Assembly (NCBI GenBank): GCA_964188305.1
Contig: OZ076893.1
Direction: 5' to 3' (one strand)
DNA from: Podarcis bocagei
Lineage: Eukaryota
Length of the DNA stretch: 64,000 nt
Shown: piece by piece, positions 1 to 64,000 of the stretch
Numbering within the stretch: the stretch's first letter is position 1
Layout: every line of letters starts with the position of its first letter
The notes under the pieces: generated by a model
Database searches by the model: none
The model's input: the letters and a program-made list of their open reading frames with translations, nothing else
Told to the model about the DNA's origin: nothing
Made by a program: the position numbers and the translations under genes

Positions 1-863
1 GCATACCACTTTGCAGTTCCATTAAGTAACTTTCAATTTCCCCTTTCAATGGCTGCTCTTTATCAGTCATAGAAACTGTATATGAGGTAGAACTGAGTGG
101 ATATTTTAGAGAGAGCTGGTGAGAAGGATGGACAGATTCCATATCTATTGGACAAGGCATTCCTAAAGGTAATGATGTGGCAACCATTTGGTGTGCAGAT
201 GTTGAGCTCTGCATGGACTGAATCTGAGTATTGTAGAGATTTAATTGCAAAGTGTTTGTAAATGGCTTTGATGTCAGTTCACTGGAAGATAAAGACATCA
301 CTGGAAGTAACTCGTCCTTTATAGGCACAGAAACATTGCAAGGAAATGGGTCTAGTAGATCCATTGGCTCCGTTTTGACCTTCAGAAGTTCTTGGTTGTG
401 ACTTTTCTTCATATGCCGTGTTAGGTGATCCTTCCGGCCAAATCTCTGTGCGCAATACTGACAGAGGAAGTCCTTTCTTCCAGTGTGCACTACCATGTGT
501 CTCCGGACATCCTTTCGGGTGTAAAACCGACGATCACAATGTTCACACTGGTGCTTTTTCTCCTTCACTCCACCTGATGATTTGCCTGCATGAGTTTTTA
601 GGTGCTCCAGCAACACCCCTGTGCTTTCAAATGTCTGCAAACATACTTTACAGGTGAGGTCACCACTTGTTGCAGCATGCAAAGCCAGGTGACGTTTAAA
701 CCCAAGCTTCGTGTTGTAGTTCTTTCCACATTCTTCACACTTAAAGGCCTCTTTATTGGGATTATGTGTATGTAGGTGATTCTTTAGGTGATCTTTTCGA
801 TGAAACATTTTCTCACAATAATTACACTTGTGGGTTTTCTCAGGAGAATGAGTAGCCATATGC
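1..863 (-). CDS. PLAG1: PLAG1 zinc-finger transcription factor, last coding exon (partial; continues beyond window start)
   Basis: Acceptor tgtttcaag|G at 864-865, then an open frame HMATHSPEKTHKCNYCEKMFHRKDHLKNHLHTH...CEECGKNYNTKLGFKRHLALH...CQYCAQRFGRKDHLTRHMKKSHNQELLKVKTEP...IKDE...LKGEIESYLMELQ. This has C2H2 fingers 3-7, SUMO-type motifs VKTE/IKDE/LKGE and a Ser-rich activation region. Confidence 0.98.
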
Positions 864-1390
864 CTTGAAACACAGATATATTCTGTAAGTAATTATTTTG
901 ATCAAAAAGTACACGTGTTCATTTAATGGCAGCTAAATACTAAACTATTTTTTTCAAACAAATATTTTGCAAAAGACATGTCACTATAGACATTAAATGC
1001 CATACTTAAATATACCAAATCACACATTACAAGCAATTTCATTTCAATTGACATTTTAGTTTGATGTTTAAGTTATTTTAATAATATATTTCATTATATA
1101 TGAATATTTCAATTATGCCCATAGCAAAAATGCTCAATTCATACACTTCTTTGCAACATGTTTATACAACTGAAAAAAGCTTTAAACTCCTCTTTGAAAA
1201 CATAAACAAAGACTGAAAGATATTAGCTTGTAAAACTATGCACTATAGTTTATACTTCTACAATCTGATGTCTAAATTAACTAACATTTCCTCCCTGCAA
1301 ATCAGCTGAAGTGTACACAGATATATACGTTTACAAAGCTTAAAATGGCCAACAAATGATAATATAATCTGAAAAATAAATAGAGTTTAA

Positions 1391-1682
1391 NNNNNNNNNN
1401 NNNNNNNNNNNNNNNNNNNNNNNNNNNNNNNNNNNNNNNNNNNNNNNNNNNNNNNNNNNNNNNNNNNNNNNNNNNNNNNNNNNNNNNNNNNNNNNNNNNN
1501 NNNNNNNNNNNNNNNNNNNNNNNNNNNNNNNNNNNNNNNNNNNNNNNNNNNNNNNNNNNNNNNNNNNNNNNNNNNNNNNNNNNNNNNNNNNNNNNNNNNN
1601 NNNNNNNNNNNNNNNNNNNNNNNNNNNNNNNNNNNNNNNNNNNNNNNNNNNNNNNNNNNNNNNNNNNNNNNNNNNNNNNNNN
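1391..1682. other. Assembly gap (292 N)
   Basis: Run of N. Confidence 1.
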
Positions 1683-1752
1683 CTCCACTAAATGATTTAG
1701 CTTTAGATGGCTTCTCAAGTTTCATGTGGTCGTTAAAGAAAGCAAAAAGGGA
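1394..1752 (-). CDS. PLAG1: PLAG1 ATG-containing exon (human exon 4 equivalent); only the 5' 70 nt are visible, the coding part lies in the N gap
   Basis: Poly-T acceptor ttttttttccag|TCCCTTTTTGCTTTCTTTAACGACCACATGAAACTTGAGAAG matches the start of human exon 4 as recalled. The 3' boundary is inferred from the recalled ~359-nt exon length, not seen. Confidence 0.8.
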
Positions 1753-4700
1753 CTGGAAAAAAAAATAAGAAACAACTATTTGTAACTACACTTAATTTTG
1801 AAGTTTACTTGCTATGTGATGTTTTTGAATAAAGCTTATATAAAATTAGGTTCAGCTGGTCTAATGTAATATATGTAGGCTCATTTAAGCTATTTATCAC
1901 AGCTCGTAATTCACTGCTCAGGATGGACAGAACCACATATGTGCTGAAACTACATCTTGCCATTCTTTTGAGGTTCTTGAGGCAATGTAGTAGTACTGCA
2001 AGAATTTATCTAAGCCTTCAATAAAAGTAACTGTTCCTATATTTCTGTAGAAAACAGTTTCGTATCTTGTATCAAATCAAAGTGATATTGCTAAGTGAGT
2101 GCCATCTACTGAAGAAAAAAAAGCACAATTCAAAAGGAATCTAGTCTGAAGCAGCACTGTAAACTGGACTAAAAATAATGGTGCATGATACAGCACTCCC
2201 ATGACTATACTACTACAGAACTTTGGGGGAAATGCAAGTATGAATAGCCTTATACAAAATTTTTTATTGCCTGTGGAATACAAAATGTCAAGGAAAAGTC
2301 CCAGTGAACAGATAACTATAATGTCTAACTCAGTGTCTTCTGCCCTTATAGTTATTTATGCACAGAGACTTCAAAATACAATGATGATGATAATAAGTGT
2401 ATTCAATCATGCAAATCCTCAAATTGCATTTCAGAGTGCTATAGTCCTGAATGGTCTGTACCATGCAATTGTTCTTCATGTGTAGAAGACCCTAATATTA
2501 GCTACATAAGGATCTGACTGACAGCCAAGCTGTGGTGATTTAGTGCTCAGGAATTATATGGGCACAAGTATGTCAACATCTACAAGAGTTATCTAATCCT
2601 TGCTTTTAGTAACCATGAGCACTCTGCAATCCTCTATTCCTAACAGTACTGTTTTTCAAATATTAAAACTAAGCTGAGATCATAGATAGCAAGGCCCAAG
2701 AAGCTATTAAGGAAACAGATTGGAGGCTAGATATGCAACTGACAGATACTAAAGGTTTATAAGGAAAGACAAGCATAAGCATAGAAGGTACCGTAATAAG
2801 ATTCACTCAGTGGTGTAGTTTGCATGTCATGGTAAAGCAAACTATGGCTTACTGAAACCAAGTGAATGTGACGGCTCCTGGAGAGAAGCTCACACCTGCT
2901 TTGCTCCTCCCCAAGCCTTTTAGCAGTATGGAGTGGCATCCCAACCCAAGATCATGATGTCTCCTCAACCACGATCTGTAACCAAAGGACAAATCCCAGG
3001 TTCAGAAGACACACTAAGCTGAACCTTGACTTAGCTGTTGCACCACACTGTGCTAAAAGGTTGGGGGAGGACCCAGGCTCTTTTCTGGAGCCAACATGTT
3101 CATGCAGTTGCAATAAGCCACAGCTTGGGTTACAGTGATATGCAAACTAGGCCAGTTCCTCCTAACTGAACGATTGTCCGTAAAATCTTTGGTGCTTTCA
3201 AACAAACCATGTATTCTAATGAACACCTAGTTACCACCCAAATATTTAATCTGTATATAAACTTTTGAAAAACTTGATATTGTTTTAAAAACATCTATCA
3301 GTGGATAAAAAAATAAACCTACTTCTTGGGGGACTGGGAATGGCAAAATGTATAGATTAGCCTAGCATGTTTTTTGTTGTTTTATTGATTTCTGCACTTC
3401 ACATTGTAAAAAGAAAATGATTTTGCTATTCATAATTTGTGCCAATGTCTTTCTAAACAAACTAGATAAATGATGTAAGAAAAAAAATACCTCCCTTTGG
3501 GAAAAGTGGTAATAATTATCTCCAGGATGTTTTATCCACATGCTAAAACCTGGTAGTAGCAGATTCAGCTGGTTATTTGGGGAGCAACCCTCTACAGACA
3601 TTAAATTCTAGATTTTTAGGCTTGGCTACCACTACACTTTAACATAAGGAAGTTCGCAGACAGCAAGTTTCCTGTCTCTTCCACCCCCTTGCAGCCACCT
3701 GCCCTTCATGAAAAGCCTTTCTGGAAGTCATGGAAGCGGTGGTGTTCATCTGAATGCCCCTGTTGTACAGCAGCCTCATCATGGCTGTACAGTCAGGACC
3801 AGAATGCAAATTTGTGTGCTCCTGTCCTCCCGAGTGAGCATCCCTAGCCTCTGATATTTAGGGCTTGCTAAGATTGATATTATGCCTGCATCAGCAATTT
3901 CATTAACCACACTTAGCATCAACCACAGTTGATTTTTTATAAAGTGACTATTGAATATGTAGGTGCAGTTGCAATACCAATAGTTAGCCCAAAACTGATA
4001 GAGGGAGCCAGACCCATCTGAGAAGGCTCAAACCTCAGGGTTCAAGTTCTCGGGGAACTGCTGATCTCTCATGTACTCATGATTAGGCCACTGGGAAAGC
4101 CCAAAATAGTTCTAAGAGCTTTTTAACAGCAGAGAGGAAAGGGCAACTATGAAACTCACAACTGACACACTAACTGGGGGTGGGGTGAGGGACTACATTT
4201 TTTGATAAAATGGTACATTTTAATGCATCTTCCACAACAAACTGAATAACATACCCCTATTTGTTGTGTCAGATACTGATACTCTAAGGACGTCCTAAGT
4301 GAAAAGGAACTGAAGCTGTTCCAGTGACCAATTGTTGTGTCCCTCAATTAGCAACAAAAGCAAACAAGTGCAAGTCAAACTACAAATGAAAAATAAAGCA
4401 CATTTAATTATTTGCCTGCCATCTTTCTAACCTTTCCTTATTGGTACCAATAATGTTTAATTAAGAAAATATGATTAAGTAGGAACTGGGAAGCAGAACA
4501 TGCATTCCCAAAATTCAGTTGTGGGTCCCTATAAAAGTATTAAGCGAATGAACTGCAAAACCTAAGTGAGCACAAAAAAATAATAAACTACAAGAAGTGT
4601 TTATGGAAATACTTAATGAATTCAGAAAGAAAGCATAACATCTCATGGTGATTACTGCTTCATCATAATTCCGTAGCCTTATGGCATCTTCAAGCCCTAT

Positions 4701-6098
4701 AAAGGAAGCTACACCTATAGTGAACTGCAATTTTATCTACCCACATAGATTTAGTGGTAAGATTTTCAAGGATTTGTCTCAATACAGTGATGACATTGAA
4801 CAAATTGTAAGGCCTTAGAAGTACCTTGGAAAAGAACTAGAACTGCTGCCTTCTGATGTCAGGAAGTTGTGAGTAAGCTCAACCATATATGTTTGTGCAT
4901 GTGTGTGTAATTGCTATACTTAAAAAAAAATGGGTGAGACTATCTCAAGACCCTACATAGAGCACAATCACCTGCACCGTGGACCACAGGTAGTGGTGTG
5001 TCCAGCTGTACAGCAGGAGGGGTATGACTGAAAGAGAAAAACCAGTATGAGAAATGCTGAGCCCTTGCCCCAGCAACAGGTTTTTGTTCTTATTTTTGGC
5101 GACCAAAACCAGTCCCCCTAGCCACGTTTCATTTTGGTCTATGAGTTCAGCTACTTGTAATGGATTGTGGGGCTCAAAAGCTAGGGACAATGAATTCAGC
5201 AATCCTCTTTCACCACCTCTCTTTCACTTTAAATATACTGTGCTTTAGAGTTGCACTGCAGACCCATGTTTGAATGCTCAAGTCTACTGCTACTACATCT
5301 AGCTAAGGCCTCAAGAATATTTAATTTAAGGAGTTGAAACTATGTGCTGAATAAGAAAGATCTTTATTGCTCTGGAATCTAACCACTGAATTCATTACGA
5401 TGATGCAAATGCTAATAAATTAAGTGCAGCTATGTCCTCATATAAAAACAGTTTCAGCAGGCAGGATCCAAAGAGGCGTGTGCATGCATGTACAGCACTT
5501 CCAAGAGTACCGGGGTGGGGAAGTTGATCTTCCCTTACAACTGCACCACCTTGTGCTCACTGAATTCTCTCCAGAGTGTGCCCTAACCGTTAGAAGCAGC
5601 TGGGAGGAGAGAGAGGGAAAGGAGAGGGATGCACGCAAGGAGCTTCAGTAGAAAGGGTGGATCAGTAAAGCCCTAGTGCAAACATAGAACATTGCATATG
5701 GTCCTCTGGAGCCCAGCCATTTAAATTTGGTTATGCTGGTCCTGGAATAAATTTCTGATTAAACCACTCACTGGCTTATTATTTCTAGCTATCTAGATAA
5801 GCTAATTCAATTGTGGATGTACAGGCTGAGCAATGCAGACAGGATTTTAACATTAATGTTCGAATATTACACTTCTCAAAGACCAGCTGAAAAATTTTTG
5901 AGTCACAATGCCTATTTTCAGCTTCAGTATATTATTACTTATTCATATTTGTTCTTTCACAACTATAGGATGGATGATACAGTTATTAGAAACCATATTA
6001 AATCTACGTTAAAAAACAATACTTTTATATATTTTGTACCATTTTAAAAGGTGTTCATACTCAAAACAGATTTATGGTAGCCTCTGTTCAGTGCACAC

Positions 6099-6202
6099 CT
6101 GGTGATGGATAACGAAGAAAAACCTTCAGATTTTGGTCTTAACCAGTTCCACTGACATGTCTAGGAGCAAACCAGAATCCAGTGCTTCCCATTTTTGTTG
6201 AT
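6099..6202 (-). other. PLAG1: PLAG1 non-coding 5' leader exon (human exon 3 equivalent), 104 nt
   Basis: ttctgctttgtttttcag|ATCAACAAAAATGGGAAGCACTGGATTC...CATCACCAG|gtgtgc; resembles the recalled human exon 3 (AAAATGGGAAGGATTGGATTC...ACTGGCTAAGATCAAAGTCTGAGG). Confidence 0.8.
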
Positions 6203-8309
6203 CTGAAAAACAAAGCAGAAGGGGCTAGACATTAGTGAAGAGGTTGACTTCAGAAAACTAGATATCAATGGGAAAGAAAAATAGCCTGTGCTCATACTTT
6301 TTATGTTATATAACAATAATTAACAGTAATCATGATCCAGATTTTCTGCATGCAAAGAACAACATATCTTTTCTCTAGACAGGACTAGAAGACAGCAAGT
6401 CAGAAGAGGAGATAAGCTAGAAAGCTAATATAGTCTTCTCCCACCCTTGGTGCTAAGACAACAGTGTTGCCCAACAGTACACTCCTCTTTCTGGCTGCAT
6501 GCAATCTTCTAGTCTTCAGCAGACTAACAGAACCAGGAGCAGTTCTGCACATAGGATCCAAGTAACTGAATGTGCCCAGAGGAAGAATGTTCTGTGAGAC
6601 ACTGCCATTACATGAGAACCAGGAGGGATGATGTAATCAATCTTCACTACTCTTCTTGTTTGCGTCCTCATTCCCTGTTCTGTTCCTTCCCCTTGATTCA
6701 CTCACTTGTTTCCAGTCCTTTGCACATGGAATCAACATGCTTTACAATGGTCAATGCATACCAGCTTACCATTACTTTTTAATTTAATGCACGTAACTGA
6801 TAATGGTGAATTACAAAAGGTAGTAATTCCATAAGCAACGGCAATACCATAAGCTAAAGAACTCCAAAGATGAGAGTACAAGTGTTTGAGTTCCACTTTG
6901 AGGTGTGGGTGCATGCATGCATATGATTTGAATGAAGAAGTATCAGTTAGAAGAATAGTTAAGCACTCTTCCCCCATCCTGTCTCTTCACCAATCATACA
7001 TGTCCCTGAAGTGGGGCTTCCAGTTATGAAAAGGGATAATGGGCAGCCATTACACGCACTTATACATAACTTGCTCCATCGTCTGCAAGTATGAATTGCA
7101 ATATGGATCAAATTCAAATTCTTTTTTTAAAAAATAAGGACCCACCTTATTTCTTTAATTTTAAGTACTGTTAAACTGTTTTAATACTGTGTTTTAATTG
7201 TTGTAACCTGCCCTGGGACTTTGGGTGAAGGGCTGCTAATAAACTGTAGCAATAATAATACAAACAAAACAATTTCTCAATCCATTTACATTAGAGAGAA
7301 CAAATTGACAAGACAAACAATGTTACTTTTCATGTGTTGGACAAAGATTAGCTTTAAAATGAAAAGATTACTGTATTAGTTTCAAAGGCCTATTCACATA
7401 TAACACTAAGCCATGGGTTATATAGGCAAAGTGTGATTTGTTCAGCCATCCGAAGCATGCCCAGCAGACTAACTATGGTTAGACTAACAAAGCCATGGTT
7501 TGTTGTTGGCATATGAATCATGATTTGTTTTTAACTATGGTTTGTCATTATGTCTAAATCCTGCAGCCTCACCTAACCATGGTTTGTTTGACAACCCCAC
7601 CTCAGACTCACACCAAAAATGGTCATCCCACCATAGATACAATCATAAAATATAAAACTATAACATGCAATCTAAACAGTTTTAATAGGAAGCAACAAAA
7701 AACAGAGCAGACAATGTCTGAGAAATGTTAGAAGTACTAAAAGAAATAACTTATTTATTTCCACTGGGGATGGGCTAGGAAATTTTAGAATACAATCAAG
7801 AAAACAAAAAATATAGTTATTGTTGAATTCACTATTGTTGTTTACTTTATACAAAAGAGATACTGTTCAACATTTATACATTGATATTGTGTATGATTGA
7901 CTCAAGAATAAGATATGCACAATATTAGAGAGTATTCTCTCTTCCCACAACTTAAAATAGAATGAAAACAGCACTTATCAAAGCGAACACTTCCATTCAG
8001 ACAGATGTTCCTATTCTAGTTGGTTTCATATAAAAATTGTTTAATTAGGGTGAACACATGAAGACCAAAATGTAATACTTATTCCAGTACAATTTTTATT
8101 AATTATTTACAAAAAATTTCACACATCAGATACAATTTATATGTTCAAGTTAGCAATGTATTATTGTTAATACATTGCACATATTTAGTGTACTTAATAA
8201 TAATGATAGTAATAATAATAACAATTTTAATATTTATACCCCGCCCATCTGGTTGGGTTTCCCCACAATGCATCAAAGCCAATATTCTCACTGTAGTTCC
8301 TTACTGTAG

Positions 8310-8445
8310 CTAGTTGGTAGAAGAGGAGGCTCTTAATCTCAGGGTTGTGGGTTTGAACACCACATTGGTCAAAAGATTCCTGCATTACAAGGAGTTGGAC
8401 TAAATGACCTTCACAGTCCCTTCTAACTCTATAATTCTATGACTC
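8310..8445 (+). mobile_element. Squam3-like tRNA-derived SINE
   Basis: tagttggtagaag...ctcttaatctcagggttgtgggtttgaac...ttggactaaatgacc...cccttctaactctataattctatga. Confidence 0.7.
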
Positions 8446-8816
8446 TCTGAAAAGCCTGTCCAGAGGACTGGGATGTCTCCTGAATAGTAGCTTCAGTGAG
8501 ATTGCTTTTTGCAGGCTGTGCTGGTGCCAGATAGTAGTACTACACCTGCAAAAATCTAAAATCTAAAAAAAAATCAAGACTTTTATCACAGACACGTGTG
8601 TGTTGATGACCTTTCGCCATTAAAAAGAAAAACTGTTTTGTGAGGTTCCTCCCACATTTGGTTATCAAGATAAAAACACAGTGCCCTTTTCTCTCTCTCA
8701 AAATGATAACATTGTAAAATGAAGTGTATAATATCAAGTTGTGATTTTATATCTAAATAATCATTTCCCTCACCCCAATGACACTCGCACTTTGTTTGGA
8801 TATAACTTTTAAACTA

Positions 8817-8967
8817 CAGGGGAATCCCCACTTACACGGGGGTTCCGTTCTGGGACGCACACAAGTGGGGATTCACCCATTCTGCCCTGCCCTTTTTTAT
8901 CGCCATTTTTGGCACATTTGTCAGCAGGAGCACACATGCTGATTGTGCGCAAGTTGGGAGACATCTG
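8817..8967. mobile_element. Tc1/mariner (Tigger-like) MITE remnant
   Basis: TA|CAGGGGAATCCCCACTT...AAGTTGGGAGACATCTG|TA; degenerate TIRs and TA TSD. Confidence 0.55.
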
Positions 8968-10287
8968 TATATTACTGCTTCTTAATCATATATTTCAGTT
9001 TAAATTTTTTTTGGACATATTTATTAAGGCATATTTCTGCAGGTTTTTTTTTGTTTGTTTTGCTTTTAACAGACTGGATCAAATGCCAGTACGTTTATAG
9101 AACCAGAAAGTTTTCCTGTTCAAAATATTACAAAACAACCCACAACACTGGGCATATAAGAGTATTAACAGACTTGTTAGATCAGATGAAGTCTAGTGCA
9201 GCTTTGTTTTCAATGGTGAATAGCCAGATGCTTCTGTTCACAATCAAGACATGAATATGATTCTATTTCCCACCTGCAAGTGTCCCTAGCATCCAGTATG
9301 GAGAGTTATACTGTCTCTGAACGTGGGTTTAGATATTATGGTTGATAAGAAGTACCTTCAATTCGCAGAGCTGTGGTAGAATACTAAAAAAGATTCATGT
9401 ACAGGTGTGGTTAGGGGTAGTTTGACAGGACTGGTAGGGTTTATAGCATTCCCACTTCTGGGAGGCATCAGCCATCCCTGCTTGTAAACATGGGAATGCA
9501 CCTATAATTATAAATGTGAATAAAAGTCAATGTACAACCTAACTAAGAGCTCGTCCACTTGTTCTGTGTCTAAAAAAAATGGGGCCGGTCTGAGTGCTAT
9601 TCTGCTGGTCCCGTGCTTTCTAGGCCTGGGTCTGAATGGCTATGTGTTTGCCCCCCAGCTTTCGCCTAGGAAACATACTCTTGACTGCTGAATAGGAAAA
9701 AAACAACAATCCACAGAAAACCCAATTGCAATTTGGTCTGATTCAGTGGTAAACTGGGGGTTTCTCTGGGGAAAAGCAGCGGGACAAATGGAGGTGTGGA
9801 TGAGACCCTAAAAGGCATCATGATATGACGCGTCATGGTTGGACGAAGGAGACCAGAATCCTAAATCAGTTCTGTAGTCAATTTAAAGAATGAAATATTG
9901 TGCCCATTTTTCAGTCAAACACACCTGACCAGATTTTTGTAAGCATAAAAGGAGTCATCCTCAGGAATACCGGATTACATATGTAATAAACGTTTGTTAA
10001 AGCAAAAACATACAAAATAATTAAAAAAACCTTCACCCACCTTTCAAGCCAGACATGTAAATAACCACTTGCCTAGATATGTAGCAGCTCACAGGCAAGT
10101 GGGAACTCAGAACTCTTGATCTGCAGTACATCCACATCTCGTGTCTAGCCCTTTAAAAATAAAAAAAAATTCCATCGCAGAGGGCTGAGGAAACTTTACA
10201 CTTTCCAGGTATCAGAACCCAAAAAATGCCTTTTACCAGTTCTGTCTGGTTGACCAGCTACAGCTTTTCTTGAACAGTGATAACTTA

Positions 10288-10745
10288 ATAATAATAATTT
10301 ATTACTTATACCCCTCCCATCTGGCTGGGTTTCCCCAGCTACTCTGGGCAGCTTCCAACAAAATATTAAAAATACAATAAAACATCAGACATTAAAAACT
10401 TCCCTAAACAGGGTTGCCTTCAGATGTCTTCTAAAAGTCAGATAGTTGTTTATTTCCTTGGCATCTAGTGGGAGGGCGTTCCACAGGGCGAGTGCTACTA
10501 CCAAGAAGGCCCTCTACCTGGTTCCCTATAACTTTGCAGTGAGGGAACACCCAGAAGGCCCTCGGTGCTGGACCTTAGTGTCCGGGCTGAACGATGGGGG
10601 TGGAGATGCTCCTTCAGGTATACTGGGCTGAGGCCATTCAGGGCTTTAAAAGTCAGCACCAACACTTTGAATTGTGATCAGAAACGTACTGGGAGCCAAT
10701 TTAGATCTTTCAGGACCGGTGTTATGTGGTCTCGGCAGCCACTGC
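10288..10745 (-). mobile_element. L2 LINE 3' portion
   Basis: (AAT)n tail plus the typical squamate L2 3' sequence (atacccc.cccatctggctgggtttcccc...agggctttaaaagtcagcaccaacactttgaattg). Confidence 0.8.
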
Positions 10746-10769
10746 TGTTATATGTGTTGGTAACCTAAA

Positions 10770-10885
10770 ACTACGAACATGAGTTTGACCAAACTGCGGG
10801 AGGCAGTGGAAGACAGGAGTGCCTGGAGTGCTCTGGTCCATGGGGTCACGAAGAGTTGGACATGACTAAACAACTAAACAACAAC
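10770..10885 (+). mobile_element. RTE/Bov-B-type LINE 3' end inserted in an older L2
   Basis: catgagtttgaccaaactgcgggaggcagtggaagacagg...catggggtcacgaagag...(CAA)n tail; flanked by AACCTAAA direct repeats (10762-10769, 10886-10893). Confidence 0.75.
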
Positions 10886-10893
10886 AACCTAAA

Positions 10894-11260
10894 GGCTGGA
10901 TTACTGTAATGCATTCTATATGGGGCTTTGGAAGTTCCTGATTTGGAAGCCCATACAGATAGGGGTGCATGGCCGACACCGTGACACCACTGTTAAAACA
11001 TTTTCACTAGCTACCCATTTACTACTACGTCATGTTCATTGATTCGCAAAGCCCTGAACAACTTGAGAGATCCAAGGTACCTTATATTTCAGCTCAATCA
11101 CTGAGTTCATCTGCAAGAGCATTGTTAGTCATCTCCAAAAGCTGGTAAAGCTCACCTGACAGCAATAAGAAATTGCACTGACAGTTCTAGAATGCTCTGC
11201 CAATAAAGATTCAGCAGACATCTTCTATTTTAATTTTTACATTTCCACTGAAAAGCCCCC
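10894..11260 (+). mobile_element. Old L2 ORF2 3' fragment
   Basis: YVLVT/RLDYCNAFYMG motif, interrupted by the RTE insertion. Confidence 0.6.
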
Positions 11261-11506
11261 TGCTTTCTTTTGCAAATAGCACTGCCACTTTATCTTTTTT
11301 TGTACCTGATGGAGACCTGGTAATTGACCACAAAAATGCAACAACATGTACGCTAAAGCTCACAACTTACACACTTTTAACTTGTATGCATTCAGCTTTC
11401 CATACTTGGCAAAAAAAAAAAAAAAGAATAAATACCAAGGGGGTGGATATCCAGAAAAGACTTTGGCAATGCCACCTGTCATTGAATGTGATGTGTTCTG
11501 ACTATA

Positions 11507-11708
11507 CAGGCAGTGACCATTTTAGGAATGTCTAATATGTGTGTGACTGCACATGCACACATCACGCCAAACTTAAAGTGACCCAAAAGTGACAAAAAGG
11601 AGTAGAATAGGGAGTTTGCAGGCTTTTTAAATGGGTGTTCTGACTATACACAATTTCACGTAAGCGTGCAGTACCTCGGAACATAACCCCTGCACAGGTC
11701 ACTGCCTG
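11507..11708. mobile_element. Tc1/mariner MITE
   Basis: TA|CAGGCAGTGACC...GGTCACTGCCTG|TA; 12-bp perfect TIR. Confidence 0.8.
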
Positions 11709-14700
11709 TATTTAAAATGTAATTGAACATAAAGGAATGCAATGTTGTAAATTAAGATTTATAAGCAAAAGTAATAAACTGGTTTGAGAAATATAACTGA
11801 TTGATCGATAAGAATGATTGTTAGGTGCTTCAAAGCCTATTTAGTTAGCTTGTCAGCTACAAAGTTTCGGCATAGCTGATCACAGATAAAAATTACCTTA
11901 ACAATCTAGTGTTAGGAAATATAGGAAGTTAACATGTGAGAAACCTGCTTAGGAACTGTAGGAAAAGGTCTGGTACATGTGGAACATCTGTGTGCAGATC
12001 GGTGTCCCTATGGGCTAAATATTAACCACTTTTAAACGTCAATCTCTGTAGAAAAACAAATTCTGAGTACCCGTATCAGTCAGTGCCTGTAATGCTGGGA
12101 TAATATTCCATAGGTTAAAAGAATTCTAACATCAACTAGTACATTGCAACAATGAGCATGCTATATATACCTCATTCTAAATAAGTATTTGGTCGTGCCA
12201 GTTCTGGACTTCTTGCTATGCCCATGCCACCTCCTTTCTTAAGGTTCTGGGAGTAAAGGGGGAGTGTCTAAGTTTTAGATGGGTTTGGTTACTGAAGAAG
12301 CAGGCAGATTTCTTTGGGGCTAGAAATTTGGGCAGGTCTACTGTGACACTGGGTTCTTTGGGGTCTGCAACTGGTAGTGGCAACATGCTTGCTCACTGGT
12401 GGGTGGAGGGAGTCCTGCCCTTTTTGTAGTGAACATAATTTGTGCACCCAGATGCTCCCCCAAGTTGCTGTATGGCTAAAAGAGTGCGGTTAGAAGGGGG
12501 CCAGTTATGAGAATCATAGAGGAAGCAGCATTGTTATTTGCATGTCAGGGTCCAGCAAGGAGACCTTATAGAAGGGGACCTGATGAAGAGTGTGTGTAGC
12601 AAGTAAGCACATATCCACAGGTGACACTTTTGGGGCAAGGTAGGTACAGTGCACTTAAGTACTCAGGATGCTGAGTCATAATGTGAGTGGAGTTCATGGG
12701 CAGAGGTGGTACAGTTCATTCAATTTCCATGGGAGAACTCTTCATACAGACTTCAGAGCAGGGCATCTGCTACTTGCAAAGTCATATTCTTTGCAAAGTG
12801 TCACACTCCTCCATGCTTTGGGCCATCTCAGGTATTTGCATGTTCCCTGCTTCTTTCTTCCAGGGCTCACATGCTCACTTTGCCCTACTCTGCACATGCA
12901 AACCTCATGAGACTCTCAGAGGACACCGCTACCACTGGTCTACATGTAGCTGATCGTTGGATCAGAAGAGGGAAACCCACTTAAAGAATTGAAAAACTGA
13001 CCCTAAAGAAGGCAAATTGCTGAAAACAGAACCCTGGATGACTGCAACAGAAAGCAGAAGTGTAAGTGATAACAGAAAAGAAGTACAGAAATAAATAGTA
13101 CTCAGGTGGGTGGGTGAAAAAAGAGAATGGTGGTCAATAGCATCAGAGGCTAGTTATAAATCAATAATGGGGAAAGGTGTCAAATGTCATAGGGAGCACT
13201 CACCCTCATGGCATAGCTATCTTAATTTCCCCGGCTTTACCACTGTGTGTGAAATAATTTCCTCTGATTTAGAATGCAAACTCTTGTCTCTGTTTTAGCA
13301 CAGAGCAGAAATCTCCACTTGTCACTGCCACCAGTCTCTGTGATTACTAACTCAGATCAGGCATACCCTGGGTCAATACTTCAGACCAATTCCTATACAG
13401 AAAACCAAGATCCTTTTACATGAGATGGAATATAAAGTCAAATGACTGAACCAGCACCACACTTAAAAGTTTTATACCATTAGATACTATTACATCTTCA
13501 TGATCCCAAATAATCTTTCTGACTGCTTACTGTCCCCACAGAGCTTCAGCATAAAGTAACTGGACAATATAATGTGATCTCCAGCTGTGCTTTTAGTTGG
13601 CCAACCAAATGACAAATATAGTGGTTTAGTGTGAAATTCCTTTTGATGGATGAGTTTTGGCAGGTAAGCTGTTCCATTCAATAGGCTTCCTCTCAAAAAA
13701 CCCACAATGCGTTTAATTTGCAGGGGAATTGTACAGCTCTATTTTAAAAGCTGGTGCACATAAAAGTGAATATGGTATCAAGCCCATATTTTCTATGGAT
13801 GTGTCGTCACAACTGTCAAATAATTTGCAATTAGCAGAAAGGTATGTGATTTTATTTTACCCCCGGTGTTTTATACATGCCCTGCAGAATGCAAGTTCAA
13901 ATACATTTTAAAAAGATACTGATGCTTACTTAATATTTGCATCCATAGTTCAGAATCAGTTATGCTAGGATGGTATAGCCTTCAGTTTCAGGAAAGAGCC
14001 ATGGTGCTTATAAATTCACTCAAGCGTGGAAATAGATATGACACCTGATGAGCGCCATACCCCATAGTTGCTTTTGACTGGACTTAACCATCCAGGGGTC
14101 CTTTACCTTAATTCCATACTACGTAAGTACTACACTTTCCTACAGTCTCATATTGTGCTTACATACAGCTCAGTATTTATGCATCCACATTTTCCCTTGA
14201 TCTGTGAGCAGACTAGATCTGCAGGTCAAAGTAACCTAATGAACTAATCCAGAGGCTGAAAATCAACTAAAATTATGGCAGCTGCTATCCTATATACCCC
14301 GGGCTCTCACTTTTTCACACAAGCACAATACCACATTAAAATAATGTGGTATAAGTTTATTGAAAGAAGCTTGTGGGAGTTAGATTTTAAGAACTCCTAA
14401 AATGTACATGTGTGCTAATAATCTAAAAAGGAGTACCAGAGATAATACAGAAAACTGCAGTGCTTTTCTTTCAGAAGACTCAATAACAGTGCCAGGAGAA
14501 TTGTCAAACGTGGTATTTCATTCAACTTGTAATTTTAATTAGATAATCCTCACAAGTTATACTATTGCTAGGGAAGTGGCAAAGAAGTCTAGACTTGTTT
14601 CTTAAAAGTTTAGAAATTCATGCCAATAACATCCAAACTTAGGACCGAACTTAACTAACAGTTCCTACTTTTAAAAACATTGGGTGGAATGCAGCTAGTG

Positions 14701-14754
14701 TCTCAGCAGAGGAACCCTTTAATGGTTTAATTAAAGCAAGAAACTGCTAGGAGC

Positions 14755-15530
14755 TCCAAAATGTTCTCTCCAATCTGGAAGAATGGGAATTAAAATGGCA
14801 AGTGAAATTCAGTTTAAGTGTAAGGTGATACAAAATTCCTAACTTATATATGCTAATGACATCTGAATTGCTGGCAACTGATCAGGAATGAGACTTTGGA
14901 ATGAAGTTGCCAAACCAGTGTTCAGTCGTTATGAAAAAGGGTGAATTCCACCTTGGAGATAATTAGGAAAGGGACTGCTAATATCACAGTCTATGGTACA
15001 ACTACACTTGGAATACTATATACAGTTCACCTCAAAAAAGATATTGTAGAGTTGGAAAGGTTACAGATAGGAGCAACCAAAATGATCAAGGATCTAGAAC
15101 TACTAACAAAAGGTATAAAGGTGAGTAAATAGGGACATAATAGAAGTATACAGATTTATGTATGATGTGGAGAAAGCGGACAGGGAGAAAGACCCTCTCT
15201 TTCATAGTATCTAAGGCCATCCAATGAAGGTGAATGTTAGAAGATTCAGGACAGATGAAAGAATGCATGCACTTCTTCACACAGCGCACAAGATGCAGTG
15301 ATGTCTTTTAAATATTAAGCAAATTCATGGAGTATCAACAACTACTAGCCCTGATGGCTATTTACTGCCTCCAGAGGCAGAGGAAACATGCCCTGAATAC
15401 CTGTTGGTAGGGAGCTTAAGTGGTGAGTCCTACTGCACTCAGGTCATGCTTGCAGGCTTCCCTTGGCATCTCACTGACCACTACAAGAACAGGGTGCTGG
15501 ATCTGATATGCCTCAGGTCTCTTACATTCT
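14755..15530 (+). mobile_element. CR1 LINE 3' fragment (degenerate)
   Basis: WQVKF...KCKV and HLKKDIVELERLQIGATKMIK motifs of the CR1 ORF2 C-terminus, followed by a squamate CR1 3' UTR-like sequence. Confidence 0.8.
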
Positions 15531-17369
15531 TCTATTTAATCACTATTGGTATTATCAGACTAAGTCACAGTCGGAGTAGAGCTATTGAAAACAACTGACT
15601 TTAGTTATGATGAACTTAAATCCATTGATTTCAACAGGTCCATTTTAAGTATGACTTATTCTTATATCCCCTATTTCTCAAAACTTACAAATACACATGG
15701 GAAGCAACACCACTTACCATTCCATAAGCAATCCTGAGACCTCAGATCATTTCAGCTCCTCCTTTTCTGGAACTGCTTCCATCCCAGCCAGGTTGGGTTT
15801 TAATTTAAGTTTTTTTGTGGGGAGGGGGTACTCTTAAGATGAAGGCGTCCTTCGGTTTGCTTTTTTACCCTCTTTCTCATCCCCCTTCTGTGCTACATTT
15901 TTAAGACTGTAAGCCTGAATTTTTTTATTGATCTGTAAGCTCTTTTGGCTGAATATCTGGTTTTAAAGATGCTTTAAATAAGAAATAAATATTAGAGAAC
16001 AACACTAGGGAGGATGAAAACCAGCAGCTATCCAGGCACAAAGCATGGCAAGCATCAGATGTTGACACCACTACTCTCAATGAAGCAATTATGGGAAGTA
16101 ATGCACAAAAGTATTGCCATAAATAAGTTGACTGTAATTTGTTTATTGAGCTAACTACAGTATCTACAGTAGATACTTCTGTAAGATGTTATGGTGCCTA
16201 CATGCCAAACAAGGTATCTGGTCTGCAAGGTCCTTTGATACTCCAAACTACTATCACACTATCTTTCCATCACCCACCTAGAGATTTATAAACACCACTA
16301 GTCAAAGAGTTAATCTACATTTCACCACTCCCCACCCCCATCCCATTGTTGTTACTTTTCAAGGTAAGTGGTGAACTGTAAGCAATAAGAAAAAACTTGG
16401 CTTTTGTTAACATGCCCACATTTGTTGTAGCCTCTAAAAAAACAGCAAAGTGGTACACAGTCATAAATAAAAATAAAGCCATCTTAAAAAAAAGAGATTT
16501 TAAAATTAACAGAACTAGGCAATATTCCATACAAAATCAAGGATACATAGCAGTTTTCAGACATCAGCAAACACTCTCAATAAAAATTTAGCCCACCAAG
16601 AGAAATCTAACAGAGATGAGGACAGGTATACCTTAGCTGGCAAAGTGTTCCACTACGTGGGCATCACTGTGGAGAAGGTGCAGCCTCATGCCCTTGCAGC
16701 ACTCACATCTGTAAAAGACAGGGCATGGAGGTGCTTTTAGCACTTGCTATTCATATCAGCAAGTTCCAAGTGTGCATTTTGCTTAAATGGTACAAGCTTA
16801 TCAAAGCAACTAAATAGGCAACTGTCTTGGCAGCTGTTTTAGAAGCCTTGAGCATATGCTTCGTTGGCAGAAACTATTTTGCAAGTTATGTTAATCACAA
16901 ACTTTTGTAATCAAGTACCAACCCCAGTCAGATACTAGCCCACAAAATGTTTAAATATTATCAGATTGCAAACTAATAGAACCATTTTAACATTCTGTGA
17001 GCTAGTTTATTCCATTATTGAGAGGTCAGTGGCAAACATTATCTGACTTGAATTGGTCCATCAACAAACTATGAAGCACAAATTAAATTCCTGTATATTT
17101 TGTATGTGTAAGACAGGATGGTGATCAAATGGTGAAACAGCTGGACTTCAGCTGCTCTGCAAAACTCCAATCAACTATCTTATTTGAACCATATAGTCTC
17201 AGTAGCACTTGGCAAATTCACAGTGCTTGGCAAATTCAGAGACAGAGCTATGAAATATTCTGTAAGTTTTATAACCAAGTCTCTAACTCAGGAGAGTTCA
17301 TCTGTAAGGCTCGAGAATGTGGACAAGGGGCTTGGAACAGTCAGTGCAACCATTTGCACTCTGGATGAT

Positions 17370-18605
17370 GCTTATGGAGTGCTCTTCAGCCCCATGAAAC
17401 TTTCAATGTGGAGTTCCTCAGGATTCAATCCCCACCCTTAAACTACTGAAAACCACTGAGTGGGATTATCCAGAAGTTTGGAGTACATTGTCAGCAATTT
17501 GCTGATGACACACAGCTTTACTTCTCCTTTACATCTGTAGGTGCGACTGTGGATGTGCTGGACTGCCTTGATAAGGGACTGGGTAAGAGCCAACTCACTG
17601 AAGCTCAATCTAGATAAGACCAAGGCAATGTTAGTGGGTGGTTCCCTAGACCAGATGGAAGCAGTGGACACACCGCTGTCACTTGAGGCTCAGGTGGTCT
17701 TAGTGGCATGGAATGCCTTCCATCAGTTTCAGCTAGAGGCCCAGTGCACCTCTATTTGGACAGGAATAGCCAAACTTCTGTTGTCTATGCTCTGGTAAAC
17801 TCTAGGTTAGATTACAATGGGCTCCCTTTGAAGGTGAATTGGAAATTTCAGCTGGGGCAGAATTTGGTGGCTAGGTTGTTCACCAGGGTAAGAAGGTTTG
17901 AGCATGTTACAACAATCCTGTCCCAACTGCACTGGCTGCCAGTTAGTTTCCCAGCCCATTTCAAAGTGCTGGTTTTTACCTATACAGTCTTACCTCGGGC
18001 TGAAGTAGCTTCGGGCTAAGTATTTTCAGGTTGCGCGCTGCGGCGATTTGGACGTAACAGAGCATGTTACTTCTGGGTTTTGCCGCTCGTGCAGACAGTC
18101 AAAATGATATCACGCGCATGCGCAGAAGCGGCAAATCGCGGCCCGCGGGTGGCGTCCGCTTCTGGATGTGAACGGGGCTCCGGAACGGATCCCATTTGCA
18201 TCCAGAGGTACCACTGTAAAGCCTTAAATAGATCAGGACTGCAATACTTCAAAGACCACCCTCTCCCCATATGAACTGGCATGGACCCTGAGATCATCCT
18301 CTGATGCCCTTCTTCATGAGCCTCCTCCACGCAAGGTCTGGAGAGTGGCAACACGAGAACAGGCCTTTTCTGTGATGGCTCCCCATTTGTGGAATGCTCT
18401 TCCCAGAGAATATGGCACCTTCAATACATTTCTTTGGACACCGGGCAAAAATGTTTCTCTATAACCAGTCCTTTGGGTGATTAAATGTGTTTGTGGAAGG
18501 CAGAATTATTGGGTTTTAAAAATTATGTATTGTTGTCATTTTGTATTTTTATGTTATGAACCACCATGTGTTCTTCAGATGAAGGGCTGTATACTAATAA
18601 AATAA
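17370..18605 (+). mobile_element. L2 LINE (RT C-terminus plus 3' UTR), interrupted by a MITE
   Basis: QQFADDTQLYF, WVRANSLKLNLDKT, VVYALVNSRLDY and LHWLPV...FKVLVFTY|KALN motifs. Confidence 0.85.
17985..18216. mobile_element. Tc1/mariner MITE nested in L2
   Basis: TA|CAGTCTTACCTC...GAGGTACCACTG|TA; removing it restores L2 ACC TAT AAA GCC TTA. Confidence 0.88.
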
Positions 18606-19959
18606 AAACATCTCACACTAGTCAGAATTAGCATGTATACCTTTTCTGTGAATAGGCTCACTATTCAACTAACATTAGTTCTGGCATTAAAATCTAGTAA
18701 TTGAAGATGGAAACATCTGAGCAGGTAACCACATGGAAAAGGTTGCATGGATATTTGATCACTCTCTTATCTAAAACTTAGAATGGTACGAAATTACAGT
18801 GTATTTCTACAAATGCATAGAAACATGTATACTTTTAGAAGGGCTATAAGTACCAGATTCCTTTAAATTCTTACTGAGGCATGTGTTTGATGAAACTTGG
18901 ATAAAAACATTTGTTTCTGTTGAAGTAGCAGGTTTCAGTTTATTTAGTGAATCTGGTGGTGAATGTTGAACTATTTTCTTAAACGCAAGTCCCATTCCTG
19001 CTGAAAGACATCTAGGATTTCAGGTTTTTGTATGAATACATGATGTTATCACTGTCCTTGATTAAAAAGCATACAAGTTAGAAAGCACTTGGAATAGTGT
19101 GGCATAGCTGAATAATCTAACAATAAAAATGCTCTGTAATGAGCTTCTTGATAAGTGGGAATGTCAACCCAATTCAGATTTGTCACTTAATTTCAGGATG
19201 CTGGGCCCCAAATTCATTTATCCTCAACAGAAACATTTGACACAGGTTGAGAGGAAAAACTTGCCTAAGTTAACTTAAACAAGCTTCATGACTTTGCAGG
19301 ACTTCAAGCCTTGGAAAACTCACTTTATTCATTTATTACACAATACTGGTCAAAATTATACACATTTCTTTGATCATAATGTACACATCAAAATTATTTG
19401 CCCTAAGACCGTGTACTATTGTAGACAATCTTTCATCAGGCAAAACAGGGACTCTTTCATCATCAAGTGAAAGGGAGGGGCACCAACTGGATTCCAATTC
19501 ATGGCTTCAACCCAACTAAATCACTGCAAAAATGAAACAATTTCTGTTAGTGCAATGACAGTTCCCTTCCCCTTCATCCAAATACCTCCTAAATCTGCTC
19601 TGTGGGGTTCCCTCAGCCCTCTGGAGCAGATTAGAGGGTGTTGTAGGGGGGGGGAGAGTGAGAAGTACTGTTGCACTTGTGGAAACCATTTCACCTGCAC
19701 AATGATTTAGTTGGTTTTTATGACCTATAAAATGTAAGTGATCATATTGCAAAACGGAGTTATTGTGCACCAAAATAAACCAATTCCAATGGAATTTGGG
19801 ACTGAATTCACTGGACTGTAACAAATATTTATAGACCATCCAATCAATATAATTGTGAAAAACAATAGGGCACCTGTTCGATCTCAACTAGAAGGGAGTT
19901 CTACAAAATTGGCTTTACAATACTGAATGCACAGTTCATGGTGGATAAAAACCATGCAT

Positions 19960-20700
19960 TTGGGGACTCATTGGGCTGAGGTACCTCTAGCTGCACCATG
20001 GATCTTAATGGGGTCCCATCGTTGAAGGGGGAACTGGTAATATAAGATCAAAGCTTACCAAGAAATGGTCTGACCATAACAATGGGGTTATCAGGACACC
20101 TTTCTCCATTTCCAGACTCTCACTCCCACCTGCCCTGAATCAAACACAAGATTGAGGGTGTGATCATCTCTGTTTGCCAATGACAAACAGACAGTCATGG
20201 AGGTTATAAAGCCAGCATGGATGTTTAGTCCTCAGAATAACAGTTCTTCAACACCACCTTAGCAAACTCAGTCCAGAAGGGTTAGGGGTACACAAGCAAC
20301 ACTCCCAGTCTGTCTTGATGGCCAAATAGTAAGCTCTCAAAGCCCATTCCAGATCAGGGAGGTTTATTAGCCAGATAAATGAATTATATGGACTATAACA
20401 ACTCCAACTCGCACATGTGTGTTTATCCAATTCAGCTGGTGCTGTAGAAAGCACATAGGTGAACACACTTTCTTGATATCTAGCCCACATATGTCTCAGA
20501 AACGCATCCCAGAATGGCTCCCTCGTGAGTATGGTGTTATTGCGAACTGAACTGGTGTTAAACAGCTTCATTGTCGGAGCAGAAGGCCCAACAACCAAGC
20601 TACTAGCAGACAAGAGATGAGGGAAAGATCAGAAAGGGACATAGTCTGTACATGGCTGTGTCCCTTTTTCTGCAAATGGTATGTTTGCTCTCCAGTGTCA
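19960..20700 (-). mobile_element. Degenerate L2 ORF2 endonuclease (APE) fragment
   Basis: Minus-strand motifs LFNTSSVRNNT (NARS-like), DRLGVLLVY, HTLNLVF and PLLWSDHFLVSF. Confidence 0.65.
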
Positions 20701-23700
20701 TAACTTCTTCTGCCTGTAACCAATGGAATCAAGGAAAGCCTACTGACCTCCCCAGGCACATCCCAGAAAACTATCATGACTCTGCTCCATCCACCCTTAC
20801 AATATTAATTCTCAATATCCAGTTAAACACATACAGGATTTCCGTACCAACATAAAAACACTCAACACAATCTCATCCAACCACTACCAGCCCATAATCC
20901 CCAAGAATATCTATACAAGCCAACTTTTCATCAATCACTTACTACCACCACCTAGCAGTCAATGCATCAAACCTATTCCTATCCCATTCTATTTCCACAA
21001 CCGCCACACATAGTCTCAAGCCACCCAGCACTCATACTGTAAACAGATCCCAGTTGAATCCTCCACCCTAGCTGAAGGATTCCATTATCAAGCTTTCACC
21101 TGGTCATAGGTGTAGGTCCTATCCCAACACTCAGAAGATTTGTATTCCAACTCAGGAATCCTTCAAATGGGCACATGCAGCCACTAAAACCGAAAGAATA
21201 GTGCCCTTGCACCTTCCTAAAGCAGAACCCTTGCTTTGGTGTCATACCCTTTGGGGTTGCCTCTGCTGCAGTACCCCACCACTGCAACTCACTGTTTTAT
21301 GGAAGTGCCGCTTATATCTCCATGGGTCCAATATTCACCACTGCCACCTCTGCTTGGTAGTTCTCTGGCAAGCGTTGCTATTTGGCAGATGGTCTCAATC
21401 AAGAAAGCAATGACGGTTATCAGGAGCTAGGGTGGTTAGGTGTTTAAACAAAATTAGGTTACTGAAACAAATCAGTAAGCATATTGGATACAGTTGACCT
21501 TTTTATTAAAGTAATTTATTTTCTTGTTTCAAACTAATCTTTACTTGGTAATGGATCTGGACTTTAGTAGCAATCAGCCCAGCCACAGACTCCTTGAGTA
21601 ACTGTGGGAAATCATTTAGCCTTCTGTAGGTTTGAGAATCAAAAATATTTCTTCTCCACTCCAAGTCTCAGGATCAGAGCATGCTATAAAATCACAGTTT
21701 TTATTAATGATAACATTAAAAGGCAACTATCAAGCTATATGTATCTAATTCCTATTAAAGTTGCTTGTTTGCTTGCTCGCTTGCTCAAACAACAACAGTA
21801 TCCTCTCCCAATGGATTGAAATGCATTTTCTATCTGTTTATGGGAAAGTTCTTACACTTCAGTCTATACATATTTCTAATGTGGACACTGAAAAAAATAC
21901 ACGTTCCAACTGAACTGGCATTTTCAATAAGCATGCAATGCTGCATCTGCTCTTTAGATGCATGGTTCATAGTTTCTTAAAAGTCCCCTAGAGGAAAGCG
22001 ATTAAACCTGCATCAACTACACTCTCTTCCAACAAGCACAATCAGCTTTAACAATATCTGTTTGACTTGACAGAAAAGTTTAGTTCCAGAAAGTTTTTTA
22101 AATTGTTTGTACTTAGTAATGTTACTATTACTATGACTAATCTATTCTGAACATGCAAATAATAGTTTTGTGCTAGTTAAGAATACTAAATGATTTGCTG
22201 TGTAACCTCAATAAAAAATGTCAGCATTTTAAAGAAAACTTTTAGTATCAAAATATATACAACTATTTAATACCCAAAGCATATTTTAAACAATTATTTA
22301 CACTCCAAGTAATATTTAGAACATGATTTACCAGTTGTAAAGTTAACAACTGACATTTAATATTAAGTATAAAAATATTCCTACTCTTTTAGAACAAAAA
22401 TGTTTTGTATGATTTTCTATCTATCAACACACACAAACACACATGAATGAGGTTCTCTTGGCTGAACAAATCTTGATCACCAGTACGTAACTAAAATATC
22501 TTTAAGAGCCTTATGATAACAGTAGCATAGTATATTCAGGATACGTTATATGCTATCATACAATACATATAACTTTATAACATATAATATATATCTCATA
22601 CGCTAACATAACAAAACAAGTTTCTTTCACTTCTCAAAATGTAATTGCAGAACATTGCAGCCATCTCTCATTAAGGAAACACACTGAAGAAAGAAACAAC
22701 TATTCAATAACATATTTAAATAAGCTTGGACTATCCCTATTGCACTTGTCAAATGGAAAAAATACATTTTGTAACACAGTACTTTATTAGTTACTTGACC
22801 AGCACTTTGCAAAATTAACATAGTAGCTACAAATAAGTAATTGCTTTTGTAATTAAAATCAGAGATCCATGCTTAAAATCTGCTTAAATGGCAGAAATTC
22901 AATGTAACCATAGTAATTTTGAGTTTGATGTTATTGTGGGAGGGACATTATCACAGTATTCAAGATTAAAGGTATGTTAAAAATTAATGAATCCAGTTCA
23001 CCTTGTCAACATATGAATCAGATCTTAGCTTTTATAAAAGTAGTATTTGTCCATAAAAAAGCTGATAACTAATTCCCATTAAACACTTTCTAATCTGATT
23101 TCTAGGGATATTCTCCACAAAGCGACACTTTTGGCTCAACAAGTGCAAATAAGATTATAACAGCTTATGGCCAGACACTTTCTCCCCATGCTGAATTTCC
23201 TAATTTTTCTTTAAAAGTATATTTTCCTTAATTCTCTTTCTGTTTTCTTGTTAAGTTCCTAATACTTCATTTATTTAATGCAAGATATATGAATTCCATT
23301 TTGAATATTATAGCTTAGTCTTAGAACACATTCAATTTAAAAAGAGCTGAATTAAGAAATTATGCTATCTTGCAAATAACCTGCTTCATTTTCTTCTTGG
23401 AAATTATACCAGTTATTACTATACTCACACATTTTAACATTTAATGGGATATAGATCTGGCAAGAGATATGCATACATATGAAACATTCTACTACTATGT
23501 ACATTCTTTAATACAGCAAGTTCAGAGAATATATATTTAAACATACTGAGATAGGTAAAAAAACCTGTTTTTATAAACTAACTAATGTTAATATGACTGC
23601 ATCATCTTTTCTACTTGAATTCAGCTTACATATAAAAAATCCCAGCACTCACATTAACTTTGATGGCAATTTTGAAGCAATTTAAAGCACAATCCATAGA

Positions 23701-26700
23701 TTATATGAATTCTAACAATTGTTTTGATCAAAGAACATGGCACTTTCAACTGATATAAACACTTTTTGGAAACTGAATTCTTAGGTATGAGATTCCAAAA
23801 GTTATTTTTGCCAAGTCCTAAAACATACTGACAAATATATATGCAAAGGATAGGTAGCTAGTATATAAGATACCAATCAAACAATTATGTATAAAAACAA
23901 ACTTTAACATTTTAAAGGCTGACTTAGTGCTGGGTAAGATAGTGCACAGAATATTCTAATTGCTACTTATGCAATAGCAAATGAAATCTTTGCAATAACA
24001 AAGAAAAATACTAAAATTTCCAATAAAGAAGCAACATATTCAGTCTACTGATTCTATTCACAAATCCATGACATTTCCAAATCAAGAACTGAACTACAAT
24101 TATATATATATGTTTTCTTCCTAATATATTATCTATTACTGAAATGTTTTACTTGCTTAATGCAGCAACCATCCATCATGTGTTAGATTTCAAACACATT
24201 TTGTATGTCAGATCAGTACAAAATATTACATTGTTCACATATTTGAATTGTTTTACATTGTTCTGAAAGGCTTTCTAAATAGTTAGAAATTGGTTAAAGA
24301 TGGTCAACAGCTCATTTGGACAGCTATTAAATCTTTCTACTAAAACAAATGAATGGTATCTGCAGATATTTGCTTTCAGAAGCATACCATCAACATATAT
24401 TCAGATTTTCCTTTTAGCACTACAGTATAGTGAACCACAAAAGGGGTTTGAAGACTATACCCTAAAATATAAGTTTCTTATAATCAAAGTAATGTTTCAG
24501 TATGATTTTATGGTATATCATTAAGTGCATAAAATTATTAAATTGTCACTATTAGTGGCAGAGGATTTTACCACTACAAGGTGCTTTTCTAAGAGTACTC
24601 CAACTCCATAGCAAACTCTCAACATGAATAAATCAGCTGAATGCACTGAAGTGAGCAACTTCAAATATATGTATTAACAGAGTAAAATTGTGGTGGTGAG
24701 TCACCATTTTGACAAAAAAAATGCTTAATAAGAAGATGACAATTAATTACAATTATATTTATATACACCAACATTTAAAACTTACAATGAAAAGCTCAAA
24801 AACTACTTTAGACTTCAAAGGTTTTGCTTAAGGCAAGTAGTGTCACCAAGTAGTTTGGCCAATAAGATTCACTCAAGACACCTTGGAATCTGTCTGCAAA
24901 ATCTATAGTATATAATAATGGATCTACATTATATGAATTATAAGAAATTCAACTAATTTCATAGAACATTGTTTTAACCAATCAACTAAAATTATATGCA
25001 AGTGCTCCATAGTTTTAACAAAATAGTTCTCAAAGATAAATACAGCTTTATCAGCATCCATAAATTCAATGTTTCAGGCTATTTTTCTACTAACAGTTAC
25101 TTTTCTCAGTCTCCTTACTGTTAAATGTATTACTGGAATGAGTATTCAAACTTAAAGGCATTAAATTTGCATATGATGGAGAACTTTCATGACAGAGGAA
25201 GAAAGCAAAATTGTAATTTGTGCTTTCAGAAAAATGTATTTCTTCCACAATGCTTTTACCATGATACTTAATAATTGTACAGCAGATCTGTATATACATC
25301 TAAAGATCCAAATGCAAGTTTTGTACTTCTGCATATCTACAAAATAGCTTTAAAATTTAGATTAGGAAAAGCCACCAGACTTCATGTGTTCTGACTTCTG
25401 AGCTTAACAATTCATGCCACAAACATTGTTATGGTTAATGCCTGTGATAAAACGTGCATGCTGTATCAAATGTATTTAGGATAAGAACTGACTACAGGCT
25501 AAATTTCTGCTTATTATGCTAGGTGCACTTATGAACCTAGTATCTTAACTGGTAGATGAAAATGATCTACAAACACTAGTAATTCATGTGACATTCTTAA
25601 ACCATATGGCATGCATCAGCCATTTGCAAAGTTTGCTTTCAGATATTTTCTATTTTGATTTAAATGATAACGTTTATGCCAAAAATAGAGTTGTTTTCAA
25701 TAAAAAATAAATGTGTATACAACTCCATGTTAACAGATCAATGTTCCCCTTATGAGCTGATTATTATTATTATTATTTATTAAACCTGTATACTGCCCTT
25801 CACCCAAAGATCACAGGTGATTCACAACATAAAAATACAAAACGAGAACACAAAATACAATAAAACAAACCAATAACCCCCTCCCACAGACACATTATTA
25901 TTACTATACAATTTGTATAAATTCATTCTCTAAGAATAAATGACGCAGTTTAATTTTGGAGACCGTGTCATTGGAAAACAAGGTGCTTTCACCTGAAGCC
26001 ACAGGATTATCCAGGACAATAGTCCACTACATAATGCAATAAAGGTACAAGACATCTATGATAACAAATGATGAAATCTTATGTACACTGGAGAATCAAG
26101 CCCCTCAACACAGTGAATAGAAAATTGATTTGGTATATAAAGAACAAAAGAAAGTATAACTGATGGAGTTTCTCTCGAGATTTGGTCCATCTCTTTGAGC
26201 AGAATACGTGCTAGCAAGAGTTTAATTTAGATTTAAATCAAGACAGTGAAAGAGCAAATCACTTGAAATGAAAATGTAATTGTGCATAAGAAACACAAGA
26301 TCTGAGACAATAGATTTCCGAAATACCATTCTACTACCCAGCAGCATTTTAAACATTTAAGCTAAGTCTTTATAGATAACATTTCTTATCATGGAAGTCA
26401 CACATTTATAAGTTAAAGATACAGCAACATCTATCATAGATGCTTTCTTGGAATCTGTTTCAATTAACAAACATTTACTGTCCAACAAATAATAAAAGCA
26501 CAACTATGTAAGATTTAACCTAAAATTAGAATTTATTTCAATAAAACCAAATCTAGAGACATTACACAAATCTGTAATAGCGCAATTTAGAACACTGCAT
26601 GTATTCTAACCCCTTGAATATTGCATGTTTGAAATATGAACAGGTTTGTATTTTAAATCAATGGAATGAAACAGAAGATATCCAAACAAGTTGTCAATGT

Positions 26701-28422
26701 CTGCAAAATGGCTTTAAAATTATACCATAAAGTCCACTATATGTCTTGTGTTCTTCCAGCGACTTGAAAACTAGCAGATTATTATTATAATTTAGGCTAT
26801 CTCTACACACACCATTCTAAATCCAAGACACAACAATAGAATTAAAATTCAGCCACCATACCAAAATCTTGAGTTGCATCACAGATAATAAATGCTAGGT
26901 CCAAACAATATCCACCAATTTCTCCTACAAAAGGGGTAAGCCAATCACTGTTTACACCTCAACAGCCCCCTTGGATTTAATGCAATCCACCAGGATAAGT
27001 AGCCACTGGCTTGCCTTCAGAGTTTGATTTATGGTTTTACACTTTAACAAATCCAAGCCAACTTTAGCCAGAACTTCTGCATAGGTGAGCATAGCTAGAA
27101 GAAAAGAGGAGCTGTCTCTTTAAGATACCATGCTCTGTCCCTGATCCCACGTGGAAACCAACATCAGCAGCACTTTCGCGTTTAGTTCTATGTGATGCAA
27201 GTTGAGGCATCATTTTTTAATAAACATGAGAAAATTGCAGAATACATTCTTCCCCGGAATACAAAATTGGTGAAAAAGCATGCTAAAGTAAGCCCCGGTT
27301 CTCCTCCAAAAGTGTAGTCTCACTATGTGTATTTTTCATTTTTTTTCTACGGCACGTTGCTTCCAGTCCATACTACTCTAACAGAAAGCACTTCACAGAC
27401 AGTGGACACAAACACCGGGATCCATAGGCAACGAAAAGGTACTCCATAAATCGGAAATATTTGCTCTTTTGCATTACATATCATAATTGGGTCGGGAGAA
27501 AAGCAATGCATAGGTATTACATTTCGCGCCACCTCCCCCCTTTCCCCCCACATGTGCCCCCCCAACAAACAAAGGGCACGAAAGCGAAGGTACAAAGTTG
27601 GCAAATGCAGCATTTATCTCCTGTGCAATCGCTCCTCGTTGCCCCAAAGTTGTGCAGCTCGTGCATTCCCACCTCCCACCACCATTCAAGGGAGAAAGGG
27701 GATTTTCACGTTCTCGCATTGTCGGGAACGAGCTGTAAAAGAGCTTTTGCCTTTCCAAAGCAGTCATCAACAACAAAAATAGGCATCAGTTTTAACTCCT
27801 TGCTCTCTGAGAGCTGAAACCCCGACGTGAGGGGACGCAGGGTTCAACCTGATCTCTTAGGGGAGAAATCGGGGGACGGAGACGATTTGGGGCATTTTTT
27901 AGGATTTTTTTGGGCTATTTTTTATTTTGTTATATGCCTCGGTTCTCCCTCCATTTTGGTTGTTTATGATACTGACAACAAGCTGTCCCTGCTCTCTCTC
28001 CAGATCTCTCCTGCTTCCAGTTAGAGACACCCCCCCACCTCCCCAATACAACCCACCCTCCAAACGCCTTCCCCAAACTCCTCTCTCGTACCCACGCAAG
28101 AAGGGAAAGAAAAGCCTCCGCGGCCGGTCCAAGTCAGGCGGGAGGCAATCTCGTCTCTTGATGGGGTGGGGGGGGGGGAAGGAGAGGAAAAAACTTTTGT
28201 CCAATAAAAAGCGGGAGGAGAAGGGCGCTGCACGCCCCAAAGCGACTCGGGAGCCCCCTAAAGCTTTGGCTGCGGGGTCCCCGCCGCCCCGTCCCGAGAG
28301 TGCAACCCGCCCGCGACATTTCTGCGCAAAATGTGGCCGCTTTGGTGCTACGGCTGAATTTATATTAATTTTCTCTCATTTTTTGGGCACCGCGGGCTCT
28401 TAATGTCTTCCGCTCCCTCCTC

Positions 28423-28450
28423 GCTGCTGCTGCTGCTGCTACTGCTGCTG
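28423..28450. repeat. (GCT)n trinucleotide repeat in PLAG1 intron 1
   Basis: (GCT)6 ACT (GCT)2. Confidence 0.9.
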
Positions 28451-28923
28451 TCACTATATTCAAAGCACAAGCTCCGGAGCTCGGGGGGGGGGGGGAGAGA
28501 TAGAGAAGAGAGAGACTCCGAGCGAGGAAAGCGAGGTTGGGGGGGCTGGGGGCTTCTCAAAAAAGTTTCTGCCTCCCCGTTTGTATAACAAGAAACAAGG
28601 GGGAAGAAGAAGGGGGGTGCGATCCTCTCAGTGAAAACCTCACTGAAGGAGTTGGGGGGGGGGAGCGGAGGAGAGGAGAAACGAAGTCCGAAAGCTGAGG
28701 AAAGCGAGGCTTTCTTTCGAGGGGCTGCTCCTGGGGACCCCCGCGAGAAGCGCGACGCAGCCCAGGAGTGCAAGGGAAGGAGATGAAGCCGCACAAACTT
28801 TCCCTCATCGCTGCCGCTCCGCTCTCCCCCCTTCTCCTCCTCCTCCCCCTTCAGAATTTAAATAACCCTAATATTTCCCTGCTGAACCCCGGCTCCTGAC
28901 CCCCAAACCCGCAGCAGACTCAC

Positions 28924-29100
28924 CGCGGGAGCCTCAGCATCCCCTCAGCGCCCTCTTCCCGCCTTTTACAGGGTTCTCCGATTTTTCTGTAATTTTTTCC
29001 CCATATTTCGGGCTGGACGCGGCGGGCCTGGAAATTGTTTGCTTTCCCCTCTTTCCAGCAGCCATTGTAGTGTATGCGCTGCGGTGCAGCTCAGCCTGCC
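28924..29100 (-). other. PLAG1: PLAG1 first exon (5' leader); TSS position approximate
   Basis: ACAATGGCTGCTGGAAAGAGG...TTTCCAGGCCCGCCGCGTCCAGCCCGAAATATG...CCCGCG|gtgagt with a consensus donor at 28922-28923, inside the CpG island; matches the recalled human exon 1. Confidence 0.85.
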
Positions 29101-29430
29101 GCACACGCCGCGCCCACACCGCCAGCCGCCCACACGCGCCGCGGGTTGGACACCTCCCCCTGTCACTCAGCCCTTTGGCCGCACCCTGGAGGCGGCCACT
29201 TCGGGGCTCGCGGCTCGCCCCGTTGGTAGGACGGGACGCCGCTCCGGGAAAGGAGAGGAGGAACCGCGCGCGGATTGGCCCGGCGGCGGCGGGCTCCGAG
29301 CTGTCTTTCAGAGCGCCTCGGCGAGAGCGATTGGGCGCCGGGCCTGTCAGTTTCGGCAGGGCTGCGGGGCAGTAACGGGGTAGGCTGCGCCGCTTATAAG
29401 GTGGCTGCCCAAGCCGCTGACGTCTTTCGA
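29100..29430. promoter_or_regulatory. Bidirectional PLAG1-CHCHD7 core promoter
   Basis: Lies between divergent first exons. ATTGG (CCAAT) boxes at 29274-29278 and 29330-29334, (CGG)4 at 29281-29292, palindromic TTATAA at 29394-29399, CRE-like TGACGTC at 29418-29424. Confidence 0.8.
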
Positions 29431-29481
29431 ATTGGAAGCGAGTCCCGAGCCCGCGAGTCGGTTTCCCTCACGGCGGCTGAG
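29425..29481 (+). other. CHCHD7: CHCHD7 non-coding first exon (start approximate)
   Basis: Ends in a consensus donor GAG|gtgagt at 29482; downstream of the TATA-like and CRE-like motifs. Confidence 0.7.
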
Positions 29482-29722
29482 GTGAGTGTCGCCTTCCGAG
29501 GAGCCGCCTGGTCGCCGGGCGCCTGGTCCGGCCTCGCTGTCAGCGCCAACCTCCCGCCCGCTTTGAAGGGCAGCGACAACGTCCCGCCCGCTCCCTCCGG
29601 CGCCTGGCTTCGTTGCCGGGCGTGCGAGGCGGGAACGGAGCGCGGCGTCAGGCCCCGCGGCACCACGCGGAGCAGCCCCCGAGAGCTGGCGCTAGGCTAG
29701 AGGCTTGTGGAGGGCGGGCCGG

Positions 29723-29740
29723 GGCGGCGGCGGCGGCGGC
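29723..29740. repeat. (GGC)6 repeat in CHCHD7 intron 1
   Basis: ggcggcggcggcggcggc. Confidence 0.85.
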
Positions 29741-30365
29741 TGCAGGCCCGTGCAAGGCGCCCGTGGGTGCGCCCAGGTGCGCCTCCTGAGACTGCTCCGC
29801 CCATCGCTGCCCTTTCTGTGGCTGGGCCAGGAAGCGCTTCCTTCTCCTTTTTGCCCTCGGTGGCTCCCGACATGGCAGCTGAAGTGGGTGCGCGGGTGTG
29901 GGTGTGTAAGAGACATGCGGCATGTTGTAGCTCCCATCCCTTATAGCTGCTGCTCCAGGGCTCGGGGTGGGTTGGGCGCTGCAGCATCCACACCCTCCAG
30001 CCCATCCGCCGGGTGAGACTGGAACTAAAGAGATAAGGGTGGGGAGCTTCGACGTCAAATCTAAAGCGGTTTTGCTCCCCCGCCCCGCCCCGCCCCGCCC
30101 CTTCATTCATTCATTTATTTTTCTTTTTGCATCTTATGTTGCATCGACTCTTTTCTGTTCCAACTCTGGCATCTGTAGAGACTGCCTTGAGTTCTACTGT
30201 TTCAGTAAATGGTAGGGAAAGCAGCTTTGCTGAGCCTGTGGGCCTCCATGAAAGCACTTGGTTGGAAAGGGACAGTACTTAGACTGGAGGGGGGGATCCT
30301 CCAGATTGGCAGTCTTATTTTATATGTATTCTGCAGCATGATGTTGATACAACAATAGTGCATTA

Positions 30366-30636
30366 AGGTAAAGGGACCCCTGACCATTAGGTCCAGTCGC
30401 AGACCTTGCTTTATTGGCCAAGGGAGCCGGCATACAGCTTCCGGGTCATGTGGCCGGCATGACTAAGTCGCTTCTGGTGAAACCAGAGCACCTCATGCAA
30501 ACGCCGTGTACCTTCCCACCTGAGCGGTACCTATTTATCTACTTGCACTTTGATGTGCTTTTGAACTGCTAGGTTGACAGGAGCTGGGACCTTCTGATCG
30601 GCAAGCCCTAGCCCACAGCACCACCCGCATCCCGGT
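30366..30636 (-). mobile_element. Sauria SINE with 12-bp TSD
   Basis: aggtaaagggacccctgacc...tacctatttatctacttgcac...ccacagcaccacccgcatccc; TSD AATAGTGCATTA at 30354-30365 and 30637-30648. Confidence 0.9.
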
Positions 30637-33600
30637 AATAGTGCATTAGTGATAGCTTTATTCTGTGATGCTTCTCCAATGCTACTGTATTATTGTTGTC
30701 CAGAGGGGTTATTATAGTGCAACAACAGCAACCCAAATTTTGAATAAATGTTTTAATTGTTAGTGTCTTGGATTTTATTGTGTTAATTCTTCTTCTTAGT
30801 GGGTTGTGAAAAGTGCTATTCTGAACAAATTTTTTGTAGGGCAGAGGGCACTGTGAATGAGGTTAAGAACCAAGAGAGTGGATTCCCAAAAAATTTGGGA
30901 ACCACTGTTCTAGATGAACATCTAGGCTACTTAAGCTATCGGTACCTTGGGTTGTGTGTAGCCTTTCACTTTCAGGAAACAATCTGATTGGTGTTAAAGT
31001 GTGGCAAGTTCTTTTCTCCAACCTTCTATATAAGACAAACCTGTCAAAACCACATTGAGTTTTTTTTTTAATTGACATGGTTTTGTACTTAGCACATTAT
31101 TTTTAGGCTTTCCCCCATCCTTATGAGAGACAGGGACCTTCATTGTAATCTAGAAGAACTTGGGACAGTTATCCAACAGTTGAAAAAGTTGCTTGTGAGA
31201 GAGAACTAGACAGATAGCATCATTTTGATGCAATGGTAAACTAGAGTTTCACACTCTAGGAATGAGCCTTTGCCAGCTTTGGACTTAAGCACACTCCCAT
31301 CTGTTCTCTTCTCCATTGCAGCCACAAGGAAGAGATCAAAAGCATTTGCTTCCTGTCATAAACTAACCAAGATTTGTCAGTATGCACTGGGATACACTGG
31401 GATTCATTTTAACTTCAAATTGAGGCTTTACAATCCTGGCTTGTTTGGATTTGGATAGAACACAGTTAAAACTAGCTTCAGTTCTTTGTATGGATATAAC
31501 AATGCACAGCAGTTGAAAATGAAAGCAAATTCTTCTGAACTGGGTGAGATACAACTCTGAGGCTCATCAAGGTCTGTTTCCATAGCACAGAACTATGGTT
31601 TAGGCCTTTCATCCAAATAAGGGCAGGGTCATGTACCTTGCCCCTTCTGTGGGAAAACTGCAATTTATTGGGATTTGAAACTGGATTTCAAGTGCTAGTT
31701 TAAGAGCTGCCTTTTGAGGGATGCAGTTTTCAATTTAGAGGTGTGGCTGGCAGATGTTTTAGCTGAAAAGAGGAACTTGCTGAATGACTACTTTAGGGAG
31801 CTGGTATAGTAGAGGATCCACTCCTCATTCCTAAAGTGTGCCAAGAGGGATAGGACTATATGTAGTGTTTAGCCTCCATAGACAAGGTTATCCAGTTGAG
31901 GAAGCTGTTTAATCTTTTGTGATGACTGCACAAAAAAGCCTTGTGGGTTCCAAAGCTTTCATCTTTACTGATAATACTCTACTAATAATTATATTTAATG
32001 ACTGCCACCTGAGAGAAGCAAAAAATATTTAGGTGTTTCAAAACAAAAAAGACCTGAGGTGTAGAACAAATGTAAGAACAAATATATGTTGTCAGCACAT
32101 TAGTATGAATGGCTGTGTTAAGAATTTAAATTAAAATGCTTAAGGAATTGTAAGAAGGTAGCTTTGTTCCCATATATCTAGACTTGCATGCTTTTAAAAA
32201 ATGAAACCAAAGCTTTGAAGGTGAACCAGGGTTAGAGAGCACCATTGATGGGAAAGTGGTTTACAAATTTAACAAATATTCAGATTAGCTGGTGAACAAT
32301 GTATATATTTTAACCAAAAGTTTGGAATTGTACTCATCAGAATACAAGCCTCCTTGGATGTGTGACTTGGTCTAGTCATACTGGCCAAAAAAATAAATCT
32401 AAATTCTCTCTGCGACCGTACTGTTTCTTGGATGCCTTGCAGATGTTAGTAGTATCTTGCCAATATTATTTCTGGTAAGATTATAAAAGTAAGCAGGTTT
32501 TTAAAAGTGCTGCTCAGAGTGTTTTATGAAAGTGTATTTAGTTCTCTCATAAAGCATACCAAGTCATGTATTTTTAGATGATGCTGTGATAATGATGGGA
32601 AAATCTGAAGTGATGATGTATTGTAAAATATGCTGCTGGCACCTAGAATCTGAAGTATTCTTCCTTTTTTCTAAAACATGATTTTTATTAAATATTTTCC
32701 ATAATACAATAAAATAGCAGCTACAAAAGATACAAATAGCACAAATAAAATACAGAGTCCTCTCTTCAAAGTAATTCTTAGCTCTTACCACTCACAGAAG
32801 CTCCTCCCAGCTCTTGTCTAGGATCTTTGCTTTCTCCTCCCAGCCTCTTGCTCTGAGAGACCAACATTTTTCTTATTTGAAGTATTCTTCCAGCTCTACT
32901 TTGAGGAATCATTTCTAGCCAAACTGAAGCCTACATGTTTCTAATTACAAATATCTACATTCTCTTCAAATAATTGTTTGATCTTACGTTAGTAATATGT
33001 TTGGGGCAGGGGTAAGGAGCCTATGACCCTCCTGATGTTTCTGAACTACATTTTCAAATCTCACTGGTTTTCCACTGAATGCAGTAAAGAGAAATGTGAA
33101 ATCTATGAGAAATAAGAGGAATGAATCTTCTGTTATATCAAAATCTTGCCACCATATTGCGGGAGGGATATGGTTTGCACTCTCCCTGATTACATTTTTT
33201 AAGAATTTGAAAGCACTTTTCTTACATAAGTCCTAAAAGTATTGCTCATTCAGTACAGCATCACAGTCATAATTTTCATAAAGACATGGTTTGTAAAAAC
33301 TTGTGTTGGGTCACATACCAGCTGCAAGGGGCCACCAAGTAAGGATATCGTTCAGACCATGGCTTTAAGCTGGTTAACTTAAGAAACCACAGTTCTAGCA
33401 CAGTTACAGTTGTTGCTCCATCTCAAGAAGCTGTTAGACATTGAAGATTGGAATGAATTTATGAATGCTAAGCAGATGGAAAATGAAAGCAGACTGACAG
33501 CTTTAAACTATGGTTATGAATCTTAATCCTATAAATTCTAACAAGAAAGTAAAAATAGTGGATTTCCTATTGTACATTTGTAAGTGCAAGCCATGGTTAG

Positions 33601-34216
33601 CACAAAACATGTGATAACATATCTGCATTGAGCCAGGAACAGCACTTTAATCTCTAGCCTTACTATTGTTAAATTATAAGAGATTTGCAGAAGTATGAAT
33701 TGACTGTGAAACAGTATTTTAAAACATTGATTTAAAGCATTAATTCAACTTACTGAAAGACAAAATAATTAATAATGGACTATTCAGTTCTGCTTTCTAA
33801 TTTTTCAGTTTCAAACCATGGAAAAATGGGATTTCTCCTCAGTTTGAGAGTACCCTCATAACTCTACATAGAGGTGACTTGGCTGGAACTTGTATTTTCC
33901 TGCTCACCTTAGCAACCCATTTAGCTGCTAGCATTGGTCTGCATTAACACATAGGATGGCTTTTGGAAATTTGATCTCTGGATTAAATCTATAGTTTTGG
34001 TGGTGGTATATGAAGAGAATATTCAAATGTTAAATTTTGGGGTGAGAACCTATCTATGTTCTTCCCCCCACCCGCAAAAAAGTACTGCTGATAATATGCA
34101 CCGGTCCTTGGAAAATGCCTTAAATCCTAATTAAGAGAGAGCCTGTTTTGCTTTTTAAAACCTCCTCCTTTCTTCTAGGTGTTCTCTTTAAAGTACCACC
34201 ACAAACCAATATCTTT

Positions 34217-34270
34217 ATGCCTAGAAAACTGCAACGTCTTCGAGATCATGACATAAATCCCTGCCTTGTG
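34217..34270 (+). CDS. CHCHD7: CHCHD7 coding exon 1 (exon likely starts at 34179)
   Basis: MPRKLQRLRDHDINPCLV|gtaaga; acceptor ctttcttctag before 34179. Confidence 0.95.
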
Positions 34271-35577
34271 GTAAGAATGTGAATTGTAGTAAACAGATTC
34301 TTTTTGTTAGTATTATTATGTAGTTTGAAGCTTGCAAGTTATTTCAGTTGGCTATACACTATTAGGCATTTTAAAACATTGGAATAGTTTTTGTATTCTT
34401 GTAAAGTTCCATAAATAGAACCAATTTGTTGCCATCTGTCAAAAATGCAAATGTACACCAGGATGCCTTCTTAAGTACAAACTAGTACAGAATTGTTTGT
34501 CACTATAAATATTTTCCTTTTCATTAATAAGGTATTTAAAAGTTGTTATCAAAAATACCAGCCAGCTGGAGAACAAAGGATACATACATAAAGAATCAAG
34601 ATTTTTGTTTTTGTTCAAGCCACACAGACAGTCTTGATATTTTTCTGTCTTGTAGTTTGAGGTACTGATTTCATCTGACAACACTGAATCATTAAATAGT
34701 TCACCAGAGAATAGGAATTATTGTATTTAACAACTACATATGTCCTAATTGTACATTTCTGCGACAAGTCAAAGGGAGAAAGAAAGGTAATCACATCTGT
34801 GGTCCTTAAAAAACCGCACCCCAAACACCTATTAGTCCTAGGAAGGAACATAGTGATCCTTCATCATTCATTGCAAATGAGTGAAACAGAGCCATTTTTC
34901 TCCTACCCCACATTCTGTACTTTTTTCTTTGTTTTGTACAGTTGTTTTCTACAAACTTTAATGTGAGGAATAGGATCCCATTAAATGATATAATCAGTTA
35001 GTTTTATGCATTCTTAGTATTATCTGGTCTGAAATACAGAATGATTTGATTTCTTGTGTGCCTGGTAGGCAGATTGGATGATCCCCTGGGTTAATAAGTT
35101 TTGGTGGTTGTTTTTTAAAAAAACAACCATCACTCTTGCATTTGCGCATTAGTTGAAATGTATTTCTTGGCACAGATTGTTGGGGTTTTTCCATTTGGGA
35201 AGTAACTTAGAGGCATCCTGACTGCTGTTAATGACCTTCATCTAGATGGCTGAGCACCAATTTATTTGAACTTAAAACTGCAAAGCAGTTGAGAGTCCTT
35301 TCTTCATAAGCTTCTCAATTTCAGGGTAATCCTAATGGGCATTTCTCTCTTAGGTACTCAGTGTAGCATGACTTGCTTTCTTCTAAATATGCTTAGGGTT
35401 GCAGTTTTGAACCAATCTTCTGATGAAGCAAAATAAGTACCACTTTGTTCGTACATACAGAATTTCAGCTTTGTTGTTCAGCAGCATTTCAACTAGTATG
35501 TGTGGCATTTAAAACATGTGGGAAGTTAATATTTGTCCCCTATTGGCTTTTTAAGTGTATCTTGTTTCATATTCAAG

Positions 35578-35676
35578 GAAGCAGATGCCTCTAGCAAATG
35601 TATGGATAAGAATAACTACAATAGAGATGCATGCACCCTGTACTTTTTAAAATACAAGAGCTGCAAAAAGTTTTGG
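35578..35676 (+). CDS. CHCHD7: CHCHD7 coding exon 2
   Basis: ttcaag|[33 protein letters not shown]|gtaagt; completes the twin CX9C motif (C16-C26, C37-C47). Confidence 0.97.
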
Positions 35677-36741
35677 GTAAGTAGGCTACTCACATTGTAA
35701 TCATAATGTTTGTGGTTATCCGTGGTATTTTTTATATCTGAACTTGCAAGATCATGGAAATGGGTTTAGCACTTTAATTAGCCATTGATCCTGGAAAAGC
35801 TGGCAATTTTAACGAGGCAAGGTATTTTAAACACAATTATGATGATGATACTCACATAATCCAATTTCTAGAATTTAGATGCAGACCCCAGTCCCAATAA
35901 GAGTGCAAGAGTTTTTGGGGGTTGCCTTACCCTAGGCCTCCAGGAGCATATGCTTTTGCAGCCAACTTGAGAAATAGATCAAAACTAGATAGCATTGACT
36001 TCATGTGAGACAGTGGACTCACAAAGTAGAGCTAGCCAGATGCTGTTATTCATTACAGCAACAACACTATTTCCATCTTTGCCCAGGTAGTAGCTCCTCA
36101 AGCTGACATCCTTGCTAAAGCTGCTAGCACTTCTCTAGCTCTTCCTTGGTAGTAAACTAAATGCCCATGTATGGCTAAAGAGGGAAGGTTAAGGCACAGT
36201 GCTCTCCAGGCAGTTCTAGGAAGTCAAACAGTCCAGTTCAGATTTGTGCAAGAAATCATTTCAGGACCACGTTGCATTTCCAAACTGCTTGATCGTTGCT
36301 AGTGTGGATCATTAACAGTTCACTTGATTGAATTTCACTTTAGATATCTGATACCATTCTCCTTTAACCTGCTTCGCTTTGAATCAGTCTTTGCCATCTT
36401 AATGGGCATAGCTATGCAGGAAGTTCACGTCTATTTTGAGTTAACATGACTTCTCCAACTTTAGACTAATTAAACGGAATATTTTTAGCAGAGAAAATGC
36501 TGCTTTTAAATTAGCAAATACATTGTATTTTATGTGCAAACTGGTTTTAGTAGGTTGTACCCTTGTTTTGCAGCATAGTCAATTCTTGTAACCCAGTGTC
36601 TTGAAACAAGTAGGGGAAACTTGCCAATATATCAACTTTGAAGACAGCTAGACTTCCAGTTATCTAAATATTTAAAATACTTATTTTGCTAATAATGAAG
36701 ATAATTTAATTCACTGCCACACTGATTCTCTGTATTTCTAG

Positions 36742-36846
36742 AATGGGATCGTGATGCAGAGAAGAAAAGATGGAATCAAACCAGATATGCCTACAGCAGA
36801 AGAGAGAGAGAAGATCCTGGCATCAATTGGAAGAATACCGTACTGA
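36742..36846 (+). CDS. CHCHD7: CHCHD7 last coding exon; total protein 85 aa (COX23-like mitochondrial intermembrane-space protein)
   Basis: tatttctag|NGIVMQRRKDGIKPDMPTAEEREKILASIGRIPY*. Confidence 0.97.
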   Translation, partial: NGIVMQRRKDGIKPDMPTAEEREKILASIGRIPY

Positions 36847-37079
36847 TTGTGCAGTGTTACAGTGGTGGTGTTGTAAGCAAGGCATTCTGCAAAGAATGTT
36901 GAAAAACACTTTTAGACTAGGTGGCTATTGTTGCCACCTTAAACACCTTTGTACAATACCCTTCTGAACAATAATTTAGGGTATTGCCTCTATAAGCTGG
37001 TTTTTATTGAAAGCAGAAACCTAAAGCCTTGATGACTATCGGAAAGTAACTTACATGGCATGTAGGAGAAACATTTAGT

Positions 37080-37198
37080 AATAAATCAGCCTTTGTAATG
37101 ATGAAACTATGGTTTTTATTTTTTATGCTATTAAAAGCAAAAAGGTGAATCTCATAAGATTACAAACAGTGGCAAATAAGAATTTAATTTGAAATAAA
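37080..37198 (+). terminator. Candidate CHCHD7 polyadenylation signals
   Basis: AATAAA at 37080-37085 and 37193-37198, ATTAAA near 37130. Confidence 0.5.
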
Positions 37199-37709
37199 AA
37201 GCCTAGGTTATACCATATTAGGAGAAAGAGTGAATATTGTTCTGAAAGAAGGAGAACCACTTTTAGTTAGATTTGCTTTACATAATTGGGGGATTCTCTA
37301 ATTTGTCTATAGTAAATCAGTTTTGCATTTCTATCAATATTGCACGTCCTGAAAAATGAAACACTTAATTGGTGTTATGCTATTCTTCAGTTCAATACTA
37401 TATTCTCACCACAGTAACAGATCTAGTTACAACTTCAGTATCTCCTTTCACCACAGATTGATTCAAATATAGAAAAGTCATACCCAGTAGTATAGCAACT
37501 GGGTCTTCTGATAAACTATCACAGAACTTCCTATAAACCAACACTATTTCCCACCAATTATTACATCACAATTCTGGAATTGTGTAGAAGTTGAGGTACA
37601 ATTCAGCATATCTCAAACTGTCATCGGTTTGCAAATTATAACTAATTTTCAGCCTCTGTTGAGTTGGGAACCACTTGTGATGCATCTTTAGCATGTTTCC
37701 TACTGAGTT

Positions 37710-37805
37710 CATAGAACCATAGAATTGTAGAGTTGGAAGGAACCCCAATTCCTTCAGTGCAGGAATCTCAACTGAAGCATTCATGATAGGTGGCCATCCA
37801 GCCAG
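37710..37805 (-). mobile_element. Squam3-like SINE/CR1 3' fragment
   Basis: catagaaccatagaattgtagagttggaaggaaccc. Confidence 0.5.
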
Positions 37806-40621
37806 AGCATATTTTCATTTGACATTACATAATATTATTCCAAAGTTACTGTACTAGTCACAGCTGGCAAAACTGAACAACAGTGGCTAAACTGTGACCC
37901 TGTAAATATGGAACTACAACTCTCATCGACCCTGACAATTGGCTAGGGTTGATGATAGTTGTAGTTCAACAATATCTGGAGGGCTGGAGGTTAGCCATTC
38001 GGACTCTAAACAGTGCAGAAACCAGAATGTTATGAAGTTACTGCAACACATTGTAAGAAAACAAAGACATTTTCAGCTGCCAAAGACTGAACTGACACAA
38101 AATCTTTGGAGTGCAACATTGCAACAAGTTCAAAGAAAACCTGATACAACATGGCCTAGCTACTTCTACACTTTTACAATCCCTAATATGCCTACTTTTG
38201 CCTGCCTGTACATGTTGAATCCTACTTCTGTTTCTGTTCAGCTGCTAGCTTTATTTTTCATTTCATTTCTCTATTGCTTTATATTTTTAGGGGGGAGCGG
38301 GCGGAATCTCAAAAGTGGTTTACAACCTACATTAAAATATCAAATACAGCAATCAAGAATAAAACATCACTAACTAAAATCAAGTATACATTCCAAGCAA
38401 CATAATGAACAGGAAACTAAGATATTATCTTAAACGATTTCAAAATATTACAAAGGAGGTCAACTATAGAATGCGCATTTAATGCAGCAAAGTGAACCAA
38501 AAATATATCTTAAACATTTCAAAAAGACCATTACTAAAGGAAGTCAAATATAAAATGCACATTTAAAACAGCACATTTAAATTAGCAATAAAATAAAAAC
38601 ATACAATGCTGCAAATGCTGCCAGTAGTGGATGGTGGCTGTGGAAGCTCTGGTTGGGTCTCTACTGAAAGAGAGGCAAGGTGTTCTCTGGCCTATTCAGC
38701 TGCTTCTGCTTTTGTAGCTGAAATAGCTGAAGTGAATCGGGGCCCCACCTTCGTATGCTAGGGGGAAAAGGCCTTGTAACAATGGGGAAACGTAACCTGG
38801 AGGTCCAATGTATAAGGGTAATTAGGAATGCATAAGGGAATTAGGAAAGGAAGAATCCAGTGTGTTAGACCTAATATGTCAGAGTAGTAAACCTCCCTTC
38901 AGGGAATGTTGTGAGTTCCAAATTCCTCCATAGGTTACTTACTCATAAACAGTCTGGTTTCCTTCTAGTGTTCCTTTAGCTGCTAAGCTAAGCATGATTT
39001 GATTTGAGTGCCTTTATTTCTTGAATGCTTGTTAATTGATGTGGTCTACATCAATGGGCACAGATTTCATACAATGTTTTTGTGAAAAAAATAAATATTT
39101 CCTCTGAAAACATCAGCTGAGTTAATAATAATTCGTTGCTTGTGAACAGTGGAACATAGAAAGTAAAGGATAACATTAGGAATCAGCAGATTTATGAGAC
39201 TTATTAGTCATTTGTTGCACAGAGGTCTTCAAGCAACTTACAACGTAATTTAAAAAGCACATTGTTTGTACGCATATTATACAGATATATGAATATTTAT
39301 ATATCACATACAAAAACAGGTGCAAGTCATAAAAATATATAACACCCTCCATAACAGCCTCAGGAAGCTTTGGAGCACAAAAGCAGCAAAAACATCTTAG
39401 TCCATCCAAAGCTTGGTGGGAAAGGTAAGTTTTTACTGGATGCCAAAAAGAAATTTGTGAATGCAGCAGGTGGAGAGCGTTTCACACATGAGAGCCATAA
39501 TGGAAAAGACCCTTTCCCTTGTCATCAACTTCAAATAAGGAACCTGAAAAACATATGTACTGTGGGTGGTACATTTCCACTGAGGCTTTTTGCCTTCATT
39601 CTTGGGATGAACTGCTGCATTTTCTAACTTTGCTGGGAATCATTAGTGCAATGGTGTGACTAGTCAGCTCTGGCAGTGTGTAGGCTGTTTGCTGACCGCT
39701 GTGACTGGTTGTATTTTTTTTAATAGTGTTTAATTAGCCTTCCTCCAGCTTTATCCCTAACACAGCCACTCTTTGTGCCAGAAGCCACCACCCACCAGAA
39801 AACCTTTACCTGTAACTGAGCATCCAGGGGTTCTGTTTCTTAATTATTCAGTAGGCTGGTCCATACTCTGTATTTTCTTAAGTCTGCTTGACCTTCTCAT
39901 GTCTGCAGGAGCAATTCTCTTTAGCCTTGGCTAGATCCCATCTGCTTGCCTCCTGTATAACCTTACCCCTTAGCAATAATTTTTCTATGGTTAGCCAGGA
40001 GCCCTCCATCTATTTCTGTCTCTATCGTACAAACAAACTAAGTGTGAATCTATAGGTAAATTCAGCAATATATGTTTGAGTAGCCAGGTTATTGTTACAA
40101 CTGATTACCAACTAACCAACTTGCTATTCTGTATCACTGCAACTGGCACACCAAGCTGCTAATATATTTTACTCACTGTCTCCCATTTGGTCAGAAATTT
40201 AGACTAAATAATATTTATGGAGAAATTTATTGACTTTTCTAATTCCTCCAAGTATGCAATAATATTTTGACTTTGGTAAACTGGTATGGACAATAGTAGC
40301 TGCTTTGTGCGGTGAAATGGAACATAACCAGAACTGCTTCCATGAGCACACAAGAAACAAACAAGTTCATATATAAGTATAAACTGAGAAAACTGGAAGC
40401 CTGGGAGGCACTGAGCAAACAATAAAGGGCAAAGTCGTGGTCTTCATGTTAATTAGGCGGCACACGATAGAAAACCTCAATAGGAGTCAAACTCTGTAGC
40501 ATTATCGGATGGCTGGAAGGCATATAACACTCTCGCCTCAAATATTGCTTCTTCACATGGTGGTCTGCCATTTTCCTCTCATTTCAGGATCTCCCCTGTA
40601 TGATTAAAGTTAGTATTCTCC

Positions 40622-40622
<1 letters not shown>

Positions 40623-40657
<35 letters not shown>
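40623..40657. repeat. (CA)n microsatellite
   Basis: About 17 CA units. Confidence 0.95.
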
Positions 40658-40658
<1 letters not shown>

Positions 40659-40875
40659 GAGAGAGAAAGTATAGGCCCATGAAGGGGGGAAATACTGAGT
40701 GGGGAATTTATATAAAATATAGGAGTGATATAGAATATAAATCACAATATTAAAATAGTTAAAAAAAATTACAATTGGAAGAATAGTGTGGAATATAGGG
40801 TACTCATGCTATATGCACCTGTCTGGGGAAGGGATTCCACAGAAAAAGACATGTCCCAGGCCACCATTCCTTGTA

Positions 40876-41117
40876 CAGTGGTACCTCGGGTTAAGTACTT
40901 AATTCGTTCTGGAGGTCCGTACTTAACCTGAAACTGTTCTTAACCTGAAGCACCTCTTTAGCTAATGGGGCCTCCTGCTGCCACTGCGCCACCGGAGCAT
41001 GATTTCTGTTCTCATCCTGAAGCAAAGTTCTTAACCTGAAGCACTATTTCTGGGTTAGCAGAGTCTGTAACCTGAAGCGTATGTAACCTGAAGCGTATGT
41101 AACCTGAGGTACCACTG
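40876..41117. mobile_element. Tc1/mariner MITE (242 bp)
   Basis: TA|CAGTGGTACCTCGGGTTA...TAACCTGAGGTACCACTG|TA. Confidence 0.92.
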
Positions 41118-41149
41118 TACTTCTGATTATACTGGAACTACCAAAAGGC

Positions 41150-41520
41150 GCCCTCTCTGTTTATCTTAACAGCTGAAAGGGCATGTAGGTTTCAGCTGTT
41201 GGTGGCCTGTTTATGGCTTTAAACATCAACAGGAGCACCTTTAATTGGATAGGTTAACAGGTTATTTGAGTCCTAAATGGAACCCTGGCCAGCAACCTGA
41301 ACACTGTATTTTGGAATGGTTTAAGTTTCAGCAGCCTTCAAGGGCAGTCCCATACAGAGCGCAAGGCAATCCAGATGTTGCATGGAATACAGTGGCCAAG
41401 CCATCTCTGTGTAATAGGGTCTGAAGCTGGAAACAGGCACTCCAAAGCCACCAAGGCCAACATTGGCTCCAGGAATATACCCATGACACAGACTTTTTTC
41501 TTGCAGAGGAGTGCAAGGCT
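41150..41520 (-). mobile_element. Old L2 fragment
   Basis: Minus-strand HLDCLALCMGLPLK, similar to L2 RLDYCNALYMGLPLK. Confidence 0.55.
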
Positions 41521-44381
41521 GTTCAGAACAGCCTCTCGACTCACTTATCAGACAAACAAAAATGTCACAAAATGGTATTTTCTTTAACATCTTGCCTGAT
41601 GGGGGAATTCTGCAGAACTCAAAAGCTTGTTCACTATTTCTTGACATTTTAATTGGTCTTAATAAAGCTATTTCCTTAATATGGCTTATAATTGTCACTT
41701 TCTGAATCCAGAATTCCAAAGAGAACTCAGGATTAAGCCAGTTTTTCATAAGTGCAGATACTAGAATTGCCTGCTAAACCTAACAGATGAATTCATATTG
41801 TGTCTTAAGTAAATGTATAATGTATCTTCCTGCTGCCTTACTAGTGTTTTTGATGACATTTTACATATACTTATAGACTGTTGTTGATATGTTGTAAGCT
41901 GCCTTAATATGTTTTATGAAAAGCAGATTGTGAATTTTCAAATAAATAAATTTTAGTATACCTGTAGCAACATTTTATCTCTGAAACCTGCCCCCCCCAA
42001 AAAAGTTGAGTTTCTGTGGTGAAACCATTTTCTCTCAAATGATTGGGTATGACTTTTCTATCTTACTGAAGTTGGGAGCTCCTCACAATTAGCAAGCGCC
42101 ATAAATAAAATATGTATTATAGAGTGAGAAGTGGATACTGTGGAATGCAAAGTTCAACAGTGGACTTCTGAAAATATATACATTCTTCTGGTTCTTCCAT
42201 CATTTCCTGGTTACTGAAGCTGGAACAAAGCATCCTTTTGTTGCCAATCACATGGTTCTCATTACGAGGGAGCTTTGATTTTTGTTCTCCAAAAAGCAGA
42301 AGCATGCATTTAGTAAATTGGAGGTATTTGAAAACTTTACCTCCTGTCTAAGGTGCTGTTGGTAACCTCCGGAGAGGAGGCAAAACAAGCAATTTTTCCT
42401 GCAATGAAATAAGTTCAGTTTACGGTCTTCCGCTTTTGGGAGAACTGTACCTTAATAAAATGCTGTATAAAGTGTATAAAGTGTCACTACTTGTCTGTAT
42501 CATTCATATGGTTTCTGTACTGTTGCCTCAGATGTTGCCTCTGTAAAGCAAGTGGTTGAATGACTGCACTTCTAGAGTTGATGAATTGTTTTCTTTCTTT
42601 TCTTTTCAAAATGTGCAAAGATCTGAAAGATAAAAGGTTGATGGGACACAGTTCTAAATTTAAGTGGAAGCAAAACTGTTGTTTTTATTCCTGTACCTTT
42701 TACCAGTTAACCCAATTTAGACAATTATCACATCAATGAAAGTATTCCCACTATGGATTTCTGTGCAGGAAAGTGATTTATTTGCTAAACTTACATATCC
42801 AGTGACTACCAAAATCACAGAGGTAAGCCTGGGAGGGGTAAGGTGGCAACTCTTGCCGCTACTCTAATTTTTATTTAAACCTAGAACGACCTTCTACTCC
42901 TAGAACCAGATGGGAATAGATTGTTGCAAAGATAAGTAAGCATTACCTCGTGTCCTTCAGCTTTTAGATTGGTTTCTGGGTGAACATATGTGGCTTGGCG
43001 CTTTTGTTAATCCTTTCTGTTTTTAAAAGCAAACCTTGAGGTTCATGGAAATTTTTTATCTGTGTTTCTCAGGGCTGAATGAGGGATGGCGGAGTTGCAC
43101 GAGCATCAATATCCAGTAATTAGAATGTAAGAAAAGGTTTTGTGAAGAGAGAGATATTGGGAGCTTTTCACATAGCATCATGGGAACAGATGTTTTATCT
43201 AGATAATGACAGTTGGGCACAGAATGTTGAGCTATATGGAACTTGGGCTGAAAAGTGATTCTTAGTTTTCAGAAAGAATAACATTTTATTTTACAGCAAA
43301 AACACAAAAGCATTGTAATGGGAGATGCTAAGCATCACACAGACTGAAACTGCTCTATATAGTCAAGCTTGGTTTCAGTAATAAATCAGACAAGACTGAG
43401 ATAAGGCTAGTCTGCAGCTTCTACAAGTGTGAGTCAAAATCACAATTGTTGCTTCATAGTCCCGTTCCCCCCCACAAACATAACCAGGAGTTAGAAAGGT
43501 AAACAGAAATTGGACACTGGAACGTGTGCAACTAAGTGTGTGTACCATGTGGAATTTCCAATGCTCAATTAGATGACCTGAGAGGGCTTTATGACGTTTG
43601 GTCAAATATTCTCCCCTCCCCATCTATATGTGAGTCTCTGCATTTCTGAATCATTCCATATTTTTAGCCCAGAGATGGAAAGAAGAGTCCTTTACCAGAG
43701 AGGAATGATGGACTATGCTGAAATGGCAAAGTTGACTGGAAAGCTCAGGAACCAAGAAGACAAAAACTTTTTTTAAAATGGGAAAAATTATAATTTATTT
43801 AAGAGACCTCTGCAAGCACATGAAAACATTAGCAGGATTTTAATCTCACTTGTAACAAATATTATGGACAATATGGATTGATATAAAACATAGACTATGG
43901 AATAATATGCAGTTGTAAATGTTGTCAAAAGACCCATGGAGGGGATGGGGGGAAGTCTCAAGATTCAGAGTGATTTCTATATATGGATATGCATTTGGAT
44001 TGTTATAAATTTATATTTGTAAAACCAAATAAAATGATTTTTTAAAAAATGAGAGCCTCTGCATATTGGGTGTGTTATTTAACATGCATGCTTTGCGTTC
44101 ATGCAAGCATTTGGTTTGTATACTCTATGTAAATGAGGCAGAGCACTAAAGTTTTTTTATTCATCATATTTAAGAACCTGGGAGTTATTCAAGTAATTTC
44201 TAAACTATAAAAGCTCTGAAAAACCAAGCATTTGAAAATGTTATAAAATATTTTTATAGAAAGGTTTCAATTATGACTACTTTCAGAATGGGATAGTCAC
44301 CATGGGCCAAAGAACATGGGATAAGTAGATTTCTTGAATATATGAATCAATGGAAAACAGTAGTCATGATGCATTTTAGTA

Positions 44382-44622
44382 CAGTGGTACCTCGGTTTAT
44401 GAACTTAATCCATTCCGGGAGTCTGCTCTTAAACTGAAACCATTCTTAAACTGAGGTGTGCTTTCCCTAATGAGGCCTCCTGCCGCCGGTGCCCTTCCAC
44501 CATTCGGTTTCCGTTCATAGACCGAGGTAAAGTTCGCTAACCGGAACACTACTTCCAGTTTTGTGGTGTTCATATACTGCATAGTTCGTAAACAGGGCTG
44601 TTCTTAAACCAAGGTACCACTG
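44382..44622. mobile_element. Tc1/mariner MITE
   Basis: TA|CAGTGGTACCTCGGTTTA...TAAACCAAGGTACCACTG|TA. Confidence 0.9.
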
Positions 44623-44631
44623 TACCTTGTA

Positions 44632-44873
44632 CAGTGGTACCTTGGGTTACAGACGCTTTAGGTTACAGACGCTTCAGGTTACAGACTCTGCTAACCCAGA
44701 AGTAGTACCTTGGGTTAAGAACTTTGCTTCAGGATGAGAACAGAAATTGTGCTCTGGTGGCCCAGCCACAGCGGGAAGCCCCCTTAGCTAAAGTGGTACC
44801 TCAGGTTAAGAACAGTTTCAGGTTAAGAACGGACCTCCGGAACGAATTAAGTACTTAACCTGAGGTACCACTG
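44632..44873. mobile_element. Tc1/mariner MITE (242 bp), same family as 40876-41117 in opposite orientation
   Basis: TA|CAGTGGTACCTTGGGTTA...TAACCTGAGGTACCACTG|TA; the internal sequence is the reverse complement of the 40876 copy. Confidence 0.92.
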
Positions 44874-46010
44874 TACAGGTTTTCCTAAGATGCACATTGG
44901 TCTATGCAATTCATCCAAATATACACATAGTTGCAAAGCATTCCCCCCTAATATATTGTATTTTTTTTTTTTTTGGTATTGTACTTTCTTTAATATATGC
45001 ATTTATATGCACACTTATATGCATTTTTTTACACTTTACACATTACTTGGCTGGAGAACTGCATTGCAAAATTCAGAGAAGTGTGAATGTCAAAGGGTGG
45101 CTTTGGTTTCAGGAATGCTTTGAAATGCGAACTGAATAAAATTTTCTCTTCCTGCAATGGAAGCTCATGTGTCACACCAGTATAGAGTGGCTTTGAACCC
45201 AGGACATGCAAGTATGCAGGAAGCGCACTTGCCTTTTTTGGGTATTTGTAATATCTGATTTGAAACTTGAAGTTTAAAGTGTAAGCTTTCTCCACCTTTT
45301 GGAGCTTGTAAATCTTGTATATGTTCCATGTGAAACCTCTAGAGGGCTCTGGTTTACCTGAGCAATCATAACGCAGCACCACTGTGCATCCATCCCAGTT
45401 TTACCACCAGTGTTAAGTACGGATTCTGGCAACAGACACTGACGCAGCTCCGAGGAAACTGGCCGCTTGGCAGGCAGACATGTTGCTTGCTTAGAAGGAC
45501 TGAGCAAGTTATTTAGGAAAGCAAACTGGTGCCCTCTAGAGGCTTGTCTTAAAACGTACAAAACAGATCTCCACAGAGAAAGATGAGCTGTACAAGTTCA
45601 GCATCGCATGTCAAAGAGAACAAGCCTACGAGCCAGACTGGCACCATCATCTCAATCTTGACAAAATGTGAAGCAGCCTGTATTCCAAATAAGCTTCTCA
45701 TTGAATTCAACCAACCTTTGCTAACCTGGTGTCTTTTGATCTATTTGTTTAGGAAAAACACCCTATAAACCACTACATAAAAGAATAAGCAGTGTACCAA
45801 AAATAATGATCAGCAATGCACAGCTAAGACCAGCAAGATATAAATGACAAGTAAATCATATATACACTTGCTGGGGGAAAAAAAGGTTTTTTAGGAGAAG
45901 TCTAAAACAGTGGGACTGGGGAATCTGCAGCTCATAGAACAAATTTGTCCCATCAGGGCTTCCCCATGAGGCCATTTCCCCCAAACCCCATATAACTGCC
46001 TATAAAAAAT

Positions 46011-46374
46011 GGTAAAGGACCCCTGACAGTTAAGACCAGTCGCAAACGACTCTGGGGTTGCAGCGCTCATCTCACTTTACTGGCCGAGGGAGCCGACGTT
46101 TGTAGACAGTTTTTCCGGTCATGTGGCCAGCATGACTAAGCTGCTTCTGGCGAAACCAGAACAGTGCACGGAAACGCCGTTTACCTTCCCACCGGAGCGG
46201 TACCTATTTATCTACTTGCACTTTGACGTACTTTTGAACTGCTAGGTTGGCAGGAGCTGGGACTGAGCAATGGGAGCTCATCCCGCCGCGGGGATTCAAA
46301 CCGCCGATCTTTTGATCGGCAAGCCCAAGGCTCAGTGGTTTATATATAAACCACTGAGGACACCACCCGCGTCC
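46011..46374 (-). mobile_element. Sauria SINE
   Basis: ggtaaaggacccctgacag...tacctatttatctacttgcac...caccacccgcgtcc. Confidence 0.9.
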
Positions 46375-49300
46375 TATACCTGGCATTATATGTGGCATCA
46401 GGTGTGGAGCAAGGGGAGATGCAGCTGCCAATCCCTGCAGAAAACAGGAGTGAACCCTCTGTACACTAGCTGATGTGCTTGGGGTTTCAGTGCAAACCCC
46501 TTTGTGATCAGAAAGGGGGTTTGCATTAAATCACTTGCTAAAGTGAAGGTGTTCCCTCTATTTGAGCAGGAGTTTCAACTGCTCCTCCAAGAACCACACA
46601 CGTCCCCTCACCGTCTGCCTTCTGCCAGGAAGGGGAAGAGGTTTTCCTTGAAACTGCCATTAACATGGAAGAAGAAAACTGCTCCACGCTCTTGGAGAAA
46701 ACCCCCTATCAGAAAACAGGCTTGTGTTCTCCCACCCCTTGGTTGATGGTGGGAGAGCCAAGCCTGCTTTCTGATAGGTGGTGAGCCTTGCTGTGTGTGA
46801 GGTGCTTTGAAATCTTGACTTTCAGACTTCAAAGCACCAAAGCACCTGACACTATTGTGACATCAAGTGATTGGTTGGAGGACGCCCCTACCCACCTGTC
46901 AAACTGGACCTTCAAAGCCAAGCCTACTAAGAATCTGGCCCATGGAGCCAAAAAGGTCCCTGCAGTGCAGTATGGATGCCTGCCTAATATGGAAAGACAA
47001 GGATTTCCAAAGTGTAGGTGATGCTACAATTCTCACCCCCCCCCCCCGGCCAGCATGGCAGCATACCAATCAGCTTGGCAAAGGCTGGCTTAAATCTTCA
47101 TGAACTTAGGGAGCAAATCCTCAGTTCCCACACAGCCTGGCAGGGCTACCACCCCATTTGCAGCCCTGCCACACACAGCAGCCTGGAGTTTGTGCAGCAG
47201 TTGAGTTTCATGGCATCAAGCGATGGCAGTAGGGCTAAGTTGGGATTCAATGGGTCCTAGGCTGGCTCAGCCCCATCCTGAACCTTCCTGCCAATGGGAC
47301 TTCCACCCCTGCACATTTGGTGGGTGGAAGGGGAATCCACCGCAGAAATGGAGTGATGGACATAGCTTGACAGACAGCAGACATTGGAAAAAAACACAAT
47401 ACACAGAGTGCACAAAGAGGGCCAGGATTGCTCTGCTAGATGATTCATAGCTGAAGCAAACATATCACAAAGCACAACTTGCCACACATGTTCAAGACAA
47501 GTAAATGCGCAATGTTCATGTGCAAGTCTAGTGTCAAACAAGATCTGGGGCCACCCGATACTAAGAAATAACTGAAATGTATCTCCTTGCTAACTGTCTG
47601 GGATTGATCGGAAAGATAACTTTCCTATTTTCATTGTTTCTTGGAGTAGTGTCTTTCGGTGAACTGTTTTAGATAAAAATAGAAAACACTGTTCAAAAGA
47701 CGGTTTTGCTACAGCACCGTCTGCTAAACATTTAGCCCTGTCTTCAGATATTACCATATCAAGATGAAGAGACCAGCTTTTATATAAAACACAAACCAGA
47801 CTTCCCCACAATGAAAATAAAGAAGCAACTCCTATTTTGGAAGTAAATCTCTGTAACTAATATGTGGCAAACAGGGGCGGGAGGGTGGAGGCTGAAAGGT
47901 TCGCACAGTCTCTGGATAAATATAAAACAAATGTATACATCAGACAGCACATATGATAATACGGGGCGCCATGTGGTGCTTGTTTCTCAGTGGGAAGCCA
48001 TACTTGCGCATTGGCACACAACATGGGTCTAGGGATCTTTCTCTCTGCTTTAACACATCAACAGTCATAAGAAACAGCCTGAGAAAATTTCCTAACTCCC
48101 CTGTCAAGCTACAGCCATCACATAGTGATATGTGTTTGAAAACAAGACACGTTTTGTCTTTTTTACTGAAAAAATAATGGGTCATATCCATCTAAATCCT
48201 ACTCAGAGTAGAAACATTAAAATCCATGGGCATTGAGTTCACTGGCTCTACTCCAAGTGGGACTAGCACGGGATGCAGCCCAATGTAATATTGCCCAATG
48301 TTTTGCATAAGGAGCAGAAATTAATTTTAGCAACTAGATCCTATGCTTACTTACTTAGAAGCAAGTCCCACTTAAATTTAACGGTGCCTAAATTTAAGTG
48401 TGCTCAGGGTTTTAGCTTTTTAGGGGAATATCTTGTGCTTGAATTACAGCTCCCTTCATCCCTGGACACTGGGCATGCACATTGAGGCTGATGGGAGTTA
48501 GTTCCCCATCTTTGCAGAAAGCCGAGAGAGAGAATATTCTCCAGACTGGTCAAATTTTTAAACTAGCACAGAAAGCCCAACTGAAAAGGGCAATATCAGG
48601 CATGCTGCTGCCCATTTTCTAAACCATCTTACTGGTGCTTAAGCAAAACTAGTGAGCCTTTCATAGCCAATGCAGGTGAGTGTTGTAAAATGATACTTCA
48701 CACCTCACAAAAAATTGGTTACAGGCAAGTGAAGTTAACTTAATTTTCTTATCCTAGCTATCATCACCCTAGCACACTAATTGGAGGTAACTCAAAAAAG
48801 CTTGAGGTTTCCATATGGAAACACAGACATATGCGTTCATCTGCCAGAGTTGCCTGACAGTAGTTGCTGTCTTTGGATTAAGTGGTTTGGGATTTTGACT
48901 CAAACATTCAGTGTGGATTTAACCATCTACATTTGCCATTCACATGAGGCAATTCAGTGTGAGATTTTGATACATCAGACCTTGTAAGCGATTCCTTCCT
49001 TAGTAGCACTCTATGAAGTTTACCTCGTCTCTCCTGACCTTTTGTGTGTACTCCTCATATTAAGACCCTATAAAAAAGGGCTTTGAGATTTTCGCTCAAA
49101 GAACATTGCTTCCCAAACCTTCTCCCCCATGAAGTTAGGATTTTTCTTCTTCCTGTTACAGCAATTGTAACACACTGTGTTGGATGCTGTATGATTTTTT
49201 AATCATCATTTCTCATATTGTATTTTAGGACAATGGGAATTCTGTGCAAGTGTTCTTCACAGACATGCCACGGACCACCTCAAAAAAACTTGTGGGCCAG

Positions 49301-49824
49301 TTTGGGAATACCTGCTCTGTAAGAAACTGACTTTAAAAATACATTACTTTTAAAAGTGACTCATCTGCAGCATATCAAAGTTTGTATTGATGGGTTCCCC
49401 AGCAGAAAAAACCAACCCCCTGTACATAGGTAGAGCACAATGGTGTTTCTGTACCGATTGTATCATCTGCCACAGCCATAGGTGGGGCTTGAATGAAAAA
49501 AGAAAAGAAAAAAGAAAAAAAGGAGGAGGAATAGAAGATGTACTCCCTTTAATAAACCGTTTAGCCTAACTTTTATTTAGACTCTGGCCCGTTTACAAGA
49601 TCAATTTGCAAACACTACCATCAGCTACTATTAAGAACTCATATAAAGATGAACTAGGCAGCGCCAGCGCTGTGTACTGTTTTTCCACAGAGAGGGATGT
49701 GAACACATCATTTGCTCAGAGACTGTTTTCGAGTTCGTAGTGCAGTTCATTGTCTTTAAACGGCGTGAGACTTGCCAGGGCCTCACCCCACACAATCCTG
49801 ACACTTTGATCTAGGCAGTCGTGC

Positions 49825-49985
49825 TTATAAATACCAGTTGCTGGAAACCACAGGAGGGGAGATTGCTCTTGGGCCTAGGGCTCCCTGCTTGTGGGTTCAC
49901 TGCAGGCAACTGGCCAGCCACTGTGAGAACAGGATGCTGGACTAGATGCGTCATTGGCCTGATCCAGCTGGCTCTTCTTATGCCT
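49825..49985 (+). mobile_element. CR1 3' UTR fragment
   Basis: aataccagttgctggaaaccacagg...ccactgtgagaacaggatgctggactagatg...gcctgatccagc. Confidence 0.65.
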
Positions 49986-51461
49986 TATCCAGTGCTCCCT
50001 TGCCCAAGTGCAGGGTTGGGTGTGGAGCAGCGTCTTGTTACAGGATGCACAGCTGGCCCTGCCTCTGACATTTAGATGCTCGGTGAAAAATGGTACCATT
50101 GTGCCACACATTCAGGATGGATCTCTTGATTCCCTGCCCAGTTTTGCTATAGTTGCTATTGAGGCAGTTTTACAATAAGGGCAATCAAGGCACGGCTTTG
50201 AAAGAATTGTGTGTCCCATCTTCTGTCCTCCACATTGCACCACTTTCCATTTGGATTGTGAGGAGTGGCAGGATGCTTTGTATAGTAACTGCATTCTGCT
50301 TTACTTTGCTTTTTCCACAGATGATTATACTGAATAAGGATCTTTGGAATACATTTTTAACAGATTTCTGCTGTTGCTACTTGGAAGTAATCAATTCAGT
50401 ATTAAAAGACTTTTAGCTGATCAAGTTTTACAGAAATCAAGGATATAGTAGATATCCTAGTCTAACCATATCCTCAACTTTGCTGTCCATCTTAACCAAT
50501 TAGAATGATCTTACTTGTAAACCTCATATAATTTATTTGCTTGATGCCACACTATTAACCATTGCCCAGGATGGAGGACAAACTCTTTCCCCCTTGACAC
50601 CTTGTTTAAGGAGGTCTTATCACAATATCCCAAAAACTCACTCATTCTATGCAGCTACATGGTGGTCATTCACAGCTTATGTCAAAAGACAAAATTAAGG
50701 CCTTAAAGTTTCTGCAAAGTATAATTTTATCTGGATTATATTATATTCCAGGACTTACTATTGATCATTCTGTTGTGCTTCCACAGAATCGTGATCTTAT
50801 TATTCACAGCATTGTTTTTAACTCTCTGCAATAACAATTCTGCATCACTTTTTCCCCTTAAGCTGTGGAACAGATGATGTCAAACAGGCAAGTCATTGTT
50901 ATTTTTGTATCTCTGAAACATTTGCATTGTTAAATGTAAGAAAGTAATTAAAAAGAAAAATAATTGTAGCTGTTACTTGTACATAAACAATGTAAAGTAA
51001 AAATATACCATCAACTCTTAATATTAGATAGTACAGACAGCAACCATTTTGCACAGGTGTTTTGTTTCTGATTCCTGCACGTGTTGGTGGAGTGTGCATA
51101 AGCTTGCCCCACCCCCCGTTCTGCCCTCTCTGAGGTCCAAAAGGACCCACACATTGGTGGTCACATGTCACTTGGACGTCTGCTAAATGGTCTCTGCCTG
51201 TATGTAATGGGCAGAGAGGAGAGTTGGTTCACAGAAGGCTCAAGATAAAGTTCTTCTTCATCACGAAGCTCACTAAGTGGCTCCTGCCAACTGAACCTCA
51301 CAAAGCTGGAAGACAAAATTCGATACACAAATGGGTACATCAATATTACACTATTCTGTTACCAAAATTACTGTTCTTCCCATTTCACCCATATTAAAAG
51401 TGGTAGGCCAGACACACAAAAATACACAGGATAAATATGACTTCAGGAGTTAGAGAAATCA

Positions 51462-51699
51462 TTTATTAAGAAAAACAGTTTTTAAAATCATTGCTGTTGT
51501 TTAATTTGTACATAAAAAGTAAAGCTCAAAAAGCCTTAATATATACAAATTTGTTCCAAGGTTTAATATTTTATTGCAATAAAAACCACTTAATTCACAA
51601 GCTACATACAACGACATAGCAGCAGTTCTAAAAAGAGTTGTAATTAAAAATCATTCATATTCCACCACCAGTGAAATTTAGTTCAAAAATAATTTTATT
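51462..51699 (-). terminator. Candidate SDR16C5 polyadenylation signals
   Basis: Minus-strand AATAAA at 51694-51699, 51570-51575 and 51462-51467. Confidence 0.45.
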
Positions 51700-51820
51700 T
51701 CTTACTAACAAATCATGCTATCTTTGATGTTTCAGGCACACACATTAAGTATTGACATTATAGGAGTTCCACATGTCTGACACTCAGGAGGTAAGTCAAA
51801 GTTGGAATTTTTGTTGCTGT

Positions 51821-51932
51821 TTACTGAGATTTATTGTCTTCAATCTTATTTGCACGACCTGTGAATGTCTCCATAAAATGGAAATACCCCATATAGTCTC
51901 CGAGAAGCATACCAACTTTTGTAGGTATTAAA
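51821..51932 (-). CDS. SDR16C5: SDR16C5 (epidermal retinol dehydrogenase 2-like) last coding exon
   Basis: tttttccacag|t LIPTKVGMLLGDYMGYFHFMETFTGRANKIEDNKSQ*; phase matches the previous exon. Confidence 0.92.
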
Positions 51933-52713
51933 CTGTGGAAAAAGAAAAAAAGAACACAGGCATGATGAGTGTCAAACTTTGAGATCCTCTTCTGCTTTGG
52001 CACCATTGTTTTATTTCCTTTCCCACCTTTCCACTTGCACATAATGCTCAAGGTGTCCAACAAAAAGTTCATTAAAGCAAACTAAAAACACACAGACAAG
52101 CCACAGAACTGGAAAATCAAAAGGGAGGTGATTAAAAAGGCAAGCATCCATACATAACCTGGACAGGTTAATAATAACAACACAAAACCGTCTGGAACCA
52201 GATGAGCCAAAATAAGTTGAGGGAGCAGAGGGCCTTCCTGTGGAAGAGCTCCACAACTAAGACATGCCCTCAGCCTTTCATGTGTGTACCAGCCTGTGCA
52301 GGGCCTGCAGAACTTTCCCAACAGAGCACAGGCCGGGTGGCATGGCAGTCTCTTAAGTATCCTGGACCCCTGCCATGTAGGGATTAATAACCAGCACATC
52401 CGAATGCTCCTTGGAAACTTAACAGTAATCAGTGCAGGTGTTCAGGAAGGGCAACAATATGCTCTGAAAACCCTGGCTGCTGCATTCTCAACACTTTCTG
52501 GAGATGCTTCAAAGGCATCACTGTCATGTTAATCCAATCCTGATGTAACCAAGACACATGTTACTGGGGCTAAGTAAGATCGTCCCAGACTAAGGTGCAG
52601 AGAAATCACCAACCAGAGTGAGCCAAAGGCTTTCTTGGCTACAGCTGCCCTGGGCGTCCAGAATCAGGAAAAAGAAAGAAAGATTTACCTGTCACACATT
52701 TCTCTTCCACAAC

Positions 52714-53078
52714 CAGGGACGCGGACTTAGAAAAAATATTGGGGGGGGCCCGGGAAAGCTCATGAATAATAAATAAGCTCATGAATATGCAAATAAAGTG
52801 GCTCCGGCCCTAAATAGGGCAAGCCACGCCCCCCCAGCCAGCCGATTGGCTGGCTGGGAGGTGTGGCCAGTCGGGATTCCCCTGTTCTCGCGGGATTTCC
52901 GGCCGGGGCTCTCCGATTAGGGCGCGCGGCTGGCTGGCTGGCGAAGGAGGAGGCGGGGGACGGCGGCGGCGCTCTGCTGGAAGGGCGCCCGCCCGAGATT
53001 ATTGGGGGGGCTGAGCCCCCCCCAAATTTTTTTGAGGGGGCTCGAGCCCCCTCAAGCCCCATGGAGTCGGCGCCTATG
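52714..53078. mobile_element. Non-autonomous hAT-type DNA transposon, GC-rich
   Basis: Imperfect TIRs CAGGGACGCGGACT / CATAGGCGCCGACT; perfect 8-bp TSD TCCACAAC at 52706-52713 and 53079-53086. Confidence 0.88.
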
Positions 53079-53120
53079 TCCACAACCACACCCTCCACAA
53101 ACCATAAGAACTACCTAGCT

Positions 53121-53342
53121 CATGGGTAGGCAAACTAAGGCCCAGGGGCCAGATCCAGCCCAAACGCCTTCTAAATCCGGCCCGTGGATGAGTGGAATGT
53201 GTCATTTTATTTAAAATGCATCTCTGGGTTATTTGTGGGGCATAGGAATTCATTCATTTTTTCCCTTCAAAATATAGCCTGTCCCCACAAGGTCTGAGGA
53301 ACAGTGGACCAGCCCTCTGCTGAAAAATTTTGCTAACCCCTG
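53121..53342. mobile_element. hAT-Charlie-like MITE
   Basis: CATGGGTAGGCAAA...TTTGCTAACCCCTG; 8-bp TSD ACCTAGCT/ACCTAACT. Confidence 0.82.
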
Positions 53343-54341
53343 ACCTAACTTCTCCCTCTGCTGTTCATTTTATACAGCCCTTATTTATCATGTCTCCCTT
53401 TTTTTGCACCTCAGGACCAAAACACACGTGGCATAGAAGATTAGAGCTCCTGAAATAGTATATTTTACTCAAATGCCATGCATTTAGCTCATCACCTCCA
53501 CACAACTCCCTTGATCTAGCTCCTGCCCATACATCGAAAGGTCCTGTTACACCTTGTGGGAAAAGTAATAATACAGACATATATTTCTCTCTTCCAGGGA
53601 TATAAAGCAGCTATTATGAGAAGCATAACTGTCAAAAATTAAGGACAGAAGCATATTTATTCTGTCTGCCGAGTGAGTTAATTATAATAGGGCAAAGTAA
53701 TTGTATCAGGATATTTATTCAACAGATAATTTCCTCTGCTTATGTATTTGTTTATTAATGAAATCCTGTTTTTTATGTCGTAGCTCTGTTTCTAGGAGTC
53801 TTATCATTTTTATGTTGGTATTTTTGTGTACCACTCAGGCATTTTAAAATACTGAGTAGTTTAGAAATGCTTCTAAACAAATAAATAAAAAGAAATAAAG
53901 GCTGCTTCTCCTGCTCATTTCTAAAAGTTGTGTGATTTTGAAGAGACAGGAATCCTACAGGAAAGCAGGCATTCAGACATATGTAAAAATAATGCAACAA
54001 CAACAACAACAATAATAATAATACTTTTCTATTCCTTACATTTATCTCATGTCAGTACCTGCATATTTTCTTTCCCTCCCACAAAAGGCACTTGAATCTT
54101 TTCCAGATAATAAATTCAGTGCAACATTTCACAATCCAGAGGTATTCACTTGCAGCAGGAAGCTGCCAGACCATGTGGTCTATCTAGCATGCTTCTCCCC
54201 ATCCTGCTTTTCTAGAACTTAAGGTCCTCCCCAACTCAAGTTGCTTGCATTCTCACAAGGGGGAAAAAGGATTCAGACACCTATGCATCATCCCACCCCC
54301 TTCAAAGTCACACAGCATTGTTAGGAAAGACAGAGGATTTA

Positions 54342-54674
54342 GAGACTGATGTGGCACTGTGGGTTAAACCACAGAGCCTAGGACTCTGGTTGGCGGTTCG
54401 AATCCCCGTGACGGGGTGGACTCCCGTTGCTCGGTCCCTGCTCCTGCCCATCTAGCAGTTCAAAAGCACGTCGAAGTGCAAATAGATAAATAGGTACCAC
54501 TCCGGCGGGGAGGTAAACGGCGTTTCCGTGCACTGATCTGGTTCGCCAGAAGCGGCTTAGTCATGCTGGCCACATGACCAGGAAGCTGTACGCTGGCTCC
54601 CTCGGCCAATAAAGCAAGATGAGCGCTGCAACCCCAGAGTCGGCCACAACTGGACCTAATGGTTCCCTTTACCT
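54342..54674 (+). mobile_element. Sauria SINE
   Basis: gtggcactgtgggttaaaccacagagc...ggttcgaatccccg (B box)...agataaataggtacc...ccttttacct. Confidence 0.9.
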
Positions 54675-55248
54675 AGTAAAGCATGGGGAATGCGGGTTGC
54701 GTCAACTGTCCCTGCAGCTTTGCCCAAGCAAACTGACGTCTTCCACATCTACTGAGTAAAGTGTTTGGAGTCCTAATCATTTTTATATAGCTTGGTCCTG
54801 AAGTCACTCCTCCTGCCTTCTTTGGGGCCTGTGGACAAGGCCAGGGAAGGTAGTTTGTCACACCAAGATTTTAAGAGTATACATTGCCAGACGAGTTTTT
54901 GCCTTAACACCTGCCTTTCTTTTAGATTTCTACTGACACTTGTTCAAAACTCCTGTTTTGAAACCAAATTCTTGTGAAAGTAAGTCATTTCCACCCATAT
55001 CTGTCCCAAGTCACCTTGCTGTCCGAAGCAGCTGCATCATACTGTTACAAAACTGGGGGAGGGCGGGGTTCCCCCTAAACACTGAAATTAATAAGCGTTA
55101 GGATTTTGGGTTATTTGTAATACAAGGGGAGAATATAAACTGTGAAAGGAATTCCTGGGTAGCCTGGCCAAACTAGGGCCCTTAATGTTAAGTAATTTCG
55201 TTGTCCCCGATGGGGGCAATGACAATAAAGATATTATTAAAATTATTA

Positions 55249-55506
55249 TATTAAGTTGTGGGTGAACATATCAGACGACACAGTGATTCTTCAAACAGCT
55301 CTTGTTTATTCACAGGCCAGAACAGGACTGAACTGAAGGGCTCAGCCAGCCTGCTTATATAGAGCTCCACTAGAATGCAACAGTAACCATTTTCTGTGAC
55401 TATCCAATCACTGAACGTCACTTTCGATCCCTTATTTGCATATGTGGACCTGAACTATCTACAGTATCCCCCTGCTGGCCCAGGGTGAGAACTTTAGTAC
55501 ATAACA
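55249..55506 (-). mobile_element. Short solo-LTR-like element
   Basis: Minus strand starts TGTTATGTACT and contains ATGCAAAT, TATATAAG and AATAAA; ends ...CACAACTTAATA (degenerate CA end). No clear TSD. Confidence 0.55.
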
Positions 55507-55817
55507 CCTAAGAAAGCCATTGTGGGTTGTTAACAAGACAATAGAACTTATTGCCCCAGGTGTGACCAGAGATTGGAGATTTGGAACAATAGAGAAATGA
55601 ATATACCAAAAACTCTCTGAAAGAATTGGGAGATCCTGGCACTCATTTGCCTCTAAACACAATGCTTAGATTTCCCCATATCACTGAGAAGACCCTTTTC
55701 AATCTGCTAATATTTTAAATATTTTTATGCCCTAACAGTTCTCTTGCCTGCTGCCAGGCTTCAGAGCAAGAAAGAAATGTACGAAAAATAGATGCAAAAG
55801 GAAAATGACATTCTTAC

Positions 55818-55943
55818 CCTTTCAGTGCAACCAAAAGGGTTATGCTACGCGGGATGTAGACATACACCTGATTTCGCAGAATACCAGAGATAATTCTTTC
55901 AGCTGCATAGTCTGGATCCATAACAGGCAGGAACCGTGGCCAC
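55818..55943 (-). CDS. SDR16C5: SDR16C5 coding exon (126 nt)
   Basis: ctcttcag|g WPRFLPVMDPDYAAERIISGILRNQVYVYIPRSITLLVALK gg|gtaaga. Confidence 0.95.
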
Positions 55944-56157
55944 CTGAAGAGATAAAGCAGGTAAGAGAACTTCTCAATGGTCAGGAGTTCCCCACAGTTA
56001 CCACCTGTGCCAATGAGTTTCAGATATGAAGACTGCTGCCTAGTACAGCACCATTCCGAACAGGGGGGAAATCATTTATTCTTTCTTCAATATGATTTCC
56101 CCTCATTACTTTCAAAGGGCATTTTTTTCAGGGCAAATATTTGAGAAGACCTGTCAT

Positions 56158-56160
<3 letters not shown>

Positions 56161-56216
<56 letters not shown>
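56161..56216. repeat. (AAT)n microsatellite, probably expanded from the tail of an adjacent minus-strand L2-like 3' end (56217 to about 56340)
   Basis: About 18 AAT units followed by tttatttatatcccgcccttccc...gggctcagggcggctaac. Confidence 0.85.
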
Positions 56217-56219
<3 letters not shown>

Positions 56220-57082
56220 TAAAATTTTTATTTATATCCCGCCCTTCCCAGCCGAAGCCGGGCTCAGGGCGGCTAACAACAATAAAATAATCAAACAATC
56301 AAACAATCCAATATTCTAAAAACATTTCAATTATAAAAATTAATTAAAATCAAATTGATGGCAACCGTTAAGCAAAATTCTGTGCATTTCTCTATCATTA
56401 GGAGTGAGGGTTGAGACTGTATACAAGTGGAGAAAAACCATATCCTCATAGAAGAGAGTGGGAGACTCGACGTATATAGCCCCTTCTTAATCACTCCCCA
56501 GTAGCCAAGTTGATCTGTCCTATCTGATGGTATTGTTTTGAAACATTGGGTCAGCACACAAAAACACCACAACTTGGCCAGGAGGCCAGTCCTTCTGGGA
56601 TCTGGGTTTGTACATGATGTTGGGCTACAGAGGCAGGACAGGGATCTTGTGGGTGCTCCCATCCACCCCACTGCCCAACCATCTTCAGGACTGAGCTGGT
56701 GGAGACAGTATGGTGTTAAAGAATCCCAGCCCACGAGTCTTGGGTCTCTTCAATATCCATGCTGAGTACCCTTTGCTTGGGTCCACTCAGGAATTCATGG
56801 CTGCCATGACCATCAAGTCAACACTTTGAACAGCTGACACACATTGCAGGTCATACCCTGGATCTGGTATTTGCTACAGAGGATACTGGGAAAGAACTAG
56901 TGATTGTGTGAGAGACCGGGGGGGGGGGGGAGATCGAGATCATCACGCTGCCGTCATGAACAGATCATTCTGTGGTGAAGTCTGGATTGCCTGTGATTGA
57001 TCCTCACTGTAGAGGAGGGGGGAACAGTTAGATTGGCCCACCTCCGGAGACAGGAGGATCTTCTAGGCTGCACATTTTTAGA

Positions 57083-57231
57083 TATAGAACCACAGGAGTG
57101 TAAAGTTGGAAGGGACCACAAGCGTCATCTAATTCAACCCCCTGCAATGAAGGATTTTTTTTGCCCACTATGGGGCTCAAACTCATGACCCTGAGATTAA
57201 GAGTCTCATGCTCTATCAACAGAGCTATCCC
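57083..57231 (-). mobile_element. Squam3-like SINE
   Basis: agttggaagggacc...ccccctgcaatg...accctgagattaagagtctcatgctcta. Confidence 0.75.
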
Positions 57232-57281
57232 TTTCGTTTAAATGTTTAAAAGTTGTTTAATAGTTTAAATGGTTTTAAATA

Positions 57282-57521
57282 CAGTCCTACTTTGGTTTTT
57301 GAACAGTTTAGTTCTTGAACGTTTTGGCTCCCTAACGCTGCAAACCTGTTCTGGTTTGCGAACTATTTTTGGAAGCCGAATGTCCGATGGGGCTACCGTG
57401 GCTTCCGATTGGCTGCAGGAGCTTCCTGCAGCCAATCAGAAGCCGCACTTTGGTTTCTGAATGTTTTGGAAGTCGAACAGACTTCCGGAATGGATTCCGT
57501 TCAACTTCCAAGGTACGACTG
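57282..57521. mobile_element. Tc1/mariner MITE with internal hairpin
   Basis: TA|CAGTCCTACTTTGG...CCAAGGTACGACTG|TA; internal GATTGGCTGCAGGA-gct-TCCTGCAGCCAATC. Confidence 0.85.
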
Positions 57522-57946
57522 TAGTATACTTTTATACTGCATATTGTTTATATTATTTTATTGTTTTGCTGTGTGCTGCCCTGGAAGGTAGGGTTGGATA
57601 GAAACTTAATAAATAGAATGCCATCCTCAACAGTAATCCGTCAAATGCAGAGTGACACAATAGGCACAAATTCAAGAAGTGCCACTTCTCTCAGCGCATA
57701 TATGCTACTGTGGCGAACCTGCTGTTTAATTTATGTATATCATGCAGATTTGAGCATACAGGAACCCAGGAAGCAGACTTATAATAGGGCAGGTTATTTT
57801 TGGGGGGCCTCTTGTTGTCTACTCTAAATGACAGCGGCTCTCCAAGGCCTTAGGTTATGTTTCAATCAATCTTCACCATTTCAGCATTTCTCTTATACAA
57901 TTATTTTAACATTATATGGACACAAATATATAAACAGTTAACTCAC

Positions 57947-58091
57947 TTGGTTTGACAGCCATCAAACATTCCCGTGTTTATGAAAAATGGACAGACAATT
58001 GTGGATTTAACACCAGTCTTTCCCAGTGCCAACATCTCTATAGCTAGAGACTCAGCGAAGCCAACTACTGCAAATTTACTTGCACAGTAAT
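57947..58091 (-). CDS. SDR16C5: SDR16C5 coding exon (145 nt) with catalytic YxxxK
   Basis: ttcacag|[48 protein letters not shown] aa|gtgagt. Confidence 0.96.
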
Positions 58092-58526
58092 CTGTGAAAC
58101 GAGAGGAAAGATCTAGAAACATTGCAGCAGAACAATATCTGGGTAAAGCAGTGTATTAAAGATGGGACCTTTTGTGACATGGCCCACATGCAAAATAGTC
58201 GGCAATCCTGGTTTAATGGTTTCAACAGTCTCATGCAATTATAGGTGGTATTTAAAAAAACCAACTGATTACAGAGTAATGTCAAATGAACTCAGAACAA
58301 CTCTATGAGGATGGTTACATCAACAGAGATTGACTAGCCCATTGACACATGATCAGCTTCATGGCTAAGTAAGGATATGAATTCAGGGCTCCCTGGTTTA
58401 AGTCTGATTTTCTACAGACCTTTCTACAGAACTAGGACTAACACACAGATTACTGAGAGTGAATTTGAAAATTATGAACACATTGAAAGCCACCTGTGCC
58501 ATTGATTGGCTCTTCGCTTGCATGTA

Positions 58527-58754
58527 CAGTGGACGCTCGGGTTTGAACGTGATCCGTGCGGGATGCACGTTCGCAACCCGCAGCGTCCGCAACCCGCAGC
58601 TGTGTGTCTGCACAAATGCGGGTTGCGATTTGGCGCTTCTGCGCATGCGCGACCGCCGAAACCCGGAAGTAACCTGTTCCGCTACTTCCTGGTTTTGGCA
58701 GTCTGTAACCTGAAAAAATGCAACCTGAAGCATCTGTAACCTGAGGTATGACTG
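58527..58754. mobile_element. Tc1/mariner MITE
   Basis: TA|CAGTGGACGCTCGGGTT...AACCTGAGGTATGACTG|TA. Confidence 0.88.
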
Positions 58755-59523
58755 TACACCATTTTCTCTATGCAAGATCCTTTCCTGCACAAGCATCTAT
58801 GGCCCAATGCACAAGTGACAACACAGGTGCTGGCAATGCTTATTTGTTATGTTCTAACATTTCTCCACAATCATCATTCAAAAGCTTCTAGCTTTCTTCA
58901 GACTGAAAGCACATTCCTCAGTTATTTACTGCAGCCTTGTCAGTGCATGCATTTAGGGGATAGGGGAACCTGTGGTCCGACAGATGTTGCTGGACTGCAG
59001 CTCCCCATCATTCTTGACCATTAGCTATGCTGGGTGGAGCAGATGGGAGTTAACATCAGGGGAGCAACATGTTCCCCATCCTCTGAGTTACACTCTTCCT
59101 TGTCCTTTTTTGGTAAAGTATTTCCTTTGTTGGTTCCCACCTCCCAGTTAACTACTATTCCTGCCAAAGCTACCCATCGTAGCTTAACGCTAACATACGA
59201 CAATTAATCTGAAGACTCAGTGTTCAGAGGCCTATCTGTACCTATAACCTGGCATGCTAGCCTTAGCAGGAATGTTTAATGAAACTGCTTCTGCTACCAA
59301 CTTCTCTGCACCTACAATCTAATCTATCATTACTGGTGTCATCTACAAGAGCAGCTCATTCTTGGCTCTCCCCAGTTGCTTCCATATAGCTGTGTGAGAC
59401 TTCTAGTTCTACATCAGAGAAGCCCCTGTTTATCCACCTGTTGGACCACACGTCTAAAATAGATGAAAGGATCTGTGGTTTGTGCCTTTTGTTTGTTCAT
59501 CAGTGCATCTGATGTGTACTAAC

Positions 59524-59623
59524 CTGCCAGTCCTGTAACACCAACTAAGCCAGCTGCACTTGAAATAGTTACCACATGTCCATGATTAGAAGCTACCATG
59601 GCTGGAACAAATGCTTTGACAGT
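59524..59623 (-). CDS. SDR16C5: SDR16C5 coding exon (100 nt) with catalytic Ser region; upstream exons not found in the window
   Basis: ttctctag|[33 protein letters not shown] g|gttagt. The SDR16C5 versus SDR16C6 call rests on position next to CHCHD7. Confidence 0.94.
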
Positions 59624-60105
59624 CTAGAGAACAAACAAACAAAGATAACTAATCATACGATAACAAATAAATATACAAGGATGCATGTGCTAGCGTGGTG
59701 AACAAACTCCCTCTAGCAATTTCACCCCAGCCAGGACCTTCCTGGGCGATCTTGGGCACAGGACTTCTGCTGTTGCTACTTTAGCATCAGTTAGTACTAC
59801 TTGTTATTTACCTGAGACATCTACAATCAGCTTTTCAGTCAAGAGTCCCAGGGTGATAAAATTAACAAATTTTGAAACAGGTAGCAAAAGCAATAAATTA
59901 TCCATGCAGTGAGTTTTTATCAGCCATCTTATTGAAAATTATCAAGAGGCATGTTGCATGCCGGAGGGGAGGCTATTCCTGTAGGCCGTACAGGGTCAAT
60001 GTTTATAGAAATAGCATTTATGTGGGAAAAGGCAAGATGTTCTACTCTTTTCTTCTTCTTCTTCATCATCATCACCGTAGTAGTAGTAGTTTACATTTCA
60101 TAGTA

Positions 60106-60361
60106 CAGTCATACCTTGGGTTACAGACGCTTCAGGTTGCGCGTTTTTGGGTTGCGCACTGAACCCGGAAATACCGGAACAGGTTACTTCTGGGTTTTGG
60201 CGCTTGCGCATGCGCAGAAACACTAAATTGTGCTTTGTGCATGTGCGGAAGTGCCAAATTGCAACCCACACATGTGCAGATGCGGCACTGCGGGTTGTGA
60301 ACGCTGCAGGTTGCGAACGTGCCTCCCACACAGATCACATTCGCAACCAGAGCGTTCACTG
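60106..60361. mobile_element. Tc1/mariner MITE, inverted relative to 58527-58754
   Basis: TA|CAGTCATACCTTGGGTT...AACCAGAGCGTTCACTG|TA. Confidence 0.88.
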
Positions 60362-60394
60362 TAATACATTACAAAAACCAAGCACAAGTAAGTA

Positions 60395-60616
60395 CAGTGG
60401 TATCTTGGGTTAAGAACTTAATTTGTTCCAGAGGTCCATTCTTAACCTGAGGCACGCTTTCACTAATGGGGCCTCCTGCTGCCGCTGCGCCACTGGTGCG
60501 CGATTTCCGTTCTTATCCTGGGGCAAAGCTCTTCACCTGGAGCAACCACTTCTAGGTTAGCGGAGTTTGTAACCCAAAGCGTCTGTAACCCAAAGTGTCT
60601 GTAACCCGAAGTACCG
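60395..60616. mobile_element. Tc1/mariner MITE (CAGTGGTACCTC family), right TIR degenerate
   Basis: TA|CAGTGGTATCTTGGGTTAAG...GTAACCCGAAGTACCG. Confidence 0.75.
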
Positions 60617-62862
60617 TACAGTAAACTTATGCTACTTTCCTACATCCACAGCTTCGCAAGGGTAGGGAATAAAAAAAAAAGGAGAACGCGGGAAACTCGC
60701 CATTCCCCACTATCCATTTATTTATTTCCCCCACCCAGTGGATTTTCCTTGCTTACTGGGCTTTCAGAAGGTAGCACAAGGGCTCTGGCAGTGTGACACC
60801 TCATCCCCAAAGCCTGGTAAGTGAGGCACCAGTGTACGGAGAATGAGGCGCGAGGGCCCCAGGATGCTGACAAAGTCCTCACACCTCATACAACAATATC
60901 AGGCCTCCATCTTGTGGGGTGGTGGCGGTGGTTCCAGAGATTGCTGATTATGTGGTTTTGGCTTTGCACCCCTGGAACATAACCCTTACTTAACCTTGGC
61001 AGGCCCACTATCTTATTTCAACACTGTAACTCATCTTCTAATGCTCATAGAAGACTACCATAGAATTGGAAGCTTACCTTCCTTATCGCCAACCCTGCTG
61101 ACATTTGAACAACATGCCATACATTTTGTAATCCAACCTTTAAAATGTGGAGTTTTAGTAGTTCATTAGTTTCTGGCAGTGACAGTCTTCGCTGCTGTTC
61201 AGTTTCATTACCTTTATTAGATTAAATATTTCTCTTTTTTCTAATCTAAGAAGCTAAATACTGTAAGTTTATTTGTTATTTCATGCTCAGAAATACCATA
61301 GTTTAGTCTATGGATTTCACACCTGCAAGAAATTTTTCTTCTTCAAAAGTTTCACATCTAAACTACAGACTTACCATTTAATCAAAACAAAAAAAACTTG
61401 CTAGTAGTACTAGATGCCTGATTTTTTTTTTTACAAACAGATTGTTCTGCTGAAAAACTTACCACAGTTTAGTCCCATTTCCAATTATAGCAAGTAGATA
61501 CATAAATACAGATTTTATACAGAACTCTTTTAATTTCTACTATTGCAAACACAAAACACTTTTCAGACAACATCATGTTGAAGTGCACCACTCCTCTACA
61601 TGCATATTACATCCATTTTCCATTGCTCACCAATCCTACTGGGCCTTTTAAGCACTTGTTTGCACCACTGAAATCAGAACTTCTTCCAGTTTCTAGTAAA
61701 AAATCGATAGCATCATACCCCCAGAACAAATTCCAACTTCTGATTTCTTCTGTAGTTAAGAAGACAGAAGCAAAGTGTGAAAATGGGGTGACATCCCCAG
61801 CATGGTGTACATGGTTTGAAAACTGATGTTAAAAGTTACAGTAAAAATACAACACCAAAACAACACTCTCTAAATTGTTGTGCTAGAGGGAGCCAGTGCA
61901 AGGATCTCTGCTAGCAACCTAGGCCTTCTCCTCCCCCTGTGTGTACCCCACATCCCTTCCCATATCTGCTCCAGAGGGTTGGGAGAACCCTCAGAACAGC
62001 ACACAGAGAGAGGGCATTATACCGTTGAGCAAGCAGAAATGGAACCATCTCTTTAGTGCAATGCTGAATATAGCCCTCTGTCCTGAAAAACAAATGCCCC
62101 ACGGTGCAGGGAATATAAGTTCCACCATACTTTTGAATGTGTGCCTGTCTTCACCCTGACATTCAAAAGTCACCCTGTCTGATCAGGCTTGAGGTCTACA
62201 GGTGCTCCCAGGTCTCAATGATATGCAACAGCCCCTTTCGTTATACCTTTATTCAGTATTTTAAAATAAATGTTTAAAAGGGTGGGGTGAGGGTGGGGAA
62301 TGCTGTATTCAAATTATAACACTTCCAAACGTCCAACTAATTATACAAACTAGGATTGCAAAACTGTGCATACACTTGCATGGGACAAAGTTCCATTGAA
62401 CTTAGTGTGGCCTATCAGAGAGAACAATCAGACTTAGTGGGAACAATCATGGCTGCAGCACACCTTAGTGTGGCCTATCAGTGTAAACAATCATGGCTGC
62501 AGCACACCTTGAGCATGTTCATGCTCTCCTGCCAATAATGTAAATGTTACATGTCTGATGGCAAGCTAGATGACCTTACAGTCAGTTTCAAAATGCTTGT
62601 TCATTCTGCAAGAGGTTTTACACAGTGCTAGAAATCCTATCAAGGAGAAAGAGAGATTTAATGCAACCTGGCTCTGATTCAAATCTTAAATTTACTCACT
62701 CTGTTTTAGCTTGCATCTCACAGGCAACAGTTTAAAATCCAAGGAATAAAAATGCTTGGCTAAGTCTGACCTGTGACTCACAGATAAAAAAAACGAAATC
62801 AAATGTTGCCTGCACAAGCCTGAACACCCGGCTCTCCTTTTGGTTTTAGTTATATAAAGGGG

Positions 62863-62864
<2 letters not shown>

Positions 62865-62895
<31 letters not shown>
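62865..62895. repeat. (CA)n microsatellite
   Basis: About 15 AC units. Confidence 0.95.
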
Positions 62896-62900
<5 letters not shown>

Positions 62901-64000
62901 CATGCTTAACGCTGTCACTTTTGAGGGAAAAGGCACGCTACGAAAGAGCAAAAAGCAAATCACTGTTTCCTTTTCCCAGAAGAGTTGGAGAAGGAGGGGT
63001 GTCCCCTGAAACACCCTACCTCCTCCTCAGCCCCATTTCCACTGAGCTCTGCCACTTCCAGGGAGGGAGCCATGCAAGGAAGAAGGGGGCCATGGTGCTG
63101 CCCAGAGAAAAATAACAAGCAGCTGCCTTCACCTGCTCTCTAATCCTTCCTCTTTCAGTGTCAAGGCATAGGGAGTCAGCGCTGGAAAGATCAGGCACAC
63201 CCTCCTCTTACTTGCTCACCTGAGCACAGCAGACAGGGCCCCACTCCACTGCCCAGTAAGGGGGCATGTGGGAAGATGGGGGTGGATACTCCTTGCTTCT
63301 CTCTCAGCTGCAAAGAACAGGGAAGTGAATGATCGCCACTGCCTTTTGCCCTCTTTCTCTGAAAGGCTCCACCCATCCCCTTTCCCCTTCTTGGGCCAGT
63401 ATAGTGATAAGCCCACTCGGACCACCCAGAGGGTGAGAGCAAGTAAAAGGCAGCCTTGGCTGCTCTTCTAAGGAATTTCTACTTGTCCACTTGGCTACTT
63501 TTCCTTCAAAGTTCTTTCAAATTACACAGAGCAGCATTAAGCATGCTTTTATAGAACGTGCACTTTGATCCCGAGTCCCTGCTTGGTAAAGATTTGCACA
63601 CTCCCAAGTGTGCTTGGCTACCTGCATCTCCAGACCTTTAGACTCTGTGCCAATAATTAAAAGCCTGTGCAAGCAAGCCTTATCAGTTCATCCACTTGTC
63701 TGAGGAAGAAGTGGATGCTTGCCAGGGCAAAGAGGGGCTATTGCTATGGCATCCTTCTCAAGTGCTTCTGTGGATAACTGCAGTTTATACTGACACCCGA
63801 TCATGTTTTATTTCCTTTCCACCTAGTTCTTCATTGCCGTGAACAACTGTTTCATGTGTAAGCCTGACCACCTTACTGCTCATTCCCTAATCTAGATTAT
63901 TAAGCAATAAGATAAATAGTACTGGTCTGCTCTATATCTTGAGGTGCCCTCACTGCTTAGCTCCTTCCACTGAGAAAAAGAAACTGTCCATTTATTCCTA

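Follow-up and report, generated by a model that had tools for sequence, protein, structure and literature searches.

Organization of the PLAG1/CHCHD7 locus

The 64,000-nucleotide stretch of Podarcis bocagei DNA, hereafter the window (contig OZ076893.1, assembly GCA_964188305.1), carries PLAG1 (minus strand) and CHCHD7 (plus strand) as a head-to-head gene pair. The start of PLAG1 exon 5, which is coding (863-1, minus strand), is 89-93% identical to PLAG1 proteins. CHCHD7 contributes coding exons at 34217-34270 and 35578-35676 (plus strand), together with a probable non-coding exon 1 at 29400-29482 (plus strand, boundaries approximate) that is followed by a GTGAGT donor at 29483. Approximately 330 nt separate this probable exon from PLAG1 exon 1, which sits within an island of 64% GC. 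Relatives of CHCHD7 were recovered by exhaustive search, word searches having given none.

Conserved splice sites and homology served as the basis for the PLAG1 exon structure in the window, and both the splice sites and the exon order are kept across the compared species. Exon 4 continues into the sole N run of the window (1391-1682), which was left unfilled and conceals both the end of the upstream open reading frame (uORF) of this exon and the main AUG. An exon 2 equivalent was sought between exons 1 and 3 of the window and none was found. The conserved block at 27074-27227 was considered as a candidate and ruled out, as no splice sites are shared there between species; it resembles an enhancer. 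Further conserved non-coding blocks occur near the PLAG1 leader exons. The mammals compared below are all non-human. The cetacean sequence was confirmed as such by its CHCHD7 product, which matches that of Kogia at 52 of 54 aligned residues, with the first 51 identical.

Upstream AUGs of exon 1

PLAG1 exon 1 was delimited by cross-species identity as a block running up to a conserved GTGAGT donor (28924-29078, minus strand). The block is 96.6% identical to that of Pogona and 78% identical to those of buffalo and the cetacean. The first AUG of the leader, with no other AUG in the 135 nt upstream of it (up to 29200), opens uORF1 (29065-28934, minus strand), which comprises 43 codons and a TGA stop and begins in the context ACAAUGG. 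Inside uORF1, in a different frame, lies uORF2 (29004-28966, minus strand), with 12 codons, a TAA stop and the strong context AAUAUGG. A third AUG (28940, minus strand), 4 nt ahead of the uORF1 stop codon, has its exon part at 28924-28940 and stays open across the exon-1 donor. A first-pass annotation of the same DNA had listed this exon 1 set, with uORFs of 43 and 12 codons and the third AUG at 28940, and all of it was re-found.

Comparison of this exon covers two lineages, squamates and cetartiodactyls. In the window, Pogona, buffalo and the cetacean, uORF1, uORF2 and the third AUG occupy identical offsets, with uORF1 having 43 codons throughout and uORF2 having 12 in all four. The uORF1 stop stays at the same place, where squamates have TGA and mammals have TAA. 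The TAA of uORF2 is invariant amid a variable stretch in the four species, as is the third AUG, the frame of which is shifted by a 1-nt indel before the donor. Both form invariant islands where just 55% of the columns are invariant. The first 21 codons of uORF1 are conserved at the nucleotide level (dS 0.07). When exon 1 is joined directly to exon 3, the third AUG reads 26 codons in squamates, in frame with the 17-codon uORF described below, and 30 codons in cetaceans, in another frame. Some species may have an exon 2 between the two, which would alter the fate of the third AUG.

Upstream AUGs of exons 3 and 4

The exon-3 equivalent spans 104 nt (6202-6099, minus strand) between AG and GT splice sites, and its acceptor and donor are kept in seven species. 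It contains a 17-codon uORF with a TAA stop (6192-6139, minus strand) in the context AAAAUGG. This uORF is intact and of the same length in the window, a skink, alligator, a warbler, a whale, a murine rodent and a toad. The seven-species alignment has no indel within it, its indels falling directly 3' of the uORF. The A at -3, the AUG, the G at +4 and the UAA are all invariant in an exon in which 40 of 104 columns are invariant (hypergeometric P=3e-4). A nested AUG, opening 10 codons (6158-6126, minus strand), is found only in squamates. Conservation spills into the intron beside exon 3 (5812-6098).

The visible part of the exon-4 leader (1752-1683, minus strand, acceptor at 1753/1752) is 94-98% identical to that of five amniotes and 80% identical to that of the toad. 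Its AUG (1725, minus strand) lies in the weak context CACAUGA and is open for 14 codons, as far as the N run. In six other species, the corresponding AUG opens a 27-codon uORF with a TAG stop, in frame, 6 nt ahead of the main AUG, and the annotated PLAG1 coding start lies 90 nt past the exon-4 AUG. We considered AUG 1725 as the start of an N-terminal extension of PLAG1; the in-frame TAG rules this out in those six species, and the window is masked at that place. The whole exon-4 leader is conserved at the nucleotide level (dS 0.14-0.23), and conservation continues for approximately 200 nt into the preceding intron (1753-1957). From the stop of the 17-codon uORF, the distance is 67 nt to the exon-4 AUG and approximately 157 nt to the main AUG.

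Conservation of starts, stops and frames

The leader AUGs are not exceptional in number. Six were seen, compared with 5.1 +/- 2.1 in shuffled sequences, and an excess of AUGs is rejected by this test. It is the placement of the signals that is conserved, as start, stop and Kozak positions are more conserved than their surroundings. uORF1, uORF2 and the 17-codon uORF each reach a stop before their exon ends, and the exon-4 uORF is closed in the six other species. Common to the window squamate and distant tetrapods are the starts, stops and lengths of four uORFs (43, 12, 17 and 27 codons, the end of the last being masked in the window) as well as the place of a fifth AUG, with conservation of the exon 3 and exon 4 uORFs reaching across squamates, archosaurs, mammals and the toad. 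Several statements of the first-pass annotation are thereby borne out. Each identifiable leader exon, that is, exon 1, the exon-3 equivalent and exon 4 (at 1725), does contain an upstream AUG, and three AUGs (29065, 29004 and 6192) do combine A at -3 with G at +4. The proposed conservation of the uORFs beyond this species is seen as identical codon counts, for exon 1 in squamates and cetartiodactyls and for exons 3 and 4 up to the toad. The annotation had described human uORFs at the same places, the three complete ones of the same lengths; in the non-human mammals examined, the lengths hold at 43 and 12 codons (buffalo and cetacean) and 17 codons (whale and murine rodent). The AUG and stop comparison that it proposed yields the invariant boundary columns of exon 3 and, in exon 1, the invariant islands and the TGA/TAA swap. 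Conservation is also partly at the nucleotide level and extends into introns, which implies that other constraints are at work too. Searches of the leader for unusual RNA folding (z -0.2 to -0.35) and for Rfam families returned nothing.

Reading frames rather than peptides appear to be what is kept in two of the uORFs. For the 43-codon uORF, dN is 0.265 and dS is 0.274, giving a dN/dS of 0.97 (0.56/0.54 in the C-terminal half). For the 27-codon exon-4 uORF, comparison with the toad gives a dN/dS of 0.75-1.06 at very low dS. Purifying selection on amino acids, sought by dN/dS in these two uORFs, was not found. Values near 1 imply that the frame as such is maintained and not the peptide, and the earlier suggestion of a micropeptide cassette does not agree with them. 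For the 17-codon uORF, dN/dS is only weakly below 1: across eight pairs, the uORF frame gives 0.3-0.8 and the two alternative frames mostly give values >1, over 16 informative codons only. Residues 1-2, 10-11 and 15-17 of its peptide (M-G, P-R and G-T-G) persist in mammals, archosaurs and the toad despite synonymous codon changes, and the central residues differ freely between species. The overall pattern favours a cis-acting translational brake over micropeptides, and the uORF peptides are probably by-products, with the 17-residue one as a possible exception.

A candidate translational brake on PLAG1

The recurrence of uORFs at the same places and with the same lengths in mammals, birds, alligator and toad most likely reflects an old brake on PLAG1 protein. 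Judged from sequence comparison, we consider it reasonably probable that the PLAG1 leader is an ancient, conserved series of upstream AUGs acting in cis as a multi-step brake on translation. Under such a scheme, scanning ribosomes would start mostly at the first, strong AUG, and few would resume scanning after translating 43 codons. Ribosomes that leak past it would next meet the 12-codon uORF and then the junction-spanning AUG. The 17-codon uORF, with its strong context, would follow, and after it the 27-codon uORF, with its weak one, which would end too near the main AUG, at 6 nt, for efficient re-initiation. Only a minority of ribosomes, those that bypass these barriers or re-initiate in time, would then make PLAG1 protein. 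As ribosomes would terminate well ahead of exon junctions, the mRNA may additionally become a target of nonsense-mediated decay.

Conservation of the leader exons for non-translational reasons, with the uORFs as passengers, is a rather unlikely reading that nonetheless accounts for several observations. Elements of the bidirectional PLAG1/CHCHD7 promoter could maintain exon 1, and splicing control could maintain exons 3 and 4. Over some 90 nt of exon 1, the squamate and cetartiodactyl sequences are almost the same, and hardly any synonymous change is seen. Nucleotide-level conservation covers the first 21 codons of uORF1 and likewise the exon-4 leader, and the AUGs and stops located there could therefore owe their persistence to another constraint. 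The extension of conservation into the introns at exons 3 (5812-6098) and 4 (1753-1957) and the presence of other conserved non-coding blocks close by also speak for this reading. An isoform starting in exon 5 is annotated in many species and could arise by skipping of exon 4. Words from exon 1 are present in sequencing runs of 11 organisms, the 20 runs listed including none recorded as RNA. In the variable parts of the leader, however, the conserved islands coincide exactly with start and stop codons. The uORF1 stop changes between TGA and TAA yet stays a stop, and the indels of exon 3 fall directly after the uORF and never inside it. It is also well established from studies of scanning that ribosomes are captured by any strong-context AUG of a transcribed leader, whatever other role the sequence has.

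Selection on the peptide of at least one uORF, acting either as a ribosome-stalling nascent chain or as a free micropeptide, would fall most naturally on the 17-codon uORF, in view of its in-frame dN/dS and of the M-G, P-R and G-T-G residues held despite synonymous changes. We regard this as improbable, given the few informative codons and the freely varying middle of that peptide, as well as the absence of amino-acid constraint in uORF1 and the exon-4 uORF. That the exons are mis-assigned, or that the AUGs are chance features without effect, would fit an AUG count equal to random expectation but is very improbable. The cross-species conservation statistics speak against it, as do the maintained splice sites and exon order and a coding start at the same 90-nt distance from the exon-4 AUG in six species. 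A multi-step translational brake continues to be our preferred reading, and the interpretation first offered for this leader is partly supported, its brake component being suggested by the anatomy of the leader.

Tumour fusions and comparison with known systems

In livestock and people, body size is set by the dosage of PLAG1, and over-expression of the gene causes pleomorphic adenoma and lipoblastoma. Studies of the locus have centred on transcription, with attention to promoter swapping and to the (CCG)n and SNP variants of the bovine bidirectional promoter (PMC5042058, PMC5359603). A literature search for PLAG1 together with uORFs gave incidental matches only, none of them devoted to the uORFs of this gene. 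PLAG1 is not among the entries of PMC10032668, and it is absent from the main text of the catalogue of conserved-peptide uORFs (CPuORFs) of Takahashi et al. 2020 (PMC7530721). The five conserved upstream AUGs would add a testable translational layer to PLAG1 control, and variants that make or break AUGs or stops of the leader are candidates for growth traits and disease.

In human tumour fusions, either exon 2 or exon 3 of PLAG1 follows exon 1 of a partner gene, and coding begins in exon 4 (PMC13207982). A junction at either exon would delete the three exon-1 AUGs, in agreement with the earlier proposal that promoter swapping removes the exon-1 uORFs. That proposal captures only part of the leader, as the exon-3 and exon-4 uORFs would stay in place and de-repression, if it occurs, would be incomplete. 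Should the brake be real, transcript levels would under-report the de-repression of PLAG1 protein in tumours. A more far-reaching version seems quite unlikely to us. It would combine a tetrapod-wide five-AUG gate, promoter swaps that raise PLAG1 partly by deleting the exon-1 AUGs and not only through transcription, and a 17-residue peptide that acts through P-R and G-T-G as a regulatory nascent chain.

Removal of uORF-bearing 5' exons raises protein output in MDM2, through its P1 and P2 promoters with long and short leaders, and in THPO, through leader mutations. Like these, PLAG1 is a growth or oncogene mRNA with uORFs in its 5' exons, and promoter-swap fusions drop exon 1 and three upstream AUGs with it; unlike these, the exon is lost by chromosomal rearrangement and two conserved uORFs, in exons 3 and 4, remain. 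As regards increased output, the likeness is one of leader anatomy alone. The serial arrangement of the PLAG1 uORFs also resembles the delayed re-initiation systems of ATF4 and GCN4, and the spacings of 67 and approximately 157 nt could couple the choice of the next start to the speed of initiator tRNA re-acquisition. Systems of that type begin with very short permissive uORFs, and the distal inhibitory uORF of ATF4 overlaps the main ORF out of frame. In contrast, the first PLAG1 uORF has 43 codons rather than two or three, and the last stops 6 nt short of the main AUG, in frame and without overlap.

The PLAG1 uORFs resemble CPuORFs (PMC7530721) in having been kept for hundreds of millions of years and in the weak coding signature of the 17-codon member, and differ from them in the dN/dS of approximately 1 of two members. 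uORFs as such are common, being present in about half of human transcripts (PMC3738444). The PLAG1 uORFs share with ordinary vertebrate uORFs their short AUG-initiated frames and their setting in the long, multi-exon leader of a transcription-factor gene. They stand apart in that the leader has five AUGs and that codon counts are exact from squamates to mammals, two of them as far as the toad.

Upstream AUGs in the PLAG1 leader

The start of coding exon 5 of PLAG1 (863-1, minus strand) yields a 288-residue translation with 89-93% identity to frog and mammalian PLAG1, and the CHCHD7 coding exons (34217-34270 and 35578-35676) lie on the plus strand; a GC island (64% GC) separates the two genes. 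All elements listed in the first-pass annotation, which had described an apparently conserved stack of upstream open reading frames (uORFs) within the PLAG1 leader, were found in the sequence, each on the minus strand. The first AUG of the region opens uORF1 (AUG 29065, end 28934; 43 codons, context ACA|AUGG), in which uORF2 (AUG 29004, end 28966; 12 codons, context AAU|AUGG) is nested in a different frame. A third AUG, at 28940, begins 4 nt ahead of the uORF1 stop codon and is open to the donor, exon 1 ending at 28924 with GTGAGT next. The exon-3 equivalent (6202-6099, 104 nt), bounded by clean AG and GT splice sites, carries a 17-codon uORF (AUG 6192, TAA end 6139; context AAA|AUGG). Exon 4 begins at 1752, and most of it is masked by the single N run of the window (1391-1682); the context of its AUG (1725) is weak, with C at -3 and A at +4, and 14 codons are open up to the mask. 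The visible 329 nt thus contain six AUGs, including one nested AUG found only in squamates. This is no excess over chance (5.1 +/- 2.1 in shuffled exons), so the mere presence of AUGs says little.

Conservation of the uORF boundaries

PLAG1 proteins from a word search and from clusters led to genomic loci reaching at most 10 kb upstream of each coding start, from Rice's whale, common toad, skink, alligator, warbler and a murine rodent. Because exon 1 lies 27 kb upstream, it was approached through CHCHD7 relatives from an exhaustive search, giving a set of the window, Pogona, buffalo and one cetacean, which represents two lineages only. The CHCHD7 product of the cetacean locus (P0180) and Kogia CHCHD7 agree in 52 of 54 aligned residues, among them an unbroken run of the first 51. 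No human contig was among the comparison loci. Exon 1 is 96.6% identical to that of Pogona and the exon-3 region 95% identical to that of skink; the introns are less alike (75-84%). These values mark the source as a squamate distinct from either.

The proposed conservation of the uORFs beyond this species is borne out across tetrapods by this leader comparison. In exon 3, the acceptor, AAA|AUGG, 17 codons, TAA and the donor are present in all seven species. Only 40 of the 104 exon-3 columns are invariant, yet these include all eight columns at the uORF boundaries (the A at -3, the AUG, the G at +4 and the UAA; hypergeometric P = 3e-4). Indels of 4, 5 and 12 nt, in three lineages, fall directly 3' of the 17-codon uORF, and none of the seven species has one inside it. 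A TGA 10 nt past its stop (6126-6128) is also conserved in amniotes, where it closes the +1 frame of lineage-specific nested AUGs and, in cetaceans, that of the third exon-1 AUG as well.

Between squamates and cetartiodactyls, exon 1 has a nearly unchanged block of about 90 nt and, after it, some 70 nt with only 55% invariant columns. All four species share a uORF1 of 43 codons and a uORF2 of 12, and the offset of the third AUG is identical (4/4). Inside the variable part, neither the uORF2 stop nor the third AUG varies, and the uORF1 stop is kept at the same position despite a change from TGA (squamates) to TAA (mammals). The third AUG changes frame through a 1-nt indel just ahead of the exon-1 donor: if exons 1 and 3 are spliced with no exon between them, it would be read for 26 codons in squamates, in frame with the 17-codon uORF, and for 30 codons in cetaceans, in a different frame. 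As judged from these alignments, the AUG is conserved but its predicted product is not. The exon-4 AUG opens 27 codons in the six other species, ending in a TAG 6 nt ahead of, and in frame with, the main AUG; the first 14 codons in the window agree and the remainder is masked. An N-terminal extension of PLAG1 from this AUG is excluded in those six species, the frame being closed by the TAG.

Peptide, splicing and DNA elements

Nei-Gojobori dN/dS is 0.97 for uORF1, with both rates near zero in the N-terminal 21 codons (0.04/0.07) and both high in the C-terminal half (0.56/0.54). For the exon-4 uORF it is 0.75-1.06, at a dS of just 0.14-0.23 against toad. Neither therefore shows amino-acid selection, and their conservation, where present, is at the nucleotide level. 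For the 17-codon uORF, the ratio is 0.3-0.8 when read in frame and mostly >1 in the other frames, and a Pro-Arg pair and the terminal Gly-Thr-Gly are retained through synonymous changes, which amounts to a weak sign of coding over 16 codons. The suggested micropeptide cassette is thus mostly unsupported, as it does not fit the values of the 43- and 27-codon uORFs.

Other sources of nucleotide conservation were weighed. Predicted RNA folding of the leader is ordinary (z -0.2 to -0.35), and no Rfam family matched. The introns directly ahead of exon 4 (1753-1957) and directly past exon 3 (5812-6098) can be aligned from squamates to mammals at 66-89%, conservation ahead of exon 4 reaching about 200 nt into the intron, and these flanks are consistent with regulated splicing. 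Many species have an annotated PLAG1 isoform of 417-419 aa whose start lies in exon 5, so splicing control probably contributes to leader conservation. Promoter-proximal DNA elements may also lie in the near-identical first part of exon 1.

Within intron 1, a non-coding block (27074-27227, minus strand) with a CACGTG E-box in its core is 80-82% identical to buffalo and cetacean; shared splice sites are absent, so it is more likely to be an enhancer than an exon 2. Shorter conserved stretches occur at 27700-27760 and 28354-28471. Exon-1 31-mers (28900-29130) were 72-100% present in twenty sequencing runs from 11 organisms; many of these libraries are small (41-106 million letters), which points to an exon near-identical across a set of relatives.

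A putative translational brake

The best reading of the uORF series, which we favor with moderate confidence, is a cis-acting translational brake, its steps following from established scanning rules. Most ribosomes would be caught by the strong first AUG, with re-initiation rare after its 43 codons; leaky scanners would run into two further exon-1 AUGs and, past these, the strong 17-codon uORF. Starting 67 nt past the stop of the latter, the weak 27-codon uORF would end 6 nt from the main AUG, too near for efficient re-initiation. PLAG1 synthesis would then hinge on leaky scanning and on correctly timed re-initiation, and nonsense-mediated decay could come on top, triggered by termination of uORFs upstream of exon junctions. 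Such a brake would resemble those of MDM2 and THPO; the leader does not have the ATF4 architecture. A literature search found no paper on PLAG1 uORFs, and large uORF catalogues may include them.

In PLAG1 fusions, exon 1 of the partner is joined to PLAG1 exon 2 or 3, the coding start being in exon 4 (PMC13207982). This anatomy agrees with the earlier proposal that promoter swapping deletes the exon-1 uORFs: the three exon-1 AUGs would go, and those of exons 3 and 4 would be retained.

Neighboring observations

MOS kinase entries of several birds share the 90%-identity cluster of PLAG1 (P0007), probably a database artefact of neighboring genes or a fused model. In buffalo and cetacean, the sequence upstream of PLAG1 exon 1 contains a (GGC)n run, read as (CCG)n from the opposite strand, some 30-75 nt ahead of the uORF1 AUG (about 6390-6430 in the comparison locus L007 and 6760-6800 in the cetacean locus L009); it is absent in the compared squamates. 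Its position agrees with that of the bovine (CCG)n stature variant, which sits between PLAG1 and CHCHD7 (PMC5042058). If the transcription start site is upstream of the run, the repeat belongs to the PLAG1 leader.

Follow-up and report, generated by a model that had tools for sequence, protein, structure and literature searches.

The last non-coding leader exon of PLAG1 probably carries a position-conserved, sequence-independent regulatory upstream open reading frame (uORF). Its start and stop are kept beyond neutral expectation in the nine tetrapods of a ten-vertebrate comparison, based on a window of 64,000 nt from the lizard Podarcis bocagei (contig OZ076893.1; the window is the whole stretch of DNA that was analysed) and nine further loci. 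Judging from these species, the uORF is at least as old as the tetrapods and probably as old as the bony vertebrates, with a retention time estimated at roughly 350-430 million years.

The gene had been named PLAG1 in the initial annotation, and we confirmed this assignment. Window positions 2-862 (minus strand) encode the zinc-finger and C-terminal part of the protein, and their translation is 89-93% identical to annotated PLAG1 proteins. The leader exon and a 17-codon uORF had also been placed on the minus strand at 6202-6099 and 6139-6192, and these coordinates, the ATG context and the TAA were all reproduced. The exon and the elements of the uORF are as follows.

6202-6099, minus strand: PLAG1 non-coding leader exon of 104 nt with AG acceptor and GT donor, the last before the first coding exon
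6203..6222, minus strand: 3' splice site, pyrimidine tract and AG (YAG/A in 10/10 sequences)
6093..6098, minus strand: 5' splice site GTGTGC (CAG/GT in 10/10 sequences)
6139..6192, minus strand: uORF of 17 codons, MGSTGFWFAPRHVSGTG and TAA (ATG at 6192-6190, TAA at 6141-6139)
6189..6195, minus strand: uORF start context AAAATGG, with A at -3 and G at +4 (strong context)
6142..6150, minus strand: last three uORF codons GGA ACT GGT (Gly-Thr-Gly)
6126..6141, minus strand: TAA stop and the conserved A-rich block right behind it

The exon is bordered by tttttcAG before base 6202 and by GTgtgc after base 6099. Ten exon bases precede the ATG of the uORF, and 40 nt of the leader exon follow its TAA. 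A second possible donor, AAG/GTTT (6122-6124, minus strand), lies 15 nt past the uORF stop; it occurs in the lizards and the snake only and is absent in the other sampled species. RefSeq models of the echidna splice through the leader exon, and to judge from the genomic sequence it is presumably also included in the mRNA of this lizard. A 17-codon ORF within 104 nt is frequent by chance, but its retention in nine other vertebrates exceeds chance.

Orthologous DNA around PLAG1 was gathered via the annotated PLAG1 proteins of many vertebrates, by word search and through a protein cluster. Several MOS kinase proteins of birds (349 aa) are grouped with amniote PLAG1 in the 90% identity cluster of P0007, which is probably a clustering artefact. 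The nine loci L001 to L009 are, in this order, those of a skink (Tiliqua), a pit viper (Protobothrops), an alligator, a warbler (Acrocephalus), the horse, a murine rodent (Arvicanthis), a toad (Bufo), the bowfin (Amia) and the echidna. Together with the lizard of the window they make up the ten species compared, a sample without primate or human, turtle, marsupial or shark.

In each of the nine loci the orthologous leader exon was found, and the first coding exon lies 1.4-7.1 kb downstream of it. In 10/10 sequences exon base 11 is the first letter of the ATG, both A at -3 and G at +4 are invariant, and so are the letters TAAG. The uORF of every one of the nine tetrapods runs for 17 codons to a TAA. 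The bowfin uORF has the same start and is closed by a TGA at codon 15, which leaves 14 codons; behind this premature TGA the letters ACTGGTTAA persist. The encoded peptides are MGSTGFWFAPRHVNGTG in the skink, MGSTGFWFPPRRVSGTG in the warbler, MESTGFYSSPRRVRGTG in the echidna and MGTSTVWSPPRSNSGTG in the toad, while those of the horse (MGRIEFRSLPRRVNGTG) and the rodent (MGRAGFCSLPRRVNGTG) agree with the pattern MGxxGFxxxPRxVxGTG. GAYCAA follows TAAG in eight of the ten sequences (GGTCAA in the echidna, GACCAG in the toad), and then comes an indel-prone exon remainder. From the acceptor to the stop, 0/64 alignment columns are gapped, the 54 columns of the uORF included, as opposed to 17/42 past the stop, where at least five separate indel events are found. 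The exon lengths, measured by homologous boundaries, are 104, 104, 104, 100, 100, 99, 99, 99, 92 and 98 nt. Thus, the conservation of the leader exon and its uORF that the initial annotation had suggested holds across the sample, with the same start, the same length of 17 codons and TAA in every tetrapod.

This retention was compared with codon-blind evolution. An HKY tree fitted to the 54 nt of the uORF had a length of 0.97 substitutions per site, and an ORF-bearing ancestor was evolved along this tree in 5000 runs, with a sequence scored as intact when the ATG was present and the first in-frame stop stood at codon 18. With the substitution rate of the uORF itself, the intact 17-codon ORF was kept in all nine tetrapods in 0.18-0.5% of the simulated runs (P 0.002-0.005), and with the flank rate in 0/5000. 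The mean number of parsimony steps per site was 1.04 in the uORF versus 1.5-1.7 in the adjoining exon and intron sequence. From these steps, a hand calculation gives a hypergeometric chance of about 0.001 that the start and the stop, six letters in all, lie entirely among the unchanged sites. The probability that at least five indels all fall past the stop is roughly 0.01, as estimated from the alignment.

The initial annotation had taken the shared peptide pattern as a sign of a conserved-peptide uORF, and this part of it was not supported. Parsimony steps are spread evenly over codon positions 1, 2 and 3 (15/14/16 in the tetrapods; 18/16/22 with the bowfin included), without a third-position excess. 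The pooled NG86 pN/pS was 0.66 in the uORF frame, 0.64 and 1.11 in the two other frames, and had a median of 0.76 in a column-shuffle control (p 0.31); at this p value it is not below the shuffles, nor is it below frame +2. The maximum likelihood omega (Goldman-Yang) was 1.02, and in the profile likelihood an omega of 0.5 was rejected (2dlnL 4.3), as were lower values. Other codon-frequency models, an alternative squamate topology, restriction to amniotes or addition of the bowfin gave an omega of 0.88-1.32. Synonymous sites are not neutral here, as substitutions accumulate across the whole uORF at about 0.6 times the rate of the flanks; the constraint nevertheless ignores codon position, which selection on a peptide would not. 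The common pattern MGxxGF..PR.V.GTG is what about 70% nucleotide identity gives in any frame.

It could still be argued that a nascent peptide, chiefly its C-terminal PR.V.GTG, stalls elongation or termination in the exit tunnel and thereby blocks downstream initiation. The strict length of 17 codons and the invariant Gly-Thr-Gly-stop in nine tetrapods would fit such a role; codons 15-17 vary at third positions only in the tetrapods (GGA/GGG, ACT/ACA, GGT/GGC), and Arg11 is preserved across AGA/CGA/AGG changes. The synonymous-only change of the Gly-Thr-Gly codons is a suggestive hint of a peptide role with a chance of about (1/3)^4, but neither it nor the Arg11 pattern is significant because these codons were chosen after the data had been seen. 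Moreover, the bowfin uORF stops before GTG yet retains those letters. Well-known uORF peptides that stall at termination are AMD1 MAGDIS and that of cytomegalovirus gp48 uORF2. The PLAG1 uORF is like these in having invariant residues directly before the stop and unlike them in showing no codon-level purifying selection, and we know of no Gly-Thr-Gly-stop stalling motif. Known stalling uORF peptides rely on C-terminal residues (PMC7530721). Because of the 15/14/16 position counts and an omega of about 1.0, conserved-peptide stalling is nevertheless unsupported, and we consider it distinctly improbable. A different explanation is an element at the nucleotide level, such as an exonic splicing enhancer or a binding site of an RNA-binding protein that defines a short regulated exon, with an open frame that is incidental and unused. 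The substitutions are codon-blind, and the conserved block that crosses the stop, together with the letters ACTGGTTAA kept past the TGA of the bowfin, hints at nucleotide-level constraint. The flanking intron is conserved over ~390 nt in sauropsids and the echidna, and it contains a more deeply conserved block.

5826..5892, minus strand: conserved intronic block with CAGCTG, about 210-270 nt downstream of the leader exon

This block has invariant runs common to lizard, snake, alligator, bird, echidna, horse and rodent, and it sits in a wider conserved intron flank (5812-6098). As no usable splice donor follows, the block is probably regulatory rather than exonic. Conserved intronic flanks often accompany regulated exons, and here they may point to a regulated (cassette) 5'UTR exon, although they are only suggestive in this respect. 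However, an element of this kind leaves unexplained the joint retention of the ATG, A at -3, G at +4 and the in-frame stop, with no earlier stops and no indels (the P value given above considers substitutions alone), and the remainder of the same exon tolerates indels. In addition, no discrete motif stands out, as rate heterogeneity among the 54 uORF sites was not detectable (gamma alpha about 998). A nucleotide-level element with an idle reading frame therefore appears unlikely to us, if worth keeping in mind. A conserved RNA structure was also considered and rejected (RNAalifold consensus of -2.4 kcal/mol with one compensatory pair; single-sequence fold z of -0.30), and no Rfam family matched window positions 5600-6500 at E values up to 1. 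Finally, the leader exon might be protein-coding and provide PLAG1 with an N-terminal extension, as in two echidna RefSeq models (P0188 and P0123) that translate it in another frame. This is scarcely credible, and it was rejected on two grounds: the exon lengths vary (92-104 nt), so that phase is not kept, and the remaining frames are interrupted by stops in several species. Both echidna models, isoforms X1 and X2 (L009 14404-14457, 18670-18768 and 24304-24459), begin in upstream exons and contain a shortened first coding exon, which they read outside its normal frame. They are probably annotation or prediction artefacts.

We therefore return to a regulatory uORF that is conserved in position and independent of its peptide sequence. 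Scanning ribosomes would encounter the uORF AUG in an optimal context, and most of them would initiate there. They would translate the 17 codons and terminate at TAA-G, an efficient stop, and a fraction would resume scanning towards the PLAG1 start, which lies about 150-160 nt beyond the uORF stop in species where it is visible. Selection would preserve the act of translating, that is the start, the frame, the position of the stop and the start context, and not the peptide. In this way the uORF would brake or gate PLAG1 translation irrespective of its peptide sequence, alongside the other upstream AUGs of the leader. From the conserved arrangement we infer that the uORF is translated, that translation of the main ORF is lowered or gated and that reinitiation follows; probably the uORF lowers PLAG1 output as one gate among several.

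Vertebrate uORFs that are conserved in position and independent of sequence are a known class: their start and stop are conserved and their peptide is unconstrained, and they are expected to lower translation of the main ORF and to allow reinitiation. The PLAG1 uORF resembles this class in being short, with a strong-context AUG in the 5' leader, a conserved start and stop and an unconstrained peptide. It differs in a length that is fixed at 17 codons throughout the tetrapod tree, a stricter constraint than the class calls for. Such exact conservation of length exceeds the needs of a sequence-independent brake. Conserved-peptide uORFs (CPuORFs) identified by the ESUCA pipeline include, according to the animal survey, those of PTP4A1, eIF5, MKKS, MIEF1 and SLC35A4, and were required to have a Ka/Ks below 0.5 and significantly under negative controls (PMC7530721). 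As in the CPuORFs described there, the PLAG1 uORF is found in the orthologous leaders of a broad range of taxa (nine tetrapods, and shortened in the bowfin) and its best-kept residues are C-terminal (PMC7530721). Its Ka/Ks does not follow theirs, with the NG86 ratio close to the shuffle median, an omega of about 1 and a value of 0.5 rejected. PLAG is absent from the main text of this survey (PMC7530721). A search of the available literature found no paper linking PLAG1 with uORFs, and the relevant-looking co-occurrences were reference-list entries or concerned unrelated topics.

The geometry of the remaining leader involves two further exons.

28924..28940, minus strand: last 17 nt of exon 1, AUG first, ATGCTGAGGCTCCCGCG followed by GTGAGT
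1682..1752, minus strand: visible start of the first coding exon, with the acceptor before 1752 and a further AUG at 1725 (positions 1391-1681 are masked N)

Exon 1 is CpG-rich and ends at 28924. The initial annotation had stated that the AUG at 28940 would extend the uORF if exon 1 were spliced directly to the leader exon. Under this hypothetical 28924>6202 join, the AUG is indeed in frame, as 17 nt and 10 nt add up to 9 codons, and none of the ten leader exons has an in-frame stop within its first 10 nt. The bowfin retains the exon-1 AUG, its distance of 17 nt to the donor, and the donor. This AUG overlaps the stop of a 43-codon uORF in exon 1 (AUGCUGA, 28934-28940, minus strand), and the bowfin has AUGUUAA there; in the two sequences compared, this stop-start overlap in exon 1 is kept between the lizard and a ray-finned fish. 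A candidate exon 2 was sought between 6203 and 30000, where no homology was found to the upstream DNA of echidna, horse, rodent, bird, alligator or toad. The bowfin alone matched in this interval, in exon 1 and in two blocks of intron 1.

27939-27978, minus strand: intron-1 block, 95% identical to bowfin over 40 nt
27111-27175, minus strand: intron-1 block with CACGTG, 85% identical to bowfin over 65 nt

Both blocks are deeply conserved non-coding elements a short way downstream of exon 1.

On the other side of the uORF, the AUG at 1725 has a weak context and lies 67 nt past the uORF stop, counted along the assumed 6099>1752 spliced form. In skink, snake, bird, horse and rodent (L001, L002, L004, L005 and L006, each at 9884-10000) the matching AUG opens a 27-codon frame, which is in frame with PLAG1 and is closed by a TAG 6 nt before the main ATG. 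In these five species the main ATG lies 117 nt into the first coding exon. The leader part of this exon is near-identical from toad to mammals.

The leaders of GCN4 and ATF4 work by delayed reinitiation at multiple uORFs, in which a short permissive uORF is followed by an inhibitory one next to or over the main start. The PLAG1 leader resembles them in geometry as a series of short uORFs, with a 67-nt spacer and a next uORF that, in other species, ends 6 nt before the main ATG; it differs in that its last uORF does not overlap the main ORF. It is tempting to speculate that the 17-codon uORF is the permissive first step of an ATF4/GCN4-like switch, in which ribosomes would pass over the inhibitory 27-codon uORF seen in other species and initiate at PLAG1 when ternary complex is scarce, although we regard this as quite unlikely. 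If true, PLAG1 translation would be coupled to the integrated stress response or the nutrient state, and the switch would be set by inclusion of the exon or by the in-frame AUG of exon 1. In that case the fixed length of the uORF and the A-rich block after its stop would help to keep ribosomes competent for reinitiation.

PLAG1 regulates growth in development and is an oncogene that is activated by promoter swapping. In tumour fusions, exon 1 of the partner gene is joined to exon 2 or exon 3 of PLAG1 (PMC11734380). Should the leader exon described here correspond to that exon 3, the oncogenic transcripts would carry the uORF along. The uORF also illustrates clearly how a shared peptide pattern is produced by nucleotide conservation alone. 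In summary, an old uORF in the leader of PLAG1 offers a concrete handle on the translational control of PLAG1 dosage, and one that is cheap to test.

What the first reader, a model, noticed from the sequence alone, without database searches (positions are those of the whole stretch)
28934..29065. 43-aa basic uORF in PLAG1 exon 1
Seen: minus strand ACAATGG starts MAAGKRGKQTISRPAASSPKYGEKITEKSENPVKGGKRALRGC*, ending 10 nt before the donor. From memory the human equivalent reads MAAGKRRKETISRPAASSPKYEKKI...GGC*, also 43 codons, with a nearly identical N-terminal half and the same stop position. Length conservation through a divergent C-terminal half would suggest selection on the frame. Caveat: GCAGCCATTGT over the AUG resembles a YY1 site, so DNA-level constraint could explain part of it.
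Basis: partly seen in the sequence, partly recalled or inferred. Interest (0 to 1): 0.72.

Follow-up and report, generated by a model that had tools for sequence, protein, structure and literature searches.

The report
PLAG1 leader uORF, conserved as DNA
The 43-codon upstream reading frame in the first, non-coding exon of the growth-control gene PLAG1 is real and its start is kept from bony fish to reptile and mouse, but it changes like constrained non-coding sequence, so it is at most a translation brake inside a very old regulatory element, not a conserved small protein.

Summary
Window 28934-29065 (minus strand) is an ATG frame of 43 codons in context ACAATGG. Its TGA lies 10 nt before a GTGAGT donor, in a CpG island head-to-head with a CHCHD7-like gene.

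The frame-selection reading does not hold. I recovered the same exon from a close relative, 10 teleost-type contigs (one a named catfish with chchd7-exon1-plag1 in order) and the mouse Plag1 leader printed in a paper.
- **Start:** the ATG and the first 24 codons are ungapped in every sequence.
- **Substitutions:** third codon positions are the most conserved, 22/23 reptile versus catfish, against 10/29 in the neighbouring CHCHD7 coding exon. pN is about equal to pS.
- **Frame length:** 43 codons in the amniotes, but 32, 26 or 53-54 in fish, through a stop at codon 33 and 1-nt indels.
- **Extent:** conservation is equally strong 23 nt upstream of the ATG and reappears at the donor and in intron 1.

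Mouse Plag1 is already listed among published hyperconserved leaders; I found no paper on the uORF itself.

The most likely role is a peptide-independent upstream start inside a nucleotide-level regulatory element.

The parts
29062..29068 (-). ACAATGG start context (A at -3, G at +4), invariant in all 13 lineages compared
   Evidence: mouse
28974..29088 (-). Hyperconserved nucleotide block from 23 nt upstream of the ATG through about codon 30. It aligns by BLAST to teleost contigs across roughly 115 nt
29058..29082 (-). Inverted repeat GCAGCGCAT / ATGGCTGC that would place the uAUG in an 8-bp hairpin stem (about -10 to -12 kcal/mol). The stems are invariant, and the only upstream indels fall in the loop (5-11 nt)
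   Evidence: no covariation is possible because the stems never vary
29107..29117 (-). GC box GTGGGCG(C/T)GGC about 45 nt upstream of the ATG, shared with the teleost loci; a likely proximal promoter element
28966..29004 (-). Second ATG (AATATGG) in another frame, 12 codons here. The ATG is conserved in all lineages, and this frame is open to the exon end in most teleosts
28934..28942 (-). GGATGCTGA: a motif conserved as GGATG plus three variable bases, TAA in most fish. It holds the uORF1 stop in amniotes and a third ATG (28940) that reads across the exon end
28918..28923 (-). Splice donor GTGAGT; exon 1 ends at 28924
   Evidence: The catfish gene model uses the equivalent donor, and the mouse mRNA changes sequence at the same point
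28848..28876 (-). Intron 1 conserved non-coding element (AAATATYRGGGTTATTYAAATT...), about 48 nt past the donor, shared by reptile and teleosts
35578..35676 (+). CHCH-domain exon of the divergently transcribed neighbour (CHCHD7-like). It identifies the locus and serves as the coding control

Best explanation
The stretch is the 5' leader exon (exon 1) of PLAG1. It starts in the CpG-island promoter shared head-to-head with CHCHD7. About 115 nt of it, from 23 nt upstream of the ATG through roughly codon 30, form a nucleotide-level hyperconserved element that is kept nearly unchanged and ungapped from teleosts to a reptile and mouse. The element contains an AUG in a strong initiation context, which opens a short upstream frame ending before the PLAG1 start. 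What is preserved is the nucleotide sequence and the start codon, not the peptide or the frame length. Inferred mechanism: scanning ribosomes that meet this AUG translate a short, dispensable peptide, so fewer reach the PLAG1 start, and further upstream ATGs in the leader would add to this. The surrounding invariant sequence most likely also serves as a promoter-proximal DNA site or an RNA element, possibly a small hairpin holding the AUG. Shown here: the ORF, its position, its orthology, and the non-coding pattern of change. Inferred: that it is transcribed from upstream of the AUG in this species, that it is translated, and that it represses PLAG1.
For: The ORF, its context and the donor are. 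Locus identity rests on the CHCH exon on the other strand. It also rests on the catfish locus L012, which has a chchd7 exon, the same exon 1, then an exon beginning the PLAG1 zinc-finger protein and a last exon ending ...RFHQAFQ. The PLAG1/CHCHD7 bidirectional promoter is described in PMC5359603. The ATG and codons 1-24 are ungapped in 11 lineages, plus L013 and mouse. Third positions are the most conserved, at 21-22 of 23 against teleosts, and pS is 0.065-0.19 against pN 0.094-0.17. In the CHCHD7 control, position 3 is identical at 10/29 (Fisher p=7e-6). ORF length varies: 43, 32, 26, 53 and 54 codons. In alignment A3, invariant columns make up 18/23 just upstream of the ATG, 55/72 in codons 1-24 and 22/57 in codons 25-43. 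Against the close relative L001, the region 29156-28857 is 294/300 identical and runs into the intron, while the flanks are about 70-85% identical. Mouse Plag1 is one of the hyperconserved transcript leaders tested by Byeon et al. and re-analysed in PMC9456764. Its RefSeq leader starts 51 nt upstream of the same ATG. Its EPD overlap of 23/60 suggests a start about 38 nt upstream of the ATG, which is my inference. Six RNA-derived runs from five studies hold 25-33% of the sampled words of 28900-29180.
Against: In mouse, none of the refTSS CAGE reads lie within 10 nt of the annotated 5' end, and one 'internal' peak holds 2030 reads at a position not given. That peak could lie downstream of the AUG. 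Because everything around the AUG is invariant, its conservation cannot be credited to its role as a start codon. The orthologues were found through peptide or pattern similarity, so lineages that lost the ATG or the N-terminal frame could have been missed. PLAG1 does not appear in the held supplements of two small-ORF catalogues.
Confidence: 0.6

Rival explanations
1. The block is purely a DNA element: a promoter-proximal or downstream core-promoter site (for example a YY1-like site over ACAATGGCTGC) or a developmental conserved non-coding element overlapping exon 1. The ATG is incidental. The uORF then has little or no effect on PLAG1 output, either because most transcripts start downstream of it or because it is bypassed.
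For: The substitution pattern is non-coding. Conservation extends upstream of the ATG and into intron 1, including a second block at 28848-28876. 59% of the mouse leader overlaps an ENCODE promoter, no CAGE reads fall at the annotated 5' end, and one internal peak exists. PMC9456764 reports that 93% of hyperconserved leaders overlap annotated promoters. YY1 motifs are over-represented just downstream of human start sites (PMC8384218).
Against: A gapless, near-invariant run of about 100 nt is far longer than a transcription-factor site. The mouse RefSeq mRNA includes the ATG, 51 nt from its 5' end. The context A-3/G+4 is optimal, so any transcript containing the ATG should use it. The match to the YY1 consensus is only about 8 of 11 by my recollection, and I did not score it with a matrix.
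Confidence: 0.25
2. One reading: the frame encodes a conserved basic micropeptide of 43 residues whose sequence or length is under selection.
For: The frame is 43 codons long with the same stop position in the reptile, its relative, mouse and the mammal-type database entries. There are no indels between reptile and mouse across the divergent last 18 codons, where by eye about 24 of 54 nt differ. The N-terminal 21 residues are nearly identical across vertebrates.
Against: pN is about equal to pS, and third positions are the most conserved. The replacements are radical: G/R, R/T, K/E, S/F, A/E, P/K and G/E. Between the window and L001, all three ORF changes are non-synonymous. Fish carry a stop at codon 33, or frameshifts, yet keep the downstream spacing and the GGATG motif. 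At this GC content a frame stays open over 18 codons by chance about 50-70% of the time. No Pfam family matches. PLAG1 is absent from the held supplements of a catalogue built on amino-acid conservation.
Confidence: 0.06
3. The block is an RNA element acting in the mRNA leader. It could be the small hairpin that pairs the uAUG with GCAGCGCAT upstream, or a protein-binding platform in the A-rich part, that tunes ribosome loading or start-site choice independently of uORF translation.
For: The same 8-bp stem is predicted in every lineage, at -9.9 to -11.7 kcal/mol, and the indels upstream of the ATG fall only in its loop. The window hairpin has z=-3.0 against shuffles. The conserved block lies almost wholly in the transcribed part.
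Against: The stems never vary, so there is no covariation support. The other three species give z between -0.6 and -1.7, and the whole exon folds no better than shuffles (z=-1.58). No Rfam family matches. The mouse leader was scored inactive in the bicistronic IRES-type assay. Conservation also continues into the intron, which a mature-mRNA element does not explain.
Confidence: 0.09

Closest known systems
Hyperconserved 5' transcript leaders (hTLs) of vertebrate developmental genes (Byeon et al. 2021 set, re-analysed by Akirtava et al. 2022, PMC9456764)
   Same: Mouse Plag1 NM_019969 is itself in the tested hTL set. Here the same leader shows near-invariance from teleosts to a reptile, overlaps a promoter and lies in a CpG island.
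   Different: That work treats whole leaders and IRES-like activity, and Plag1 was scored inactive. In what I could search, it does not describe the upstream ATG, the ORF, its variable end or its non-coding substitution pattern.
Peptide-independent repressive uORFs with conserved start codons (the general vertebrate class)
   Same: It has a strong-context upstream AUG, an in-frame stop before the main ORF, a start conserved across vertebrates, and a peptide free to drift.
   Different: Here the first 24 codons are frozen at the nucleotide level, including synonymous sites. Ordinary conserved uORFs do not show this, which points to a second, overlapping function.
Conserved-peptide uORFs and micropeptides
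   Same: It is a short basic ORF in a leader with an N-terminal half nearly identical across vertebrates.
   Different: It lacks the defining signature: there is no excess of synonymous change, and ORF length and stop are not conserved outside amniotes.
YY1 sites just downstream of transcription starts, whose ATGGC core often coincides with an ATG
   Same: The ATGGC core lies over the ATG. If the mouse inference holds, it sits a few tens of nt downstream of the likely start, and it is invariant.
   Different: It is only a partial consensus match, unscored with a matrix. The invariant run is ten times longer than a YY1 site, and binding was not tested.

Membership tests
Conserved-peptide uORF / micropeptide | Purifying selection on the amino-acid sequence (dN/dS well below 1, with change concentrated at third codon positions) | tested here: not met
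   variable columns fall 7/6/4 at positions 1/2/3, and pN is about equal to pS; the CHCHD7 control exon shows the coding pattern (p=7e-6).
Conserved-peptide uORF / micropeptide | ORF length and stop position conserved among orthologues | tested here: not met
   43 codons in the amniotes sampled, but 32, 26, 53 and 54 codons in teleost-type loci, through a stop at codon 33 and 1-nt indels.
Conserved-peptide uORF / micropeptide | The peptide is made and detectable | not testable with these tools
   No ribosome profiling or proteomics tool was available. PLAG1 was not found in the held supplements of PMC10032668.
Regulatory (peptide-independent) uORF | The AUG lies in the mature mRNA upstream of the main start, so the transcription start is upstream of it | tested here: inconclusive
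   The mouse RefSeq leader starts 51 nt upstream of the same AUG, and the EPD overlap suggests a start about 38 nt upstream (my inference). However, the CAGE peak is 'internal' at an unstated position.
Regulatory (peptide-independent) uORF | Favourable initiation context | tested here: met
   ACAATGG, with A at -3 and G at +4, is invariant in all lineages.
Regulatory (peptide-independent) uORF | In-frame stop before the main ORF | tested here: met
   The TGA lies inside exon 1 in the window. The fish stops lie inside exon 1 in most loci. In the catfish spliced gene model the stop comes 7 codons into the next exon, 80 nt before the plag1 ATG.
Regulatory (peptide-independent) uORF | Start codon conserved among orthologues | tested here: met
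   It is present in the window, L001-L005, L008-L013 and mouse. Caveat: the hits were found by similarity to this region, so losses could be under-sampled.
Regulatory (peptide-independent) uORF | Ribosome occupancy and repression of the main ORF | not testable with these tools
   This needs ribosome profiling and reporter assays.
Hyperconserved transcript leader / conserved non-coding element | Nucleotide conservation far above the neutral level across distant vertebrates, independent of reading frame | tested here: met
   about 115 nt align between reptile and teleosts at 84% or more, with 76% of columns invariant across 10 sequences. Synonymous sites in the neighbouring coding exon are saturated.
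Hyperconserved transcript leader / conserved non-coding element | Listed in the published hTL set | tested here: met
   Mouse Plag1 NM_019969 is in Dataset S3 of PMC9456764, which its Methods restrict to leaders classified as hyperconserved.
YY1 downstream promoter site | Match to the YY1 binding matrix | tested here: inconclusive
   The ATGGC core is present. About 8 of 11 positions match the consensus as I recall it. No matrix scan tool was available.
YY1 downstream promoter site | YY1 occupancy | not testable with these tools
   This needs ChIP or CUT&RUN.

The most novel reading that the evidence does not exclude
A roughly 115-nt leader element, unchanged for over 400 million years, holds the first PLAG1 upstream AUG inside a small invariant hairpin. 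It acts as a dual DNA/RNA switch that sets how many ribosomes enter the stack of upstream frames, and so sets PLAG1 dosage. If so, growth-associated promoter variants and the tumour rearrangements that replace PLAG1 exon 1 would also remove or alter a translational brake. (That those rearrangements replace exon 1 is my recollection of the pleomorphic-adenoma literature; I did not check it here.)
Probability: 0.15. Interest if true: 0.6.

Novelty: new member of a known kind. Interest (0 to 1): 0.35.

Why it matters
PLAG1 dosage controls body size in livestock and humans, and the gene is activated in tumours. The published causal cattle variants lie in this same PLAG1-CHCHD7 promoter (PMC5359603). 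A strong-context upstream start frozen in place from fish to mammals is a plausible, testable layer of dosage control. It would be lost whenever exon 1 is swapped for another gene's first exon. The case also shows that an ORF with a nearly identical N-terminus and equal length in distant species can carry no coding signal at all. Synonymous-site and outgroup checks are needed before calling such an ORF a micropeptide.

Tried and rejected
- **Pfam:** the 43- and 61-residue frames matched no family.
- **Rfam:** nothing credible in 27500-30500.
- **CHCHD7 route:** a word search with the CHCHD7 exon segment, meant to reach annotated orthologous loci, shared no words with any protein.
- **RNA folding:** the whole exon folds no better than shuffles (z=-1.58).
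- **Consensus structure:** RNAalifold gave only invariant pairs or weak long-range pairs, with a covariation term of -0.72.
- **Reads:** There is therefore no read-level evidence on start site or splicing. I sent nothing from 27941-27997 to any tool afterwards.
- **Literature:** searches for a PLAG1 uORF found nothing relevant. PLAG1 is absent from the held supplements of PMC10032668, PMC4568590 and PMC7484617. No supplements are held for PMC13275300.
- **Micropeptide reading:** rejected on the substitution pattern and the variable ORF ends.
- **IRES-type reading:** not favoured, because the mouse leader is scored inactive in the bicistronic assay.
- **P0008:** a spurious repeat-protein hit.
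- **Possibly human entries:** the mammal-type entries P0002, P0003, P0014, P0016 and P0017 may include human sequence. I did not fetch their contigs, align them or search with them.
- **Spliced models:** CHCHD7 and PLAG1 exons were examined singly, by reference.

Full report
**Observation.** The ATG sits in ACAATGG. The TGA is followed by 10 nt and then GTGAGT, so exon 1 ends at 28924. The mechanical ORF extends upstream to a GTG at 29119, giving 61 residues. The exon holds two more ATGs. One at 29004 opens a 12-codon frame in another register, and one at 28940 is open to the exon end. The peptide is basic, with pI 10.5. On its own an ORF this long is unremarkable: 12% of dinucleotide shuffles of the 207-nt exon contain one.

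**Locus.**
- The ORF lies in a CpG island; 28-30 kb has GC 0.64 against 0.30-0.45 around it.
- On the plus strand, 35578-35676 is an exon with a Cx9C...C motif and weak CHCH and COX6B Pfam matches, as expected of CHCHD7.
- No PLAG1 coding exon can be read in the window.
- Orthology was settled through a named genome. In Ameiurus melas (L012) a chchd7-type exon on the minus strand is followed by the same ACAATGG exon at L012:10067. An exon at 15338-15580 then begins the PLAG1 zinc-finger protein, and the last exon ends ...RFHQAFQ. Recognising these as PLAG1 rests on my knowledge of the protein.
- The catfish annotation even calls the upstream frame a 'hypothetical protein'. Its model is spliced from the equivalent donor to an acceptor 100 nt before the plag1 ATG.
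- The head-to-head PLAG1/CHCHD7 promoter is described in PMC5359603.
- Other agents' notes call this genome a lizard or reptile. I did not test that.

**Relatives found.**
- The word search with the 43 residues found only two entries.
- The exhaustive HMMER search with the 61-residue frame found six true hits.
- A final word search with an alignment found 17.
- From these I fetched the following contigs: L001, a close relative whose flanks are 84-86% identical; the teleost-type contigs L002-L005 and L008-L012; and L013, from a DNA pattern scan of metagenomes.
- A mammalian sequence came from a paper. Dataset S3 of PMC9456764 prints the mouse Plag1 leader.
Some may be human, so I did not fetch, align or search them further.

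**The frame is not what is conserved.**
- Codons 1-24 are ungapped in all 11 loci aligned. Variable columns fall 7, 6 and 4 on codon positions 1, 2 and 3, and the minimum changes are 9, 6 and 4.
- Against the teleosts the window is identical at 21-22 of 23 third positions, and at 17-21 of 23 first or second positions. Nei-Gojobori pS is 0.065-0.19 and pN is 0.094-0.17.
- Between the same two genomes, the CHCHD7 coding exon shows identities of 20/29, 21/29 and 10/29. Synonymous sites there are saturated, as expected at this distance. The third-position contrast gives Fisher p=7e-6.
- The replacements that do occur are radical: G/R, R/T, K/E, S/F, A/E, A/V, P/K and G/E.
- Between the window and L001, all three differences in the ORF are non-synonymous and lie in its last eight codons.
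- Reading the printed mouse sequence by eye, codons 1-25 differ at 5 nt in 4 codons, all amino-acid-changing, with no purely synonymous change. Codons 26-43 differ at about 24 of 54 nt, with 13 of 18 residues replaced and no indel.

**ORF ends vary.** The frame is 43 codons in the window, L001 and mouse. It is 32 codons in L003, L004, L005, L008, L010, L011 and L013, through a TGA at codon 33. It is 26 codons in L009, which has +1 and -1 indels in two A runs. It is 53 and 54 codons in L002 and L012, where 1-nt deletions let the frame run past the donor. In most teleosts the distance from the ATG to the GGATG motif and the donor equals that in the window, although the uORF1 frame is already closed there. 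In those fish the second ATG's frame is the one open to the exon end. So the equal length in amniotes follows from an exon that rarely takes indels, plus a conserved motif by the donor that happens to hold the stop. At 55-68% GC an 18-codon stretch stays open by chance about 49-68% of the time.

**Conservation ignores the ORF borders.** In alignment A3, invariant columns make up 18 of the 23 positions just upstream of the ATG, 55 of 72 in codons 1-24 and 22 of 57 in codons 25-43. Against L001, 29156-28857 is 294/300 identical and runs 60 nt into the intron, while the flanks are roughly 50-85% identical. A GC box at 29117-29107 and an intron element at 28876-28848 are also shared with the teleosts.

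**A possible hairpin.** GCAGCGCAT (29082-29074) can pair with ATGGCTGC (29065-29058), which would place the AUG in an 8-bp stem of -9.9 to -11.7 kcal/mol in four species. The only upstream indels lie in its loop. The stems never vary, so this is a hint and not evidence. Significance against shuffles is z=-3.0 in the window but only -0.6 to -1.7 in the other three species.

**Is the AUG in the mRNA?**
- The mouse RefSeq leader begins 51 nt upstream of it.
- The same table gives an ENCODE promoter overlap of 0.59 and an EPD overlap of 0.3833. The EPD values in the table are all multiples of 1/60, so this is 23 of 60 nt. If the EPD window is -49 to +10, the EPD start lies about 13 nt into the leader, about 38 nt upstream of the AUG. 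This is my inference.
- No CAGE reads lie within 10 nt of the annotated end, and one 'internal' peak holds 2030 reads at an unstated position. It may be that same site, or it may lie downstream.
- For the window species, six RNA-derived runs from five studies hold 25-33% of the sampled words of 28900-29180. This is compatible with transcription of the conserved part but is not proof.
I worked beside those places afterwards.

**Mechanism.** A 26-54-codon uORF then lowers initiation at the main start, and the later leader ATGs would add to this. That part is inferred. The frozen synonymous sites need a second explanation at the nucleotide level. One candidate is promoter-proximal DNA. 93% of hyperconserved leaders overlap promoters (PMC9456764), and YY1 motifs cluster just downstream of start sites (PMC8384218). 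The other candidate is an RNA element. I rate the combined reading at 0.6, a purely DNA role with an inert uORF at 0.25, an RNA-structure role at 0.09 and a functional micropeptide at 0.06.

**Known or new.** Mouse Plag1 is one of the hyperconserved leaders tested in the Byeon et al. bicistronic assay and scored inactive, so the extreme conservation is already catalogued. I found no paper that describes this uORF, and PLAG1 is absent from the held supplements of three catalogues. The scan has reported a like case on other DNA of this genome, an SCN8A leader uORF on a YY1-like site (note s1-347505).

**Caveats.** The orthologues were found by similarity to this very region, so lineages lacking the ATG or the frame may be under-sampled. 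Most hits were ORF calls starting well upstream of the ATG, which lessens but does not remove this bias. The mouse comparison was done by eye, because the sequence has no reference id. The taxa of the Logan contigs are unnamed, and 'teleost-type' rests on their similarity to the named catfish locus, a Tc1-type transposase in L002 and a TARA ocean scaffold.

Noticed in passing
window 28848-28876 (minus strand, intron 1): A non-coding element of about 30 nt (AAATATYRGGGTTATTYAAATT...), about 48 nt past the exon 1 donor, is shared almost unchanged by the reptile, its relative and all teleost-type loci that reach that far.
   Followed up: partly
window 29058-29082: The inverted repeat GCAGCGCAT / ATGGCTGC could fold the uAUG into an 8-bp stem. 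The stems are invariant in all lineages, and the loop is the only place upstream of the ATG that takes indels.
   Followed up: partly
window 28966-29004 and 28938-28940: Two further ATGs in exon 1 are conserved in every lineage. At the site where amniotes read GTAAA and teleosts TTGAAA, the stop swaps frames: uORF1 is open and the second frame closed in amniotes, and the reverse holds in most teleosts.
   Followed up: partly
L012:10001-15264 (Ameiurus melas CM022756.1): The public catfish annotation calls the leader uORF a 76-residue 'hypothetical protein AMELA_G00065900', spliced into the exon that holds the plag1 start. The plag1 gene is thus split into two models.
   Followed up: partly
L004:409-1020 (P0006): The 203-residue database protein was called by reading the in-frame TGA as W. 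The tool flagged that the locus does not translate to the query, and the real frame there is 32 codons.
   Followed up: yes
window 27650-27750, 27900-28000, 28350-28450 (intron 1): Further blocks are 92-100% identical to the relative L001, while their surroundings are 60-85% identical. These are probably intronic regulatory elements.
   Followed up: no
window 1391-1682: A run of 292 N lies directly downstream of an ATG-bearing acceptor region at about 1683-1760. By its position it probably masks the first PLAG1 coding exon.
   Followed up: no
L002:304-1344: A Tc1/Sleeping-Beauty-type transposase ORF (HTH_SB, DDE_3) lies 3.7 kb upstream of the exon 1 orthologue in the unnamed NCBI assembly GCA_977066385.1.
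   Followed up: no
window 29272-29334: Two CCAAT boxes (29334-29329 and 29280-29272) and a short GCC repeat lie between the PLAG1 exon 1 and the CHCHD7 side of the island. They are candidate shared-promoter elements.
   Followed up: no
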